Source: Fidelibacterota bacterium
Lineage (GTDB): Bacteria; Fidelibacterota; Marinisomatia; Marinisomatales; UBA1611
NCBI GenBank assembly: GCA_016784605.1
Contig: JADHUI010000004.1
Coordinates: 7,872-71,871 of the forward strand
Length of the DNA: 64,000 nucleotides
Direction of reading: 5' to 3'
In this document: positions 1 through 64,000 of the stretch, piece after piece
Layout: each line of letters begins with the position of its first letter
Position numbering within the stretch: the first letter of the stretch is position 1
The notes under the pieces: model-generated
What the model was told of the DNA's origin: nothing
What the model saw: only the letters and a program-made list of their open reading frames with translations
Database searches by the model: none
Program-made: the position numbers and the translations under genes

Positions 1-5
1 TTATA

Positions 6-614
6 ATGCCTAACGTGAGCCTTAAAAAAACACGAAATGTGTGGCGGGAATTTGATGTTTCATCTCGACATTCAATTATATATCCAACCCCTTTGCTGAA
101 CATGTTAGCGAGAGGAGGAACAGGAGGTATTATTTCTCCTGAGTTTACTTTCCCTGCTACAGCCATTATATATAATGAATTGTTACTCACTTGGGGGGAC
201 CAAAAACCATATAATATTACCTTTAAACTTGGCGTATCACTTGGATTAGCCGCAGAAAAACTTTCAAAAGGATCAACCATAGATTTGCCGTTAGCTTATC
301 CTCGATTTGCTCCATTATATAATGGATATGGACTTAGAACGGGTGTTGATTTTGCGGGGAAAGTCACAGAAAAGATTCGTTATTTATTAGATGTGGATAT
401 TCATATTCTTCCTGGAATGGAAGGGTCATTTGCTATAGAACATAAAGGAATGATGAGTTGGAATAAAAGCGATCGATTCCGGATATCTTTAGGGTATAAG
501 TTAGTCCATGGAGAATATCCATTTGGGAAAGATACACATATATTACCCTATCTTCCAATGGCCGAAACTTGGGTTCCGTTTATGGATTTCCAATGGGCGT
601 GGGCTCGAAGGTAG
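6..614 (+). CDS. Hypothetical protein, possibly the 3' part of a gene that starts left of the window
   Basis: ORF track. The frame is still open at the window edge (ATA at 3..5), so the ATG at 6 may be internal. No motif recognised. The stop lies 3 nt from the stop of the convergent gene at 618. Confidence 0.4.
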   Translation: MPNVSLKKTRNVWREFDVSSRHSIIYPTPLLNMLARGGTGGIISPEFTFPATAIIYNELLLTWGDQKPYNITFKLGVSLGLAAEKLSKGSTIDLPLAYPRFAPLYNGYGLRTGVDFAGKVTEKIRYLLDVDIHILPGMEGSFAIEHKGMMSWNKSDRFRISLGYKLVHGEYPFGKDTHILPYLPMAETWVPFMDFQWAWARR

Positions 615-617
615 CCT

Positions 618-1694
618 TTAAAAGTTTAACTTTAGCGTCAGCCTCGGAACCCAACCAAGTAACCCTAAATCTGAATAAGCATAATCTAGATTTAAGTGAT
701 AAGGTATAAATGGGAAATTCTTTGAGGATAATCCAAATCCCATAGAAAATCGATTAATATATTCCCCTTCTTCATAGTCTGATAATGCTTTATCTGATAC
801 ATCATCTAAATCATCTGGATATCTCAAAAAAGTATTTTTAACACCCGCTCTGAGATAGAGCAGTTTCATAACCTTTAATTCCGCTCCAGCCATATAAATA
901 GGATTAAAATCTCTTGGGTCGCTGTATTCTACATTAACGGTTAAACGCACCTTTTCTTGTTTTACAAGCGCATTCGGCCCAATGGGTGAAAAGGACAATC
1001 CAACCTTAAAAGTCATGGGAAGAGTCCATTGTTCTGTTGCGAGTCGAGCAATCACGTCAGGGTTTCCATTTAAATCTTCATAAGCGTCAATATCCACTTT
1101 TTGATCCGTTCCGGTCAGGCTCATTTTTGTACCAAAATTAGTAATGGCCATTCCAATTTTAAGCCCAGAAAATGACGTTGTATATTGAGATCCAACGTCA
1201 ATCGCTACTGCATTTGCACTAGAAAAGGATATCGTTTCCCGAACAATTTTAAATTGAATTCCGGTTGAAAATTTATCACTAATTCGCGTTCCATAAGCCA
1301 AACCTAAAGATAAATCGTTGGCGGTAAAGGTTCCTTCACCTTCGGGAGAAAACTCCGTCGTTCGAGTCATTTCACCATAGGACATTTGATTAATACTTAA
1401 GCCGAGGTATCCTTGTCGTCCAAATTGAACAGCCGTTGCGAGATAATTGTGGTTTATCCCAGCAATCCATTCTGTTTGGCTTATCATTATTTCTGATTTA
1501 CCAATACCGGTTATTCCAGCCGGATTCCAAAATAAAGCGGATACATCATTCACCTGCGCCGTAAATGCACCTCCCATTGCTGCCGCTTGACCGCCAACTT
1601 CTACTTTTAAGAAATTAGCTGCCGATGTGGATGCATTATCAAATTGTCCATTTAAAATTGCAATCGTTGTTAAGACAAATAATAATTTCTTCAT
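618..1694 (-). CDS. PorV/PorQ-family outer-membrane beta-barrel protein (T9SS-associated family), minus-arm copy
   Basis: Signal peptide MKKLLFVLTTIAILNG. N-terminal motif AANFLKVEVGGQAAAMGGAFTAQVNDVSALFWNPAG is typical of PorV-like barrels. C-terminal beta-signal LTLKLNF. Alignable with the 15501..16601 product (SQTEWIAGINHNY / SQSNWIAGIDMSY). 4-nt overlap with the upstream gene. Confidence 0.6.
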   Translation of the reverse strand: MKKLLFVLTTIAILNGQFDNASTSAANFLKVEVGGQAAAMGGAFTAQVNDVSALFWNPAGITGIGKSEIMISQTEWIAGINHNYLATAVQFGRQGYLGLSINQMSYGEMTRTTEFSPEGEGTFTANDLSLGLAYGTRISDKFSTGIQFKIVRETISFSSANAVAIDVGSQYTTSFSGLKIGMAITNFGTKMSLTGTDQKVDIDAYEDLNGNPDVIARLATEQWTLPMTFKVGLSFSPIGPNALVKQEKVRLTVNVEYSDPRDFNPIYMAGAELKVMKLLYLRAGVKNTFLRYPDDLDDVSDKALSDYEEGEYINRFSMGFGLSSKNFPFIPYHLNLDYAYSDLGLLGWVPRLTLKLNF

Positions 1695-4600
1695 TTGATC
1701 ACCGCAAACTTTCCAATATGTTCTTTACCATTTTCAAATCCCCCAGATACTACATGGAAGATATAAACACCAAAAGCAACATCTTGATTATTATATGTCC
1801 GTAAATCCCAGGCTTCAATACTCGCTCCCCGATATCCCGGACTCCCATTTTCATGGTTTAAGACTTGTACTAATTCGCCTGCTGAATTATAGATTCGAAT
1901 CATACACTCTTCAGGAAGGCGGGTAAATTGAATTTCCTTTTGATATTGTATATATTCATAAGCGGATGTGACAACATATGGATTTGGGACGACAAGAATT
2001 TCGCTCAAATCCAAATCGGATGAAGTACCATCTGCTGTTGTTTGAATTATGTATTGATCTTCTCCCGGAATAATAGGGTTTGGGAATACAATATCTAACA
2101 TATCCCCATAATTAAAGCGCAAATTGCTTGTATTAAAGTTGAGAACCCAACCCATCAAAACAGCATCATTTGCAAAATGATAGGGAATATTGGAGTCAAC
2201 ATATTCTTCATATATTGGTATCAATTGTAAATTTGTAGAAAGGGAGTAGAAGGAAACCCACGAAGAATCCAATGTTGTATCGGATTCGGTGAAAACAGAA
2301 TCTACTACAATGAGGTTATCCAATGCCCAGGCAGGAGAAGGTTTCGAATTTCCGGCAACTTGATATACTGCCATATTTAACCTTTTGCTATTTTCTGTAT
2401 CCCAAATTTCGATGGGTAGTTGAATCGTGTCGGGCTCAGCATTTCCCCGTAAAATATTCAAATTATAATAGGAAGAAATAGACCCAGATTCTGTAAATCG
2501 AATTTGCAAATCGAAACCTAATTCCTTATAGCCAACAATACCTGATGGCGCAGAAAATCCTGCTGAAGCAGGATAATTGCCATATAAATAATCAACAAAT
2601 CCACCCCAAGATGGGTTGTCAGGTCCAGATGCTCCACCACCTGTAAAAGCAAGGTTGGATGCAAGGGTATCGCCCACGGTTTGAATAACTGTGTCTGCCC
2701 CAGAAATGGTAAACGATGCATGACTAAAGACGGGGATAAAACCATCAATAACATATTTCATTTTTCCTGATTCTACATCGGAATCTTGATCTATAATAGT
2801 TTCTCCCGTTGTTGAGTTTGTTAATGTCCAATATGAAAAATACGTTGTATCCCAATTTGTCGTATCATCATCTGTGGAATCAATATTTACGCCATCATCA
2901 AAAAAGTCCACCAAATATGAATATCCTTTGCTCACAAAATCTGTTTCAGATACTTCATCATTTCCTAAGAATTCAAAAACAAATGCTTCTGCATCTATTG
3001 CACTCAAAGTTGCTTTGGCTAAACCGGTATGTGTAACATTTTTGTCCCCAATTTCATGACCTAACGATTTTCCCGCAGGAACAATTGAAATAGTGTTATC
3101 CCCATCAATAAACGCATTTTTAACTTTTGCATTTTCCATAGGGTCTACAACAGCTCCAGACCAATCATCGGGTCCATCATAAGCAGAAATAGTATACCAA
3201 TATTCATAACCATTTACTAAATCTTGATCAATAAACGAATATCGTAATCCATCGTCATTTCCGAGATTATAATAAATCAACGGATCAGACATTGCATAAG
3301 CTCCATTGAGTCCATCCATTTTATCAAAAATAGCCAGCGGTTTATAAAAATCAGTTGGGTTACCGTTAAAATCTGTAATAACGGATCCCCATGTATTTCC
3401 CCGATCAGAACTTCGATAAATGCGATACCCTTGGAATGCGTTATTTCCTGTTACGGGATCGATAGAATTTTCACTTCGATTATCCCAAAATAATGCTACT
3501 TTTCCATCTTGAGGGACAGCATGAACAACGGGAGGTTGTGGAGGTTGTGGGCTTGCGCAATTATTATTATATAATGATTGAAATACTTTCGCATTTCTTA
3601 ATAAATCCGCTTCATTTATTCCCATAAAATCAGCAAAAGTAAATATAACATATTCCCCTGGAGCCACAGCCATTTCTGGAATCGTATCACCCTCTGCGGA
3701 TATTTGTTCGGGTCCACCCGCCGCAATAATCCATGTAATGTCCGGACCATAAGAATAAGGTTTTTGGAATAAATCATTTGCCGGAGGTTCTACATTGTGA
3801 GGTTCTTGAATCCCGTGACTCATTTGAATATTATAAGCATCATTATCACTTTGGGAATCTTCACTGTATTCATATGTATAAAATGTTGAAATATCATATG
3901 GTTGAGTTGACCCATCCATATTGTATTTTGTACATTCAAGAAATTTAAGCCCAATCCAACCTAATCCAGATGACACAAACCCAGACGACTCATCGTCGGG
4001 GTCCCAAACAATGGCCAAATTTTCTAATAAATGTGCATCTGTAGTATCAGATAATTTTTCTGCAATGTGAGGATCATCTGCAGAAATAAGCATACATAAA
4101 TCATCGGTCCATTCTGCGCTTCCTTGTTCAGGCGCATCTGGATCTCCAGCAATTCCAAAGTATAAATCTCTTAAGGTGTCTTTACCCACATTTGTCATTT
4201 TTTGAATAAAAATAAGCCCATCATTCCCAAAGGTATTTGCATAATTTAACACCCAAGTATCGATGCGGACATTGAGAGGGCCAACGCCATTATTGCTGGC
4301 AAAAGTATTTCCTTGAAGCGGATCATTATCCGTAACAACAAAGTAAGCTTCTCTATCGGCCTGAACGCCCAAGCCACAAGGAGCATCCGGAAATCCTTCC
4401 GGTCCCAATACGGGCTCCACACCCGGGAAATAAAGCGTATCTTCAACATTCCCATTAGCATCGTATAAAACAGAAGCAAACGTTCCTGTTGGATCTGCTT
4501 CAATTGGCCACTCTGTAGGCCAAGATTGTTCTAAGTCGCTAAATGCAATTCCGATATTTTGATCTGTGTCGCTATATCCTGCATCATACCCCGGTAACGG

Positions 4601-4990
4601 TTCAAACTCTTCCTCAGAATCTCTCACAGAACCACGAACACCCACTGAGACAGAAGGGACACCGTTCTTTAATGCGCCCACCATTGGAGCTTGAGTCCAA
4701 TAATATGTACAGCACCCATTTGTAATCATACTTCCTGCGGGAAATTCATGATTTAATCCCCATCGATCGTAACCATATATTGCCGCATTTGACAATCGCA
4801 AAACCATATTACCTTTATCAAGAACACTTCGTTTTCTGTCATCATAAGCGGTAGGTTTAGCAAGAGGAGCTCGTCCTTTTGATGGCGCAATAATTTGATT
4901 ATAATATTCACGTTTAGAAAGCCCGGTTGATGGGTTTCCTGCATGGATTGTAATATTAAGTAATAAGGCAAGGATTAAATATTTTTTCAT
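1691..4990 (-). CDS. 1099-aa secreted protein of unknown function with FN3-like central domain and T9SS/FlgD-Ig-like C-terminal sorting domain
   Basis: Signal peptide MKKYLILALLLNITIHA. FN3-like block PPQPPVVHAVPQDGKVALFWDN...FQGYRIYRS...YEYWYTISAYD. C-terminal domain VVPNPY...IRIYNSAGELV...WDLRTYNNQDVAFGVYIFHV...GKFAVIK. Paralogue of 12195..15485. Confidence 0.7.
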   Translation of the reverse strand: MKKYLILALLLNITIHAGNPSTGLSKREYYNQIIAPSKGRAPLAKPTAYDDRKRSVLDKGNMVLRLSNAAIYGYDRWGLNHEFPAGSMITNGCCTYYWTQAPMVGALKNGVPSVSVGVRGSVRDSEEEFEPLPGYDAGYSDTDQNIGIAFSDLEQSWPTEWPIEADPTGTFASVLYDANGNVEDTLYFPGVEPVLGPEGFPDAPCGLGVQADREAYFVVTDNDPLQGNTFASNNGVGPLNVRIDTWVLNYANTFGNDGLIFIQKMTNVGKDTLRDLYFGIAGDPDAPEQGSAEWTDDLCMLISADDPHIAEKLSDTTDAHLLENLAIVWDPDDESSGFVSSGLGWIGLKFLECTKYNMDGSTQPYDISTFYTYEYSEDSQSDNDAYNIQMSHGIQEPHNVEPPANDLFQKPYSYGPDITWIIAAGGPEQISAEGDTIPEMAVAPGEYVIFTFADFMGINEADLLRNAKVFQSLYNNNCASPQPPQPPVVHAVPQDGKVALFWDNRSENSIDPVTGNNAFQGYRIYRSSDRGNTWGSVITDFNGNPTDFYKPLAIFDKMDGLNGAYAMSDPLIYYNLGNDDGLRYSFIDQDLVNGYEYWYTISAYDGPDDWSGAVVDPMENAKVKNAFIDGDNTISIVPAGKSLGHEIGDKNVTHTGLAKATLSAIDAEAFVFEFLGNDEVSETDFVSKGYSYLVDFFDDGVNIDSTDDDTTNWDTTYFSYWTLTNSTTGETIIDQDSDVESGKMKYVIDGFIPVFSHASFTISGADTVIQTVGDTLASNLAFTGGGASGPDNPSWGGFVDYLYGNYPASAGFSAPSGIVGYKELGFDLQIRFTESGSISSYYNLNILRGNAEPDTIQLPIEIWDTENSKRLNMAVYQVAGNSKPSPAWALDNLIVVDSVFTESDTTLDSSWVSFYSLSTNLQLIPIYEEYVDSNIPYHFANDAVLMGWVLNFNTSNLRFNYGDMLDIVFPNPIIPGEDQYIIQTTADGTSSDLDLSEILVVPNPYVVTSAYEYIQYQKEIQFTRLPEECMIRIYNSAGELVQVLNHENGSPGYRGASIEAWDLRTYNNQDVAFGVYIFHVVSGGFENGKEHIGKFAVIK

Positions 4991-4992
4991 CT

Positions 4993-7900
4993 TTACATTC
5001 CTACACTTAGGCCAATTTCAATATGACGAGGTGAACTGTAATAGTAAGGCCGCCAGAGATACATCGGCGAAACATTGGGGTTGAGATTAACATCCGGTTG
5101 TCCGGAGTTACCAAATACTCTTAATACGTTTTGGTAATTAAATAAATTTGTAATATCCATAAATATCCGAGTTTTTGTTCTTTTTACAGGTAAATCATAA
5201 AAAGCTTTCATGTTGAAATTTGCGGTAGGCGGCATCCTTCCTGAGTTAGGTTCGTCGATTGGACGACCACGTGAATCTGTAGGCGTATAAGGGAGGCCAC
5301 TTCCAACATTTCCTAAAATATTTATTCCAAATCCTTTTGGATGTTGATAATCAATACCCAGGTTTATAGTGTGGGTTTGGTCCCAATCCATCGTAAATGT
5401 ACGATTATAATCACGCCATCCATAGACTGATTCTAGATAAGCCACATCCCAATGGTAAGATGAATTGGGCGCATTTCCTTCTGCGCGAGCCATAGCATAA
5501 TTGAGGTACCAGCTATAATTATTTGAAAATAATTTTTCTAGAGAAATTTCAAAACCGCGTGAATTTGCATAATCCATATTTTCATACACAGCATACTGTT
5601 GTGGGTCTGCATCATAAATTCGTGAGGCAGCATAATCAAATAAATCTTTATAGTATAATGTGGTACTTATAACGTAATGTTTTCCAATCCAAGCTCTGAG
5701 GCCCATTTCATACTGAACAGAACGTTGGGGGCTCACGTTTGGACTTCCAACTTCCGGGATATACCAATCGGATAAATTATATGGAAACGGGAAAAGTGAA
5801 TTTCCGTATAAATTATTATTTTGAGCCATCGTGTTGGCGTTCCCGGACCAACCCGGCGCCATAATGCCGTTGCCTTCTTGATTTCCATAATTAAACATAT
5901 AATACAAATCAGGGAATTGGTAAAAGTGTCCATAGGAAAAATGAAAAGCTACTTTATCTGTTATTGGGTACCCAATACCAAGCCTTGGACTAAATTGACT
6001 TTTTATTTCAGCGTCAGGGGCAGGCGTTCCGCCAGTGATGGTTCCGCTATCATCGCGATTAAGATAACCCCATTCTAGATTATTTGCATTTTCATCTGTT
6101 AACGAACCCACATCGCTAGGTTCTATCCATACGGTTTCACTTCCGTCAGAATAATAATATCCTAATTCGCGGGTTGGATCAGGGTAGTTACTTTTTGGGT
6201 CCAGTTTATCCATTCTTAAACCAATATTTACAACAACATCATTATATTCAATTTTATCCTGGATGTACCAACTTTGAGATTCAGGTTGATGTTCATACAT
6301 TATAAAAGATGGATCGCCGGAATTACCAAAATATCCACCTCCAATTCCATAAGCAGCAAAGCGCGCCAAGTCATATTTTTTTTGCTCAAACCCAGCTTTT
6401 ATTTGGTGTTGTTTGTTCACTTGCCAAGTGAGGTCGCCTCCAACACTATTGTAATTGGACTTATACCATGTATAGTCATGCATTGTGGAAACGCCTTCTC
6501 TAATAGAATCGCCATAAATGTTATAAATATTATACCGTCCATAAAATTCATAATTGGAAGTATTATCATAAGCATCACCTTCCCTTAAGCGCGCATCAAC
6601 GCCCCAATCGTAATTCCCTGGATTTGTTGACGTAGCCCCCGATTGAATATCCCAATATTCATCCGACAGAATTGCTTCTCCGGAATCCCAGATATTATTA
6701 CCATTATCATCGGACCAGTTATAAACATTCCAAGTGCTATCATTATTCCAATCAGAGTAAGGTTCATTATTATCCCAAACGCCATTTCCGTTTTCATCAT
6801 TCCACCATTCTGTAGAATAAACACTCCAAACACCATCACCGTTCATATCTGCAAAAGGTTCGGCATAATACCCCAACCATAAATAATCTTCTCCCGCAGG
6901 AACTGTTTCTGGCGTATACCCATCCCATCCCTCGGGAATATTTATAATTTTACTTTCTAATTCGTGGTTTGGATTTAAGAGCGGTTCATACCCGTACCAA
7001 GATTCTGTTTTATGATCTTGGTAGCGAGCTGTGATATACATATTCTCTGAAACGGCATAGCTTGCTTTTATTTGTAAATCAGATGAAAGATCAAAATCAA
7101 TTCCACTTCTATCGGGTAGTTGGCGATAGCTCATGGAAAATGATTTAGATTCTTCGGAAAATTGATTATATCCTAAGGTGAGTTTTAATTTAGATACTGG
7201 ACGTAAAACAAGTTTTGCATTATATCGATCTCGCAAACGATACGCTCCTGTTTCCTCAATGTTTCCAGCAGATAACATGTCGGGCATGCCATCTAAATTA
7301 ATATCAGACATTGCCAACGTATCTACTTCGTTTACATCTTCGATCCCATCTTCATTTAAGTCAACCCAATTACCATCAATTCCATCATCATTTACATCTT
7401 TCCAAACATCGAAAGGAAGTTTGTTTTTCCACAAAGACGTTCTAGTGTTTAAACGATCTGCTGAAATAAAAAATGTAGCCAAATCAGGATTAAAGGGTAA
7501 TAATGGACCACTCAGAGATCCTTCAATTCGGGATTGATCCCAATCATTTATTTCTGTATTCAAAAAATTATCCGTTACACCGCGCACATTCCAAGAATAG
7601 TCTGAGCGTCCTTCTTTTGTCACAATATTTACAACCCCACTCATGGCCTCGCCATATTCAGCGTTGAAGGCGCCGGTAATAACGGAGAGTTCAGAAATAG
7701 CGCTTCGAGAAATATCCATCCCCATTTCTCCATAAAGTGCATCTTCCACAACAAAACCATCTACAAGAAAAGTGACCTCTCCTGTACGGCCACCCCTAAA
7801 ATGGATTCCACTTTCTGAATTTTCATTTTCAACAACCCCCGCCATGGTTGTCATGGCATCCTGAAAAGAATTGATAGGCATATTATTTAATTTTTCTTCT

Positions 7901-8286
7901 TCCATGGTTATGGTGGTGGCTGTTTGGTCGCGTACAATAATTGGGCGTTCAGCTTCAACCGTTATTTCATCGCCTTCGATAGCGGAGATTTCCATCGAAA
8001 AATTCAATTTAGTTGTATGATTTGCATTAATAATGACGTCTCGCACTACAACTGTTTTATATCCAATATAGGTTGCCGAAACGGTATATTTTGCGGCGGG
8101 AATATGAATGATAGAATAATCACCATCTTTGTTGGTTGCAGTTCCCATTGTTGTTGTTATTAAAACAACGTTTACCCCGATCAAGGATTTCCCGGAAGTA
8201 TTATCGGTGATTTTGCCCGTTATTTTTCCAGTATCCCCAGCAAACAGAAATGATAAAAAGGTGAAAAAGAAGATTCTTTTTTTCAT
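4993..8286 (-). CDS. TonB-dependent receptor, SusC-like architecture with N-terminal CarboxypepD_reg-like domain (about 1097 aa)
   Basis: The ATG at 8286 is preceded by GGAGG (8296..8300, minus strand) and gives signal peptide MKKRIFFFTFLSFLFA. The ORF-track start at 8358 adds 24 aa without a signal peptide. CarboxypepD_reg-like GKITGKITDNTSGKSLIGVNVVL...YTVSATYIGYKT. Plug motif IHFRGGRTGEVTFLVDGF. Long barrel. Confidence 0.85.
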   Translation of the reverse strand: MKKRIFFFTFLSFLFAGDTGKITGKITDNTSGKSLIGVNVVLITTTMGTATNKDGDYSIIHIPAAKYTVSATYIGYKTVVVRDVIINANHTTKLNFSMEISAIEGDEITVEAERPIIVRDQTATTITMEEEKLNNMPINSFQDAMTTMAGVVENENSESGIHFRGGRTGEVTFLVDGFVVEDALYGEMGMDISRSAISELSVITGAFNAEYGEAMSGVVNIVTKEGRSDYSWNVRGVTDNFLNTEINDWDQSRIEGSLSGPLLPFNPDLATFFISADRLNTRTSLWKNKLPFDVWKDVNDDGIDGNWVDLNEDGIEDVNEVDTLAMSDINLDGMPDMLSAGNIEETGAYRLRDRYNAKLVLRPVSKLKLTLGYNQFSEESKSFSMSYRQLPDRSGIDFDLSSDLQIKASYAVSENMYITARYQDHKTESWYGYEPLLNPNHELESKIINIPEGWDGYTPETVPAGEDYLWLGYYAEPFADMNGDGVWSVYSTEWWNDENGNGVWDNNEPYSDWNNDSTWNVYNWSDDNGNNIWDSGEAILSDEYWDIQSGATSTNPGNYDWGVDARLREGDAYDNTSNYEFYGRYNIYNIYGDSIREGVSTMHDYTWYKSNYNSVGGDLTWQVNKQHQIKAGFEQKKYDLARFAAYGIGGGYFGNSGDPSFIMYEHQPESQSWYIQDKIEYNDVVVNIGLRMDKLDPKSNYPDPTRELGYYYSDGSETVWIEPSDVGSLTDENANNLEWGYLNRDDSGTITGGTPAPDAEIKSQFSPRLGIGYPITDKVAFHFSYGHFYQFPDLYYMFNYGNQEGNGIMAPGWSGNANTMAQNNNLYGNSLFPFPYNLSDWYIPEVGSPNVSPQRSVQYEMGLRAWIGKHYVISTTLYYKDLFDYAASRIYDADPQQYAVYENMDYANSRGFEISLEKLFSNNYSWYLNYAMARAEGNAPNSSYHWDVAYLESVYGWRDYNRTFTMDWDQTHTINLGIDYQHPKGFGINILGNVGSGLPYTPTDSRGRPIDEPNSGRMPPTANFNMKAFYDLPVKRTKTRIFMDITNLFNYQNVLRVFGNSGQPDVNLNPNVSPMYLWRPYYYSSPRHIEIGLSVGM

Positions 8287-8517
8287 AAAGCGTTTCCTCC
8301 AGAATAACGCAGGTTGAAAATGAAGTGAAAGGTAGAACGTTAAGGCGGGATGCATCAAGCGAAATATCGCCTATTTCTTAAAAGGCATTTTTATCTTGTT
8401 TTTTCTTGAATCAAATAAAAAAATGTTTCATATTCCGTTCCGCTCTAGGGTTAGTTAAACCCCCAAAAGCCGAGGTTTTTATTATTTTACACATTACTAG
8501 TTAGTCAGGAGTTACTT

Positions 8518-11500
8518 ATGGATACTTTCAAAAGAGTTTTCTACGTAAGAGTTGTTTTGTTTCTGCTATTAACCAATCACCTATTTGCAGGAGATGTTGG
8601 TAAGGTTGTAGGGACAGTTGTGGATAAAGAAAATGGCAGTCCATTGCCAGGCGTAAATGTTATGTTGGTTGGAACGTCATATGGTGCCGCGACAACCGAA
8701 ACAGGATCGTTTGTAATATTGAATGTTGCGCCAGGGCTTTATAGCGTGAAATTTAGCTATATTGGGTATCGTTCCGTTACGATTGAGCAAGTTCGTGTTA
8801 CGTCAGATCTTACCACAAATCTTTTCGAAACGAAACTTGCTTCCGAAGCCCTAGATGGGGAAGAAGTTGTTGTTATCGCTGAAAAGTCATTGATTGAAAT
8901 TAATGCCACAAATGAAGTGCGTGTTGTTCGTTCAGAAGATATTCAAAACATGAATGTTCGTGGATATGCCGACGTTGTTGCATTACAAACAGGTGTTGTT
9001 GTAGATGCCAGTGGAGACCTCCATATTCGTGGTGGTCGTACAGATGAAGTTGGTTTTTATGTGGATGGTGTCTATGTTAATAACGCATTCACGAGCGGTC
9101 GCGCAGGCGACGTTCCAAACTTAAGTTTGGAAGAGGTCTCTTTCCAGTCTGGTGGTTTTGGAGCCGAATATGGTTCTGCCAATTCGGGGATTGTAAAAAC
9201 AACCACAAAAACAGGTGGAACAGATTTAAATATAACCGTTGAGGGAATTAAAGATTTTGGTTCTCCAGATGCATCCGTTGATAAACCTTTTGCTTACTCT
9301 TACGGATATCAGTTAGGTTCATTTGCTTTAGGTGGACCGGTTCCTGGTTTAAATTGGTTGCGTTATTTTCTTTCTGTTGAACAGTCCAGTTTAGCAGACG
9401 CAAGTCCAACGAATGCAACAGTTCCCTATTATACGGGCGATCTTGATGCTGCTGGCCGACCTAATGTTGGTGATAATTATATTGACGCAAATGGAAATAC
9501 CATTTGGGATGATTTTATTGATAAAGACGCGAATGGTGTATACGATGAAGGCGTTGATACTCCTGCGGAAGTTTATACAGACCTTAATGGTAATGGTGAA
9601 TACGATGCTCCAGATTATAAAGATATTTCTGCTGACGATGTAGAATATAGATGGGGGCCCAAACCAAATAACTGGATTGAAAAATCAAGCGTAGCTGGAA
9701 ATATCCTAATTGATTTTCAACCTAAATTCAAATTGCCTTGGAAATTAAAAATTGGCGGATCATCCTTTAATAGCGAAAGATCAAATTATAGCCATACACG
9801 ATCTTTGTTTGATGTGTATAGTCCAAAGAGTACATCAAATCAAGTTGGGACAGGCGACTGGATAAATAGATTTAATAAATCGGATAATGGGTTTCAATCG
9901 TTTTATGGAAATTTAAGTGGTGCGATTCCTGCATTTAAAAATATGTTTTTTAATGTGCAATATAGTCACTCGCAAGATTCATATAAATATTATGATCCTG
10001 TTTTTGATCAAAGTTATGGTCAGTTTACCTATGAAGACGGAACATTATCTGGACTAGAAGTGCCTTTTATTAATTCGGGTAAAATGTATGACTATACAAG
10101 CGACCCTGTTTATCAATATGTTGTTACAGACTCTCTCGACAATATTTTAGGTGTGTATGATTATGATTATTGGAATTTTGACACGGTAGATATTGCTTCC
10201 CAAGCATGGGCTCAAGATACAAGTGTATATTGGGCGTGGGATTCAACAGCCTTTTGGCGTTACAATGAAATGCGTTATGACGATATGAATTATATCAACC
10301 CATTATATAATGGTAATGCAAAAATGCCAACACCAGATTTAGAATTAGCAAACTATACTAAAGCTGGGTATACAAGCGCAGATGGAAGTAATTATACAAA
10401 ACGGAATACATCGAGAGATGCATTTACAGGTTCTTTGACGTGGCAGTATAATAATCACGAATTAAAAGCAGGGTTTGAAATAACAAACAGTATGATTCGT
10501 TATTATCGGTTAAGTCGTTCTCGCTCTATTACGAGTTATTTTTCAGTCAACCCTCCTTATTCAGGCGATCAGGATATTTGGAAGTATGACTGGGTTGCTA
10601 CAGACACAGATTCAAATGGCATTGTACTAGATTCAGCCCTTTCAGTCACCATGGGACAAGATGGTGTATTAGATTATACTCAAGATGATACTGATTCCTG
10701 GAAAGACGATGACTATGATGGTGATGGCGATTCAGATTATGATGATTACTTCGGTAATTATAAACATCAAGCGTATGCGTCTGCTTATGCTGAAAATATT
10801 GGTTATAATATTACTGGCGAAGAAGAAGTGAATTCTGGGCAAGACGATGCGCGCCGCCCTAACAGTAGAGCCTTTTATCTTAGGGATAAAATTGAGCTAA
10901 ATGATTTGGTGTTAAATCTAGGTTTGCGTTATGATTATTTCGATCCAGCAAACAAAATATTTAACCCGGAAACAGGTGGAGCAAACAATATTGTTATTGA
11001 TGATAACAATCAAATCGCTGAAACAGTTTATGCAAAAGATGCAGATGAAAATGGCATCCTAGATCCTGCTGAATATATTTATTGGGACCCTACGTCAGAA
11101 GATGCATCAGGTCGTCCTCATCGAATTGACGCTGAACCAAGATCTTTAATTAGTCCGCGTGTTGGCATGGCGTTCCCAATTTCGGATAAAACAGTATTTC
11201 ATGCGCAGTATGGAAAATATTTCCAACAGCCTGAAAATAATCGTTTATTTGTAAGTTATATTCGATTTGTTCAGAATTTGAGCCAGGGGAATTTTACTAT
11301 TTCCGCTAACCCAGATTTACAACCTCAAGAAAACACTCAATATGAAATTGGTTTTAAACAAATGGTTTCTGCAGATGTAAGTATTGACGCTACTGTCTTT
11401 TATAAGCAAATGACGGGTTACCCGCAAATTCGAAATATTGCTGCGCGCCCTGTTGGATATGCCCTTTATGTGAATGGGGATTATGGAACAGTTAAGGGAT

Positions 11501-12162
11501 TAAGTCTATCCTTAAAAACGCGACGGATTAGCAACTTAATGCTTGATGCGAATTACACGCTACAGTATGCAGGTGGTACGGGGTCAAGTGCGGGGGGCAA
11601 CTACCGTATTGCTTGGCAGGGTGGAAACAATTTAACCTATGTTTCGCCTCTTGATTTTGATCAACGCCACACAGGGAATCTAGCTTTAGATTATCGAACA
11701 GGCGTTCGTTCTAGGGTTCCGTTATTCGGTGTAAATATGTTAATGAGATTTGGAAGTGGTCTTCCATACACACCTGTACAAGTAGATACAGAAGTATTGA
11801 CGGGTGGTATTTCTTACCGACCCACAGCGGCATTTAATTCTGCCAATATGCCTTGGTCTATGAATGTAGATTTAAAAGTGGATAAAGGTTTGAGTTTTGG
11901 TAAGTATAATATGAAATTCTTTGTCTGGGTGAAAAATCTCTTAGACATCAGAAATGTGAGCACAATCTATCCAGCGACTGGCCAAGCCGATAATGATGGC
12001 TGGTTAGGCACAGATGAAGGTGTAAACTGGATGACAAATGCTGCTTTTAATGGAAACGCAACACAAGAACAAGCGGCTAACCTTTATAATTCCAAACTGT
12101 CAGATCCTTATAATTGGGAAGAGCCAAGACAAGTTCGAATTGGTTTCCGGATTGATTTATAA
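8518..12162 (+). CDS. TonB-dependent receptor, SusC-like architecture with N-terminal CarboxypepD_reg-like domain (1214 aa)
   Basis: AGGAG at 8507..8511, 6 nt before the ATG. Signal VVLFLLLTNHLFA. CarboxypepD_reg-like GKVVGTVVDKENGSPLPGVNVML...YSVKFSYIGYRS. Plug motif LHIRGGRTDEVGFYVDGV. Paralogue of 4993..8286. Confidence 0.85.
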   Translation: MDTFKRVFYVRVVLFLLLTNHLFAGDVGKVVGTVVDKENGSPLPGVNVMLVGTSYGAATTETGSFVILNVAPGLYSVKFSYIGYRSVTIEQVRVTSDLTTNLFETKLASEALDGEEVVVIAEKSLIEINATNEVRVVRSEDIQNMNVRGYADVVALQTGVVVDASGDLHIRGGRTDEVGFYVDGVYVNNAFTSGRAGDVPNLSLEEVSFQSGGFGAEYGSANSGIVKTTTKTGGTDLNITVEGIKDFGSPDASVDKPFAYSYGYQLGSFALGGPVPGLNWLRYFLSVEQSSLADASPTNATVPYYTGDLDAAGRPNVGDNYIDANGNTIWDDFIDKDANGVYDEGVDTPAEVYTDLNGNGEYDAPDYKDISADDVEYRWGPKPNNWIEKSSVAGNILIDFQPKFKLPWKLKIGGSSFNSERSNYSHTRSLFDVYSPKSTSNQVGTGDWINRFNKSDNGFQSFYGNLSGAIPAFKNMFFNVQYSHSQDSYKYYDPVFDQSYGQFTYEDGTLSGLEVPFINSGKMYDYTSDPVYQYVVTDSLDNILGVYDYDYWNFDTVDIASQAWAQDTSVYWAWDSTAFWRYNEMRYDDMNYINPLYNGNAKMPTPDLELANYTKAGYTSADGSNYTKRNTSRDAFTGSLTWQYNNHELKAGFEITNSMIRYYRLSRSRSITSYFSVNPPYSGDQDIWKYDWVATDTDSNGIVLDSALSVTMGQDGVLDYTQDDTDSWKDDDYDGDGDSDYDDYFGNYKHQAYASAYAENIGYNITGEEEVNSGQDDARRPNSRAFYLRDKIELNDLVLNLGLRYDYFDPANKIFNPETGGANNIVIDDNNQIAETVYAKDADENGILDPAEYIYWDPTSEDASGRPHRIDAEPRSLISPRVGMAFPISDKTVFHAQYGKYFQQPENNRLFVSYIRFVQNLSQGNFTISANPDLQPQENTQYEIGFKQMVSADVSIDATVFYKQMTGYPQIRNIAARPVGYALYVNGDYGTVKGLSLSLKTRRISNLMLDANYTLQYAGGTGSSAGGNYRIAWQGGNNLTYVSPLDFDQRHTGNLALDYRTGVRSRVPLFGVNMLMRFGSGLPYTPVQVDTEVLTGGISYRPTAAFNSANMPWSMNVDLKVDKGLSFGKYNMKFFVWVKNLLDIRNVSTIYPATGQADNDGWLGTDEGVNWMTNAAFNGNATQEQAANLYNSKLSDPYNWEEPRQVRIGFRIDL

Positions 12163-12194
12163 TGATGAGACAGGGAAATAGGAGATATAATACA

Positions 12195-15100
12195 ATGCAA
12201 ATTAAAAAAATAGTACTTCTGTTAGCTGCCAGCGCCATGCTGATGGCAGCAGAACCAACAAATAGAGTAGGGGATCCAGCTCATGCTGAAGGGCTGTTAA
12301 AGTCTATGTTCCCTAACTCGGGTGTAATTGAACACGTTTTATGGGATGGAAATAATATTTCCACCGTTCACGGGAACCATGGCGATGTATCTAGTTATCA
12401 CGTAACAGGAAGCTCGGGAACGGAGTGGCCAAAAGGAAGTGGCAAATTTGCCATTTTCCAATCAGGGCTTTGGATGCTTAGCGCAAAATCAAGACCTAAC
12501 GATCCAACCGTTTCTGACGAGGATGATACAACGCCCTATGTAGATGATGTGCGTTCAGCGGCAGCAGAATATTCTGTTGAATATGTTCCGGGAAATATGT
12601 CGGGAACAAATGATGGTCATATTTATCAAATACATCGTGCCGAGTTAGACGCTTTCCTTGAAAATGATTATGCCACATATAGTGCAATGAGTTCATCGTT
12701 ACCCATTACTAAAATTGATGGCGCGAATATTTTCACAGAATTAATAACAAAATCATTCCCTACCGGTGATTTTGAAAATTGGCCCGCACAAGATGGAGCT
12801 CCATGGATAGATGTAAACGGAGATGGTGTTTATAATATTCAAGATGGTGATTATCCTGATATTTTAGGCGATATGTTTCATTGGTATGTTATGAATGATG
12901 CCGATGCGGCAACACACCAAAATTTATGGGGAACAGCTCCCATGGGAATGGAAGTTCAAACATCTGTTTTCGGGTTTAATCAAGCAGGTGCCCTAGGGAA
13001 TATTATGTTTGTTCGCTGGGTGGCTATTAATAAAGGGACAGATGATTTAGACAGTGTTTACGTATCCATGTGGCACGATGATGATGTTGGTGATGCAAGT
13101 GATGATTTAGTCGGTTGTGATACATTATTAAGCGTTGGTTACACATATAATGCTGGCACAGATATGTTATATGGTGCTGGTGTTCCAGCGGCGGGTGCAG
13201 ATTTCTTTCAAGGACCGCTTGTGGACTCTGAAGGCGATACGGCAACTATATTAACATGGTCTTCTGATTCTAGCTATTATGTTAAATCTATAGCTGGGAA
13301 AAAACGACTCGGCTTAACGTCTTTTGCCAAATATTCTAATGGGAATCCAATTGCAGGTGATCCTGAAACAGCCGAAGAAGCTTTAAACTATGCCAATGGA
13401 AGAATTGGAGAAAGTGGAGATCTGCAAATTGATCCAGGTACGGGTGAACCAACGATGTTTGTCCATGCTGGTGATCCTGTTACAGGCGCTGGCGATTTGG
13501 ATCATACCGAAGGTGATCGTCGTTATATGATGACTTCAGGTCCATTTACTTTTAATGTGGGCGATACAGCAGAAGTTGTTGGTTCTATCATTATTGCTGC
13601 GAGTGGTGATTGGCAAAAATCTATTACAAAAATGAAATACTATGATAATTTTGCTCAAGGTGCTTTTGATGCAAACTTTAATGTATGTTCACCTCCAGCT
13701 CCAGAAGTGGAAGTGTCTCAAATGGATCGAAAAGTGGTTCTATCCTTTGAGGGTATTGCTGAAAAAGTTGAAGAGTATGCCTGTGCTGGTTATGCCTTTC
13801 AAGGCTATAATATTTACCAGGGTGAATCAGCCGTTGGTCCTTGGAAAAGAGTTACAACATACGATTTAGTTGATGAAATTAAACTAATTATTGATCAAGG
13901 TTTAGACGACGCAACTGGAGAATTGTTAGAATTCCCATCCCAGTTTGGAACAGACACGGGTATTGATCATTATATCGAAATTGATCAAGATTATGTAAAT
14001 GGTGGTTTACTCATCAATTATCGTGAATATTATTTCGCTGTTACAGCTTATGCCTTTGACCCAGATGCGGCGAAACGTGTTATTGAAAGTCCTATATATG
14101 CTTATACAGCTATTCCAAATCCTCCAGGCGTTGGAACAGAATTAGCTATCGGTAATAATGAAAATGTGGATTATTCACATACCGCAGGAACAGCAGGTAC
14201 ATCCATTTATCCAAATGTGGTTGACCCATATTTATTAACAGGCGAATTATACAGTGTTACGGTTGAAGAAGCAGACAGTACTCGATCTAAATGGGTATTA
14301 TCCAGTGGCGCTGAAGTGGTTGCTGAAGATACACTTTTCCCAATTACACAAGATTATTTTGCTACTTTAAAAGAGGCAAATGGCGGAATTGATCCAGATG
14401 GTGTTTATATTAATAATACCATTACGGATGGATTTATTTTAACATTTCAAGACGGACTCTGGGATGTGAATGATTATTCTAGCGCAACAGAAACAGTGGC
14501 AGATACAGCTAATTCTGAGCTTGCTTTTTCAGGGTTAGGGTCTGGTGGATTTAGCGCCTGGGCAGATTATATGAATTTCTTATTTGATACATACGGATCT
14601 AATGCTGGTTTCTCACCTGCGAATGGTGTCCCATCTGTTGATGACAAACAAAGAGATATTGAGCTTAGGTTCACGGACAATGGTTCTATTGCTTCTTACG
14701 CTAACATTCAATCTTTACGAGGAAATGTGGACCCAGATACAATTATGATTCCATTTGAGTTGTGGGATATTGAAAACGGTGAAGAGAGACAAATTAATGT
14801 CCTAACATATCAGGTTGCTGGTGCTACGAAGCCAGAAAGTTTTATTGAACCAGTCTTATACAATGAAGACTCAACTGTCAGTCATTGGGCTTTTGCAGCC
14901 AACTTCCAATATATTCCTGTTTATACGAATTATGAAGCAAGCTCTGTTTCACCAATTCACCCACAAGACGATGCAGATCAAACAGGTTGGGTTTTGAATT
15001 TCAACAGAAATAATACAGTATGGCAAAGCGGTGATCAAATCGAAATCGTATTTGATAATCCATTGGTCCAAGGAGTGGATGAATATCAATTTACTCCTAT

Positions 15101-15485
15101 TGGAACAAAGGCAAGTGTAGATGCTTCAGTTGACATTGAAAAAATCAATGTATTCCCCAATCCATATTTTGGTCAAAACCCGGAAGAAAGCAACCCTCAG
15201 GGCAGAATGGTTTATTTTACGCATTTAGGTGTAGGAACATCTACAATTCGGATTTACACTATTTCCGGAGATTTGGTGACCCGTTTTGATCATGATGTGG
15301 TTAGTGAAAATGCTGCTGGTGGTAATCGAGCTGTTTGGGATTTGAGAAATAGTAACGGAATTCCGGTTGCAAGTGGTGTATATATTGTTTATATCACTGT
15401 AACAGATGAGAATGGTACTGCCATTGGAGATAAAATTTTGAAACTCGCAATATTCCAGCCTGAAGAGCGGCTGGACTTATTTTAA
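12195..15485 (+). CDS. About 1096-aa secreted protein of unknown function with FN3-like central domain and T9SS/FlgD-Ig-like C-terminal sorting domain
   Basis: The ATG at 12195 follows AGGAG (12179..12183) and gives signal MQIKKIVLLLAASAMLMAA. The ORF-track start at 12162 overlaps the TBDR stop. FN3-like PPAPEVEVSQMDRKVVLSF...FQGYNIYQG...YYFAVTAYAFD. CTD VFPNPY...IRIYTISGDLV...WDLRNSNGIPVASGVYIVYI. Conserved block LRFTDNGSIASYANIQSLRGNVDPDTIMIPFELWD matches IRFTESGSISSYYNLNILRGNAEPDTIQLPIEIWD in 1691..4990. Confidence 0.7.
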   Translation: MQIKKIVLLLAASAMLMAAEPTNRVGDPAHAEGLLKSMFPNSGVIEHVLWDGNNISTVHGNHGDVSSYHVTGSSGTEWPKGSGKFAIFQSGLWMLSAKSRPNDPTVSDEDDTTPYVDDVRSAAAEYSVEYVPGNMSGTNDGHIYQIHRAELDAFLENDYATYSAMSSSLPITKIDGANIFTELITKSFPTGDFENWPAQDGAPWIDVNGDGVYNIQDGDYPDILGDMFHWYVMNDADAATHQNLWGTAPMGMEVQTSVFGFNQAGALGNIMFVRWVAINKGTDDLDSVYVSMWHDDDVGDASDDLVGCDTLLSVGYTYNAGTDMLYGAGVPAAGADFFQGPLVDSEGDTATILTWSSDSSYYVKSIAGKKRLGLTSFAKYSNGNPIAGDPETAEEALNYANGRIGESGDLQIDPGTGEPTMFVHAGDPVTGAGDLDHTEGDRRYMMTSGPFTFNVGDTAEVVGSIIIAASGDWQKSITKMKYYDNFAQGAFDANFNVCSPPAPEVEVSQMDRKVVLSFEGIAEKVEEYACAGYAFQGYNIYQGESAVGPWKRVTTYDLVDEIKLIIDQGLDDATGELLEFPSQFGTDTGIDHYIEIDQDYVNGGLLINYREYYFAVTAYAFDPDAAKRVIESPIYAYTAIPNPPGVGTELAIGNNENVDYSHTAGTAGTSIYPNVVDPYLLTGELYSVTVEEADSTRSKWVLSSGAEVVAEDTLFPITQDYFATLKEANGGIDPDGVYINNTITDGFILTFQDGLWDVNDYSSATETVADTANSELAFSGLGSGGFSAWADYMNFLFDTYGSNAGFSPANGVPSVDDKQRDIELRFTDNGSIASYANIQSLRGNVDPDTIMIPFELWDIENGEERQINVLTYQVAGATKPESFIEPVLYNEDSTVSHWAFAANFQYIPVYTNYEASSVSPIHPQDDADQTGWVLNFNRNNTVWQSGDQIEIVFDNPLVQGVDEYQFTPIGTKASVDASVDIEKINVFPNPYFGQNPEESNPQGRMVYFTHLGVGTSTIRIYTISGDLVTRFDHDVVSENAAGGNRAVWDLRNSNGIPVASGVYIVYITVTDENGTAIGDKILKLAIFQPEERLDLF

Positions 15486-15500
15486 GCATTGGAGGATAGA

Positions 15501-16601
15501 ATGTATAAATCTATTTATTACAAATGTGTGTCTATTGGGCTTTTGCTCGGAATCTTTTTTCTGAGCACAGCAGTAGAAGCGGGGAGTAAAGCTCGCCGCG
15601 GAACAGCAGGAGCGCAGGAATTATTAATGCCACTTGGGTCGAAGGGTACAGCTATGTCTGGCGCTTATGTTGCCGGTATTACCGGTGTTGAAGCTGCCCA
15701 CTGGAATATTGCTGGATTGGGTGGTATGGAAGGAAATGGGGAAGCCATGTTTTCTCAGAGTAATTGGATTGCTGGAATTGATATGTCTTACGGTATTGTT
15801 GCCACTTCTGTGGGCGCCAATATGTTTGGTGTATCTTTAAAGTCATTCAACTTTGGGGATATTCCCGTTACAACAAGTTCTCAACCAGACGGAACAGGTG
15901 AAATGTATTCACCTCGATTCTTTACATTGGGTGCTATGTATGCACGTCGTGTGACGGATCGGATTCGATTTGGAACAGAATTCAAAATTGTGAATGAATC
16001 TATCATGCGCGAAACGGCAACAGGATTTGCAGTGGATGCGGGCGTTCAATACAATATTAACAATATTCAACTTGGGGCATCCATTCGTAACCTTGGGACA
16101 AACATGAAATTTAGCGGTTCTGACCTAGATGAATTTCATCAACCAGATGGAACAGACCCAGGCACACCGAATGAACCTCGACAAATTGGAACGTCTCAAT
16201 TTGAAATGCCAACAACATTTGAAATGGGCGTTGCATACAATAAATCCTTTTCAGGAAATGATGTCATTTTAGCAGCATCCTTTTTAAACAACAATTTTTC
16301 TTTTGATGAATATCGTTTCGGCGCAGAAGTTAAAACCATGGGAATGCTTTATCTCCGCGGTGGAATGGCTTTTGCGCAAGATCCAGAACCATTTGGAGAC
16401 GACGGTATTGAAGGAACAACAGACGATAGTGATGATGTTGTTTGGGAGCAAAAAACAGAAGATTTTATATGGGGTCCGTCATTTGGATTTGGACTGGACT
16501 TTTCTAAACTATTAGGTGTAGGTTTATCCGTGGACTATGCTTACAGATCTGCTGAGTTTTTCAGTGGAGTAAGCTGGTTATCTTTAAACTTCGCCTTTTA
16601 A
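15501..16601 (+). CDS. PorV/PorQ-family outer-membrane beta-barrel protein, plus-arm copy
   Basis: The ATG at 15501 is preceded by GGAGG (15491..15495). The ORF-track start at 15489 is TTG. Signal SIGLLLGIFFLSTAVEA. Motif GTAGAQELLMPLGSKGTAMSGAYVAGITGVEAAHWNIAGLG. C-terminal LSLNFAF. Paralogue of 618..1694. Confidence 0.6.
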   Translation: MYKSIYYKCVSIGLLLGIFFLSTAVEAGSKARRGTAGAQELLMPLGSKGTAMSGAYVAGITGVEAAHWNIAGLGGMEGNGEAMFSQSNWIAGIDMSYGIVATSVGANMFGVSLKSFNFGDIPVTTSSQPDGTGEMYSPRFFTLGAMYARRVTDRIRFGTEFKIVNESIMRETATGFAVDAGVQYNINNIQLGASIRNLGTNMKFSGSDLDEFHQPDGTDPGTPNEPRQIGTSQFEMPTTFEMGVAYNKSFSGNDVILAASFLNNNFSFDEYRFGAEVKTMGMLYLRGGMAFAQDPEPFGDDGIEGTTDDSDDVVWEQKTEDFIWGPSFGFGLDFSKLLGVGLSVDYAYRSAEFFSGVSWLSLNFAF

Positions 16602-16695
16602 ACGAAGGTAGAAGGCACAATAGATGGAACAAAATACAGGTAGTATTCCCATTTATTGTTGCTTGCAAGCAAGAAAAACAAACAAAGGAGTTAAA

Positions 16696-19044
16696 ATGAG
16701 TAAGAATGTGATAAAGTTCTTAAGCGTAATGCTCGTCCTAACATGGACTCTTTCTGCAGAAGGAGCAAAATCTGGTTCGGTTGACCGCGCTGGAAGCCAT
16801 TTAGGATTACATTATTCAGAGAACGGCTCAACAGGTGAAGCAGATGCTTTAACGGGACCGATTGTACTTCCTCGTAAGGAATACACTCAGCGTTTTAACC
16901 GTGGTACAGCTGATACAATGTCTTATGATAGCCAAGTTGGTTGGGGTGGACAATTTATTCAAGCCCCAGGCGATGCTATGTTAATGATGTATCAATTACC
17001 AGCAGATGCAACCCTTAAGGGCGTAAATATTCCCATTTATGAATGGGGTACTGGCGATCAGGAATTCACCGTGTCTGTCCATAAACTTTCTTATCCAGTA
17101 ACCGCTGATGGCGAAACTGCTTATAGCAGTGATGCTGTTGATGGTGACGGTTGGATTGGTGGATATGATATGGCTGATGATGGTTCTGTTTCTATTGAAG
17201 GTACAGAATACACAGCTGGCGGAACAGTAAGTATTTGTCAAGATGGTGCTAACGCTGTTGCAGAAGGCGCAACAGATCCATTGGGCAGCGAGGCAGGTTT
17301 TGGACCTCCCGGAGTTCCAGTTATGGGTCTTGTGTGGCCAGACGGTGTTACAGCTGTAACAATGACACCCGCTACACACGGCGACTATGCTGTGGATGGA
17401 ATTTCTGACCATTGGATTAACTTTGCTGATTTTGGTTCTGAACCAGAATTATTGCAAGGTGAATGGGTTGGAATTATGGTTGCTTACACCGGTGAAGGTG
17501 GTGGCGACGATGAAGCAACTGGTTTCTTCTATGCAGAAGGTAATGGCGTTGTTTCTCCATGGGCTTTCATGAAGTTTTATGCAGGTTGTAGTGGTACTTC
17601 TGGTAACGGTGGTTGGCATATTCGCCATTGGCTCATTCGCTATAATTTAGCGGTTGAACTAACAGGCGATCGTGCACCAGCTATTAGTGGCGCAACACCT
17701 CTTTATACAACAATGTCTAATGATGCTCGTCCGGTATCAGCTACAATCACAGATGATAATCCATCAGGTGGTGCTGCTGGTGTTGAAAGTGCAACATTGC
17801 ATGTATATCCAATGCCATCTCATGCATATCAAACATTTGATATGACTGCTGACGGTGATACCTATTCTGGTGAAATTCCTGGAATGGAAGCTGGAACAGA
17901 AATCTATTGGTGGATTACTGCAACAGACGTTGAGGGGAATGAAACTGAAACAACCCAATGGTATTACAGTATTTTCCAAGCAACACAACCAACACTATTT
18001 TTCTATAATAGTGGTGAATATGGTTCCTGGATTGCTGGATACTACATGTATGGTTTAACACACCCATTCGATTTCTGGGATGGCGCTAATTATGGTGCAG
18101 CTACTAGCGACCTATTAGCAGCCTACGAAAGTGTAATCGAAATGACAGGCGGTGGCCCTGCTGTGATAAACAGTGAAGCTGTTGCTCCATGGTTTGCAGA
18201 AGGTGGAAAAGATTATATCCTCGCAGGCGATGAATGGTTAGGTGCTCAATCAGGTTGGGAAAACCTTGACTACGTTGAAGGTGATTTCCAATATGATGTT
18301 CTTGGTATTGATGCTGACTATAATGATATTAATTATGGTGCAAGCGGAGACCAAAATGGCGTGTCTCGTTTAGAAGCTATTTCGGGTGATGCTATTTCTG
18401 GTGCACTTCATGAGTTCATGGCAGATTCATTAGTATTGAACTATGATCCTAATTATGAATTAGGCATTTCAAACTGGTTAGACGGTGTAGATGTTGTTGA
18501 TGGTTTCAGCAACTCTTTCAACGCTTATAGCACAGTTCTTGATTCTAATGGTGTTCTTTCAGATGATGCTGAATTGATGGCTACCGGACCTTATAAAGCA
18601 CACGATAATGGAAGTAATTCTGTTTTCTTTGGCTTTGATCCATTATGTTTAAATACAACACCATATCATTGGATTGGTATTTATGGAACTGGTGCGCTAC
18701 AATCCGCTGTAGTATGGGCTGATGTATTTGCATCCGTTGGCGATGAAGATACAAACCCATTAGCTCAATCTTTTGAGTTACTCGGTAACTATCCAAATCC
18801 ATTTAACCCAACAACGAACATTGCATTCAACTTGAATGTACGTTCTGATGTGACTGTAAGAATCTTCTCCGTATTAGGTGAAGAAATTGCAACAATCCAA
18901 AGTGGCAATCTCGCTTCAGGAACCAATATGGTTTCTTGGAACGGAACAAACAACTTTGGTCAATCCGTTGCTTCTGGTCTCTACATTTATCAAGTAGAAG
19001 CGGGTCAACAGTCCTTAACAGGGAAAATGATGCTCTTGAAATAA
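16696..19044 (+). CDS. About 782-aa secreted protein of unknown function with T9SS type-A-like C-terminal sorting domain
   Basis: The ATG at 16696 follows AAGGAG (16685..16690) and gives signal MSKNVIKFLSVMLVLTWTLSA. Ig-like block SATITDDNPSGGAAGVESATLHVY...YSGEIPGMEAGTEIYWWITATDVEGN. C-terminal NYPNPFNPTTNIAFNL...VRIFSVLGEEI...GLYIYQVEAG...GKMMLLK (about 18772..19041). Confidence 0.7.
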   Translation: MSKNVIKFLSVMLVLTWTLSAEGAKSGSVDRAGSHLGLHYSENGSTGEADALTGPIVLPRKEYTQRFNRGTADTMSYDSQVGWGGQFIQAPGDAMLMMYQLPADATLKGVNIPIYEWGTGDQEFTVSVHKLSYPVTADGETAYSSDAVDGDGWIGGYDMADDGSVSIEGTEYTAGGTVSICQDGANAVAEGATDPLGSEAGFGPPGVPVMGLVWPDGVTAVTMTPATHGDYAVDGISDHWINFADFGSEPELLQGEWVGIMVAYTGEGGGDDEATGFFYAEGNGVVSPWAFMKFYAGCSGTSGNGGWHIRHWLIRYNLAVELTGDRAPAISGATPLYTTMSNDARPVSATITDDNPSGGAAGVESATLHVYPMPSHAYQTFDMTADGDTYSGEIPGMEAGTEIYWWITATDVEGNETETTQWYYSIFQATQPTLFFYNSGEYGSWIAGYYMYGLTHPFDFWDGANYGAATSDLLAAYESVIEMTGGGPAVINSEAVAPWFAEGGKDYILAGDEWLGAQSGWENLDYVEGDFQYDVLGIDADYNDINYGASGDQNGVSRLEAISGDAISGALHEFMADSLVLNYDPNYELGISNWLDGVDVVDGFSNSFNAYSTVLDSNGVLSDDAELMATGPYKAHDNGSNSVFFGFDPLCLNTTPYHWIGIYGTGALQSAVVWADVFASVGDEDTNPLAQSFELLGNYPNPFNPTTNIAFNLNVRSDVTVRIFSVLGEEIATIQSGNLASGTNMVSWNGTNNFGQSVASGLYIYQVEAGQQSLTGKMMLLK

Positions 19045-19070
19045 GATCATTCATTTGATGAACCTAAAAA

Positions 19071-19100
19071 GGGGCAAGGAAACTTGCCCCTTTTTATTTT
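19071..19100 (+). terminator. Rho-independent terminator closing the plus-arm operon
   Basis: Perfect 8-bp stem GGGGCAAG (19071..19078) / CTTGCCCC (19083..19090) with GAAA loop, followed by TTTTTATTTT. It lies 27 nt after the stop at 19044. Confidence 0.85.
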
Positions 19101-19147
19101 AACCCTTTTCTCATTTTTCACACTAGTGTTTTCCTTTAATTTCCGCG

Positions 19148-20422
19148 ATGAAAAAAATCCTAATTAATACAGTTTTATTTTTATTTCTCTTTTCCTGCTC
19201 TTCAAACAAAGAGCCGGTTTTAACGATCAACGGCGAATCAGTTTTTGAAGATGCTTTATATAGAACATCACCAATAAAATCTTTTAATGCAATGCCGCCA
19301 AATGAACGGGAGATGGCATTAAAGCAATGCGCTGTTAATGAAATTCTTCTAAAAGAAGGTTATGATGAAGATTTACAAAACCATAAATATGTTCAATCGC
19401 AAGTTGAAATCAAAAAACATCAAATAGCGATTGATTCTTTATTTAATAAAGTAATCTGGAAAAGAACTTTATCTGATAGTGTTATCCACGATGCTTATCA
19501 AAAGCTTCATAAAACAGTGGGAATGAGACATATTTTAATTTCTCACCGCTGGGGGCATAAAACAAAAACAACACGAACCAAAGAAGAAGCACTGACAATA
19601 GCAAACAATATTGTAGCAAGAATAGAAAGTGGCGAAATAGATTTTGAAAAAGCTGCACGTTTTTATACAGATGATCCTTTAATGAAAGTTGAAGGTGGAG
19701 ATTTAGGATTTATCTTTTGGGGAAATATGCTTCCAGAAGTACTCTATAAAGCATGGAATGCACCACCAAGAACAATTGTAGGTCCATTTGAATCCCCGTT
19801 TGGTTATCACTTAATACGCGTTTATGGAACAAAATCCGCACCACAACCCCCTTTTGATGAAGCAAAAAAATCTATTATTCGTTTAATTAAATCAGGAAAA
19901 ACACCCGAATTCAAAGTTCAAATGGAAAAAAAAGAACAAAGCCTCATTAATGAATATCAATTCACTTTTTCTATGGATGCTATTGATAGTTTATTTCAAA
20001 TTTCTCAAAATATTAAAATGGAATTAAAACAAAATATTGCCATTTCATATTTAAATAAAATATCATTTGACATGCCTATTGGTTTCGAAAATGGAACTCC
20101 AATATTATTATCCTGGTTTTTGAATGAAGCAAATCGAGTAAAAGAAATAAATGGAACACCAATTTATAACCGATACACATTATTAAAAATATTTCAGGAT
20201 ATTGCATACCGGCATTTAGGAGTAAAAGATGCCATATCTAAAGGATATGTAGCGGCGGAAGTGTTGGGCCAAGAAATGAAAAAAGTAGAAAGAGCAGAAA
20301 TTATAAATTTATTAATAAGTCAAAAATTAAAAGCGGAAAAAGGATTAACGTTTGATATTTTATCAAACAGAATTTTAACGTCTAACGATATTTGGTTAAA
20401 CCCTAAATATATTACTCCGTAA
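19148..20422 (+). CDS. Parvulin-type peptidyl-prolyl cis-trans isomerase (SurA/PrsA-like), probable lipoprotein
   Basis: Lipobox LFLFSCSS. PpiC/rotamase domain MRHILISH...DFEKAARFYTDDPLMKVEGGDLGFI...GPFESPFGYHLIRV. Confidence 0.75.
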   Translation: MKKILINTVLFLFLFSCSSNKEPVLTINGESVFEDALYRTSPIKSFNAMPPNEREMALKQCAVNEILLKEGYDEDLQNHKYVQSQVEIKKHQIAIDSLFNKVIWKRTLSDSVIHDAYQKLHKTVGMRHILISHRWGHKTKTTRTKEEALTIANNIVARIESGEIDFEKAARFYTDDPLMKVEGGDLGFIFWGNMLPEVLYKAWNAPPRTIVGPFESPFGYHLIRVYGTKSAPQPPFDEAKKSIIRLIKSGKTPEFKVQMEKKEQSLINEYQFTFSMDAIDSLFQISQNIKMELKQNIAISYLNKISFDMPIGFENGTPILLSWFLNEANRVKEINGTPIYNRYTLLKIFQDIAYRHLGVKDAISKGYVAAEVLGQEMKKVERAEIINLLISQKLKAEKGLTFDILSNRILTSNDIWLNPKYITP

Positions 20423-21152
20423 CAAAAACGCGATTTAACATATTATATAAATGACTATAGGCAAATCCTTGTCCCATATAATATTCACCCTGCGAATCCT
20501 GCAATATTAATTCCCAGTGTAAATGAGCCCCTGCACGCGTTCCAAGCGTTGAATCTTTTGTTCCTGTATTTCCACTTCTCCCCAAAAAATCGCCTCGGCT
20601 AACTCGCGCACCCGGAACAATTTCTTTGTCTATGGTAGACATGTGAGCATATATTGTTATAACGCGATATCCAGGAACGAGATCAAATCCATGGTCTAAA
20701 AAGATAGCTTTTCCCAACAATATATTATGAAATACATCAGAAGGTGTTTGCCCGACTTGAGCGCTTTCTTCTAACAAATCCACCCTAAATTTGGGTGGCA
20801 CTTCTTTATAATGATGATCTGCACGCACAACAACACCGTCAGCCGGTGAAAATATTGATGTTCCCCAGTTTGCAAAAAAATCAATCCCACGGTGAGTTCC
20901 ACTTCTATAAGTGCGAGGAGCATTCGGCAGTCGGGATGCCCTTTTTGGAACAGGAACACCACGACAGGGAAGTAATAATTCAAGTGAATCAAAGTGTGCT
21001 AATATAGGTATTCCCAATGGTTCAATAGATTGTAATCGGATTTGTTTAGGTAGGGAAAAAAGATGCATAGGTGAATTCAAAGGATCTTCGCCAATAGCCT
21101 GTTGGCTAAAAATGGTAGAAAAAGTGATAAATATAAATAAGACGTTTTTCAT
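20412..21152 (-). CDS. M23 family metallopeptidase
   Basis: HRGIDFFANWGTSIFSPADGVVV, TIYAHMS, GRSGNTGT...GAHLHWEL (HxxxD and HxH M23 motifs). Signal peptide. The 3' end overlaps the convergent PPIase gene by 11 nt. Confidence 0.85.
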   Translation of the reverse strand: MKNVLFIFITFSTIFSQQAIGEDPLNSPMHLFSLPKQIRLQSIEPLGIPILAHFDSLELLLPCRGVPVPKRASRLPNAPRTYRSGTHRGIDFFANWGTSIFSPADGVVVRADHHYKEVPPKFRVDLLEESAQVGQTPSDVFHNILLGKAIFLDHGFDLVPGYRVITIYAHMSTIDKEIVPGARVSRGDFLGRSGNTGTKDSTLGTRAGAHLHWELILQDSQGEYYMGQGFAYSHLYNMLNRVFVTE

Positions 21153-21571
21153 TTTAAGAAATAATCAACCGCATGATGACATGCTTCAACGGGTAATTCC
21201 ACAAAAGTTTTTTCTGCAATAGAATCAAAAATAGATTCATCATTCGAATCAGAAAATGAATATGGATGATCAAACTTTATTTGAACCATTTTAATTTTGC
21301 TCAATTGAATAGATTCAAATAGTGTCCATTCATATTTAGCCCAAGATGTTGGAATAAAAATGAGTCCGTCGGCCCAAATTCGATTCCGTTGAATAAAATT
21401 GACTGCCTGAAATGTTTTATGCGTTTGTAAAATCTTTATTTCAACTTCTTTCATATGAAGGTGTTTCTTTATAGCGCGATTTAATTTATCCAATGTAAGA
21501 ACGTTTTTTGATTCAGCTGCTTTTACACCTAACAGATTTAAATTTGGGCCTTGAAGTAATAATAATTTCAT
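21149..21571 (-). CDS. Type II 3-dehydroquinate dehydratase (AroQ)-like protein with degenerate catalytic motifs
   Basis: The N-terminus MKLLLLQGPNLNLLG matches the AroQ signature GPNLNLLG. Length is 140 aa. The expected REPxxYG, THTS and HLSN motifs are replaced (see findings). Confidence 0.5.
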   Translation of the reverse strand: MKLLLLQGPNLNLLGVKAAESKNVLTLDKLNRAIKKHLHMKEVEIKILQTHKTFQAVNFIQRNRIWADGLIFIPTSWAKYEWTLFESIQLSKIKMVQIKFDHPYSFSDSNDESIFDSIAEKTFVELPVEACHHAVDYFLK

Positions 21572-21575
21572 GTTT

Positions 21576-21959
21576 TTACCTTAATGGGACAATATGACCT
21601 ATGATATAACCTATAATAATTCCAATTAATAATCCTAATGTAACAATTCGACTTTTTGCTAATTCTTGAGCATATCCTTTTTTTATAGCCACACCCGACA
21701 CAACATATCCCATTGCGTTTAAAATCCAAAATATGGGAATGGTTAATACTTTAATAATAAGAGGTCCCACAAATGGAACAAGCGCAATTAATGCACCCAA
21801 TCCAGCAAATATTTGCGTAAACACCCCCAATACCAACGTAACAAAAACGACAATTTTTTCATCAATTCCCGAACGAAGAGCTAAAATAATTGCAATTAAA
21901 ATAACAATCCAAATTAAGATTTGTTTTTTATGATTTTTAATGGATGTTATTTTACTCAT
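21576..21959 (-). CDS. Small integral membrane protein, unknown function
   Basis: ORF with 3-4 hydrophobic helices (ILIWIVILIAIILAL, VFVTLVLGVFTQIFAGLGALIALVPFVG, IVTLGLLIGIIIGYIIG). Sits in the minus-strand gene array. Confidence 0.5.
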   Translation of the reverse strand: MSKITSIKNHKKQILIWIVILIAIILALRSGIDEKIVVFVTLVLGVFTQIFAGLGALIALVPFVGPLIIKVLTIPIFWILNAMGYVVSGVAIKKGYAQELAKSRIVTLGLLIGIIIGYIIGHIVPLR

Positions 21960-22638
21960 TTAACTTAGCCTTTACATCAAGATTCCAAACAGACACGGTT
22001 GCTTGTAATATGCGGTGTGGCGGTTCGTGTTCGATCCACAATTGTTTTACCATTCCAGGCATAACAATATTTTCCATAAAATAATCGGTTCTATCAAGGA
22101 ATTTCCCAGATTCTTTTAATTTCAAATCTAACCGATAATGATCCGTTAATATTGAATCACCTAAAATACCTAAAAAAGGCGTGTCGGCTAATAATACACG
22201 AGACTGATATAAATCGCCTTCATGTTCCATGGAAAACCATTGTTCGTTTATTTGATCAGCTGTTGAACTTTGAACCCAAGCCAAGAGAGTTAAAATTGTT
22301 TTACAGGATTTTTCCCGTTCGACAGATGGCCCATTATTATAGTCTATAGAATTTGTTTTATCATTATAATGAGCAGAAAGTGATTGAGAAAATGCTCCCT
22401 GATTAATATCCTTTTCATATGTTTTTATACCAAATGAAGTAGAATCAAATGTGACAGAATACATATTTTTTGTAGGCCAAATAACATCAAAAACCCCAAG
22501 CGTTTTGGTTTCAAAAGAAAGGGAAGATGCACTGTTTTGATTCATTGTAACATTGACAATCGGTATGCCTAAAACGGAAATGGTATATTGATGGGCTGAA
22601 AGAAAAGTCGCCAATAATAATGGGGTCGCATATTTCAT
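21952..22638 (-). CDS. Secreted hypothetical protein
   Basis: The ATG at 22638 lies 1 nt after the stop of the GT2 gene and gives signal MKYATPLLLATFLSA. The ORF-track start at 22665 would overlap GT2 by 26 nt. No motif recognised. Confidence 0.5.
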   Translation of the reverse strand: MKYATPLLLATFLSAHQYTISVLGIPIVNVTMNQNSASSLSFETKTLGVFDVIWPTKNMYSVTFDSTSFGIKTYEKDINQGAFSQSLSAHYNDKTNSIDYNNGPSVEREKSCKTILTLLAWVQSSTADQINEQWFSMEHEGDLYQSRVLLADTPFLGILGDSILTDHYRLDLKLKESGKFLDRTDYFMENIVMPGMVKQLWIEHEPPHRILQATVSVWNLDVKAKLNE

Positions 22639-22639
22639 A

Positions 22640-23731
22640 TTAAGGCTTCCATTTAAATTTATCATTTAAACCCATGAGTGCAATGACTGGAATGTAGATT
22701 GGTTGAATGAGAGCCCATAAAATATATACGGAGAACTGAACGGTTGTTTTAAACAATAACCCGCCTAAAAAAAGAACACTTCCTTCAAATAGAAATTTTA
22801 TAATAAATGCAGAGAAAAAGGACCCAAACCCAAAAAGAAAGGATGTAAAGATAAAAACATTACTTAAAAAGGCAGCCACAAGAAAAATAAAAAATGATTG
22901 AGACCCATCTGAAATTCTTCGAGAATTGGATGCCCACCGAGATCGCTGGTTTATGAATTGTTTGACTGTTTCAACAGGTTTCGTTTTAACAGCCCCATCT
23001 AAATCAATATTAAAAATAGCTTTTCCAATCTTCGAAATTGCCTGAACCAAATACATATCATCTCCAGAAATACGATAATGAACAGGGGTAAATCCACCGA
23101 TTTCATTAAACGATGTTCGCAGATAAGCCAAGTTTTGCCCAGATCCAGACCAATAATTATGCCATCCTGCTGCACCCGCATTTGCGGCCATAATACCTAA
23201 AAAATCCATATTTTGTAATCGATGAAACAGAGAACCTGAAGATATATTTGTTTGAGAATAGCCAATGGAAATTGAATGTGCGCTTCCTAGCGATTTCACC
23301 ATGGATGAAACCCACGTGGTAGGCACCCTACAATCAGCATCGGTTGTAACAATAATTTCTCCAGATGTTGCATCGATTGCTTTTGTGAGTGCATATTTTT
23401 TTGGCGTCATTTCTTCAGATAATTCTTGGATTTGAATCCCTTTTATAAAAGAGTATTTATCCGAATATCGAGTAATGATATCCCAAGTTTTATCGGTGGA
23501 TCGATCATCAACAACAGCCACATCCAATAAATCTAATGGGAAATCTTGAAGAAGAATATCAGTTAAAAGGGATTCTAAATTATTCTCTTCATTGCGTGCA
23601 GCAATAATAATGGATACGGTTCTGCCGGGCAATTCATCCTGTTCATGGTTTTCATATTTGAATAGGCCAATCACTATATAGATTACAAAACCACCATAGA
23701 TGGCTAGGGATAAAAAAAGAAAGAAATTCAT
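22640..23731 (-). CDS. Family 2 glycosyltransferase, membrane-bound
   Basis: VSIIIAARNEENNLESLL, VVDDRSTDKT, TDADC (DxD-type), QRSRWA (QxxRW-like). N- and C-terminal TM helices. Confidence 0.8.
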   Translation of the reverse strand: MNFFLFLSLAIYGGFVIYIVIGLFKYENHEQDELPGRTVSIIIAARNEENNLESLLTDILLQDFPLDLLDVAVVDDRSTDKTWDIITRYSDKYSFIKGIQIQELSEEMTPKKYALTKAIDATSGEIIVTTDADCRVPTTWVSSMVKSLGSAHSISIGYSQTNISSGSLFHRLQNMDFLGIMAANAGAAGWHNYWSGSGQNLAYLRTSFNEIGGFTPVHYRISGDDMYLVQAISKIGKAIFNIDLDGAVKTKPVETVKQFINQRSRWASNSRRISDGSQSFFIFLVAAFLSNVFIFTSFLFGFGSFFSAFIIKFLFEGSVLFLGGLLFKTTVQFSVYILWALIQPIYIPVIALMGLNDKFKWKP

Positions 23732-23744
23732 ACTCTTTTCTTAA

Positions 23745-25115
23745 TTATAGATTCAAAAAAGAAGTAGCAATCACGAAATAGAGCAAAACACCCACAATAT
23801 CAACGCTTGTAGTTACAAAGGGACCTGTTGCAATGGCTGGATCAATATCTACTTTTCTAAGAAAAAGGGGAATAATCGTACCAACAGCGGCCGCCACGAG
23901 CATAGATAAACCAATACTTAACCCAACAACTAAACCTAAATATGGAGGTGCATTAATAAATCTAAATGCGGCAAACAACCCCAGTAAAATGCCATATAAT
24001 CCACCGAGAATAAACCCAACCGTTACTTCTTTCATTATAATTTTAAATTCACTTCCAAAATCAACACGTCCTGTTGCGATACCGCGAACAACAATAGTTG
24101 AAGATTGGGTTCCAATATTTCCACCCATTCCCATAATGACAGGTATAAAAGCAGCTAAAGCAATGGTGTTTTGAAGAACATCTTCATAAACGCCGATAAC
24201 GGTTGCGGCTAAAATTCCCCCTAACCAACTTGCAAATAACCACGGGAGTCGTGCTTTTGCATTATCCCAACTGGATTTGTTCAAAATTTCCCTATCTTTA
24301 CCTGCACCCGCCATTTGAAGGAAATCTTCCGTTGCCTCTTCGCGAATAACATCAACCACATCGTCAACGGTTACAATGCCTAATAGACGCGTATCTCCAT
24401 CAACAACAGGTACAGCTAAATAGTTATACTGAGCTACCAGTTGCGCTACATCTTCTTGATCTGTTTCTGCCCGAACCATATGGACACTTTTAATCATAAT
24501 ATCACTTAAGAGTGTTTCGGGAGGTGTAATGGCTAATGTTCTTAAACTAATAACACCGACTAATCGTTCATCATCATCAATAACATATATATAAAACGCC
24601 ATTTCGGCTTCATCTTGATCTTGAAGCGCTTTTAAGGCGGAGCGAGAAGTGGAATCTTGATGGAGGGCAAAAACATCTGTTGACATTAATGACCCGGCAC
24701 TGTCTTCGGGATAAGCCAGGATTTCTTCAATTTCTTCCTGCTCATCTCTTCGTAATAATTCTAAAACAGATTGTGTTTTTTCTTCCGATAAAGAATTAAG
24801 AATATTTCCCTGGTCATTTGAATCTGCTTCTCGAACAATCATTGCAATACGCTCAGATTGTTCTTTCTCTAACAAATTAGACAATAGGGATTCATCTAAA
24901 GCACTTAGAAATTCTGCAGTACTTTCATCATCACCCATTAACTTAAAAACTTGCTCCTGCTCACTATCGGAAAAATATCTAAAGATAACCGCTAAATCAG
25001 CAGAGTGTGTTTTTTGGATTAATTTGACAAGATTTGTACGCGCATGGCGTCGAAGCAATCTTCGAAATGTATCTCTAAGAAGCATTATTTCATGTTCAAA
25101 CATTTCTTTTTTCAT
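23745..25115 (-). CDS. mgtE: Magnesium transporter MgtE
   Basis: MgtE N-domain, tandem CBS region (YIYVIDDDERLVGVISLRTL, AVPVVDGDTRLLGIVTVDDV) and C-terminal channel PWLFASWLGGILAA...GNIGTQSSTIVVRG. Confidence 0.9.
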   Translation of the reverse strand: MKKEMFEHEIMLLRDTFRRLLRRHARTNLVKLIQKTHSADLAVIFRYFSDSEQEQVFKLMGDDESTAEFLSALDESLLSNLLEKEQSERIAMIVREADSNDQGNILNSLSEEKTQSVLELLRRDEQEEIEEILAYPEDSAGSLMSTDVFALHQDSTSRSALKALQDQDEAEMAFYIYVIDDDERLVGVISLRTLAITPPETLLSDIMIKSVHMVRAETDQEDVAQLVAQYNYLAVPVVDGDTRLLGIVTVDDVVDVIREEATEDFLQMAGAGKDREILNKSSWDNAKARLPWLFASWLGGILAATVIGVYEDVLQNTIALAAFIPVIMGMGGNIGTQSSTIVVRGIATGRVDFGSEFKIIMKEVTVGFILGGLYGILLGLFAAFRFINAPPYLGLVVGLSIGLSMLVAAAVGTIIPLFLRKVDIDPAIATGPFVTTSVDIVGVLLYFVIATSFLNL

Positions 25116-25909
25116 GATGTAATCCGTTGTCTATTAATGCCTTTTAACCCAAGGTAAACCAAAAAAAGCGCCGGAACTAAAACCCATAAAGCCACATGAC
25201 CATTCCAAATATAAAAAGTAAGTTCTGTTTCAGGTCCAACCCCAATAAGAAGCGCCATACCATTGATGATTCCGTGAAAAACTAAACTCGGATAAATAGA
25301 TTGGGTTCGCCAAGCGACGTATCCAAGCACAACGCCTAAAATATATATTTGAATCGCCCAATAGGGATTTAAATGAATCAAGGCAAAAAATAAGCTCGTA
25401 ACCAAAACTGCGCGCGTTACATCTTTCCAATGGTCCTCTAAAAATTTTTGTAAAAAGCCCCTAAATAATAATTCTTCTCCAATCGGAGCCACAACAGTTA
25501 AAACAATAATCATCATAAATAATCCGAGGGCATTATCCGGCATCAATATATTATCAATATCTATAATATAATCTGGCGTTGGAACAATTAAACTAATCAA
25601 ACGACCCAATTCATCACTAATGACGCTAAAACCAATTGCCAGAACGATGGTATGAATAATAATGTGGGGCGAAACAGGGTTTAATCTTAAGCTATCAACA
25701 AAAGAGCGCTTTCGTGAATATAGATAATAAAACAGGGGTAATACCATTGCTCCCTGTCCGATAAAAAAAGAAATATATGTTAGAAACGATTGATTCGAAT
25801 CAGGATTAGATAGAGCAATTCCCAAGACCAAACCACCGAGAACGAAAGCGGTTAGGACCGATAGAAATACAATGCCAAAAGCACTGCGGACTGTCAGGGG
25901 TTGATTCAT
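25112..25909 (-). CDS. CPBP (CAAX) family intramembrane metalloprotease
   Basis: EELLFRGFLQ and FALIHL motifs, multiple TM helices. 4-nt overlap with mgtE. Confidence 0.8.
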   Translation of the reverse strand: MNQPLTVRSAFGIVFLSVLTAFVLGGLVLGIALSNPDSNQSFLTYISFFIGQGAMVLPLFYYLYSRKRSFVDSLRLNPVSPHIIIHTIVLAIGFSVISDELGRLISLIVPTPDYIIDIDNILMPDNALGLFMMIIVLTVVAPIGEELLFRGFLQKFLEDHWKDVTRAVLVTSLFFALIHLNPYWAIQIYILGVVLGYVAWRTQSIYPSLVFHGIINGMALLIGVGPETELTFYIWNGHVALWVLVPALFLVYLGLKGINRQRITS

Positions 25910-25984
25910 AAGAGTCTAAATCCTTTTTTTTCATATTCCGAAACTTACGGCGCATTCATATAAAACTAAACGATGAAAGAGCCA

Positions 25985-26734
25985 TCACAGTTTAGATAAT
26001 TCATATAAAAGAATAGCGCTAGCAGATGCAACATTTAATGAGTCGCCCGTTCCCAATTTAGGGATGGATAGAATTGTGTCACATTGGCTCAGCGTGTCCT
26101 GCTGTATTCCATTTGCCTCTCCACCCAATATTAAAACCCAAGGTTTTTGAACATTGGATATGGCCACATCATCCCCCGATATATCAGCCCCAATGAGTGT
26201 ATATCCAGCTTTTTTAAATAATTCTATTTGTACGTTTGGATGAATGTTTAAATCAAAATGTGCCCCCATTCCGCTACGAACTGTTTTTGGGTTATAAGGA
26301 TCAACACATCCCGCTGAAAGAGCAATATGACGTATATCAAACCAAGCAGCAGTACGAAGAATTGTACCAAGATTCCCCGGATCTGAGATTCTGTCTAGAT
26401 AAATCCAATGAGTGTTTGATGTAACATCAAGGTCAGACGAATCAGGTATTTCACAAATACCCACAACGCCGGACGGTGATTTTGTATATGAAATTGATTG
26501 AATTTCTTTATCCGTAACGCGTGTTATACCAATACCGTTATTTATGACAGTAGTAACAAAATCGGGATATTGATTTTCGACAGACTCTGTCCAATACAAT
26601 TTAACAATTTTAGTTTGAGCTAAAACAGCAGACTCTACGAGCCGCACACCTTCAATTTGGAATTGCCTATATTTATCTCGGTACTTTTTTTGGTCTAAAG
26701 AACGGATTCTTTTTTGATCATTTTGATTCATCAT
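25985..26734 (-). CDS. TrmH/SpoU-family RNA 2'-O-methyltransferase (RlmB-like)
   Basis: DRISDPGNLGTILRTAAWF, WVLILGGEANGI, IPKLGTGDSLNVASASAILLYEL. Confidence 0.8.
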   Translation of the reverse strand: MMNQNDQKRIRSLDQKKYRDKYRQFQIEGVRLVESAVLAQTKIVKLYWTESVENQYPDFVTTVINNGIGITRVTDKEIQSISYTKSPSGVVGICEIPDSSDLDVTSNTHWIYLDRISDPGNLGTILRTAAWFDIRHIALSAGCVDPYNPKTVRSGMGAHFDLNIHPNVQIELFKKAGYTLIGADISGDDVAISNVQKPWVLILGGEANGIQQDTLSQCDTILSIPKLGTGDSLNVASASAILLYELSKL

Positions 26735-28343
26735 AAGCTTGATAGACTACTTTCCCATTCACAATTGTATGTGTTACTTTTGTTTTTAAAATCATTTTTG
26801 GATTTTCATCAGACAAAGGTTTATCCAAAACCGTAAAATCAGCAAAATACCCTAATTCAATTTTCCCTTTATCATTTTCTTCAAAAGATGCGTATGCGGG
26901 CCATAGAGTATACATATGAATCGCCTGTTCTAATGTGAGGCGTTCTTGAGGTTGCCATCCGCCTTCAGGCCAACCGGAAGAATCTTGCCGTGTGATGGCA
27001 GCGTAAATTCCAACCAATGGGTCAGGAAATTCCACGGGTGCATCAGAACCGCCCGGAACTGGAATACCTAATTGAGCAAAAGATTGCCAAGGATAGGCGC
27101 GACTTAACCGTTCTTCGCCTAAACGTTCATCTGCCCATGGCATATCACTGGTACAATGCGTTGCTTGCATCGCTGGTATAATACCCAATTCTTTAAAACG
27201 GTTTATATCATTCGGATGAACAATTTGTGCGTGTTCGATGCGATTTCGCATTTCTTTTTCTCCAGAATCTTCATATGCGTCTAAAATTATTCGAATGGCT
27301 TTATCGCCAATGCCATGCGTATTGACTTGAAAGCCGGCTTGGTTAAATTTTTTCACAATTGAGCTGAGATTATTTTTGTCCATAAATAATAATCCAGATT
27401 GTTTTGGGTCGTCAGAATAAGGTTCTAATAAGGCAGCGCCTCGTGACCCCAATGCACCGTCCATATATACTTTTAGGGTTCGAATGGTTAGAAAAGGTTT
27501 TTGAGTCACAGGACCATTTTCTAAGAAAAATTCAACATCTTCAGGAGAATCGTTTAACATTGCAAAAATACGAACAGTGAGCAGGTTTTCGCCTATTAAT
27601 TTTTTATAAGCACTAATATCGTTTACACCAACCCCAGCATCATGAACAGAAGTAATGCCAAGTGAATTCAATAGTGTTTGGGCTTTGACTGTTTGGCGGT
27701 ATTTATCTTCTTCTGTGGATTTCGGAATAAAGGCTGTAATTAAATCCATCGCATTGTCTATAAAAATACCCGAAGGCTTGTTGGATTTATCGTAGAGTAT
27801 TTTACCACCATCCGGCTCAATTGTTTTATTGGAGATTCCGGCAATTTTCATCGCTTTTGTATTTGCCCAAAGAGCATGCCCATCAATACGTCTCAAAACG
27901 ACAGGATGTTCCGCTGAAACGCGATCCAAATCTAAAGCTGTGGGATACGTTTGGTTTTCCCAATCATTTTGATCCCATCCGCGTCCTTGTATCCAACGAC
28001 CTTTGGGTGAGTTTAAAGTAGCCTTTTTCACAATCGAAATGATGGAAAGCTTATCAGGCGTCCCAACAAGATCTAATGTTTCTAACGCCCAGCCCAAACC
28101 AGTAAGATGCATATGACCATCAATAAATCCAGGGTAAACCCAACCGTTTTTCAAATCTATTGTTGATTCATAAAAATTTGAATGATTTGGATTAAAGGAA
28201 AGAATACGCCCATCTTTACATTCGACTGAAGAGACATTCGGAAGGCCATAAAAGCGGCCATTTTTTAAAAGTGTTTTTCCCATAGAAATTGTGGCTGTTA
28301 ATATAAAGAATAAAGTGAGAACAAAGCGGTTGAATAAGAACAT
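26718..28343 (-). CDS. Amidohydrolase-family metal-dependent hydrolase (YtcJ-like), secreted
   Basis: GFIDGHMHL metal-binding motif, HGIGDKA, IEHAQIV, GSDAPVE. The ATG at 28343 gives signal MFLFNRFVLTLFFILTATISMG. The ORF-track start at 28379 is TTG. Confidence 0.8.
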   Translation of the reverse strand: MFLFNRFVLTLFFILTATISMGKTLLKNGRFYGLPNVSSVECKDGRILSFNPNHSNFYESTIDLKNGWVYPGFIDGHMHLTGLGWALETLDLVGTPDKLSIISIVKKATLNSPKGRWIQGRGWDQNDWENQTYPTALDLDRVSAEHPVVLRRIDGHALWANTKAMKIAGISNKTIEPDGGKILYDKSNKPSGIFIDNAMDLITAFIPKSTEEDKYRQTVKAQTLLNSLGITSVHDAGVGVNDISAYKKLIGENLLTVRIFAMLNDSPEDVEFFLENGPVTQKPFLTIRTLKVYMDGALGSRGAALLEPYSDDPKQSGLLFMDKNNLSSIVKKFNQAGFQVNTHGIGDKAIRIILDAYEDSGEKEMRNRIEHAQIVHPNDINRFKELGIIPAMQATHCTSDMPWADERLGEERLSRAYPWQSFAQLGIPVPGGSDAPVEFPDPLVGIYAAITRQDSSGWPEGGWQPQERLTLEQAIHMYTLWPAYASFEENDKGKIELGYFADFTVLDKPLSDENPKMILKTKVTHTIVNGKVVYQAYDESK

Positions 28344-28484
28344 GGGGCAGAAAATAATTGCTTCTTGGTGGACTCTCAAGAAAATTTTTTATAATGAATT
28401 TAATTATCCTTAAAAGTTAAAAAGATTGGTCATCCCATTCATCGCCGGTAATTTTATAGTCTATAAATCATAAAGAGAGAACCA

Positions 28485-29951
28485 ATGAGTAAAGGATTAC
28501 CTTCAAGAGATTCAGAATTTTCAGCCTGGTATAATGCGGTTGTTTCTAAAGCGGGACTGGCAGAACACGGCCCAGTAAAAGGAACAATGGTAATAAAACC
28601 ATACGGATTCCAGCTTTGGGATAATATAAAAGATATTTTTGATAAAATGATTAAAGCGACAGGGCATGTTAATGCATACTTCCCTCTATTTATCCCTAAA
28701 TCATTTTTAGCGCGTGAAGCAGAACATGTAGAAGGGTTTGCTAAGGAGTGTGCGGTGGTTACACATACTCGTTTAAAATCCGATCCGGTTCATGGCATAA
28801 TTGTAGACCCCGAATCAAAGTTAGATGAAGAAGTCATTGTTCGGCCCACATCAGAAACGGTCATTTGGTCCATGTATAAAAAATGGATCCAATCTTACCG
28901 CGATTTACCATTATTAATAAATCAATGGGCGAATGTTGTGCGGTGGGAAATGCGCACACGTTTATTTTTACGTACATCTGAATTTTTATGGCAAGAAGGG
29001 CATACAGCTCACGCCACGCCAGAAGAAGCTCAATCAGAAACGCTAGATATCCTTGAACTTTATAGACAATTAGCGGAAGATTATTTAGCGATGCCTGTAA
29101 TTACGGGAGTTAAAACTGAATCAGAAAAATTTGCCGGCGCAGATAAAACATATTGTATAGAAGCAATGATGGGAGATAAGCGAGCTTTACAAGCTGGAAC
29201 ATCTCATAACCTAGGTCAAAATTTCGCAAAAGCTTTTAATGTCACATTTCAGACAAAAGATAATCGAGAAGAATTAGTATATGCGACAAGTTGGGGCGTT
29301 AGTACACGGTTAGTTGGCGCTGTTATTTTAACTCATGGAGACGATAAAGGATTACGTCTTCCACCAAAAATTGCACCCATTCAAGTGGTTATTATTCCTA
29401 TCGCAAAGAATGATGAGCAGAAATCGGCCGTGAAACATTATTTAGAACCTATTCGCCAAGCATTAACGGAAAACGATGTCCGTTTTCACGAAGATTGGTC
29501 AGATAATTCTCCTGGATATAAATTTAATGAATGGGAAATGAAAGGCGTTCCTCTCAGGTTAGAAGTTGGCCCAAGAGATGTGGAAAGCGGCAAAGCGGTT
29601 CTTGCAAGAAGGGATACAGGTGAAAAAAGCATTCTATCGTTAGATGAAACTATTTCAACTATTCCGCCCCTATTGGATGAAATCCAAAAGGGGCTTTTTT
29701 CCCAAGCCTTAAAATTCCAAAATGATCATACATTCACCGTAGATAATTATGATTCGTTTAAAGAGAAAATAAAAGAGGGTGGGTTTATCAAATGTGGCTG
29801 GGATGGTAGAGATGAAACCGAAGCAGCTATTAAAGGTGAAACAAAAGCAACTATTCGATGTATTCCTCTAGATGAGAATCCAAAAGGTTTAACATGTATT
29901 TTTTCCGGGAAGCCTGCATTGCACGAAGTGATTTACGCCAAAGCATATTAA
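28485..29951 (+). CDS. proS: Prolyl-tRNA synthetase, archaeal/eukaryote-like type
   Basis: N-terminus FSAWYNAVVSKAGLAEHGPVKGTMVIKPYG, class II motifs (RPTSET, FLWQEGHTAH, GTSHNLG), no INS editing domain. The C-terminal domain ends in Tyr. Confidence 0.9.
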   Translation: MSKGLPSRDSEFSAWYNAVVSKAGLAEHGPVKGTMVIKPYGFQLWDNIKDIFDKMIKATGHVNAYFPLFIPKSFLAREAEHVEGFAKECAVVTHTRLKSDPVHGIIVDPESKLDEEVIVRPTSETVIWSMYKKWIQSYRDLPLLINQWANVVRWEMRTRLFLRTSEFLWQEGHTAHATPEEAQSETLDILELYRQLAEDYLAMPVITGVKTESEKFAGADKTYCIEAMMGDKRALQAGTSHNLGQNFAKAFNVTFQTKDNREELVYATSWGVSTRLVGAVILTHGDDKGLRLPPKIAPIQVVIIPIAKNDEQKSAVKHYLEPIRQALTENDVRFHEDWSDNSPGYKFNEWEMKGVPLRLEVGPRDVESGKAVLARRDTGEKSILSLDETISTIPPLLDEIQKGLFSQALKFQNDHTFTVDNYDSFKEKIKEGGFIKCGWDGRDETEAAIKGETKATIRCIPLDENPKGLTCIFSGKPALHEVIYAKAY

Positions 29952-29982
29952 GCTCGGATTATTTCGCGAATAATTCTGTTCG

Positions 29983-30669
29983 ATGCTTATTCAAACTACC
30001 GCCATTGTTTTAAAATCATTTCCTTATGGTGATACAAGTTTAATCGCTAGATGCTTCACTCTCGAAAAGGGGAAAATGAGTTTTATTATAAAAGGAGCTC
30101 GATCAAAAAAATCAGGAAGCGCTGCATTATTCCAACCCATGAGCCATATAGAACTTATATTTAATTATAAAGAGTCGAGAAATCTTCAAATTATCTCTAA
30201 AAGAAGTTTTATAGAAATTTGGCCTAATATTCAAAATGATTTAAAACGAATTACATTAGCATTGTCTATTTTAGAAATGACGGATAAAACATTGTCTGAT
30301 GAGGATCCTCACCCCGGATTATTTCATGTGTTAGTCGAAACATATCGTGCATTTAATAAAGGAAAAAATAACTTAAATGTCCTTTTTTGGTTTTATGAAT
30401 TGGCTCTTTTATCTCATTTAGGTTTTCAACCGGATTTAGACCAACGTGAATTACCAGGACTCATGCTTCCAGACCCAAGCGAAGGTCCAAAAAGTCGGAA
30501 AATATTAGAAATGTTAATAAAGGAAGATCTTGCATCCATCGAAAATTTGGAGGTTCTTCCAAAAGATAATCGTGTTATTTCTGATTATATTCAAGCAAAC
30601 TTATTTTATCATTTTGATACATTAAACCAATTAAAATCTTTAAATGTATTGAAAAAAATACTATCATAA
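29983..30669 (+). CDS. recO: DNA repair protein RecO
   Basis: The N-terminal OB-fold region TTAIVLKSFPYGDTSLIARCFTLEKGKMSFIIKGARS is typical of RecO. Length 228 aa. Confidence 0.8.
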   Translation: MLIQTTAIVLKSFPYGDTSLIARCFTLEKGKMSFIIKGARSKKSGSAALFQPMSHIELIFNYKESRNLQIISKRSFIEIWPNIQNDLKRITLALSILEMTDKTLSDEDPHPGLFHVLVETYRAFNKGKNNLNVLFWFYELALLSHLGFQPDLDQRELPGLMLPDPSEGPKSRKILEMLIKEDLASIENLEVLPKDNRVISDYIQANLFYHFDTLNQLKSLNVLKKILS

Positions 30670-31526
30670 TGAACATGACTATTAAAGGGATTCTAAGAAG
30701 AAATGATGGTAGCCCATTTATTGAAGGGGCTGATGGTGTTAAATACTTTACTGATCATCGTTTATGGAGCGGATATTTAGATCATTGGGACGGGCAACCT
30801 GTTTTTGCGCGCCTATTATCTGAATGTGATTATGAAAAAAAACAACCCATTGTAATTATGTGGCCGGATAAGCCCGTGCCTACAAAACCATATGTTGAAA
30901 TATATTATGCGCAACGATTAGTCAAATATTTAACATCCACATTGGGGCATAGTGCGATTAATGTAAATGGTGAAATTTTTAATTTTTCTCATTTGATGAA
31001 TGAAAATGAAATTATCACAGAAGAAGAATTTTTCTTTCGCCCGGCTTTAGGCGAATTTGCTCCGTCACCTAATAATGGGAAATATGAAATAACGAGTAAT
31101 GGAACACCTTATTATGACAAGTTTGGACGCAATTTTATGCGAACAATTCATGTATTGCGTATAGAGGGTATAGATGTCGAAAAATTGGGGAATATTTATA
31201 AGCACCAGTTAGATGTAATTCGATCAACACCTCCTAAGCCAAAAGAGCCGGAAGCATATTCCGGGTTTAATATGTTTACTCGGAGTTGTTCAACCATTAT
31301 TCGTGATGGACTTGTTGAATATGGATTTAGTCAAATTAAAGGGATATTTCCACGAGATTTATACATAAGCGCTGCATACCATTTATTAAAAGAAGACTCA
31401 TTAAAAGTAGAGCAAATAATAATGCCTCAATTAGTTGTCCCAGAAGCAGACTTAAGTGCCATGTCTCCAATTTTAAATCCAAAGAATTATATTAGGAATA
31501 GATTAATCACCAAAAAAACCTTATAG
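30669..31526 (+). CDS. Hypothetical protein with PPPDE/DeSI-like (permuted papain fold) His...Cys motifs
   Basis: The start ATG overlaps the recO stop (ATAATG). YVEIYYAQ...LGHSAINVNGEIFNFSH and FNMFTRSCSTIIRDGL resemble the two PPPDE motifs. This is a motif-level call only. Confidence 0.35.
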   Translation: MNMTIKGILRRNDGSPFIEGADGVKYFTDHRLWSGYLDHWDGQPVFARLLSECDYEKKQPIVIMWPDKPVPTKPYVEIYYAQRLVKYLTSTLGHSAINVNGEIFNFSHLMNENEIITEEEFFFRPALGEFAPSPNNGKYEITSNGTPYYDKFGRNFMRTIHVLRIEGIDVEKLGNIYKHQLDVIRSTPPKPKEPEAYSGFNMFTRSCSTIIRDGLVEYGFSQIKGIFPRDLYISAAYHLLKEDSLKVEQIIMPQLVVPEADLSAMSPILNPKNYIRNRLITKKTL

Positions 31527-31538
31527 ATTAATAAAGGA

Positions 31539-32783
31539 TTAATTTGCGGAAACTTGCATAATGATGCCGCATAGCCAAGCGCCATAAGTACCAACAGCAT
31601 ATCCTAAAACCGCCAATAAAACACCCACCGGAGCTAAAGATGGATGAAATGCGGATGCAATAATAGGCGCTGATGCAGCGCCCCCCACATTAGCTTGACT
31701 TCCCACCGCCATAAAAAAGAAGGGAGCTTTGATTAATTTCGCAACAACTATGAGAAGTAAAGCGTGAATTGTCATCCAAATTAGACCCACTAAAAACAAT
31801 TCAGGTTGATCAAATATGGCTAATAGATCCATTTTCATTCCAATTGTGGCTACTAATATGTATAGAAATAAACTCCCATATCTTGATGCGCCAGCCCCTT
31901 CTAAATTCCGCACTTTTGTAAACGATAATCCCAACGCCATCGTTGTGGCTAAAACAATTAGCCAAAAGAAACCAGACGTAAGACTAAATTTTTCTAATTC
32001 TGGCGCATGGGATGAAACCCAAGGAGCAATTATATCTGATCCGAAATGAGCAATACCCGTTACACCAAACCCTACACTCATTATCTTTATAGTATCTGAC
32101 AAATCGGGCATACGCAAGATTTGAGCTCGATAAGTTTCCATCTTTTCTTTGAGTCTAATAAGAGCAGAAGTATCTGCCTGAAGCCAATTATCTAATCTTT
32201 GATGAATTCCGGCACCATAAAGCAAGAAGGCCATCCAAATATTTGCAACAATAACATCAACCGCAATCATCGCTGAAAATAAATGGTCTCCCACCTGAAA
32301 AACTTCTTTCATAGCTGCTTGGTTTGCACCTCCGCCAATCCAGCTTCCAGCAACAGTTGTTAATCCACGCCAAACAGCACTAGGGCCAACGCCTCCAACA
32401 ATATCGGGGGCAAAAAATGAAATTATCATAATTGCCAATGGACCACCAATAATTATGCCAACTGTTCCCGTAAAGAACATTATTAATGCTTTGGTTCCTA
32501 GCTTTATAATGCTAGATAAATCAATACTAATGGTGAGCAAAACAAGGCTTGTTGGGAGCAAATATCTTGAAGCTACAAAATAAAGGTTTGAATATTCTCC
32601 TGAAATAATTCCAAAGGAATTAAAAAGTGAAGGAATGAAATAGCAAAGAAGTAAAGTTGGAACAAAAGTATAAAATTTCTTCCAGAAAGGATGTTCACTT
32701 TTAGATGAAATAAATACAAAAGCTAAGATTCCAATGAGGAGCCCAAGAACAACAGCATCATTTGTAAATAAAGGTTGTCCCAA
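31539..32783 (-). CDS. Polytopic membrane protein, DUF819-like
   Basis: About 12 hydrophobic helices. VAGSWIGGGANQAAM resembles DUF819/YjcL proteins. The TTG at 32783 lies 2 nt after the upstream stop. The ORF-track TTG at 32828 would overlap the PHP gene by 43 nt. Start uncertain. Confidence 0.5.
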   Translation of the reverse strand: MGQPLFTNDAVVLGLLIGILAFVFISSKSEHPFWKKFYTFVPTLLLCYFIPSLFNSFGIISGEYSNLYFVASRYLLPTSLVLLTISIDLSSIIKLGTKALIMFFTGTVGIIIGGPLAIMIISFFAPDIVGGVGPSAVWRGLTTVAGSWIGGGANQAAMKEVFQVGDHLFSAMIAVDVIVANIWMAFLLYGAGIHQRLDNWLQADTSALIRLKEKMETYRAQILRMPDLSDTIKIMSVGFGVTGIAHFGSDIIAPWVSSHAPELEKFSLTSGFFWLIVLATTMALGLSFTKVRNLEGAGASRYGSLFLYILVATIGMKMDLLAIFDQPELFLVGLIWMTIHALLLIVVAKLIKAPFFFMAVGSQANVGGAASAPIIASAFHPSLAPVGVLLAVLGYAVGTYGAWLCGIIMQVSAN

Positions 32784-32785
32784 GA

Positions 32786-34075
32786 TTATTGATTCTTTTT
32801 GGATGGCCGAACAACAGGCTGAACCCAAGCCATTTCCGCATCGCCTTTAGAAAATGGATTAGGATGCTTTTTAGTTGAAAGGATTTTTGCGCGTACATAT
32901 AGCACATCGTCTGGAATGATAAAGTTAGCGGGGTTTTCTGATGTTTCGTATAAAACTCGGCCAATGTCTTGACTATAAACATGAGCAACGTGTGATGGAA
33001 AATCTTCATCATTTACAATGGGTGTAGCTTTTGGATCAAAATCTTTGAGGGTACCAATAAATTGTGTCATAAAACGAACATCATTTTCAGGTTGAATTTG
33101 AATTGAAAAATTATTATTTGATAATTTAATATTATCAATTGTCACTCCGGTAGATGAATAAAAATCACCTTTTTCTAACGCTCGAACAATAGAAGATGGT
33201 GTTAGAGCATTGGACTTAACCATTACCCAGCCACGACCAGTATTAGATTTTCCTACTCCAAAATCATAATAAGCATGAGAATCATCTGTCGCAACGCCAT
33301 AAAACAGATTTTTATTTGTATGAAGTCTATTTGTTAAAATAATATCCCACATTCGATCTGTTCCTGGGTGAGCATCATCGCCCCAATTATTTACTCCTGG
33401 ATGTCCGTTATATACCTCAAAAAATGGATCTCCAGTTAATTGCATTAAATCTTCGGCAACAATTCCCCAACCAAAATTGGGATGGTTTACATGAGCCAAT
33501 ATAGGTTGACCCGTTTCCTGTCGTTGATGAAGAATGGCGTCTAAGTTACGCTGCATCACATCTAAAACACTTTCGCCGCCCTGAGGATGAAGAAGTGTTT
33601 GGATATTGATGGCATTAATATGAACTGGTTTTTTTTCAAATGCATCTGTGATTTCTTCAGACGGAATTAAAATAAATTTTCCAGGTACTTCAAAATAATC
33701 TTTTAATTCTTTTAATGTTTTCAGGCGCATTTGAAGTGTATCGCCGACGTATCTTAATTCAGGCCAATCGTCCCCAAACTCTTTTTTTAATTTATTCAAT
33801 TTCTCTAATGAAAAAGGAGGTGGCCACTTACTTGAATCTTCTTCATCTACAACAGGTATCCATTTTTCACCTTCAGATAAAATATTATGATCAGAAAGAG
33901 CTAAGAATTGGTAATTATTTTCCTTATACCAATTGACAACTGTTTCGGGTGGGGCGTCACCATCGCTCCAAAGAGTGTGGGTGTGAATATTTCCTTTTTG
34001 CCAAATGAGCGTTTCTTTTGAACTACATCCGAGCAATAAAAGTAAATAAAAGAAAAAGAGTACTCTATTTGGCAT
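32786..34075 (-). CDS. PHP-domain metal-dependent phosphoesterase, probable lipoprotein
   Basis: Lipobox LLLLGCSS. PHP motifs GNIHTHTLWSDGD, LALSDHN, AHVNHPNFGW, ATDDSHAY. Confidence 0.7.
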   Translation of the reverse strand: MPNRVLFFFYLLLLLGCSSKETLIWQKGNIHTHTLWSDGDAPPETVVNWYKENNYQFLALSDHNILSEGEKWIPVVDEEDSSKWPPPFSLEKLNKLKKEFGDDWPELRYVGDTLQMRLKTLKELKDYFEVPGKFILIPSEEITDAFEKKPVHINAINIQTLLHPQGGESVLDVMQRNLDAILHQRQETGQPILAHVNHPNFGWGIVAEDLMQLTGDPFFEVYNGHPGVNNWGDDAHPGTDRMWDIILTNRLHTNKNLFYGVATDDSHAYYDFGVGKSNTGRGWVMVKSNALTPSSIVRALEKGDFYSSTGVTIDNIKLSNNNFSIQIQPENDVRFMTQFIGTLKDFDPKATPIVNDEDFPSHVAHVYSQDIGRVLYETSENPANFIIPDDVLYVRAKILSTKKHPNPFSKGDAEMAWVQPVVRPSKKNQ

Positions 34076-34084
34076 CAGTTTGAA

Positions 34085-34582
34085 CTAAGACGGTCTTTTC
34101 TTCAATGTTAAACTTTTTTTAACAAGATAAACAGGCGCAAAAAATATAGCTTCAAAAAGCGGATTTATTTCTGTTGTTTTGCCATCTACAATAATCAAAG
34201 GTTGAAAGGTAAAGCCTCCTCCATCCTTTATGTTTTTAGGGCTAACAGTAAAAGTAATAGGTTTGAGTGTTCTAAGTAAGTTTAATATAGTTTTATACCC
34301 TTTTATCCCTGTTTTTGGGAAAATATTTCCATCTGCACTATTTATCCTAACATGTTTTAATAAAGTGTACTTTTCTCTAAATATTGGTTTTGACCATTTT
34401 ATGGACCCAACAGAGAATTTAAATTCAGCATTTTTAGCTATAAGCGGGTGGGGTTGAGCGTCACGTACAGCCTCTAAAAGTAGGAGAAAATAATTAATTC
34501 CGCCAAGAGAACGAGCGCTTTCATTTAAAATTTGAGATAAATCGTCTTGATTGTAAAGGTTTAAAGGATTGAAATTTTTCAT
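34085..34582 (-). CDS. Hypothetical protein (165 aa), no recognisable motif
   Basis: ORF in the minus-strand array. No signal peptide. Basic C-terminus. Confidence 0.4.
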   Translation of the reverse strand: MKNFNPLNLYNQDDLSQILNESARSLGGINYFLLLLEAVRDAQPHPLIAKNAEFKFSVGSIKWSKPIFREKYTLLKHVRINSADGNIFPKTGIKGYKTILNLLRTLKPITFTVSPKNIKDGGGFTFQPLIIVDGKTTEINPLFEAIFFAPVYLVKKSLTLKKRPS

Positions 34583-34700
34583 TCAAAAGAGTTCCATTTT
34601 ATTTATTCATTAAGGGATGAATTTTAAAACTACTTTTTGATTTATCTATTATGTTTCCTTGATATTGTATTAAAACTTTATACCCAATATTTAGAATGAA

Positions 34701-36032
34701 TTATAGTGTAGGTGTAATGCGATTAAAGGAAAATTCTACTTTTACTTTTGCGGGCATTCCGTCAATTTCCAAAACAGGATAGGCAAGGAAGTTAATGGGA
34801 CCGGATGTAGGACCTGGCTGAACAATTAAATCTCGCCCACGACTAAATTCAATTCGATTAGCGGGATGATGTCCAAAGAAATATGTGGATAAAGCAGAAC
34901 ATTTATCTCCTTCACTAATATCAACAGGCCACCACATTCCATCTGTATAGAATTCTGCCCAACAATGATACCCATCAATTCCACCTTCGTTTCTAGCCGA
35001 TGGAATTGAAGCACCAATTGCAAATCGCGCTGGAATGCCAACTGCGCGAGATAAAGCAATAAAATACGAGTGGAAATCAGTACAATTGCCATGCCTTGAA
35101 TCGCACGCATACACAGCATCACCTTTCCCCCAACCTTCGCCATACTTTATATAGCTCATACGATCAATTGTGTGGTCATATAAAGCCCGAGCTTGGGCAA
35201 GATGCCCCAATTTTCCCTTGATAACATCCTGAGCAATTTGTTTAAACAAATCATCACCGGGTACAAGGCGATTCGGGCGCAAATATACATTTGGGTCACG
35301 GCTTATATCCGAATAAACACCTCTTTCTAAATGCTCAATTTGGTAGTGCAGTACAATGGTTTCTCCGCTATGTTTTGGCATTAATTCCATATAATACACT
35401 TTATTTCCATTTTCAGATTCATCCAATATGCGTGTTTCCACAGGTGTGTCTGTCATTTTAATTTCTACTTTTTGAAAAGAATCAATAGTGGGAAATGGAA
35501 TCCATATTTGACTAGGTCCTGTTATTTCAGGTAGCGTAGCCTTATAGAAAAACTCAAATATATCTTTACCTTTAAGGACGCCGAGTAAGTCAGGTGTTGC
35601 ATCATCTGCGGGAAGACGAATCCATGTTTTGTCTTGTTTTTGTTTCCACACATACAAAGGTTGTCCATTTGTTTTGTGGATGGTGGTTTCCGTAACCACC
35701 ATTTCGCCCACATCTCCCGAAAGAAAGAAGTCCACATCGTAAACATGGCCATCTGTGCTCGCTAAATCAACGCAAGCAAAGTGTCTGTCGGGCGAAAGAT
35801 GAGCCAAGTATTCCGTATGAACGCGCACAAGTTTAAGTTTGAGTTCTCTCCCTTCGAACATTAGTTTAAAATAACCATTACCTAGATTTGTCTGTTCTTC
35901 AATATGTTTTTCTATGCCAAATTGAATATCTTCTGTAACAATATCTGGAATTTTCTTTGATGGATGAGTTGAATCGCCACAGCCGAAAAACAAAAGCGTT
36001 ATTATGTTAATGACAATTAGATGTGTTTTCAT
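34701..36032 (-). CDS. Transglutaminase-like cysteine protease-fold protein, probable lipoprotein
   Basis: Lipobox LLFFGCGDS. Transglutaminase core with Cys (HGNCTDFHSYFIALSRAVGIPAR), His (DGYHCWAEFY) and Asp (WWPVD). Confidence 0.8.
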   Translation of the reverse strand: MKTHLIVINIITLLFFGCGDSTHPSKKIPDIVTEDIQFGIEKHIEEQTNLGNGYFKLMFEGRELKLKLVRVHTEYLAHLSPDRHFACVDLASTDGHVYDVDFFLSGDVGEMVVTETTIHKTNGQPLYVWKQKQDKTWIRLPADDATPDLLGVLKGKDIFEFFYKATLPEITGPSQIWIPFPTIDSFQKVEIKMTDTPVETRILDESENGNKVYYMELMPKHSGETIVLHYQIEHLERGVYSDISRDPNVYLRPNRLVPGDDLFKQIAQDVIKGKLGHLAQARALYDHTIDRMSYIKYGEGWGKGDAVYACDSRHGNCTDFHSYFIALSRAVGIPARFAIGASIPSARNEGGIDGYHCWAEFYTDGMWWPVDISEGDKCSALSTYFFGHHPANRIEFSRGRDLIVQPGPTSGPINFLAYPVLEIDGMPAKVKVEFSFNRITPTL

Positions 36033-36110
36033 TTTAATGTATTGGGCGTTCTATGTTTTCAATAGAGTATAAACCCTATTAAGAGACAGAAAGCACTTGT
36101 TTTTAGTAAT

Positions 36111-36371
36111 CTATTTCCCGGTCGGGTGATCGCTTGATGGATGTTCGCCTTTTGGATGCTCACCAGAAGGATGTTCGCTCTTTGGATGTTCTCCAGAAGG
36201 ATGCTCACCTTTAGGATGATCTTTAGAAGGATGTTCTTTAGAAATGTTTTCTTGTGTTGGATGCTCATTTCCAGATTTTTTAGGTTTTTTGCTACAGCCA
36301 ACTAACGTTAAGGATAAAGCCAGAGCGATGGCAATAGGTAGGGTCCATTTTCTTAAATAAGTCATTTTCAT
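36111..36371 (-). CDS. Small lipoprotein with eight tandem (E/D)HP pentapeptide repeats
   Basis: The ATG at 36371 lies about 10 nt downstream of GAGGA. The ORF-track GTG at 36380 is too close to the SD. Lipobox LTLVGCS. C-terminal KEHPS KDHPK GEHPS GEHPK SEHPS GEHPK GEHPS SDHPT. Confidence 0.65.
   Translation of the reverse strand: MKMTYLRKWTLPIAIALALSLTLVGCSKKPKKSGNEHPTQENISKEHPSKDHPKGEHPSGEHPKSEHPSGEHPKGEHPSSDHPTGK
36120..36239 (-). repeat. Tandem 15-nt coding repeat (8 units) encoding the (E/D)HP pentapeptides
   Basis: On the plus strand the element ggatg(t/c)tc recurs every 15 nt (for example tttggatgctcacc agaaggatgttcgct ctttggatgttctcc agaaggatgctcacc). Confidence 0.8.
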
Positions 36372-36577
36372 TATTATCACTTTCCTCTCTTTGTTAAGTA
36401 ATGGGGTAAAAAATGTTTGAACAAGTTACATGATAGACGGAATGAAATACTAAAAAGAAAATAATTAAAAAAATAGTACGGTTTTTTTTGGCTTCAATTG
36501 GAGTGGCGATGGTTTTAATTGAACTTTTTCATCAATGTGTACTATAAAGATTGAATTATTATTAATTTTCGGAAATC

Positions 36578-37405
36578 ATGCGATACCAATTCCAATCACC
36601 ATCGGGAGGTTTATCATTTAGGCCAAAAATATTTACGGATGCTATTAAATTATTAGTGACGGTGAATTTTATCATCTTTTTTTTCCAAACCATGTCTGGC
36701 CAATCAAGGATGTTTTTTCAGTTATTCGGACTCGTTCCCAAGTCTGTTTGGTCCCAATTCATGATTTGGCAGCCAGTCACTTATTTGTTTTTTCACGGAG
36801 GTATATGGCATGTACTTATTAATATGTTTGTTCTATGGATGTTTGGAACAGAACTAGAACGGGTATGGGGAAAAGAGCGTTTTTTAAAATATTATTTTAT
36901 GACAGGTATTGGTTCTGGCTTAGTTACTTTTGTTCTTAATATTAACTCAACCATTCCTATTGTAGGGGCGAGCGGTGCTGTATATGGTGTTTTATTGGCT
37001 TATGGGCTCATGTACCCCAACAGAACAATTTATCTTTATGGTATTTTGCCTATTAAATCAGTTTGGTTCGTTATTAGTATAGGCGCTATTGCTTTTTTCT
37101 CTTCTATTGGGAACACGTCTAGCATTAGTCATATGACTCATTTGTCCGGCATGGTGATTGGTTTTTTAATTTTGCGGTCAAACTTTAGATGGAAAGAAGC
37201 CATATTTAATATTCGCAAACAAGTATTAGAGTATAAAATACATCAATACGAAAAAACAAAATCCCAACGCAATAAGTTAGAAATGGATATAAATCGCATC
37301 TTGGAAAAAATCAATCAGGATGGTTTCGATAAATTAACCCAAGAAGAAAAAGACATACTCTTCGAAGGGAGTAAGTCGCTTCATCGTCATAAGAAAAAAG
37401 ATTGA
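36578..37405 (+). CDS. Rhomboid family intramembrane serine protease
   Basis: GASGAVYGVLLAYG (catalytic Ser) and HLSGMVIGFL (catalytic His). WHVLINMFVLWMFG. Six TM helices plus a charged C-terminal tail. Confidence 0.85.
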   Translation: MRYQFQSPSGGLSFRPKIFTDAIKLLVTVNFIIFFFQTMSGQSRMFFQLFGLVPKSVWSQFMIWQPVTYLFFHGGIWHVLINMFVLWMFGTELERVWGKERFLKYYFMTGIGSGLVTFVLNINSTIPIVGASGAVYGVLLAYGLMYPNRTIYLYGILPIKSVWFVISIGAIAFFSSIGNTSSISHMTHLSGMVIGFLILRSNFRWKEAIFNIRKQVLEYKIHQYEKTKSQRNKLEMDINRILEKINQDGFDKLTQEEKDILFEGSKSLHRHKKKD

Positions 37406-37493
37406 ATCGAAAATTATTTTTCAATAAGATTTACGACGATAAGACAGGCAAACAGCCTTCTTTCCCCATACAATTAATAAACTTTAGGATCAT

Positions 37494-38291
37494 ATGGATT
37501 TAGGTACTGCAATAGGCATCACAGCAGGTTTCGGTGTTATAATTATCGGAATCATTAATGGCGGAGGCGAACTTTATTGGTTTTTAAATGTGAATTCAAT
37601 TTTATTGGTTTTAGGAGGAACCATTTCTGCAACATTGGTTAATTATCCTCTTAAAGTTTTTCTAGGCGTGGGGAGTATTCTAAAAAATGTTTTTATTAAA
37701 GAGCGTTTTGACTATATCCAAACCATTGAACAATTAGTTCAAAAAGCAGAAAAAGCTCGTAAGGATGGTATTCTTTCCCTTGAAGGTGAATTAGATCAAA
37801 TAGAAAGTAAATTTCTAAGAAAAGGTATTGAACTTGCCATAAATGAACGAGACTCTGCTCGACTTAGGGATTATTTAAGAATGGAAATGAGTAATATTAT
37901 GAGCCGTCATATATCAGGTCAAGAGATTTTCTTATATATGGGTTCTTATGCGCCTGCTTTTGGAATGCTTGGAACAGTACTTGGGTTAATTGTTATGATG
38001 AATAATTTTGGCGGATCTGGCGATGAAACTTTAGATTTTGATGTAGCAGCTAAATTTGCAGAACTTTTGGGCGGGATGGGGCTAGCACTCATTACCACTT
38101 TTTATGGAGTGTTATTTGCTAATTTAATATTTCTTCCAATTGGTGGAAAATTAAAGCGCAAATCGGAAGACGAATTAATGATGAAGAATATTATTGTAGA
38201 GGGTATTATTAGCCTTCATTCAAAAGAACATCCTATATTGATTCGCGAAAAATTAATGACCTTCATTCCTTCCAATTTGCGAACCGAATAA
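37494..38291 (+). CDS. motA: MotA/PomA-family proton (or sodium) channel stator subunit
   Basis: MotA/TolQ/ExbB-family C-terminal helices YAPAFGMLGTVLGL and ALITTFYGVLFANLIFLPIGGKL. Cytoplasmic loop and 265-aa length fit MotA rather than ExbB/TolQ. Confidence 0.7.
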   Translation: MDLGTAIGITAGFGVIIIGIINGGGELYWFLNVNSILLVLGGTISATLVNYPLKVFLGVGSILKNVFIKERFDYIQTIEQLVQKAEKARKDGILSLEGELDQIESKFLRKGIELAINERDSARLRDYLRMEMSNIMSRHISGQEIFLYMGSYAPAFGMLGTVLGLIVMMNNFGGSGDETLDFDVAAKFAELLGGMGLALITTFYGVLFANLIFLPIGGKLKRKSEDELMMKNIIVEGIISLHSKEHPILIREKLMTFIPSNLRTE

Positions 38292-38299
38292 ACAGTCAC

Positions 38300-39025
38300 T
38301 TGCTTCAAGTAAAAAAAGAAATAACCCTCAATGAGCGAAAGGCGAAGAGTACCGCTTGGGCGCTGACTTTTGCAGATTTGGCGACACTGCTTCTTACATT
38401 TTTTATTATGTTATTAGTAATTTTGAATGATGCAGAAAAACATATTGATCGAGTCATTAATAAGCTTTTAGATGAAACATATGAAGAATTAGCCGAAAAT
38501 GTATCATCATCCTATGTTCAGGTTGATCGAGTTACAAAAGGAATAAAAATTACAATGCGGGGAAAATTATTTAAATCCATGTCGGCTGATGTGGACCCGC
38601 GAGTTTATCCTTTGTTGATTCAAATTGGAGGCATTATCCGAACATCCAAAGTTCTAAATGTATATACTGACGAAGATTATATTAGTTTATTAGATCTGAT
38701 AGAAAAACGGGATGAATTATTAAATGTAGAAATTAGATGCGAAGGGCATACAGATGATTTACCTCTTCCAAAGCGGGCAGATTACCCAAGTAATTGGGAA
38801 TTATCTTCGGCCCGATCATTAAACTTAGTTCGCTTATTAAGTAAATATGCTCAGTTAGATGAAAAATTCTTTTCCGCAATGGGGTATGGAGAATTCCGAC
38901 CCATTGTTGAAACGGCGGGTATTAAAAATAACGTGGCGCTGAGAGACGCTAGAGGCAAAAACCGTCGAGTAGAAATATATTTAGACGCTTTCATCAAAGA
39001 AAAAATTAATGGAGATAACTTATAA
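38300..39025 (+). CDS. motB: MotB/OmpA-family stator subunit
   Basis: TTG start 9 nt after the motA stop. TM helix with conserved Asp (AWALTFADLATLLLTFFIML). OmpA-like peptidoglycan-binding domain (CEGHTDDLPL, NWELSSARSLNLVRLL, NRRVEIYL). Confidence 0.7.
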   Translation: MLQVKKEITLNERKAKSTAWALTFADLATLLLTFFIMLLVILNDAEKHIDRVINKLLDETYEELAENVSSSYVQVDRVTKGIKITMRGKLFKSMSADVDPRVYPLLIQIGGIIRTSKVLNVYTDEDYISLLDLIEKRDELLNVEIRCEGHTDDLPLPKRADYPSNWELSSARSLNLVRLLSKYAQLDEKFFSAMGYGEFRPIVETAGIKNNVALRDARGKNRRVEIYLDAFIKEKINGDNL

Positions 39026-39606
39026 TGCAAACGATGCGATGGGCGTTTATTCTAATTACAGGCAGTGTTTTGCTCGGACAAACAACGACCCTAAAATCCA
39101 GTACAGATATTTTTATTAAAGCGAATGAAAAATCATCCATAGGATCTTTGTCGAGCGGGACTCAAATAACGAAATTAAAATTAGATAAATCCGGTAAATA
39201 TGTAAAAGCAACTATTGAATTTTATATCCCAGTTAATGCTTTGAAAGATGGGCGTGTTTCACTTCCTGTCGGCACTGAACAAATCGCGGAAGGGGTAAAA
39301 TATAAATTAATAAGCGCTAAACAAATTGGCAATCAAGTTAGATTGAAGATGAAGGTAACCAATTCAACGAAAAAGTCATTTGATTTTTCTGCCATGACTC
39401 AAATTAAATTAATTGCAACTGGAAATAATAAAGCTGAATTAAATCCATTTGAAGGAAAAAATACTGTTTCGTTTGGGATGACAAAAAATAAATCTGTTAT
39501 TGCGGATTTAGTTTATGATTTTAAAAAGGCGCCAAAGGATGTAGAAATGATTTGCTCTCCTAAAATGAGAGGTGGAGAGAAAATATTTTATCAATTAGGG
39601 TTTTAA
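39025..39606 (+). CDS. Secreted hypothetical protein coupled to motB
   Basis: The ATG overlaps the motB stop (TAATG). Signal MRWAFILITGSVLLG. Beta-rich. No motif recognised. Confidence 0.5.
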   Translation: MQTMRWAFILITGSVLLGQTTTLKSSTDIFIKANEKSSIGSLSSGTQITKLKLDKSGKYVKATIEFYIPVNALKDGRVSLPVGTEQIAEGVKYKLISAKQIGNQVRLKMKVTNSTKKSFDFSAMTQIKLIATGNNKAELNPFEGKNTVSFGMTKNKSVIADLVYDFKKAPKDVEMICSPKMRGGEKIFYQLGF

Positions 39607-39827
39607 ATTTTTTACAATGAATTCGGTATTAAGTTGGTGACGGCTCAATACATCCAAAATTCAATTCACCTTATATTTCAAATTCTATCATCTTTCTTAT
39701 AATATAATTTTCTGATTTAACAATCCCCGTTTAGTTATGTTTAAGAATAAAGGTTAAATATTATACAAATGTTTATCTGTTCACTCATCGAAAAAACGTA
39801 ACTTTAGGGTCGATCTAATTGAAAAAC

Positions 39828-42671
39828 ATGAGCACTCTAAACGACAAAATTATTATTAAAGGCGCCCGCCAACATAACTTAAAAAACATCAATGTTGAAA
39901 TTCCTCGGGATAAGTTAGTTGTCATTACAGGGTTATCAGGATCAGGGAAATCATCCTTAGCTTTTGACACTATTTATGCAGAAGGTCAGCGTCGATATGT
40001 GGAATCACTATCATCTTACGCGCGTCAATTTCTAGGTCTAATGGAAAAGCCGGATATGGATACCATAGAAGGTTTATCCCCCGCAATTTCTATCGAACAA
40101 AAAGCTACGGCTCGCAATCCGCGATCAACGGTAGGCACTGTAACAGAAATCCACGACTATCTTCGACTACTTTATGCTCATATAGGGATTCCCCACTGTT
40201 GGAAATGCGGAAAACCCATACAAAAGCAAACAGTTCAGCAGATTGTTGATACCGTTTCTAAATTTCCCAAAAATACAAAACTACATATTCTTGCGCCGTT
40301 AGTTCGCGGAAGAAAAGGGGAGCACAAAGGAGTTATTGATGAAGTACGTAGAGAGGGGTTTCTGCGTGTTCGTATTGATGGCGATGTGTATTCTATAGAC
40401 GATAAAATTATTCTTAATAAAAATAAAAAACATACCATAGAAGTAGTGGTAGATCGCATTCAAATTAAGGATAAAATACAAGATCGATTAACGGAGTCAG
40501 TTGAACTCGCTCTTAAAATTGGAAGCGGTCTTATTGTGGTGAATGAATTGCCAAATAAAGAACATATTTTTAGTGAACATTTTGCTTGCCCAGACTGTGA
40601 AGTGAGTATGGAAGAAATGGTTCCGAGGATGTTTTCATTTAATTCGCCCTATGGAGCATGCCCTAAATGTGATGGACTTGGATCTCATATGGAAGTAGAT
40701 CCCGAGCTCATTGTTCCAGATAAAACTAAATCATTGATTCAGGGAAGCATTACCCCGTTAGGCGAACAGCCTCGCGGAAACTGGTATGGAAGTATTTTAA
40801 AAAGTTTAGCTAAACATTATGAATTTAAGTTTACGACACCGTGGATAAAACTAGATCCAGCTGTGAGGCAAATACTTCTTTTTGGAACAGGGAAAGAAAA
40901 ATTTAAAATGTCTTATTCATCAGAAAGATGGTCCGGTACATATACGGGCGGTTGGGAAGGAGCAATCCCAAATTTAATTCGGCGATATAAACAAACAAAA
41001 TCTGCCGGAATCAGAGAATGGATAGAGCAATTTATGAGTATGCGTCCTTGTTCTCAATGTAAAGGCAGTCGATTAAAAAAAGAATCTCTAGGCGTAAAGG
41101 TTAATGATGTTACTTTGGGTGAATTATCTTCAAAGTCGATAAAGGATATTCACGCATTTTTTGAAAATATTAAGCTATCAAAAATGCATCAAACTATTTC
41201 AGATCAAATTATAAAAGAGCTAAAACAGCGGTTGGGTTTTTTGGTAAATGTTGGACTAAATTATTTAACATTAGATCGTTCAGCAACAACTTTATCAGGC
41301 GGGGAAGCACAGCGCATTCGGTTGGCAACTCAAATTGGCTCTCAACTTATGGGCGTATTATATATTTTAGACGAACCATCAATCGGTCTTCATCCTAGAG
41401 ACAATAACCGTCTATTAAATACGTTAAAAACATTAAGAGATATTGGCAATTCCATTTTAGTTGTAGAGCACGATGAAGAAACAATGTTGGAAGCTGATCA
41501 TGTAATTGATTTAGGCCCAGGCGCTGGAATTTATGGAGGTGAAATTACATTTGAAGGCTCCCCCACTGAATTACTAAAAAGCAACAAATCTCTTACGGGA
41601 AAATATTTATCAAGGAAAAAGAAAATCCCCATTCCGGCAAAAAGAAGAAGCAGCGAATCGTATTACTTATCATTAAAAGGGGCTACAGGAAATAACCTAA
41701 AAAAAATAGATGTAAAATTTCCCTTAAGCCGGTTTGTGGTTATTACAGGTGTTTCCGGAAGCGGGAAAAGCACATTAGTTAATGAAACTCTTTATCCGGC
41801 TTTAGCTAAACATATTACAAATTCACGCCAATACCCTCTTCCGTATGAGTCTATTGATGGAATAAAATTTATTGATAAAGTGGTTGATATTGATCAAAGA
41901 CCAATTGGACGAACACCTCGATCAAATCCTGCTACTTATACGGGTCTATTCACTCATATTCGAGACTTATTTGCCAAGTTACCCGAAGCTAAAATTCGTG
42001 GGTATAAACCGGGACGATTTTCCTTTAATGTTAAAGGAGGGCGTTGTGCTTCTTGTGAAGGTGATGGTATTATAAAAATCGAAATGAATTTCCTTCCAGA
42101 TGTTTATGTAACATGTGAAGTATGTAGCGGAAAAAGATATAATCGCGAAACATTGGAAATAAAATACAGAGGAAAATCTATTGCTGAAGTATTAGAAATG
42201 TCTGTTTCGGAGGCTTTAGATTTTTTTGAACATATACCCCCAATTAAGAAAAAGCTAACAACATTAAATGAGGTTGGTTTGGGTTATATCCATTTAGGGC
42301 AACAAGCAACAACCTTATCCGGCGGGGAAGCGCAACGCGTAAAGTTGGCGACAGAATTATCCAAAACGAGCACTACTAAAACATTTTATATATTAGATGA
42401 GCCAACAACCGGTCTTCATTTTGAAGATATTCGAATGCTTCTTAATGTATTGCAAAAATTAGTTGATAGAGGAAATACCGTTGTCGTGATTGAACATAAT
42501 TTAGATGTAATAAAAACAGCTGATTGGGTAATTGATCTCGGACCTGAAGGGGGTGATGAAGGCGGTACAGTTTTAGCAGAAGGAACACCCGAACAGGTAT
42601 CAAGAGTAAAAGGTTCTTATACTGGGTATTACTTAAATAAGTTATTAAAAGAAAAAGGAAAAAAGCGATGA
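39828..42671 (+). CDS. uvrA: Excinuclease ABC subunit A
   Basis: [12 protein letters not shown], Walker [11 protein letters not shown] and [10 protein letters not shown], two LSGGEAQR signatures, zinc-finger Cys pairs. ATG at 39828 (ORF-track TTG at 39819 is possible). Confidence 0.95.
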
Positions 42672-44977
42672 AAACGCTCAAGGAATTAAAACCGGATTTT
42701 AAATACTGGGAATCAATCAAAGATATGATTGATCAACATATTGATGTAATGTTAAACCTAAGTCAGAGTGGCCACCCTGGTGGTAGTCGCTCAAAAGTTT
42801 ACGCATTGGTTTCAACTTTATTATCTGGAGCAATGTCATGGGATATTAGGAATCCCAGTAAAAGATTTGGCGATCGATTTATATTAAGCGCAGGCCACGC
42901 AAATCCGGTAGTATATGCTACCCTAGCCGTTTTCAATGAAGCTTTACGTCGGAAATATAAACAAACAGGTAATGATAAATACCTAAATCCTATGGGAGAT
43001 GATTTCACGCTTACTTGGGAAGATGTATTAACATTACGTCGCCGAGGTGGGCTTCCAGGACATGCGGAAATGGAGGGAAAAACATTATTTTTTAAATCGA
43101 ATACAGGGCCAAGTGGACACGGTTTCCCTATCGCTGCTGGGCAAGCATTTGCTTTGAAATATGCCGGGTTGAACCAAGTAAAAGTATTTACAATTGAAGG
43201 AGAAGGCGGTTTAACACCTGGCGTAATACATGAAACAAAAAACTCAGCTTACGGATTGGGGCTAGGCAATTTTATTACCCTCGTAGATTGGAATGATTTT
43301 GGGATTGACGGACGTCCTTTTAGCGATGTTATGGCAGGCACGCCTCGAGATTGGTTTGAGCCGTATGGCTGGGCTGTTGAAGGCGTTGAAGATGGTGAAA
43401 ATTGGGAAGAATTAATGGATGCTTATTGCCGATTAATGGATAACGATAATCCACACCAACCTAAAATGATATATATGAAAATGAGAAAAGGCCGAGGATA
43501 TGGAAAATTTGATGCACCGAGTCACGGTGCGCCACATAAACGAAATTCATCAGAGTTTTGGCAAACGAAACAAGATTATTCAAGTAAATATGGAATTGAT
43601 ATTCCTCATTTAGGTGATACATCTGAAGTGGACTATGACACGAATAAAAGCCAAATGGCTGATGTGCTAGAATCTGTATTATCTTTATTTGATCAGCAAG
43701 AAGGATTGTTAGATTATTTAGCAGATCGTTTAATTGAATTAGGTGATAATGTAGAAACAGATGATGGAAATAAATTCAAGGAAAATCCACTAAATGACCC
43801 AGTATTGTTTGATTTTAAAAATTATCCATTCTATAAAAAACCCGGCGAAAATGCACCAAATCGTGCAGGGTTTGGCGATTTTGGTTCTTGGATAAATTCT
43901 TATTCACAGGAGAAGTATGGGCGACCTTTATTTCTGGTTAATTCAGCGGATTTGGCTGGCTCAACTAATATAGCCGGTTTTGCAAAAGGATATGGTGGTT
44001 CTCCTGATTCTGGTATGTATCATCGCGATAACAATCCACAAGGTTCTCTGATGCCTCAAGGGATTACAGAATTTGCGAATGCGGGTATTAATGTTGGAGT
44101 CAGTTCAGTGAACTTTTCTGAAAATGGATTCGAAGATTTTAATGGTTTCTTTACCGCATCCAGTACGTATGGTTCATTTTCATATTTAAAGTACGGAGCA
44201 TATCGTTTATTCAGTCAAGTGGCTCAAGATTCCCAACTTAAGGTAGGAAAAACAATTTGGGTTGCGGGGCACAGTGGGCCCGAAACAGCGGAGGATAGTC
44301 GGACACATTTTGGGATTTTTTCTCCCGGAGTAACGCAACTATTTCCTAAAGGACATATTCTTAATTTGCATCCATATGAATACAATGAAGTTCCAGTAAT
44401 GCTGGGGGCAGCATTAGCCTCTGATATTCCAATTATTGCACTTCATCTAACGCGTCCAGGCGTGGAAATACCCGATAGGGAAGCTTTAGGTATGGCAAGT
44501 CATTTTGACGCAGCAAAAGGTGCATATATTATTCGAAATTATGATAGTAATCGCCCAAAAGACGGTGTTGTTTTTATTCGCGGAACAAAAGCCATTGATG
44601 AATTATTAACTTTGTTACCTCAATTTGATCAAGACGGACCTAACGTCAAAATTGTTGCAGTTTTGTCTTATGGATTATTTAAAATGCAACCAGATGAATA
44701 TCAGCAAACAATTATTTCAAACTCTGAATGGGTGGATGCAATGATAGTTACAAATACAAGTATAGCTAATATGGGTAATTGGGCAAAATATCCCATTGTA
44801 AAAGAATATTCCGTATCGGCGGATTGGGATGATCGTTGGCGTTCAGGAGGTACGTTGGATGAGGTGATTGATGAGGCTCATTTATCGGCAGAGTGGCAAT
44901 GGGAAGCGATTACTCGATTTGCAAATAAGCGAATAACCCGTTTAGAAAAAGCTAAATCCGTTTTTAATCAATCCTAA
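42668..44977 (+). CDS. Transketolase-family thiamine-diphosphate enzyme, atypically long (769 aa) and divergent
   Basis: SQSGHPGGS and [16 protein letters not shown] (transketolase N-terminal His motifs). TPP/Mg motif written as [15 protein letters not shown]...[11 protein letters not shown]. 4-nt overlap with uvrA. Confidence 0.6.
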
Positions 44978-45040
44978 TATTTTATTGATGAACTCGTTGG
45001 TTTAATATTAAGTCAACTCACAACATTGAGAAGTAATAAT

Positions 45041-46195
45041 ATGAATGATAAAAATAAACATATTGATACAAAATTGATTCATAGTGGCGAACCAAGCCCA
45101 AAGGTTTTGGGTTCTGTCAGTATGCCTATTTTTCAATCTTCTACATTTGAATCTGCGGGTGAAGTTGATTATCACGATGTTCGATATATCCGGTTAAACA
45201 ATACGCCAAACCATATTGCTTTACATGAAAAATTGGCGGCCATTGAAAATGCAGAAGACGCTTTAGTTACCGGAAGCGGTATGGCGGCGATTTCTACAAC
45301 TTTATTTTCGCTATTATCTCAAGGTGATCATTTTTTAGCGCAAGATTGTTTATATGGAGGAACGCATACATTGATGAATCAAGATTTCCCAAAAAGGGGA
45401 ATTTCATTTGATTTTATTGATGGGAACAAACCTGAAACTTGGGAAAATAAAATTAACAAACATACCCGGTTAATCTATGTGGAAACCATGTCAAATCCAC
45501 TCCTTCAAGTTGCCGATTTAAAAGCGATTGTTGACTGCGCGCAAAAACATAATCTTTTAACCGTGATAGATAATACGTTTGCAAGCCCCATAAATTTCAG
45601 GCCCACTGAGTTAGGCTTTGATTTATCTTTGCATAGTGGTTCTAAATATTTAAATGGACATACAGATATTGTTTCTGGAGCAATCATTGGAAAAAAAGAT
45701 TTGATCGAAACAATAAAACATCATTTGGATCATTTTGGCGGAAGTTTGGATCCTCATGCATGTTTTTTATTACATCGAGGATTAAAAACACTTTCGTTGC
45801 GAGTTGAGCGGCAAAATGAAAATGCGCTTAATATTGCAAACTATTTTGAATCTCATTCAAAAATTAAACAAGTGAATTACCCCGGGTTAGAATCACACCC
45901 AAACTACAATAGAACATCTTCATTGTTTGATGGGTTTGGAGGAATGATGAGTTTTGTTCTAAAAGGCAATGTTGAAGATGCAGATCGGTTTATATCTCGG
46001 TTATCTTTGCCGACAGAGGCACCGAGTTTAGGGGGGATAGAAACATTAATTACACGCCCAGCTATTACTTCACATGCGGGTATGTCCAAAGATGAAAGAG
46101 AATCTTTAGGCATTAGCGAAACGTTAGTCCGTCTTTCTGTTGGTATTGAGTTTTACCAGGATTTAATAGATGATTTTGATCAGGCATTATCCTAA
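45041..46195 (+). CDS. Cys/Met-metabolism PLP-dependent enzyme (cystathionine gamma-synthase / beta-lyase / methionine gamma-lyase family)
   Basis: TKLIHSG, SSTFE, VTGSGMAAI, YGGT, PLP-lysine region HSGSKYLNGHTD, SLGGIETL. ATG at 45041 (ORF-track TTG at 45026). Confidence 0.85.
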   Translation: MNDKNKHIDTKLIHSGEPSPKVLGSVSMPIFQSSTFESAGEVDYHDVRYIRLNNTPNHIALHEKLAAIENAEDALVTGSGMAAISTTLFSLLSQGDHFLAQDCLYGGTHTLMNQDFPKRGISFDFIDGNKPETWENKINKHTRLIYVETMSNPLLQVADLKAIVDCAQKHNLLTVIDNTFASPINFRPTELGFDLSLHSGSKYLNGHTDIVSGAIIGKKDLIETIKHHLDHFGGSLDPHACFLLHRGLKTLSLRVERQNENALNIANYFESHSKIKQVNYPGLESHPNYNRTSSLFDGFGGMMSFVLKGNVEDADRFISRLSLPTEAPSLGGIETLITRPAITSHAGMSKDERESLGISETLVRLSVGIEFYQDLIDDFDQALS

Positions 46196-46296
46196 ATATC
46201 GATTATTAAATTTATTTTAATCCCACCCTTGACAACCCCCTTCCTCAATTTTGTATCTTCGGGACTAGATTTTGACTGATTATTGATTGTTTCATT

Positions 46297-47319
46297 ATGA
46301 CAGAAATACATATTACAGACCCAACACCCTTTGAAGATGATCTTGTTGTAGAGAAATCCCTCCGACCTTCTTGTTTTGATGAATTTATCGGACAAAAGGA
46401 TTTAGTGGATAATCTTAAGTTATATATTGAAGCAGCCAATAACCGCGGCGATGCATTAGATCATGTTCTTTTGTTTGGGCCTCCAGGGCTAGGGAAAACA
46501 ACATTAGCTAATATTATATCAAAAGAATTGAATACCAATATTAAACAAGCATCTGGACCTGTATTAGAGCGTGCGGGTGATTTAGCGGGTATGATTACCA
46601 ATCTTGGGCATAGAGATGTTTTTTTTATTGATGAAATTCACCGACTCAATAGCGTTGTTGAAGAATATTTATATTCTGCTATGGAAGATTTTTCAATTGA
46701 TATTATGATTGATAAAGGACCGAGCGCCCGAAGTGTACAATTAAGCGTTGAACCATTTACCCTGATTGGGGCTACAACGCGTTTGGGTAACTTAACATCT
46801 CCATTACGTGACAGATTTGGTGTCGTATTGCGGGTGAATTATTATGAACCGGAAGATTTATTTCATATTATTAATCGATCAGCGGATATATTGGAAGTTG
46901 AAATTGATGATGATGGAGCTATGGAACTTGCACGAAGAAGTCGAGGAACTCCTCGAGTTGCTAATCGTATTTTAAGGAGAACAAGAGATTTTGCTCAAGT
47001 AAAAGCAAGTGGGAAAATAGATATTTCCGTAGCAAAAGGAGCCTTAGATACATTAGGAATCGATGAAATTGGTCTTGATGATATGGACAGGAAGATTCTT
47101 GAAATACTTATTGATAAATTTAACGGTGGGCCCGTAGGCGTTAAATCATTAGCGGTAGCCATTGGAGAAGATCCAAATACAATAGAAGATGTGTATGAAC
47201 CCTTTTTAATAAAGAATGGGTTTTTGCAAAGAACGCCAAGAGGAAGGTTAGCTCAAGAGTCTGCCTTCAAATTATTAGGAAAAACAATAAAGAAAGAACA
47301 ACAGAGGATATTTGAATGA
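46297..47319 (+). CDS. ruvB: Holliday junction branch migration helicase RuvB
   Basis: [12 protein letters not shown], Walker [37 protein letters not shown]. Confidence 0.95.
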
Positions 47320-48368
47320 TAGAAAAAAAGAAAAAATATAAATTAGCAGATTTTAATTACGCTTTGCCAAAAAAATATATTGCCCAATACCCAGAAACTA
47401 AACGAGATCAGGCAAAAATGATGGTAGTCAATCGAGAAGATAAAACGATTGAGCATAAGAAATTTTCAAACATTGTGGATTATTTGAAAAAAAATGATTT
47501 ATTAATTCTGAATAAAACAAAAGTATTCCCAGCGCGTTTATTTGCAACAAAAGACAGAACAGACGCTAAAGTAGAAGTTTTTCTATTGCGGGAATTATCC
47601 AACGACCTTTGGGAGGTGATGGTAAAACCAGCTAGAAAAGTCCGCATTGGTAATAAATTAATGTTTACTCCAAAAATGCAATGTGATGTTATTGATAATA
47701 CTGTTTCTGGAGGTCGTGTTGTTCGTTTTGAATACGAAGGAGATGATCTTCATAGCATGATTGATAAAATTGGTATTTCGCCCCTTCCGCCATACATAAA
47801 TCGTGATGCTGAATCGTCTGATAAAAAGAGATACCAAACTGTTTACGCAGAAGAACGAGGCGCAGTAGCAGCGCCAACCGCAGGGTTACACTTTACACCG
47901 CCCCTTCTTAAAAAGTTAGAAAAAAAGGGTGTTAAGATAGAATATATAACGCTTCATATTGGACTAGGCACGTTTCGTCCGGTTCAAGTTGAAGATCTAA
48001 ATCGCCACCAAATGGATTCTGAGTATTTTGAAGTTTCTCCGAAAGTAGCATTAGCAATCAATGAAGCTCGTAAGAGGCATAGACGAATTGTGGCTGTTGG
48101 AACTTCTACAGTTCGCGCATTAGAGACTGTAGTTGTTTCTGGGTTTCAAGTTTCGCCAAAGCGTGGCTGGACAGACAAATTCATTTACCCGCCTTATGAT
48201 TTTAAAATGGTCGATAGAATGGTAACCAATTTTCATACACCTAAATCTACTTTAATGATGATGGTTTCTGCGTTTTCGGATCGTAACTTAATGATGAAAG
48301 CTTATCGCGAAGCAAAGAAAAATGATTATCGATTCCTCAGCTATGGGGATTCAATGATAATAATATAG
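47316..48368 (+). CDS. queA: S-adenosylmethionine:tRNA ribosyltransferase-isomerase
   Basis: [46 protein letters not shown]. 4-nt overlap with ruvB. Confidence 0.9.
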
Positions 48369-48370
48369 TT

Positions 48371-49072
48371 GTGAATCAATCTCCGTTTAAAGTAAGCGCC
48401 ATTATTCCAGCGGCTGGAAGCGGTTCGCGATTTGGAGAGGCTAAACAGTTTAAATTGTTTGGGAGCCGCCCACTTCTATATTACACAATTCGTCCCTTTA
48501 TCGATTCGGAGTGGATTGACGAAACGATTTTTGTTGTCCCTAAAAAAGATATAGATCAAGTGAATCGTGAAGTTGTTTCCTTGTTTTCAACTCAAAAAAT
48601 CAAAATTGTTGAGGGAGGAATATTGAGGCAGGATTCGGTAATAAATGGAATAAATGCATCATCAACAGAATCTGAGTGTGTGTGCATTCACGACGCAGCT
48701 CGACCATTTGTTACAGATGAAATGATTCAAAAAAGTATTGAAAAATGCACTGTATTGGATGGTGCCATTATAGCGACTCCCGTAAGAGATACGCTTAAAG
48801 AATCAGATGGATCTACAATTCAATCAACCATTGATCGAACGATTATGTGGCAGGCTCAAACACCTCAAACTTTTCACAAGGACAGGTTAATGCAAGCCTT
48901 TGACCTAGCCCAAAAGGAAAATTTTATCGGAACGGACGAATCTTCTATTATGGAGAATGCAGGATTTACAATTGGAATAATTGAGGGGTCACCCCGTAAT
49001 ATGAAAATCACCACCCAAGAAGATTGGGAATTAGCTATTCATATTATAGCGATAAGGAATCAGAATGATTAG
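48371..49072 (+). CDS. ispD: 2-C-methyl-D-erythritol 4-phosphate cytidylyltransferase
   Basis: GTG start. IIPAAGSGSRFG, VCIHDAARPF, QTPQTF. Confidence 0.85.
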   Translation: MNQSPFKVSAIIPAAGSGSRFGEAKQFKLFGSRPLLYYTIRPFIDSEWIDETIFVVPKKDIDQVNREVVSLFSTQKIKIVEGGILRQDSVINGINASSTESECVCIHDAARPFVTDEMIQKSIEKCTVLDGAIIATPVRDTLKESDGSTIQSTIDRTIMWQAQTPQTFHKDRLMQAFDLAQKENFIGTDESSIMENAGFTIGIIEGSPRNMKITTQEDWELAIHIIAIRNQND

Positions 49073-49541
49073 AACAGGTATAGGGTATGATGCCCACCAA
49101 TTAGCTATTGGCGAAAAACTTATTATAGGTGGCGTTGAAATACCAAGTCAAAACGGATCTGTCGGACATTCAGATGGCGATGCGCTTATTCATGCAATTG
49201 TAGATGCCTTATTGGGGGCAGCGTCTTTAGGAGATATTGGGCAGTTTTTTCCTAGCGATGATACTGCATGGAAAGGGATGGCAAGTAGTCATTTTTTAAC
49301 AGAAACGGCTCACAGAATTAATGATGCTGGTTTTGATATAAATCATATCGATAGTGTTATTATTTTGCAACAACCGAAAATTTCTGGTTTTATAGCTGAA
49401 ATGAAATACAAATTATCTTATATCCTTCAGGTGGATGAAAATCAAATGTCGATAAAAGCAACAACTACAGATCATTTGGGATATATTGGTGAAGGAAAAG
49501 GTTGGGCTGTCCAAAGTATTGCCACACTATCATCCCGTTGA
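49065..49541 (+). CDS. ispF: 2-C-methyl-D-erythritol 2,4-cyclodiphosphate synthase
   Basis: RTGIGYDAHQL, GHSDGDALIHAIVDALLGA. 8-nt overlap with ispD. Confidence 0.9.
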   Translation: MIRTGIGYDAHQLAIGEKLIIGGVEIPSQNGSVGHSDGDALIHAIVDALLGAASLGDIGQFFPSDDTAWKGMASSHFLTETAHRINDAGFDINHIDSVIILQQPKISGFIAEMKYKLSYILQVDENQMSIKATTTDHLGYIGEGKGWAVQSIATLSSR

Positions 49542-50392
49542 ATAAAACACTCACTTTAAAATCGTACGCTAAAATTAATATTGGCCTCCGGATTGTAGGT
49601 AAACGCCCCGATGGGTATCATAATATTCAGTCCATATTTCAAGAAATATCATTTCATGATTCTATCACTTTAAACCAAACAAACCATGGATGTGAATTTT
49701 CATCTAATGTGGATTGGCTTAAAAACGATAATTCAAATCTGTGCATCCAAGCGTGGAATTTATTCTCCGACTATTATCATATTTCGGAGGGTATTAATAT
49801 TGATTTAAAGAAAAACATACCAGCAGGTGGAGGTCTTGGGGGAGGATCGTCCAATGCGGCGTTTATTTTGAAAGGCTTAAATACTTTATTTGAGACAAAT
49901 GGAAGCGATGATGAATTAATGAATCTCGGAAAAATAATTGGGGCAGATGTCCCCTTTTTTATTCGCGGCGGGACACAATTAGGAGAAGGTATTGGTGAAA
50001 AATTAACGCCTTACAAAACACCCGTTACTGGAACATATTTACTTATAATTCCAAATAGTACAATTGACACAACGCAGGCATATTCAATGCTAAAAAAGCA
50101 CTTGGACAGAGAAAGTGTTCCTCATAATTTCGCCAACCTTTTTCAGGGGGATGAAAGTCCTCTTGAGCTTTTTGAGAATGATTTTGAATTAGTAGTAATT
50201 CCAACATATCCAGAGATTGGTAGAATCAAGAGTATGATTCAAGCTTATGGAGCGAAATATATCAGTCTGTCGGGAAGTGGCTCGACTGTGTTCGGAATAT
50301 TTGACGATGAAGCCGATGCAATAGAAGCGGAGTCAGAAATATCATCCGAATATCGTACCGTTCTTACTTTCCCTATACAAAGAGTGTTGTAA
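49538..50392 (+). CDS. ispE: 4-diphosphocytidyl-2-C-methyl-D-erythritol kinase
   Basis: AKINIGLRIVGKRPDGYHNIQSIF, GHMP-kinase motif PAGGGLGGGSSNAA. The TTG at 49538 overlaps the ispF stop (TTGA). The ORF-track TTG at 49502 adds 12 unlikely residues. Confidence 0.85.
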   Translation: MNKTLTLKSYAKINIGLRIVGKRPDGYHNIQSIFQEISFHDSITLNQTNHGCEFSSNVDWLKNDNSNLCIQAWNLFSDYYHISEGINIDLKKNIPAGGGLGGGSSNAAFILKGLNTLFETNGSDDELMNLGKIIGADVPFFIRGGTQLGEGIGEKLTPYKTPVTGTYLLIIPNSTIDTTQAYSMLKKHLDRESVPHNFANLFQGDESPLELFENDFELVVIPTYPEIGRIKSMIQAYGAKYISLSGSGSTVFGIFDDEADAIEAESEISSEYRTVLTFPIQRVL

Positions 50393-50411
50393 TCTAACCC
50401 AAATAATTTAT

Positions 50412-50482
50412 TGGGGCGTCGTCTAACGGTAGGACACCTGGTTTTGGTCCAGGTAGTTGGGGTTCGATTCCCTACGCCCCAG
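50412..50482 (+). tRNA. tRNA-Gln (anticodon UUG), 71 nt, CCA not encoded
   Basis: Hand-folded cloverleaf. Acceptor TGGGGCG/CGCCCCA. D arm GTCT-AACGGTA-GGAC. Anticodon arm CCTGG-TTTTGGT-CCAGG (TTG at positions 34-36). T arm TGGGG-TTCGATT-CCCTA. Discriminator G. Confidence 0.9.
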
Positions 50483-50487
50483 CAAAC

Positions 50488-51438
50488 ATGACAAAACAAA
50501 ACAACATGAAACTTTTTTCAGGCCGCAGTAACCAGGTCTTAGCTGAAAAAATTGCCTCATCTATGGGGCATAAACTTGGCGATGTATCTATACGTACATT
50601 CTCAGACGGAGAATTGTGGGTTCGATATGAAGAAAATATTCGAGGGAATGATGTTTTTATTATTCAATCTACGAATGGTCCATCTGAAAATTTGATGGAA
50701 CTTTTCCTTATGATTGATGCGGCGGTTCGTGCTTCAGCCAAAAGAGTAACGGTGGTAATCCCTTACTTTGGGTATGGGAGACAGGATCGGAAAGATCAGC
50801 CTCGCGTTCCAATTTCATCTAGAGTGGTGGTAGATATTATTTCTACCTTAGGTGCGGATCGTATTATTAGCATGGACTTACATTCAACGCAAATTCAAGG
50901 GTTTGCTAAAATTCCATTTGACCACTTATATAGTCGAATGGTTTTATTGGATGCTATTACAAACCAAGGATTCAATAAAGAAGAATGTGTTGTGCTTGCG
51001 CCAGATGTTGGGTCAGCCGCGATGGGCCAAACTTATGCAAAAAGATTAGAAATGCACTTTGCATTAATTGATAAACGAAGGTATAAACCAAATCAGGCGA
51101 AAATCAGTCATTTGATTGGTGAGTTAAAAGGTATGGATGTATTAATCATAGATGATATGATTGATACTGGAGGAACAACGGCAAATGCAGCTGAAGTAGC
51201 CATGAAAGAAGGCGCAAAAAGCGTAACCGCAGTTGCAACGCACGGTGTTTTATCTGGACCGGCCATCGAACGGTTGAGTGACGCACCTATAAGAAAAATT
51301 ATAGTAACGGATACAATATTATTACCAAAGGAAAAAATATTACCAAATATGGAAATAGTAACTGTATCAAAAGTTTTTGGAGAAGCACTGGGGCGAATTC
51401 ACTATGGTGAATCTGTCAGTGCCCTTTTCGAATTTTAA
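50488..51438 (+). CDS. prs: Ribose-phosphate pyrophosphokinase
   Basis: KLFSGRSNQVLAEKIA, YFGYGRQDRK, DLHSTQIQGF, DDMIDTGGT. An alternative ATG at 50506 (MKLFSG) is equally plausible. Confidence 0.9.
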   Translation: MTKQNNMKLFSGRSNQVLAEKIASSMGHKLGDVSIRTFSDGELWVRYEENIRGNDVFIIQSTNGPSENLMELFLMIDAAVRASAKRVTVVIPYFGYGRQDRKDQPRVPISSRVVVDIISTLGADRIISMDLHSTQIQGFAKIPFDHLYSRMVLLDAITNQGFNKEECVVLAPDVGSAAMGQTYAKRLEMHFALIDKRRYKPNQAKISHLIGELKGMDVLIIDDMIDTGGTTANAAEVAMKEGAKSVTAVATHGVLSGPAIERLSDAPIRKIIVTDTILLPKEKILPNMEIVTVSKVFGEALGRIHYGESVSALFEF

Positions 51439-51454
51439 ACAGGAGATAAAAAAA

Positions 51455-52117
51455 ATGGCTTCATCTTATTACAAACTAAATATTAAAGAACGAACTACAA
51501 CAGGTGGCAAATTTGCCAGAGCTATGCGCCGAGAAGGTCAGGTTCCTGCAATTTTGTATTACGCTGGAACGGAGAATGTAAATCTTACGATTGACGGTGG
51601 AGATCTTTATCATGCGCTTCATTCAGGTCAACACATTTTTGAAATTGAAACTGGCGGTGAAACACAATTTGCAATGATTAAACAAATGCAATACCATCCA
51701 GTAACGGATGATGTCGTTCATTTAGATCTTATGCGGGTACGTCGATCAGAAAAAATTAGTATTACAGTTCCACTCGTTTTAGAAGGTGAATCAATAGGTA
51801 TTAAAGAAGGGGGTGTTTTATCCCAACAATTAATGTCTGTTGAAATTAAATGTTTCCCAACTGATGTGCCTGAACAAATTACAGTTGATATTACTGATCT
51901 TGAATTAAATACAAGTCTAAGTATTGCCGATGTAAATACTGGGAATGATGATATTGAAATTGTAACAAGTGATGATATTAACGTTGCATCTATTCATCCA
52001 CCTGCAGCCGAAGAAGAACCTGAAACAGATCTTGATGAAGATCTTGATGAAGATGGCGAAGCAAGTGGGGATGAAGAATCTTCTTCTGATAATGCATCCG
52101 GAGAAGAAACTGAATAA
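51455..52117 (+). CDS. rplY: 50S ribosomal protein L25 / general stress protein Ctc form, with acidic C-terminal tail
   Basis: AGGAG (51441..51445) lies 9 nt before the ATG at 51455. GKFARAMRREGQVPAILY is the L25 signature. The two-domain Ctc length is extended by the tail PPAAEEEPETDLDEDLDEDGEASGDEESSSDNASGEETE. Confidence 0.85.
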   Translation: MASSYYKLNIKERTTTGGKFARAMRREGQVPAILYYAGTENVNLTIDGGDLYHALHSGQHIFEIETGGETQFAMIKQMQYHPVTDDVVHLDLMRVRRSEKISITVPLVLEGESIGIKEGGVLSQQLMSVEIKCFPTDVPEQITVDITDLELNTSLSIADVNTGNDDIEIVTSDDINVASIHPPAAEEEPETDLDEDLDEDGEASGDEESSSDNASGEETE

Positions 52118-52119
52118 CT

Positions 52120-52674
52120 ATGATCGCATTTGTCGGTCTAGGAAACACGGGGCATGAATACTCAGAAACAAAGCATAATGCGGGTTTTTGGGTCGTGGAT
52201 GAACTTGCGCGTCGTTGGAAAATCAACTTTCAACCTGGGGTGGGTCAATATGTGTTTGCAGAAGACAAAAAGAGAAACATTTTGCTCGTAAAACCCACAA
52301 TTGGTATGAATGGTAGCGGCATTCCCGTTAAAGATGTAATGCATAGGTGGGAAATAGATTTATCTGAATTATTTATTATTTTAGATGATGTTGATTTACC
52401 GCTAGGCTCGATTAGAATTCGACCTAAAGGTGGAGATGGATGTCATCGTGGAATGGAATCTATAATTTATCAATTGGGGAATACGCATTTTCCGCGAATT
52501 CGATTTGGCATTGCTGTTGAAGGTGAAAAACTAAGACCTTCTGAAGAATATGTTCTTAAACCATTCAAAAAGAAAGATTCAGTTTTAGGCGATGAAAAAA
52601 TTGTAGATGCGGCCGATGCTGTAGAATCAATTCTGAGAAATGGATTAAATAAAACAATGAATAATTTTAACTAA
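52120..52674 (+). CDS. pth: Peptidyl-tRNA hydrolase
   Basis: IAFVGLGNTGHEYSETKHNAGFWVVDEL, ILDDVDLPLGSIRIRPKGGDGCHRG. Confidence 0.9.
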   Translation: MIAFVGLGNTGHEYSETKHNAGFWVVDELARRWKINFQPGVGQYVFAEDKKRNILLVKPTIGMNGSGIPVKDVMHRWEIDLSELFIILDDVDLPLGSIRIRPKGGDGCHRGMESIIYQLGNTHFPRIRFGIAVEGEKLRPSEEYVLKPFKKKDSVLGDEKIVDAADAVESILRNGLNKTMNNFN

Positions 52675-52695
52675 TGGACAAAGGATCAAATATTA

Positions 52696-54837
52696 ATGAA
52701 TAATTTATTATTAGTCGTTGGTGCAGGCGCGTTAGCCATGTTGTTTTCATTTTGGAAAACAAGTTGGATTAATAAGCAGGAAGAGGGCACTGACAGAATG
52801 AAGCAGATAGGGGCAAGTATTGCTGATGGTGCGATGGCTTTTTTAAAAGCCGAATATCGCGTATTAGGTATATTTGTTATTGCTGTTGCTGTATTGCTAG
52901 GATTTGCGAATGCAGGGAGACAAGATTCTAGTAGTTTGATATCTCTATCTTTTATTGTGGGTGCTGTTGCATCTGGTTTAGCAGGCTTTTTAGGGATGAA
53001 GGTCGCTACAAAAGCAAATAACCGAACAACTCATGCAGCAAGAACAAGTTTAGCTGAAGCATTAAATGTTGCATTCACTGGAGGCTCCGTAATGGGGCTA
53101 AGTGTTGTTGGTTTAGGCGTCATTGGTTTGGGCGGATTATTTATCTATTATTCAAACCTTTTCGGTTCAGATGCTGATAATATTAACACTGTATTAAATG
53201 TTATTTCCGGATTTTCTTTGGGTGCATCATCCATTGCATTGTTTGCTCGCGTTGGCGGGGGTATTTATACCAAAGCTGCTGATGTTGGCGCAGACCTTGT
53301 GGGAAAAGTTGAAGCAGGCATTCCAGAAGATCACCCTCTAAATCCCGCTACAATTGCAGATAATGTAGGTGATAATGTAGGCGATGTTGCCGGAATGGGT
53401 GCTGACCTTTTTGAATCTTATGTAGGTTCGATTGTGGGTTCGATGGTTTTAGGAGCGAGTATATTGGCGGCTAATGCTTTTGATATTAATTTTGTTATCC
53501 TACCTCTTTTCATTGCAGGCTCTGGCATTCTTGTTTCTATCGTTGGAACTTTTATGGTTTCGGTTAAAGAAGGTGGCGATCCGCAGAAAGCATTAAATAT
53601 TGGAGAATTTGGTTCTTCAGCCATTATGATTGGCGCAATTTACTTTTTGATTCAATCTTTTCTTCCTGAAACATTTATACAAGGCGGAGTTTCGTTTACA
53701 TCGATGGGTGTTTTTTATGCAACAGTTATTGGCTTAGTTGCTGGTTTAGGCATTGGCATGATTACTGAACATTATACTGGGACAGGTACACCTCCCGTTA
53801 TGTCTATTGTAAAACAATCTTTAACAGGACCCGCTACAACAATTATTGCAGGATTGGGCGTTGGTATGCAATCGACAGCAATCCCTATTTTAATTTTGGC
53901 AACAGGAATCATGGGTGCACATCATTTTGCGGGACTCTATGGAATTGCAATGGCAGCATTAGGAATGCTTGCTAACACCGGAATTCAATTAGCTGTTGAT
54001 GCTTATGGTCCTATTTCTGATAATGCAGGTGGTATTGCTGAAATGGCTGAATTACCAGCAGAAGTGCGTGAGCGTACGGATAAATTAGATGCAGTTGGAA
54101 ATACAACAGCAGCCATTGGAAAAGGATTTGCCATAGGTTCGGCTGCCCTAACAGCTTTAGCGCTATTTTCTGCTTTTATGGTTCAAACAGGTATCGATTC
54201 TATTGATATTTCAAACCCAATGGTTATGGCTGGATTATTTGTGGGCGGGATGTTACCCTTCCTTTTTTCTTCCATGGCAATGGGCGCTGTTGGTCGTGCT
54301 GCTATGGCAATGATTGAAGAAGTTCGACGTCAGTTTAGAGAAATCCCCGAATTAAAAGCAGCTTTAGCTGTATTAAATAAAGGGGACGAGTCTACTTGGT
54401 CTGATGAAGAAAAGGCAACATACGAAGCTGGACTTGATAAAGCAGAGCATGGAAAATGTGTAGAAATTTCCACACAATCTGCGATTAAAGAAATGGTCTT
54501 GCCAGGCCTATTAGCCATTACTTCACCAGTTATAATTGGTTTTGTATTTGGCGCAGAAACATTAGGCGGTTTGCTTGCGGGTGTAACTGTTACAGGTGTT
54601 TTAATGGCTATATTTCAATCTAATGCTGGTGGGGCATGGGATAATGCCAAAAAAATGATTGAAGAGGGAGTCGTTGTCAATGGAGAAGAAATCAAAAAAG
54701 GATCAGAAGCACATAAAGCAGCTGTTGTTGGTGATACGGTTGGAGACCCATTTAAGGACACATCAGGTCCTTCTCTAAATATTTTAATCAAATTAATGTC
54801 TGTGGTATCATTGGTCATTGCACCATTGATTGCCTAG
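52696..54837 (+). CDS. hppA: Membrane-bound ion-translocating pyrophosphatase, K+-dependent type
   Basis: [62 protein letters not shown] (Ala, not Lys, at the K+-dependence position), [17 protein letters not shown]. Confidence 0.9.
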
Positions 54838-54853
54838 TGAAAGGAAAAAAACA

Positions 54854-55408
54854 ATGAGATATTATGAAACGTTGTATATCGTAAATCCCAACTTTGAAGA
54901 TAAAAAAGTAGAAACAATTATTTCTGAAGTTGGTGTAGAATTACAAAAAACTAATTCAAAACCTATTAACCATCATGTGTGGGGTAAAAATCGATTAGCG
55001 TACCCAATCCAAAAACAAAAGTATGGCACATTTATTCTAATACAATATTCAGGTGGGGAGACTGGGTCAATGGTTGAATTTGACACATGGATGAAATTAA
55101 ACACATCCATTTTACGTCATTTAACAACTCGACTAGAAGTGGAGCCTCCAAAAATTGAAGCTCCTGTTTTTGAAAAAACTGGAGATAAAACAAAAGAACA
55201 AGAAAAGGATAAATCTACTCCTGCCAAAGAAGATGCCACTGAAAGCGAAGAGAAACTTGAAGATGCTTCGGTTGATGCAGGTAAGGAAGAAACTCAAGAA
55301 GCGACAGAAGAAAGTCCATCTGACGATGTTGTTGAGCCTGAAGATGCCAAAGATGAAACACCAGAAGAAGCTGAAGAATCAGTTGAGACAGAAAAGGAGT
55401 CCAAATAA
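54854..55408 (+). CDS. rpsF: 30S ribosomal protein S6 with about 85-aa acidic C-terminal extension
   Basis: MRYYETLYIVNP is the S6 N-terminus (ATG at 54854; the ORF-track TTG at 54830 overlaps hppA). The core ends near LTTRLE, followed by an E/D/K/T-rich low-complexity tail. Confidence 0.85.
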   Translation: MRYYETLYIVNPNFEDKKVETIISEVGVELQKTNSKPINHHVWGKNRLAYPIQKQKYGTFILIQYSGGETGSMVEFDTWMKLNTSILRHLTTRLEVEPPKIEAPVFEKTGDKTKEQEKDKSTPAKEDATESEEKLEDASVDAGKEETQEATEESPSDDVVEPEDAKDETPEEAEESVETEKESK

Positions 55409-55635
55409 TGGCTTTTACATCGAGAAGAAAATTTTGTTATTTTAAAGAAAATAATATATCAGAAGTGGATTATAAAGATGTGAAACTTCTCCGTCGTTTT
55501 GTAAACGATCAGGGAAAAATCATGCCGAAGCGCGTAACAGGTACAAGTGCAAAAATGCACCGTAAACTCGTTAGAGCAATCAAACAATCCAGAATGATTG
55601 GACTGATGCCGTTTTCTGATACTGGCGTTGAATAA
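55408..55635 (+). CDS. rpsR: 30S ribosomal protein S18
   Basis: DYKDVKLLRRFVNDQGKIMPKRVTGTSAKMHRKLVRAIKQSRMIGLMPF. The start overlaps the rpsF stop (TAATG). Confidence 0.9.
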   Translation: MAFTSRRKFCYFKENNISEVDYKDVKLLRRFVNDQGKIMPKRVTGTSAKMHRKLVRAIKQSRMIGLMPFSDTGVE

Positions 55636-55649
55636 AAGGAGAATTACAA

Positions 55650-56093
55650 ATGGAAATTATATTATTACATGATGTAGAAAGTTTGGGCGAAGCGGGTGAT
55701 ATTATTCAGGTAAAACCGGGATATGCTAGGAATAAACTTATTCCTGAAGGGCTAGCTTTAAGGGCATCTAAGAAAAATCGAGCTATTGCTGAAGAAAGAA
55801 AAAGAGTCGTTAAATCTCGTATTAAAAGAGAAGCTGCGGCTTTCGACAGCCAATTAGAAGAATTAAACAAAGCTGAAATCACGATTGAAGTCCAAGTGGG
55901 TGAAGATGAAAAAATGTTTGGATCTGTTACAACGATGGACATACAAAAAAGCTTAGAGGAAAAAGGATTATCTGTAGAGAAACATAACATTCTTCTAGAT
56001 GAGCCAATCAAAGCTTTGGGCATTTATCGAGTCCCTGTTAAAGTGACATCTGAATTAAATGGTGAAATAAAAGTTTATGTTATTACCACCTAA
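55650..56093 (+). CDS. rplI: 50S ribosomal protein L9
   Basis: MEIILLHDVESLGEAGDIIQVKPGYARNKLIPEGLA is the L9 N-domain signature. Confidence 0.9.
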   Translation: MEIILLHDVESLGEAGDIIQVKPGYARNKLIPEGLALRASKKNRAIAEERKRVVKSRIKREAAAFDSQLEELNKAEITIEVQVGEDEKMFGSVTTMDIQKSLEEKGLSVEKHNILLDEPIKALGIYRVPVKVTSELNGEIKVYVITT

Positions 56094-56113
56094 ATTCAAT
56101 TTAGTATAAAAAA

Positions 56114-56141
56114 AGCCTCCAGATTTGGGGGCTTTTTTTTT
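56114..56141 (+). terminator. Rho-independent terminator after rplI
   Basis: Stem AGCCTCC (56114..56120) / GGGGGCT (56127..56133, one G-T pair), 6-nt loop, then a run of 9 T. An A-run precedes it. Confidence 0.75.
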
Positions 56142-56209
56142 ATTTAAAATAATTAAAAATATTAAACGTTTTCCTTTCATTACTGTTCATTTTTTCAACA
56201 ATTTTAACC

Positions 56210-58441
56210 ATGTTTGTACAAGTAGCATTTCCAATATCTAGTTACCAAACGTTCACCTATAAAGTTCCTGAAGCATTTCAGAAAAACATTCAAGTGGGCA
56301 TGCGCGTTAAAACTCCCTTTGGGCGGCGAGTGGTTATGGGTATTATAGTTGGTGTATCTAAATCAACACCATTTAAAGGAAAAACAAAATCAATTTCAGA
56401 CATTGTTGATACCAGCCCGATCTTAAGTAAGCATCTTTGGAATGTTATTTTATGGATGAGTCAATATTATTTAACGCCCTTAGGGCAAGTTGCAAAAAGT
56501 GTCCTTCCATCGTCTTTATCCCTAAAGTATAAACCGCCGACCAAAAGGATGGTTGAAATATGTACTTCCACAACAAAAGAAGATATATCATCGATTTCTA
56601 GTAGAGCAAAGGCACAAAAAACCGTCGCCGATATGCTCTTTAAATCACAAAAACGAATTTTAATTAACACATTAAATGATTTTGTGTCTAACCCCTTAGA
56701 CGTTTGTAGAAAACTGGAAAAAAGCGGATTTGTTCAGCTATCTGAGATTGTATCTCCTCCCGATGTAACCGGATTTACATTTGACCCTGTTCAGAAAGAA
56801 ATAAAATTCAATAAAGAGCAAACAGAAACAATAGATGAAATTACTAGCGCCATAACGAAAAACATTTATCAACCCTTCATGCTTCATGGCGTTACTGGGT
56901 CTGGTAAAACTGAAATTTATATTGAAGCAGCGCGGAATGCTATTTCTGCAGGGAAAACGGTTATTATTCTATTACCCGAAATTAGTTTAACGCCACAAAT
57001 TGCCGGACGGTTTCGTTCTGTATTTGGAGAAGAAGTTGCTCTCTGGCATTCGAAATTAACCCCGTCTCAAAGAGCTTGGACATGGAAAGAAATTTGCACC
57101 GGAACGTTCAAAGTTGTTATTGGTGCTCGAAGTGCCATATTTGCTCCATTAAAAAAAGTAGGTCTTATAGTCATCGACGAAGAACAGGAGAGTTCATTTA
57201 AACAAGAAGCACCTGCCCCACGATATCATGCACGCGATGTTGCATTAGTCCGAGGTCGATATGAAAAGTCTGCCGTTGTTTTAGCGAGCGCAACACCCAG
57301 TTTAGAAAGTTATTATAATCAAATATTGGGCAAATTAAGTTTATTACATTTATCAAAAAGGTTTGGTGGCGCAAAATATCCACAAACACATATTGTTGAT
57401 ATGATTCAAGATCAAGAAGAGTCAGGCAAATATGGTATGATATTGTCAGGGTTACTTCAGGATAAAATTGAAGACAGACTACGGAAGAGCGAACAAGTAA
57501 TTTTACTTCAAAATAGACGTGGGTATTCTCTAGTGATGCGTTGCGGGGATTGTGGGGAAGTTGTCTCGTGTAAACATTGTAATGTGTCGTTAACATTCCA
57601 CAGAAGCAATAAAAAGCTCATTTGTCATTATTGCGGGTATTCGCCATTAGGAATAAGCGAATCATGTAATTCGTGTCATTCGCCAAATATGAAATTCTTT
57701 GGAACAGGGACACAACGCGTTGAAGATATACTTGGGGAAACATTCCCTAATGCACGAATTGAGCGATTAGATCTAGATACCACAAAATCGGGGACTAGAA
57801 TCACGGCTGTTTTGCAATCATTTGAAAAGGGAGAAATTGATATTTTACTTGGGACTCAAATGATTGCAAAAGGGTTAGACTTTGGCAACGCTACATTAGT
57901 TGGAATAATTAATGCTGATGTTGGGCTCCATTTACCGGATTTTCGTGCAGGAGAAAGAATATTTCAATTAATTTATCAAGCCTCAGGTAGAGCAGGAAGA
58001 GGGTCCAAGTCTGGTGAAGTAGTTATTCAAACGTATAATAGTCAAAATCCCGTTATTAAAAAAGCTGCAAAGCTTGATTTGAAGGCTTATTATAACATTC
58101 TTTTAAACGAAAGGAAGGAGTTGAATTATCCGCCATTTAGTTGGATAACTAAAGTTGTTTTTACAGGACAAAATCAACAATCTGTGGAAAAATATTCTTT
58201 TAGAATTATGCAAAAATTAAAAGGAAAATTTAAAGGTTTAGATATTTTAGGGCCCGCCCCATGTTATTTCGAAAAACTTAGAGGGAATTATAGGACTCAA
58301 ATCGTTTTTAAGGTATCAAGAGAATTAGATCCTAATGGAAATAAGCTGCACGTATTTTTGGAAAAAAACTTTTTTGAAACTCAAACAAATTCAAATCATA
58401 TAAAAATGAGTGTTAATGTGAATCCATTAAGCCTTTTATAA
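56210..58441 (+). CDS. priA: Primosomal replication-restart helicase PriA
   Basis: Walker A LHGVTGSGKTEIYI, DEEQE box, Cys-rich zinc region CGDCGEVVSCKHCNVSLTFH...CHYCGY, GTQMIAKGLDF. Confidence 0.9.
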   Translation: MFVQVAFPISSYQTFTYKVPEAFQKNIQVGMRVKTPFGRRVVMGIIVGVSKSTPFKGKTKSISDIVDTSPILSKHLWNVILWMSQYYLTPLGQVAKSVLPSSLSLKYKPPTKRMVEICTSTTKEDISSISSRAKAQKTVADMLFKSQKRILINTLNDFVSNPLDVCRKLEKSGFVQLSEIVSPPDVTGFTFDPVQKEIKFNKEQTETIDEITSAITKNIYQPFMLHGVTGSGKTEIYIEAARNAISAGKTVIILLPEISLTPQIAGRFRSVFGEEVALWHSKLTPSQRAWTWKEICTGTFKVVIGARSAIFAPLKKVGLIVIDEEQESSFKQEAPAPRYHARDVALVRGRYEKSAVVLASATPSLESYYNQILGKLSLLHLSKRFGGAKYPQTHIVDMIQDQEESGKYGMILSGLLQDKIEDRLRKSEQVILLQNRRGYSLVMRCGDCGEVVSCKHCNVSLTFHRSNKKLICHYCGYSPLGISESCNSCHSPNMKFFGTGTQRVEDILGETFPNARIERLDLDTTKSGTRITAVLQSFEKGEIDILLGTQMIAKGLDFGNATLVGIINADVGLHLPDFRAGERIFQLIYQASGRAGRGSKSGEVVIQTYNSQNPVIKKAAKLDLKAYYNILLNERKELNYPPFSWITKVVFTGQNQQSVEKYSFRIMQKLKGKFKGLDILGPAPCYFEKLRGNYRTQIVFKVSRELDPNGNKLHVFLEKNFFETQTNSNHIKMSVNVNPLSLL

Positions 58442-59349
58442 TGAATAAAATAATCATGACTATATTATTAGGGTTAACCACTGTTTTTGGGGAAATATCC
58501 TATCCTGGTTTACTGACTTGGTCTCATACTCCAACGATTGCTTTGGCGGGTGGCGGCAGAATATTGTTCGGCGCTGAGGGAGATCGTCTTAATCCGGCTG
58601 TACTTTCCTATGAAAAGAACCGACAATTTCATGCAAGCTTAATTCAGTTCCCTGCCGATATACGGCTAGAGTCGTTTTCGATTTTATTCCCCACAGAAAT
58701 ATCAAATAAAAGTTTAAGCTTTAGGCATCAGTCTCTAGGCATCTTTGATGGATATGATGAGAGTGGAAACGAAACAGGGAAATATCAATCAGGTGAAACA
58801 ATTATAACCGGATCTTTCAGCAAAAAAGTCCAAAATATGCCACTTCGCTGGGGGGTCAGTTCTTCCATTTTCTATAGCCAATTATATAATTACTCATCGG
58901 TGGCCATTGCGCTTAATGGAGGTGTATTGTTGGATATACCGATTATTAAATCTGTTATTGGTATTAATTTTGAGAATGTTGGATTCCCTTTATCAAGTTA
59001 TACAGATCATAAAGAATCTTTACCTTCTCAAATGGCAGTTAGTCTTTCAAAAAAATTGGCCCATTTACCATTACAAATAATGCTAGAAGCGCCGTATTCA
59101 TTTCAGACAGAAGAATTAAATATTATATTATCTGGGGAATTTAAATTAATCAATGGAATACAAATTCGTTTGGGAACTTCATCCGAAAGAATAAACCAAA
59201 ATATTCAACAATCTGTTTCTCAGAGTGCAATAAGTGGTACAGGGTTGGGCATAAATTATGTTGGGAAAGATTATAGTATTGGAATTGGTTCGTATTTTTA
59301 TGGTACTGGCGAATGGATTAATGGAATCGAATTTGGAGGGAATTTTTGA
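58441..59349 (+). CDS. PorV/PorQ-superfamily-like outer-membrane barrel (third copy in the window)
   Basis: The ATG overlaps the priA stop (TAATG). Signal IIMTILLGLTTVFG. N-terminal PTIALAGGGRILFGAEGDRLNPAVL resembles the G-rich...NPA motif of the other two copies. Block SSVAIALNGGVLLD...IGINFENVGFPLS parallels ANAVAIDVGSQY...IGMAITNFGTKMS. Ends in GGNF. Confidence 0.45.
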   Translation: MNKIIMTILLGLTTVFGEISYPGLLTWSHTPTIALAGGGRILFGAEGDRLNPAVLSYEKNRQFHASLIQFPADIRLESFSILFPTEISNKSLSFRHQSLGIFDGYDESGNETGKYQSGETIITGSFSKKVQNMPLRWGVSSSIFYSQLYNYSSVAIALNGGVLLDIPIIKSVIGINFENVGFPLSSYTDHKESLPSQMAVSLSKKLAHLPLQIMLEAPYSFQTEELNIILSGEFKLINGIQIRLGTSSERINQNIQQSVSQSAISGTGLGINYVGKDYSIGIGSYFYGTGEWINGIEFGGNF

Positions 59350-60554
59350 AAAAATTATTAGTGATATTATTTTTATTATCAACTGTAGTTTTAAAAGCTG
59401 ACAATAATTACCCCATTGTTCTTGTTCACGGATTTTTGGGTTGGGGACCAGAAGAATTAGGCGGCTATAAATATTGGGGCGGAACAGAAGATTTGCAAAA
59501 AATATTGGAGGAAAAAGGATATCAAGTATTTACCGTTTCAGTTGGGCCTGTTTCATCTAATTGGGAAAGAGCCATAGAAGTATATACCCAATTAAAGGGC
59601 GGGCAGATTGATTATGGAAATGTACATGCTAAAAAGTATGGTATTGTTCAAATGCCTGAAGGGAAAAAATATGTCGGACTTTATTCAGAATGGGACGAAA
59701 ACCATCCTGTCCATTTGATTGGGCATAGTATGGGCGGACAAACGATTCGCATGCTACAATATCAATTATCTCAAATCATCATTTCGGATACAACAAATAA
59801 CGCTCCCGAAAAAAGCGCATTACTTGGTGAAGAAAAAAATGGGTGGATTGCTTCTATAACAAGTATTGCTACGCCGCATGACGGTACAACGTTAGCCAAT
59901 ATTATGACAAAAACATTTCCATGTCTTCAAAATATCATTGGAATTGCTAATGTAGTAGGTTCGGGGTTTTATGATTTTGATCTAGAACATTGGGGTTTTT
60001 CTAGAGGCGAAAACGAAACGTGGTCATCTTATCGAAGGCGAATGAAGGACCATCTCGCATGGGGAACTAAAAATATTTGCGCCTGGGATTTAAGTTTGGA
60101 TGGAGCAAAAGAACTAAATAGTACTCTTATTGTAGATCCAAATATTTATTATTTTTCATTCCAAACGACTGCAACAAACTTAGATACATCAACTGGCTAT
60201 TATATTCCAAAAGAAGATGCAATGTTATTGACACGACCCAGAGCAAAGATTTTGGGCTCTACTATTTCTTATTGGAAAGACGGTTCATCCACAGATTCAA
60301 CATGGTTTAATAACGATGGCGTTGTTAATACAATTTCTATGACAGGGCCAAAAACGGGGGTAAACGGTCCCGACCCCATTATTGAATATCAAGAAAATGA
60401 TTTATTGATCCCCGGGCAGTGGTATACATTAGGACCGTACGATTTAGATCATTGGAGTATTATTGGACATACATTGTCGGATGAAGAGTGGGCAAGAGCA
60501 AGGTCTCTTTATTTGGCGCATGCTGAAAGGCTTAAAAAACTCACTCTTAATTAG
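59346..60554 (+). CDS. Secreted triacylglycerol lipase/esterase (Staphylococcus/Geobacillus-type alpha/beta hydrolase, family I.5/I.6-like)
   Basis: The TTG start overlaps the upstream stop (TTGA). Signal KKLLVILFLLSTVVLKA. YPIVLVHGFLGWG oxyanion region. Nucleophile elbow IGHSMGGQT. DHWSIIGH near the C-terminus. Confidence 0.8.
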   Translation: MKKLLVILFLLSTVVLKADNNYPIVLVHGFLGWGPEELGGYKYWGGTEDLQKILEEKGYQVFTVSVGPVSSNWERAIEVYTQLKGGQIDYGNVHAKKYGIVQMPEGKKYVGLYSEWDENHPVHLIGHSMGGQTIRMLQYQLSQIIISDTTNNAPEKSALLGEEKNGWIASITSIATPHDGTTLANIMTKTFPCLQNIIGIANVVGSGFYDFDLEHWGFSRGENETWSSYRRRMKDHLAWGTKNICAWDLSLDGAKELNSTLIVDPNIYYFSFQTTATNLDTSTGYYIPKEDAMLLTRPRAKILGSTISYWKDGSSTDSTWFNNDGVVNTISMTGPKTGVNGPDPIIEYQENDLLIPGQWYTLGPYDLDHWSIIGHTLSDEEWARARSLYLAHAERLKKLTLN

Positions 60555-60577
60555 AATTCTTTGAATATGATGTAAGT

Positions 60578-60594
60578 ATTTGTAATATACAAAT
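60578..60594. promoter_or_regulatory. Perfect 7-3-7 palindrome ATTTGTA-ATA-TACAAAT abutting the marR start codon (candidate MarR operator)
   Basis: Read directly. The palindrome ends 1 nt before the ATG at 60595. The core TTGTA-N3-TACAA plus the following ATATG recurs at 61022..61039. Confidence 0.4.
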
Positions 60595-61029
60595 ATGGAA
60601 TTCGGAGAATTATTAAAATCGTTTTTACTTAATCTGCAGGGATTGTATCGCACTGAAATAACATCTGATTCCCTATCCCTTCCACAGGCACTTGCTATCT
60701 CAATCATTCCAGACCGCGGTATTGATATGACTACGTTTGCTCGAACTTTAGGAATTGATAATAGCACAGCAACAAGAATGGCTGACGGACTTATTAGAAA
60801 GAATTGGGTTGAAAAAAAACGAGATCCATACGACAGGCGAGTCATACTTATTCGACTAACTAAACTTGGAACTGAGATTCAGGAAGAAATCGAATCAAGT
60901 ATTGATGCTTTAGGCGATAGGATTGAATCAACAGTATCTATGGATGACCGTGACGAGGTAAGAGAAATTCTATCTTCCTTTCAATGGACTTTATCAAAAT
61001 TCATTTTAGATAAGAATAAAATTGTATAA
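60595..61029 (+). CDS. MarR family transcriptional regulator
   Basis: Winged-helix region MTTFARTLGIDNSTATRMADGLIRKNWVEKKRDPYDRRVILIRLTKLGTE. 144 aa, no Cys. Confidence 0.85.
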   Translation: MEFGELLKSFLLNLQGLYRTEITSDSLSLPQALAISIIPDRGIDMTTFARTLGIDNSTATRMADGLIRKNWVEKKRDPYDRRVILIRLTKLGTEIQEEIESSIDALGDRIESTVSMDDRDEVREILSSFQWTLSKFILDKNKIV

Positions 61030-61034
61030 TACAA
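61022..61034. promoter_or_regulatory. Palindrome TTGTAT-A-ATACAA spanning the marR stop codon, 2 nt upstream of the mutY ATG (second candidate operator)
   Basis: Read directly. It has the same TTGTA-N3-TACAAATATG geometry as the site at 60578..60597. Confidence 0.35.
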
Positions 61035-61036
61035 AT

Positions 61037-62092
61037 ATGTTATTCAAAGAAAATATCTTATCATGGTATGAAACCCACAAAAGAATTTTACCTTTTCGGG
61101 ATATTCAAAACCCGTATTATACATGGCTATCAGAAATAATGTTACAGCAAACGCAGGTCGATACGGTTATTCCCTATTTTGAAAAGTGGATTAAAACATT
61201 CCCGACTTTAAACGATGTCGCATTAGCCAGCCAACACGATGTGTTAAAACAATGGGAGGGATTGGGATATTATTCTCGGTGCAGGAATTTTCATAAAGCC
61301 GCACACATTGTTATGAATGAACATGACGGCATTATACCATCAAACTATGATAAATTTTTATCTCTTCCGGGCGTAGGTCCATATACAGCCGCAGCTGTTA
61401 TGTCAATTGCATTTAATAAACCTATACCAACAATTGATGGAAATATTCGCCGTGTTACCTCTCGAATTTTAGGTCGAAAAAAAATGCGTCAAAACGCTCA
61501 AGCGCGGATAAAAAATTATTTACAAATCGAAATTGATCCACTCAGACCCGGCGATTTTAATCAAGCTTTGATGGATTTAGGATCATCTATCTGTACGCCA
61601 ACAAAGCCAAAATGCAATCAATGTCCCGTAAATGAAATATGTATAGCCTTGGGCTCGGGTAATCCGGAATCATATCCAGAAAAAATGAAGAAAAAAAAAT
61701 CGCCCCATTATAATGTAGCTGCAGGATTAATTTGGGATAGGGATAAATTTTTTATCCAAAAAAGATCAGAAAAAAGTCTTCTAGGTGGGTTGTGGGAATT
61801 CCCGGGTGGAAAAGTTGAAAAAGGCGAATCGTTAAAGATGGCTTTAAAAAGGGAAATTTTTGAAGAGTGTAAAATTAAACCAACCATTCACCGAAAGGTT
61901 GGAGTTGTGAAACATGTATTTAGTCATTTTTCAATCGAAATGAATTTATTCCATTGTTCAATAAATGGAGAAAAACCCAAAACAGATCTGCCATCCCAAT
62001 GGATTAAGCCAAATGAAATTGCTCAATACCCATTTCCAGCAGCAAATCATAAATTATTTAAAATTTTAGATCAAGATGGCTGGAATATTTAA
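61037..62092 (+). CDS. mutY: A/G-specific adenine DNA glycosylase MutY with C-terminal NUDIX-like domain
   Basis: WLSEIMLQQTQV, LPGVGPYTAAAV (HhH-GPD), 4Fe-4S Cys cluster CTPTKPKCNQCPVNEIC, NUDIX-like GLWEFPGGKVEKGES. ATG at 61037 (the ORF-track TTG at 61022 overlaps marR). Confidence 0.9.
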   Translation: MLFKENILSWYETHKRILPFRDIQNPYYTWLSEIMLQQTQVDTVIPYFEKWIKTFPTLNDVALASQHDVLKQWEGLGYYSRCRNFHKAAHIVMNEHDGIIPSNYDKFLSLPGVGPYTAAAVMSIAFNKPIPTIDGNIRRVTSRILGRKKMRQNAQARIKNYLQIEIDPLRPGDFNQALMDLGSSICTPTKPKCNQCPVNEICIALGSGNPESYPEKMKKKKSPHYNVAAGLIWDRDKFFIQKRSEKSLLGGLWEFPGGKVEKGESLKMALKREIFEECKIKPTIHRKVGVVKHVFSHFSIEMNLFHCSINGEKPKTDLPSQWIKPNEIAQYPFPAANHKLFKILDQDGWNI

Positions 62093-62789
62093 AACAATCA
62101 TATCCATTATTTTATGGCCATTGTTTATGACCACCTTCCTAGTAAGTGGATCAATACTTTATGTTTTAATTATGATACTGCCAAAAAGGCATTTACATTA
62201 TTTTTTAAAACCTATGTGTAAGGCGTTACTTTTATCGGCGGGGCAGTATTTAAAAACAAAAGGTACGCCGCCAGATCCTTCTGGGGAACCTTATTTATAT
62301 ATGATAAATCATGAATCCATGTTTGATCATTTTATGTTAGGCGCAACGTGCAAGCATTATGTAACAGGTGTTGGTGCATATGAACAATTAAAATATCCTT
62401 TATATGGGGCTATTGTAAAAAAATATGGTATGATTCCCATCGTGAGAAAAGAATTAGGGAAAGCCATCCACAGTCTTAATAAAGCTGAGGATGCAATTAG
62501 AGATGGAATTTCTTTTCTTATTTCACCTGAAGGAACGCGTACTTTATCTCGCGAATTAGGCCCATTCAAAAAAGGACCCTTTCACATAAGTAAAAACACG
62601 GGTGTAACGATTGTCCCTGTTGGGTTATTGGGCGTATTTGACGCTAAAAGAAAATCCGATTGGCGATTAAAACCGGGTGTTATTACAATCTATTATGGTG
62701 ATCCTATTTATGGGGAAGAATATAAAAATCTATCATTAGAAGAACTTCAATCCCTTGTTAGAACAAAAATAACAGAACTCATTTCATAA
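62076..62789 (+). CDS. plsC: 1-acyl-sn-glycerol-3-phosphate acyltransferase
   Basis: HX4D motif NHESMFDH, PEGTRT, N-terminal TM helix. 17-nt overlap with mutY. Confidence 0.8.
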   Translation: MAGIFKTIISIILWPLFMTTFLVSGSILYVLIMILPKRHLHYFLKPMCKALLLSAGQYLKTKGTPPDPSGEPYLYMINHESMFDHFMLGATCKHYVTGVGAYEQLKYPLYGAIVKKYGMIPIVRKELGKAIHSLNKAEDAIRDGISFLISPEGTRTLSRELGPFKKGPFHISKNTGVTIVPVGLLGVFDAKRKSDWRLKPGVITIYYGDPIYGEEYKNLSLEELQSLVRTKITELIS

Positions 62790-62803
62790 GTATAGGAGGA
62801 TGT

Positions 62804-63349
62804 ATGAAAAATAAAATAATCTGGATAAGTATCACATTTTTAATCATGTTAGGAACAATATCTTATGGGCAAAATTCGATTCCAAGTCTGGTCTCAAGCG
62901 GCCAAACGATTGAAGAGAAATATCCTGACGGTCGGATAGAAATTATAGGCGTTCAAGTAAAAGATCCACTGGTATTAGGGCAAATGTTCATTGCCATATT
63001 TTTGGCTATTGCTTTTCTCCAATCGGGTATTGATAAAATTTTAGATCGGAAAGGAAATGTGGATTATTTTAATAATCAATTTGCGAATTCTCCATTAAAT
63101 AAAGTTTCATCTATCGCATTAACATTAATAACCATTATGGAGCTAACAGCTGGTGGATTATTGGCGTATGGTGTGGTATATGCCATCACAGAGAGAACAA
63201 CAATGATGATATTTAATGGATTTTTAATAACATCATTTACATTAATAGCATTATTTTTTGGTCAACGGATTGCGAAAGATTATGATGGGGCAGCAACCAT
63301 TGTATTATATTTTATTTTAACGATGCTCGGCATAATGAGCATGTACTAG
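62804..63349 (+). CDS. DoxX-like small membrane protein
   Basis: Four hydrophobic helices. FIAIFLAIAFLQSGIDKIL resembles the DoxX first-helix motif. Weak call. Confidence 0.4.
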   Translation: MKNKIIWISITFLIMLGTISYGQNSIPSLVSSGQTIEEKYPDGRIEIIGVQVKDPLVLGQMFIAIFLAIAFLQSGIDKILDRKGNVDYFNNQFANSPLNKVSSIALTLITIMELTAGGLLAYGVVYAITERTTMMIFNGFLITSFTLIALFFGQRIAKDYDGAATIVLYFILTMLGIMSMY

Positions 63350-63361
63350 AAAGAGGGAACA

Positions 63362-64000
63362 ATGAAAAAACAATTATCAAATGAATCATTGAATCGCTAT
63401 AAAGATAAAGCGTTATCAAATCCACAAATTCGAATGGCGCGCAATGCATCAATCAAGTCAAACTTTGTTGATATTGCATTGGATTGGGATGCTTTTAGGC
63501 GTATTGACCATACATTCTCAGATGTTGTTACTGGTGAAATGAAAGTAACGAACCAAAAATCTAGCGGTCGCTGTTGGGGATTTGCGGGACTGAATTTGTT
63601 TCGTATTTATTTAGGAAGAAAATACAAATTGAAAGGATTTGAATTCAGCCAAAATTATTTCATGTTTTGGGATAAAATGGAAAAATCGAATTACTTTTTA
63701 GAAAGTATTTTAAGGTCAGCCAATGAGCCAAGAGAGGGTCGATTAGTCATGCATTTATTATCTGATCCTATTCAAGATGGTGGTCAGTGGCATATGTTTG
63801 TGAATTTGATTAAAAAATATGGCGTTGTACCAAAATCAGAAATGCCGGAAACTTATCAAAGTAGCACATCCATGCGAATGAATCGAATGATTACACGAAA
63901 ACTTCGTGGCTTTGCCATTGATCTTAGAAATGCATCCAAAGATGGAGCGAACTTAGAGAAATTACAATCCATGAAAGATGACATGATGAGTGTGGTATAT
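63362..64000 (+). CDS. pepC: Aminopeptidase C / bleomycin hydrolase (peptidase C1B), 3'-truncated by the window edge
   Basis: Not in the ORF track because it runs off the window. My translation from the ATG at 63362 (preceded by GAGGGA) has no stop through 64000. NQKSSGRCWGFAGLN (catalytic Cys) and DPIQDGGQWHMFVNLIKKYGVVPK are C1B signatures. Confidence 0.85.
   Translation, partial: MKKQLSNESLNRYKDKALSNPQIRMARNASIKSNFVDIALDWDAFRRIDHTFSDVVTGEMKVTNQKSSGRCWGFAGLNLFRIYLGRKYKLKGFEFSQNYFMFWDKMEKSNYFLESILRSANEPREGRLVMHLLSDPIQDGGQWHMFVNLIKKYGVVPKSEMPETYQSSTSMRMNRMITRKLRGFAIDLRNASKDGANLEKLQSMKDDMMSVVY

Follow-up and report, generated by a model that had tools for sequence, protein, structure and literature searches.

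What do two back-to-back arms of genes in a marine Marinimicrobia genome do at the outer membrane, when each encodes a TonB-dependent receptor (TBDR), a giant protein of about 1,100 residues and a PorV/PorQ-family barrel? Within the window, by which we mean the whole 64,000-nucleotide stretch that was analyzed, all 7 open reading frames listed in the initial annotation were present at their coordinates, and we refer to the minus-strand arm as m-type and to the plus-strand arm as p-type:

618..1694, minus strand: m-type PorV/PorQ-family barrel, 358 aa, with a Sec signal peptide and without a lipobox
1691..4990, minus strand: m-type giant, putative surface protein, 1099 aa
1694..2005, minus strand: CTD of the m-type giant (residues 996-1099), divergent T9SS type A CTD
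2021..3070, minus strand: hypervariable middle of the m-type giant (residues 641-990)
3527..4909, minus strand: N-terminal domain of the m-type giant (residues 28-488), predicted beta-supersandwich, galactose-mutarotase-like
4993..8286, minus strand: m-type TBDR, 1097 aa from ATG (MKKRIFF)
7942..7971, minus strand: TonB-box-like motif DEITVEAERP of the m-type TBDR, between N-terminal domain and plug
8287..8517, no strand: divergent intergenic region, 231 bp
8518..12162, plus strand: p-type TBDR, 1214 aa
8860-8886, plus strand: TonB-box-like motif EEVVVIAEK of the p-type TBDR
12195..15485, plus strand: p-type giant, putative surface protein, 1096 aa
15501..16601, plus strand: p-type PorV/PorQ-family barrel, 366 aa from ATG
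16696..19044, plus strand: fourth gene of the p-type cluster, CTD protein, 782 aa from ATG, with a signal peptide
19069..19100, plus strand: hairpin GGGGCAAG/CTTGCCCC followed by a T-run, intrinsic-terminator-like as read from the sequence, at the end of the plus arm

Layout, paralogy and conservation of the module

Spacing within the arms agreed with the -4 to +94 nt previously given, including a 4-nt overlap between the start of the m-type barrel gene and the stop of the giant gene, and the region between the arms measured 231 bp, also as claimed. Both promoters presumably lie in this intergenic region, which was conserved only among close relatives and contained no Rfam element. A longer form of the m-type TBDR is possible from a TTG at 8358, and independent gene calling on a contig of 99% identity likewise gave a length of 1097 aa. 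For the p-type barrel, the start at 15501 stood as an ATG, but the 370 aa assigned to it require a TTG at 15489, so that this length and this start are mutually inconsistent.

The proposal that genes at the same position in the two arms are paralogous was borne out by BLASTP for the TBDRs (29-35% identity, E 2e-44 and 1e-40), the giants (31% identity across 658 aligned columns, E 1e-61) and the barrels (30% identity, E 2e-45), and both peptide pairs quoted in its favor were present; by sequence comparison, the paralogy of the three gene pairs is far beyond chance. The N-terminal halves of the giants were ~20% identical, yet alignable in profile. Evaluating 79 loci from Marinimicrobia, KSB1, Kryptonia, Ignavibacteria, Calditrichota and Rhodothermales, we found the order receptor, giant, barrel in 71, the remaining 8 being cut by contig ends, such that the order expected to be conserved in relatives was present in every related locus with enough flank; the module genes overlapped or nearly abutted. 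Both module types were found in KSB1, each keeping its own TBDR and barrel, and p-type giants were always paired with p-type TBDRs and p-type barrels, there included, so the two modules split as whole units. Because both types also occur in KSB1 with their own partners, the duplication is ancient, not recent. Duplication and divergence of the arms, as initially suggested, was thereby upheld, while the mirror-image layout proved lineage-specific, confined to 4 close relatives (L001, L002, L029 and L084) with single modules elsewhere. Presumably, the substrates of the two arms differ.

Genomes may hold more than one module (e.g., L006 and L025 in MAG SAT138) and additional giant paralogues (L082), and clustering at 50% identity divides the giant family into no fewer than 5,315 clusters. 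Across loci, the module had no consistent link to a regulator, a degradative enzyme or an inner-membrane transporter, so gene linkage gives no pointer to the substrate, and the initial annotation was right that the locus itself has no SusD, no recognizable hydrolase and no regulator. We found no earlier description of the three-gene module in the literature.

Fold and variability of the giants

Searches against Pfam and NCBIfam placed the giants in no family, and their homologues, where the source names them, are labeled solely "hypothetical" or "T9SS type A sorting domain". AF2 models gave an architecture of signal peptide, N-terminal beta-supersandwich, FN3-like domain, hypervariable beta-sandwich middle and CTD. 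The signal peptides are of the Sec type without a lipobox, so another anchor would be needed. Column conservation was 0.34-0.37 in the middle versus 0.66-0.67 in the N-domain, FN3-like domain and CTD; the CTD (0.67) was as conserved as the N-domain (0.67, residues 28-488), which one would not expect of a disposable export signal. Beyond its CTD, the p-type giant carries a conserved extra tail, FQPEERLDLF. For the m-type N-domain (AF2 pLDDT 84.8, pTM 0.88), Foldseek matched the non-catalytic supersandwich of GH94, GH116, GH65 and GH149, aldose epimerases and YidC P1, with similarity at the level of fold only (TMq 0.3-0.38, 8-12% identity), and the model thus suggests the supersandwich type seen in carbohydrate-associated accessory domains.

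Neither sequence and profile searches nor Foldseek revealed a catalytic fold in the giants. Five acidic residues of the N-domain (E128, D283, D296, D297, D333) are invariant in both subfamilies, however, and could form a catalytic or Ca2+ site, which would fit a giant with glycoside hydrolase, lyase or peptidase activity, representing a family not yet described and cleaving a polymer at the receptor's entrance, with import of the products to follow. Foldseek also returned whole-enzyme matches to GH174 endo-1,3-fucanase (TMq 0.34, TMt 0.31) and to polysaccharide lyases, and CTD-bearing S8 or M14 peptidases lie near the module in some loci. We nevertheless consider an enzymatic giant unlikely, as sequence and profile comparison with Pfam, NCBIfam and PDB gave no match to catalytic families, TM-scores stayed below 0.4 with most matches being non-catalytic accessory domains, and the adjoining peptidases were not conserved across phyla.

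Less probable still is a role for giant and barrel apart from import, as a surface coat, an adhesin or a protective canopy, with the receptor encoded alongside only because it lies beneath or inside this layer. FN3- and Ig-like beta-sandwich domains are typical of adhesins and surface-layer proteins, a hypervariable middle is what phage or grazer pressure would produce, and BamG-BamH offers the precedent of a FadL-like barrel holding a surface protein by its loops (PMC12578637). Yet a coat would have no need of a matching receptor whose divergence tracks that of the giant in all 71 loci and both subfamilies, and several diverged modules per genome suit substrate specialization better than a single coat.

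Receptors, barrels and the type IX sorting domain

Both TBDRs run from an N-terminal carboxypeptidase-regulatory-like domain through a TonB-box-like motif and plug to the barrel, with PF13715, PF07715 and PF00593 above cut-off in the m-type receptor and PF13620, PF13715, PF07715, PF00593 and PF25183 in the p-type; loop inserts of the m-type barrel are rich in D, N, G and W. The motif (E/G)EEVxVxAERPxI was kept at the same place in 28 receptors, which came from all six phyla examined. Neither receptor passes the SusC/RagA model, and SusC/RagA identity was rejected for the m-type TBDR, which scored 64.6 versus 368 bits with TIGR04056 and through its N-terminus only. Oar-type receptors (CarboxypepD_reg, Plug, OMP_b-brl_4) share the domain order, and the p-type TBDR passes PF25183 (65 bits versus a cut-off of 30), which we take to be the Oar-type barrel family, whereas the m-type TBDR has no match to it at E<=0.01. 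We know of no Oar protein described with a downstream giant CTD protein and PorV-like barrel.

Both barrels exceeded the 90-bit cut-off of NF033709, the NCBI PorV/PorQ family (m-type 178 bits, p-type 123.8 bits), and fell below the cut-offs of the PorV, PorQ and PorV2 equivalogs, the best equivalog score being that of PorQ (112 bits). The sole match of the m-type barrel in a PDB sequence search was F. johnsoniae PorV (6h3i_F, E 2e-4). These scores sustain the initial reading of PorV-like barrels; FadL identity was rejected, with Toluene_X reaching only 22 bits versus a cut-off of 29.7.

The CTDs of the two giants in the window were sub-threshold, with TIGR04183 giving 19.6 bits versus 23 for the p-type giant, which also scored 29.9 bits with the PorZ C-terminus model, and no match for the m-type. 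At the family level, 14 of 19 CTDs matched PF18962 (E<=0.1, under the Pfam cut-off), and members matched the C-termini of PorZ (12/22) and PorU (6/22). A CTD profile searched against PDB sequences returned only the CTDs of PorU (E 6e-4) and PorZ (E 0.09), and Foldseek matched the giant CTD to PorZ 5m11 with probability 1.0. The giants carry a genuine, divergent type A CTD, as had been claimed, with the support lying in the family and not in the scores of the window's own CTDs. The 782-aa protein has a type A CTD above threshold (TIGR04183 35.8 bits versus 23; PF18962 29.6 versus 27) and an N-terminal part without assigned function, and a homologue also lies 3' of the barrel in p-type Marinimicrobia loci L080-L082. 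Since the window and related loci also encode other T9SS cargo that scores above threshold, a functional T9SS is implied.

Such cargo also speaks against a quite improbable alternative, a self-contained secretion module in which the TBDR-like protein imports nothing but serves to export or assemble the giant, and the PorV-like barrel is its shuttle or anchor. Oar reportedly acts in PopC secretion in Myxococcus, which together with the PF25183 match of the p-type TBDR would fit export, as would the result that neither the 64-kb window nor the adjoining 8 kb on its left contained T9SS core genes; however, the giant's type A CTD is itself a T9SS signal, a folded protein of 1100 residues would not fit through a plugged barrel of 22 strands, and the conserved TonB-box-like motif suits import. 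Least credible is a lineage-specific housekeeping T9SS attachment complex functionally analogous to PorU-PorV or PorZ-PorQ, which the size and CTD of the giant and the PorQ score of the barrel would allow, but PorU and PorZ matches are confined to the CTD (21-30 bits versus cut-offs of 420 and 260), neither a C25-like peptidase domain nor a beta-propeller was among the matches, several diverged copies per genome and thousands of variants exist, and the obligatory TBDR partner would go unexplained.

A proposed SusD-independent capture and uptake module

We infer substrate capture and uptake as the function, and with it the surface location of the giant, retention of its CTD and binding to the barrel, contact between giant and receptor, import, and the substrate, and we assign a probability of roughly one half to a SusD-independent module in which the surface protein has its own barrel as a tether. 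Each arm would then be one outer-membrane module for surface capture and TonB-energized import, the two being ancient paralogues, with the receptor as the gated import channel and the giant exported first via Sec and next via the type IX secretion system. The CTDs of PorU and PorZ are known to escape cleavage and to remain on PorV and PorQ, anchoring each protein to its barrel (PMC10202324). On the model of PorZ on PorQ and PorU on PorV, the giant's CTD would probably remain uncleaved on the barrel encoded directly downstream, a tether that would keep a non-lipoprotein, beta-rich binding protein of ~1100 residues beside the receptor. The N-terminal supersandwich, FN3-like domain and CTD may be machine interfaces, while the hypervariable middle may face the environment or substrate.

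Known systems resemble the proposed capture module in part. With PorZ-PorQ and PorU-PorV of P. gingivalis it shares a big CTD-bearing protein plus a PorV/PorQ-family barrel, but outside the CTD its giants are unlike the PorU peptidase and PorZ propellers, its barrels miss the PorV and PorQ equivalog cut-offs, and its giant-barrel pair always comes with a TBDR, in multiple diverged copies. In SprB-SprF of Flavobacterium johnsoniae (type B CTD, PorP/SprF-like barrel) the cargo gene likewise adjoins its own barrel gene, and such barrels are thought to handle and anchor their cognate type B CTD cargo specifically (PMC10202324); here, in contrast, the CTD is type A-like, the barrel is of the PorV/PorQ family (PorP_SprF 17.4 bits for the p-type barrel, below the 22.3 cut-off), the cargo is not a gliding adhesin, and SprB systems have no TBDR. 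BamG-BamH of the Bacteroidota BAM complex, for which a paralogous unit is encoded by two genes in a putative operon (PMC12578637), is alike by description in that a FadL/PorV-like barrel binds a surface protein by extracellular loops, but BamH, a lipoprotein on the surface, has no CTD and the unit sits on BamA rather than a TBDR.

SusC/SusD-type systems of Bacteroidota (Sus-like, RagAB) share a TBDR of ~1000-1200 residues with an N-terminal carboxypeptidase-regulatory-like extension, a surface-exposed partner directly after it in the same operon, and many diverged paralogues per genome. The module differs in having no SusD/RagB-type TPR lipoprotein and no linked sigma/anti-sigma, hybrid two-component regulator or CAZyme, in a receptor that fails the SusC/RagA model, and in an all-beta, non-lipoprotein T9SS-type partner with its own barrel. 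The giant would take the functional place of SusD and the surface-glycan-binding lipoproteins of these Sus-like systems, but SusD-type systems are also present in Rhodothermales and Ignavibacteria, so the module does not simply stand in where SusD is lacking. It is probably an unstudied nutrient-capture machine whose gene order is shared by many related phyla.

Two paralogous modules in a conserved gene order

Mapping of open reading frames agreed with the initial annotation's proposal of two arms diverging from a single intergenic region, such that each arm encodes a TonB-dependent receptor (TBDR), a protein of ~1100 residues (hereafter the giant) and a PorV/PorQ-type barrel, with a clear terminator hairpin closing the plus arm. 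We refer to these three genes as the module, and to the minus-arm and plus-arm versions as m-type and p-type.

Features of the two arms (window positions; genes from the ORF map)
618-1694, minus strand: m-type barrel, 358 aa
1691-4990, minus strand: m-type giant, 1099 aa
4993-8286, minus strand: m-type TBDR, 1097 aa
6750-7400, minus strand: DxDxDG-type motif sites of the m-type TBDR (residues ~297-336 and 480-560)
between the two arms: divergent intergenic region, 231 bp
8518-12162, plus strand: p-type TBDR, 1214 aa
~9520-9610, 10600-10730 and 11040, plus strand: DxDxDG-type motif sites of the p-type TBDR
12195-15485, plus strand: p-type giant, 1096 aa
15456-15485, plus strand: p-type tail, final 9 codons of the giant plus its stop codon
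15501-16601, plus strand: p-type barrel, 366 aa from ATG (370 aa from TTG at 15489)
16696-19044, plus strand: protein with a C-terminal domain (CTD) of the T9SS type, 782 aa
19069-19100, plus strand: hairpin and T-run closing the plus arm

Spacing inside the arms ran from a 4-nt overlap up to a 94-nt gap, as had been claimed, and the adjustment needed was to the p-type barrel, for which the 370 aa originally assigned to a start at 15501 requires the TTG codon instead. The claim that the arms are paralogous position by position was likewise upheld by the similarity of the TBDRs (E 2e-44, identity 29-35%), the giants (E 1e-61, 31% identity across the C-terminal ~630 residues) and the barrels (E 2e-45, identity 30%). 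The N-terminal halves of the giants are ~20% identical and have motifs in common in a 67-sequence alignment. Judged by these alignments, the three gene pairs are paralogues.

To go by the names of the nearest matches, the window comes from a bacterium of the Marinimicrobia (Fidelibacterota, SAR406). Scanning one genome per species, we recovered 79 loci encoding giant relatives, from Marinimicrobia, KSB1, Kryptonia, Ignavibacteria, Calditrichota, Rhodothermales (including Roseithermus sacchariphilus, which is cultured and has a complete genome, at AWN76_004570 and its neighbours) and metagenome-assembled genomes (MAGs) labelled Bacteroidota. The three-gene order, which the initial annotation had asked to be checked in other genomes, proved conserved: TBDR, giant and PorV-like barrel followed one another on one strand in 71 of the 79 loci, with the remaining 8 cut by contig ends and no counter-example. 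The order was identical in the loci with p-type giants (L080-L083, from Marinimicrobia and KSB1), where TBDR and barrel scored best against the plus-arm proteins, so that the two module types diverged as whole units, both being present in KSB1 and Marinimicrobia. The mirror-image layout was found only in close relatives (loci L001, L002, L029 and L084). Within Marinimicrobia, p-type modules have a conserved fourth gene, the one for the 782-aa CTD protein. Clustering of flanking genes over the 79 loci revealed no fourth component conserved across phyla. Candidates that we set aside as lineage-level synteny were a 1540-aa AMP-binding/GNAT gene downstream (17 loci), HD-GYP, CitMHS and MatE genes upstream, and M14, S8, CotH and amidohydrolase genes. 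A PPIase gene (19148-20422) was also rejected as a module member, since only L080 and L081, and not L082 or L083, have it behind the p-type cluster.

When 1.84 billion cluster representatives were searched by profile (E<=1e-30), giant relatives came up in at least 5,315 clusters at 50% identity, and the best 150 of these 5,315 were nearly all full length (~940-1325 residues), with a few shorter fragments. All named homologues are called either 'hypothetical protein' or 'T9SS type A sorting domain-containing protein'. One homologue (P0396), 45% identical to the Roseithermus protein, is recorded under 'Candidatus Odinarchaeota archaeon'; the 5.6-kb contig on which it lies is most likely bacterial and mis-binned. 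Two or more modules, diverged and on separate contigs, were present in single MAGs (SAT138, loci L006 and L025; FCB bacterium GXO92, giants P0088 and P0127), indicating at least 2-3 modules per genome. On another Marinimicrobia contig (L082, 14850-19423), the p-type module and CTD protein are followed by two tandem giant paralogues, which score 435 and 181 bits against the plus-arm giant and lack a receptor of their own between them.

An Rfam scan of positions 1-20000 revealed no riboswitch or leader naming a substrate, a sigma-70 promoter scan did not rise usefully above shuffled background, and the divergent intergenic region, conserved among close relatives only, showed no clear operator on alignment. 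Elsewhere the window carries housekeeping genes (mgtE, proS, recO, uvrA, ruvB, queA, ispDF, prs, pyrophosphatase, priA and others). It also holds a stator-like pair (flagellar, Tol-like or other) at 37494-39025, comprising a MotA/ExbB-family proton channel gene and then a MotB_plug and OmpA-domain gene, and at 25112-25909 a CPBP-family intramembrane protease like the C-terminal-sorting (MrtJ/MrtS-type) glutamic proteases (64 bits against a cut-off of 75). The 8 kb to the left of the window encode, at 14377-20768 of locus L084, an AsnC-type regulator, an ammonium transporter (amt), P-II and glutamine synthetase (glnA), which looks like a nitrogen-assimilation cluster beside the minus-arm module.

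Barrels, giants and receptors

The barrels had been described as PorV-like, and both span the PorV/PorQ family model NF033709 end to end and pass its cut-off of 90 bits (m-type 178 bits, residues 23-358 against profile 1-326; p-type 123.8 bits, residues 40-370 against profile 2-326). Neither reached the equivalog cut-offs for PorV (NF033710, 250 bits), PorQ (NF033711, 220) or PorV2 (NF052325, 325), scoring 66.6, 112 and 80.1 bits for the m-type and 38.5, 52.5 and 68.8 bits for the p-type, respectively. By these profile scores the two barrels are a separate branch of the family. The FadL/Toluene_X model (PF03349) gave 22.2 bits for the m-type barrel, under its gathering cut-off of 29.7, and no match for the p-type. 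The sole PDB sequence match was PorV of F. johnsoniae.

Searches of Pfam and NCBIfam assigned the giants to no family. Each carries a Sec signal peptide (MKKYLILALLLNITIHAG and MQIKKIVLLLAASAMLMAA) with no lipobox cysteine, and the full-length AF2 model (pLDDT 70.5) is all-beta and multidomain. Foldseek on the whole giant was uninformative, returning only FN3 arrays at TM-scores of ~0.08, so we modelled the N-terminal domain alone on a deeper alignment, yielding a beta-supersandwich (pLDDT 84.8, pTM 0.88). The resemblance of this domain to the galactose-mutarotase-like, non-catalytic domains of GH94, GH116, GH65 and GH149 enzymes, aldose epimerases and YidC P1 does not go beyond the fold (TMq 0.3-0.38). 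The giants may yet be catalytic, which we consider unlikely: their fold relatives include domains of carbohydrate-active enzymes, those domains are the non-catalytic ones, and neither sequence profiles nor fold searches matched a catalytic family, in keeping with the earlier statement that no hydrolase is recognisable.

Conservation along the m-type giant is uneven, with the N-terminal, FN3-like and CTD regions at 0.66-0.67 (the CTD, at 0.67, being as conserved as the core) and residues 641-990 (2021-3070, minus strand) hypervariable at 0.34-0.37. This hypervariable middle between conserved flanks suggests substrate specificity or diversifying selection. A surface coat unconnected with import is a reading that we judge improbable for a giant whose gene sits directly after a TBDR gene in every complete locus.

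Beyond the last CTD strand, p-type giants have an extra conserved tail, (F/M)xPEERLD(L/V)(F/Y), with an aromatic end, and m-type giants end at the CTD itself (…GKFAVIK). It may serve for docking to a specific barrel, or be an element resembling a beta-signal. An attenuator at a terminator-like hairpin in the same last codons (15454-15475) was rejected: the fold is not conserved in L080, L082 or L083 and its z-scores are weak, so what is conserved is the protein (the PEERLD tail) and not the RNA.

Both receptors contain plug (PF07715, 38.9 and 37.7 bits, cut-off 23.9) and barrel (PF00593, 90.7 and 84.8 bits, cut-off 27) domains, preceded by a carboxypeptidase-regulatory-like N-terminal domain above its Pfam cut-off. 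The stretch joining the N-terminal domain to the plug holds a TonB-box-like motif, (E/G)EEVxVxAERPxI, kept in 28 receptors from all sampled phyla, which we take to resemble the canonical TonB box. Against the SusC/RagA model TIGR04056 the m-type TBDR scored 64.6 bits (cut-off 368) over profile positions 2-209 only and the p-type had no match; on this profile evidence the two are not members of that subfamily. As first reported, no SusD/RagB-family lipoprotein is encoded directly downstream, the product there being all-beta, without a lipobox and without a Pfam or NCBIfam match except for the CTD. Both TBDRs also carry 5-6 DxDxDG-type motifs (EF-hand or thrombospondin-3-like; for example DMNGDGVW, DENGNGVWD and DLNGNGEYD), placed in insertions rich in D, N, G and W that are presumably extracellular loops binding Ca2+. 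The Oar-type barrel model (PF25183, OMP_b-brl_4) matched the p-type TBDR at 65.3 bits (cut-off 30) and gave no reported match to the m-type at E<=0.01. An export role like that of Oar seems very improbable for these receptors.

The C-terminal domain and type 9 secretion

The giants had been credited with a CTD for type 9 secretion (T9SS), a claim with a clearer signal in the family than in the window's own two proteins, whose type A CTD scores fall below threshold (TIGR04183, cut-off 23 bits: p-type 19.6 bits, m-type none). Across the family, 12 of 22 giants matched the PorZ C-terminus, 8 of 22 TIGR04183 (E<=0.01) and 6 of 22 the PorU C-terminus, and isolated CTDs matched PF18962 in 14 of 19 cases at E<=0.1 (best 1.2e-4), below the Pfam cut-off of 27 bits. 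Searching the whole PDB with a CTD profile returned two sequences only, the CTDs of PorU (E 6e-4) and PorZ (E 0.09), and Foldseek on the giant CTD returned PorZ with a probability of 1.0. NCBI itself names some homologues as type A sorting domain-containing.

Among T9SS proteins, it is PorU and PorZ whose CTDs escape cleavage and hold them on PorV and PorQ. A review suggests that cognate PorV-like barrels may shield a CTD from cleavage (PMC10202324). The giants' matches to the PorU and PorZ models lie within their last ~70 residues; scores against full-length PorU sortase (NF033707) and PorZ (NF052228) were 21.4 and 29.9 bits against cut-offs of 420 and 260, and neither a peptidase domain nor a propeller was matched. 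A housekeeping role in T9SS attachment, which the PorU/PorZ-like CTD might bring to mind, is thus very improbable. The window does encode one CTD protein above threshold (35.8 bits, TIGR04183), and CTD-bearing S8 and CotH proteins occur in related loci, which hints indirectly at T9SS core genes in the genome. T9SS core genes (gldK/L/M/N, sprA/sov, porU, porV) were found neither in the 64-kb window nor in the 8 kb to its left, and SprA-sized ORFs were seen in none of the loci examined.

A candidate surface-capture and import machine

We propose as best supported, at about even odds (probability ~0.5), that the module serves surface capture and TonB-dependent import. The analysis itself shows what domains the proteins have, that the arms are paralogous, that gene order is kept, that the modules diverged as units, that the CTD is PorU/PorZ-like and that a TonB-box-like motif is present; we infer the giant's location, its contacts, the import step and the substrate. 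The giant would leave the cell via the T9SS, and its CTD would stay bound to the barrel encoded by the adjacent gene, keeping the giant on the surface. There it would do for the TBDR what SusD or surface-glycan-binding lipoproteins do for SusC, with the conserved N-terminal domain, FN3-like domain and CTD as putative interfaces with barrel and receptor and the variable middle as the exposed or substrate-specific part. More tentatively, the three proteins may form one stable outer-membrane complex, in which a dedicated PorQ-like barrel permanently tethers a giant lid or capture protein on a TonB-dependent transporter via an uncleaved T9SS CTD; such a complex would be old in the FCB superphylum and a major polymer uptake route in abundant deep-ocean Marinimicrobia. 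If so, it would represent a third route by which a TonB-dependent transporter gains a surface partner, one that is T9SS-dependent and lipoprotein-independent.

Taken singly, the components are familiar: a TBDR, a T9SS cargo that is type A-like, and a barrel of the PorV/PorQ family. So is the principle of a cargo with its cognate barrel. New are the constant association of cargo and barrel with a TBDR, the size of a giant family that lacks annotation, and the distribution over non-Bacteroidota FCB phyla. Full-text literature searches returned no published description of the three-gene module, and its genes go unmentioned in the article text of the R. sacchariphilus xylan transcriptome paper, the sole transcriptome paper on a cultured carrier.

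Marinimicrobia (SAR406) are among the most abundant dark-ocean heterotrophs and almost uncultured, and their uptake of organic matter has largely been guessed from counts of TonB receptors. The module offers a concrete and very widespread candidate uptake machine for them, and the giant family, of at least 5,315 clusters, has no Pfam family. For type 9 secretion, the idea of a cognate PorV-like barrel retaining a CTD protein at the surface, so far based on PorU-PorV, PorZ-PorQ and SprB-SprF, would extend to a large cargo class outside Bacteroidota. The module also bears on the origin of Sus-like uptake systems, and the cultured carrier Roseithermus sacchariphilus makes it testable.
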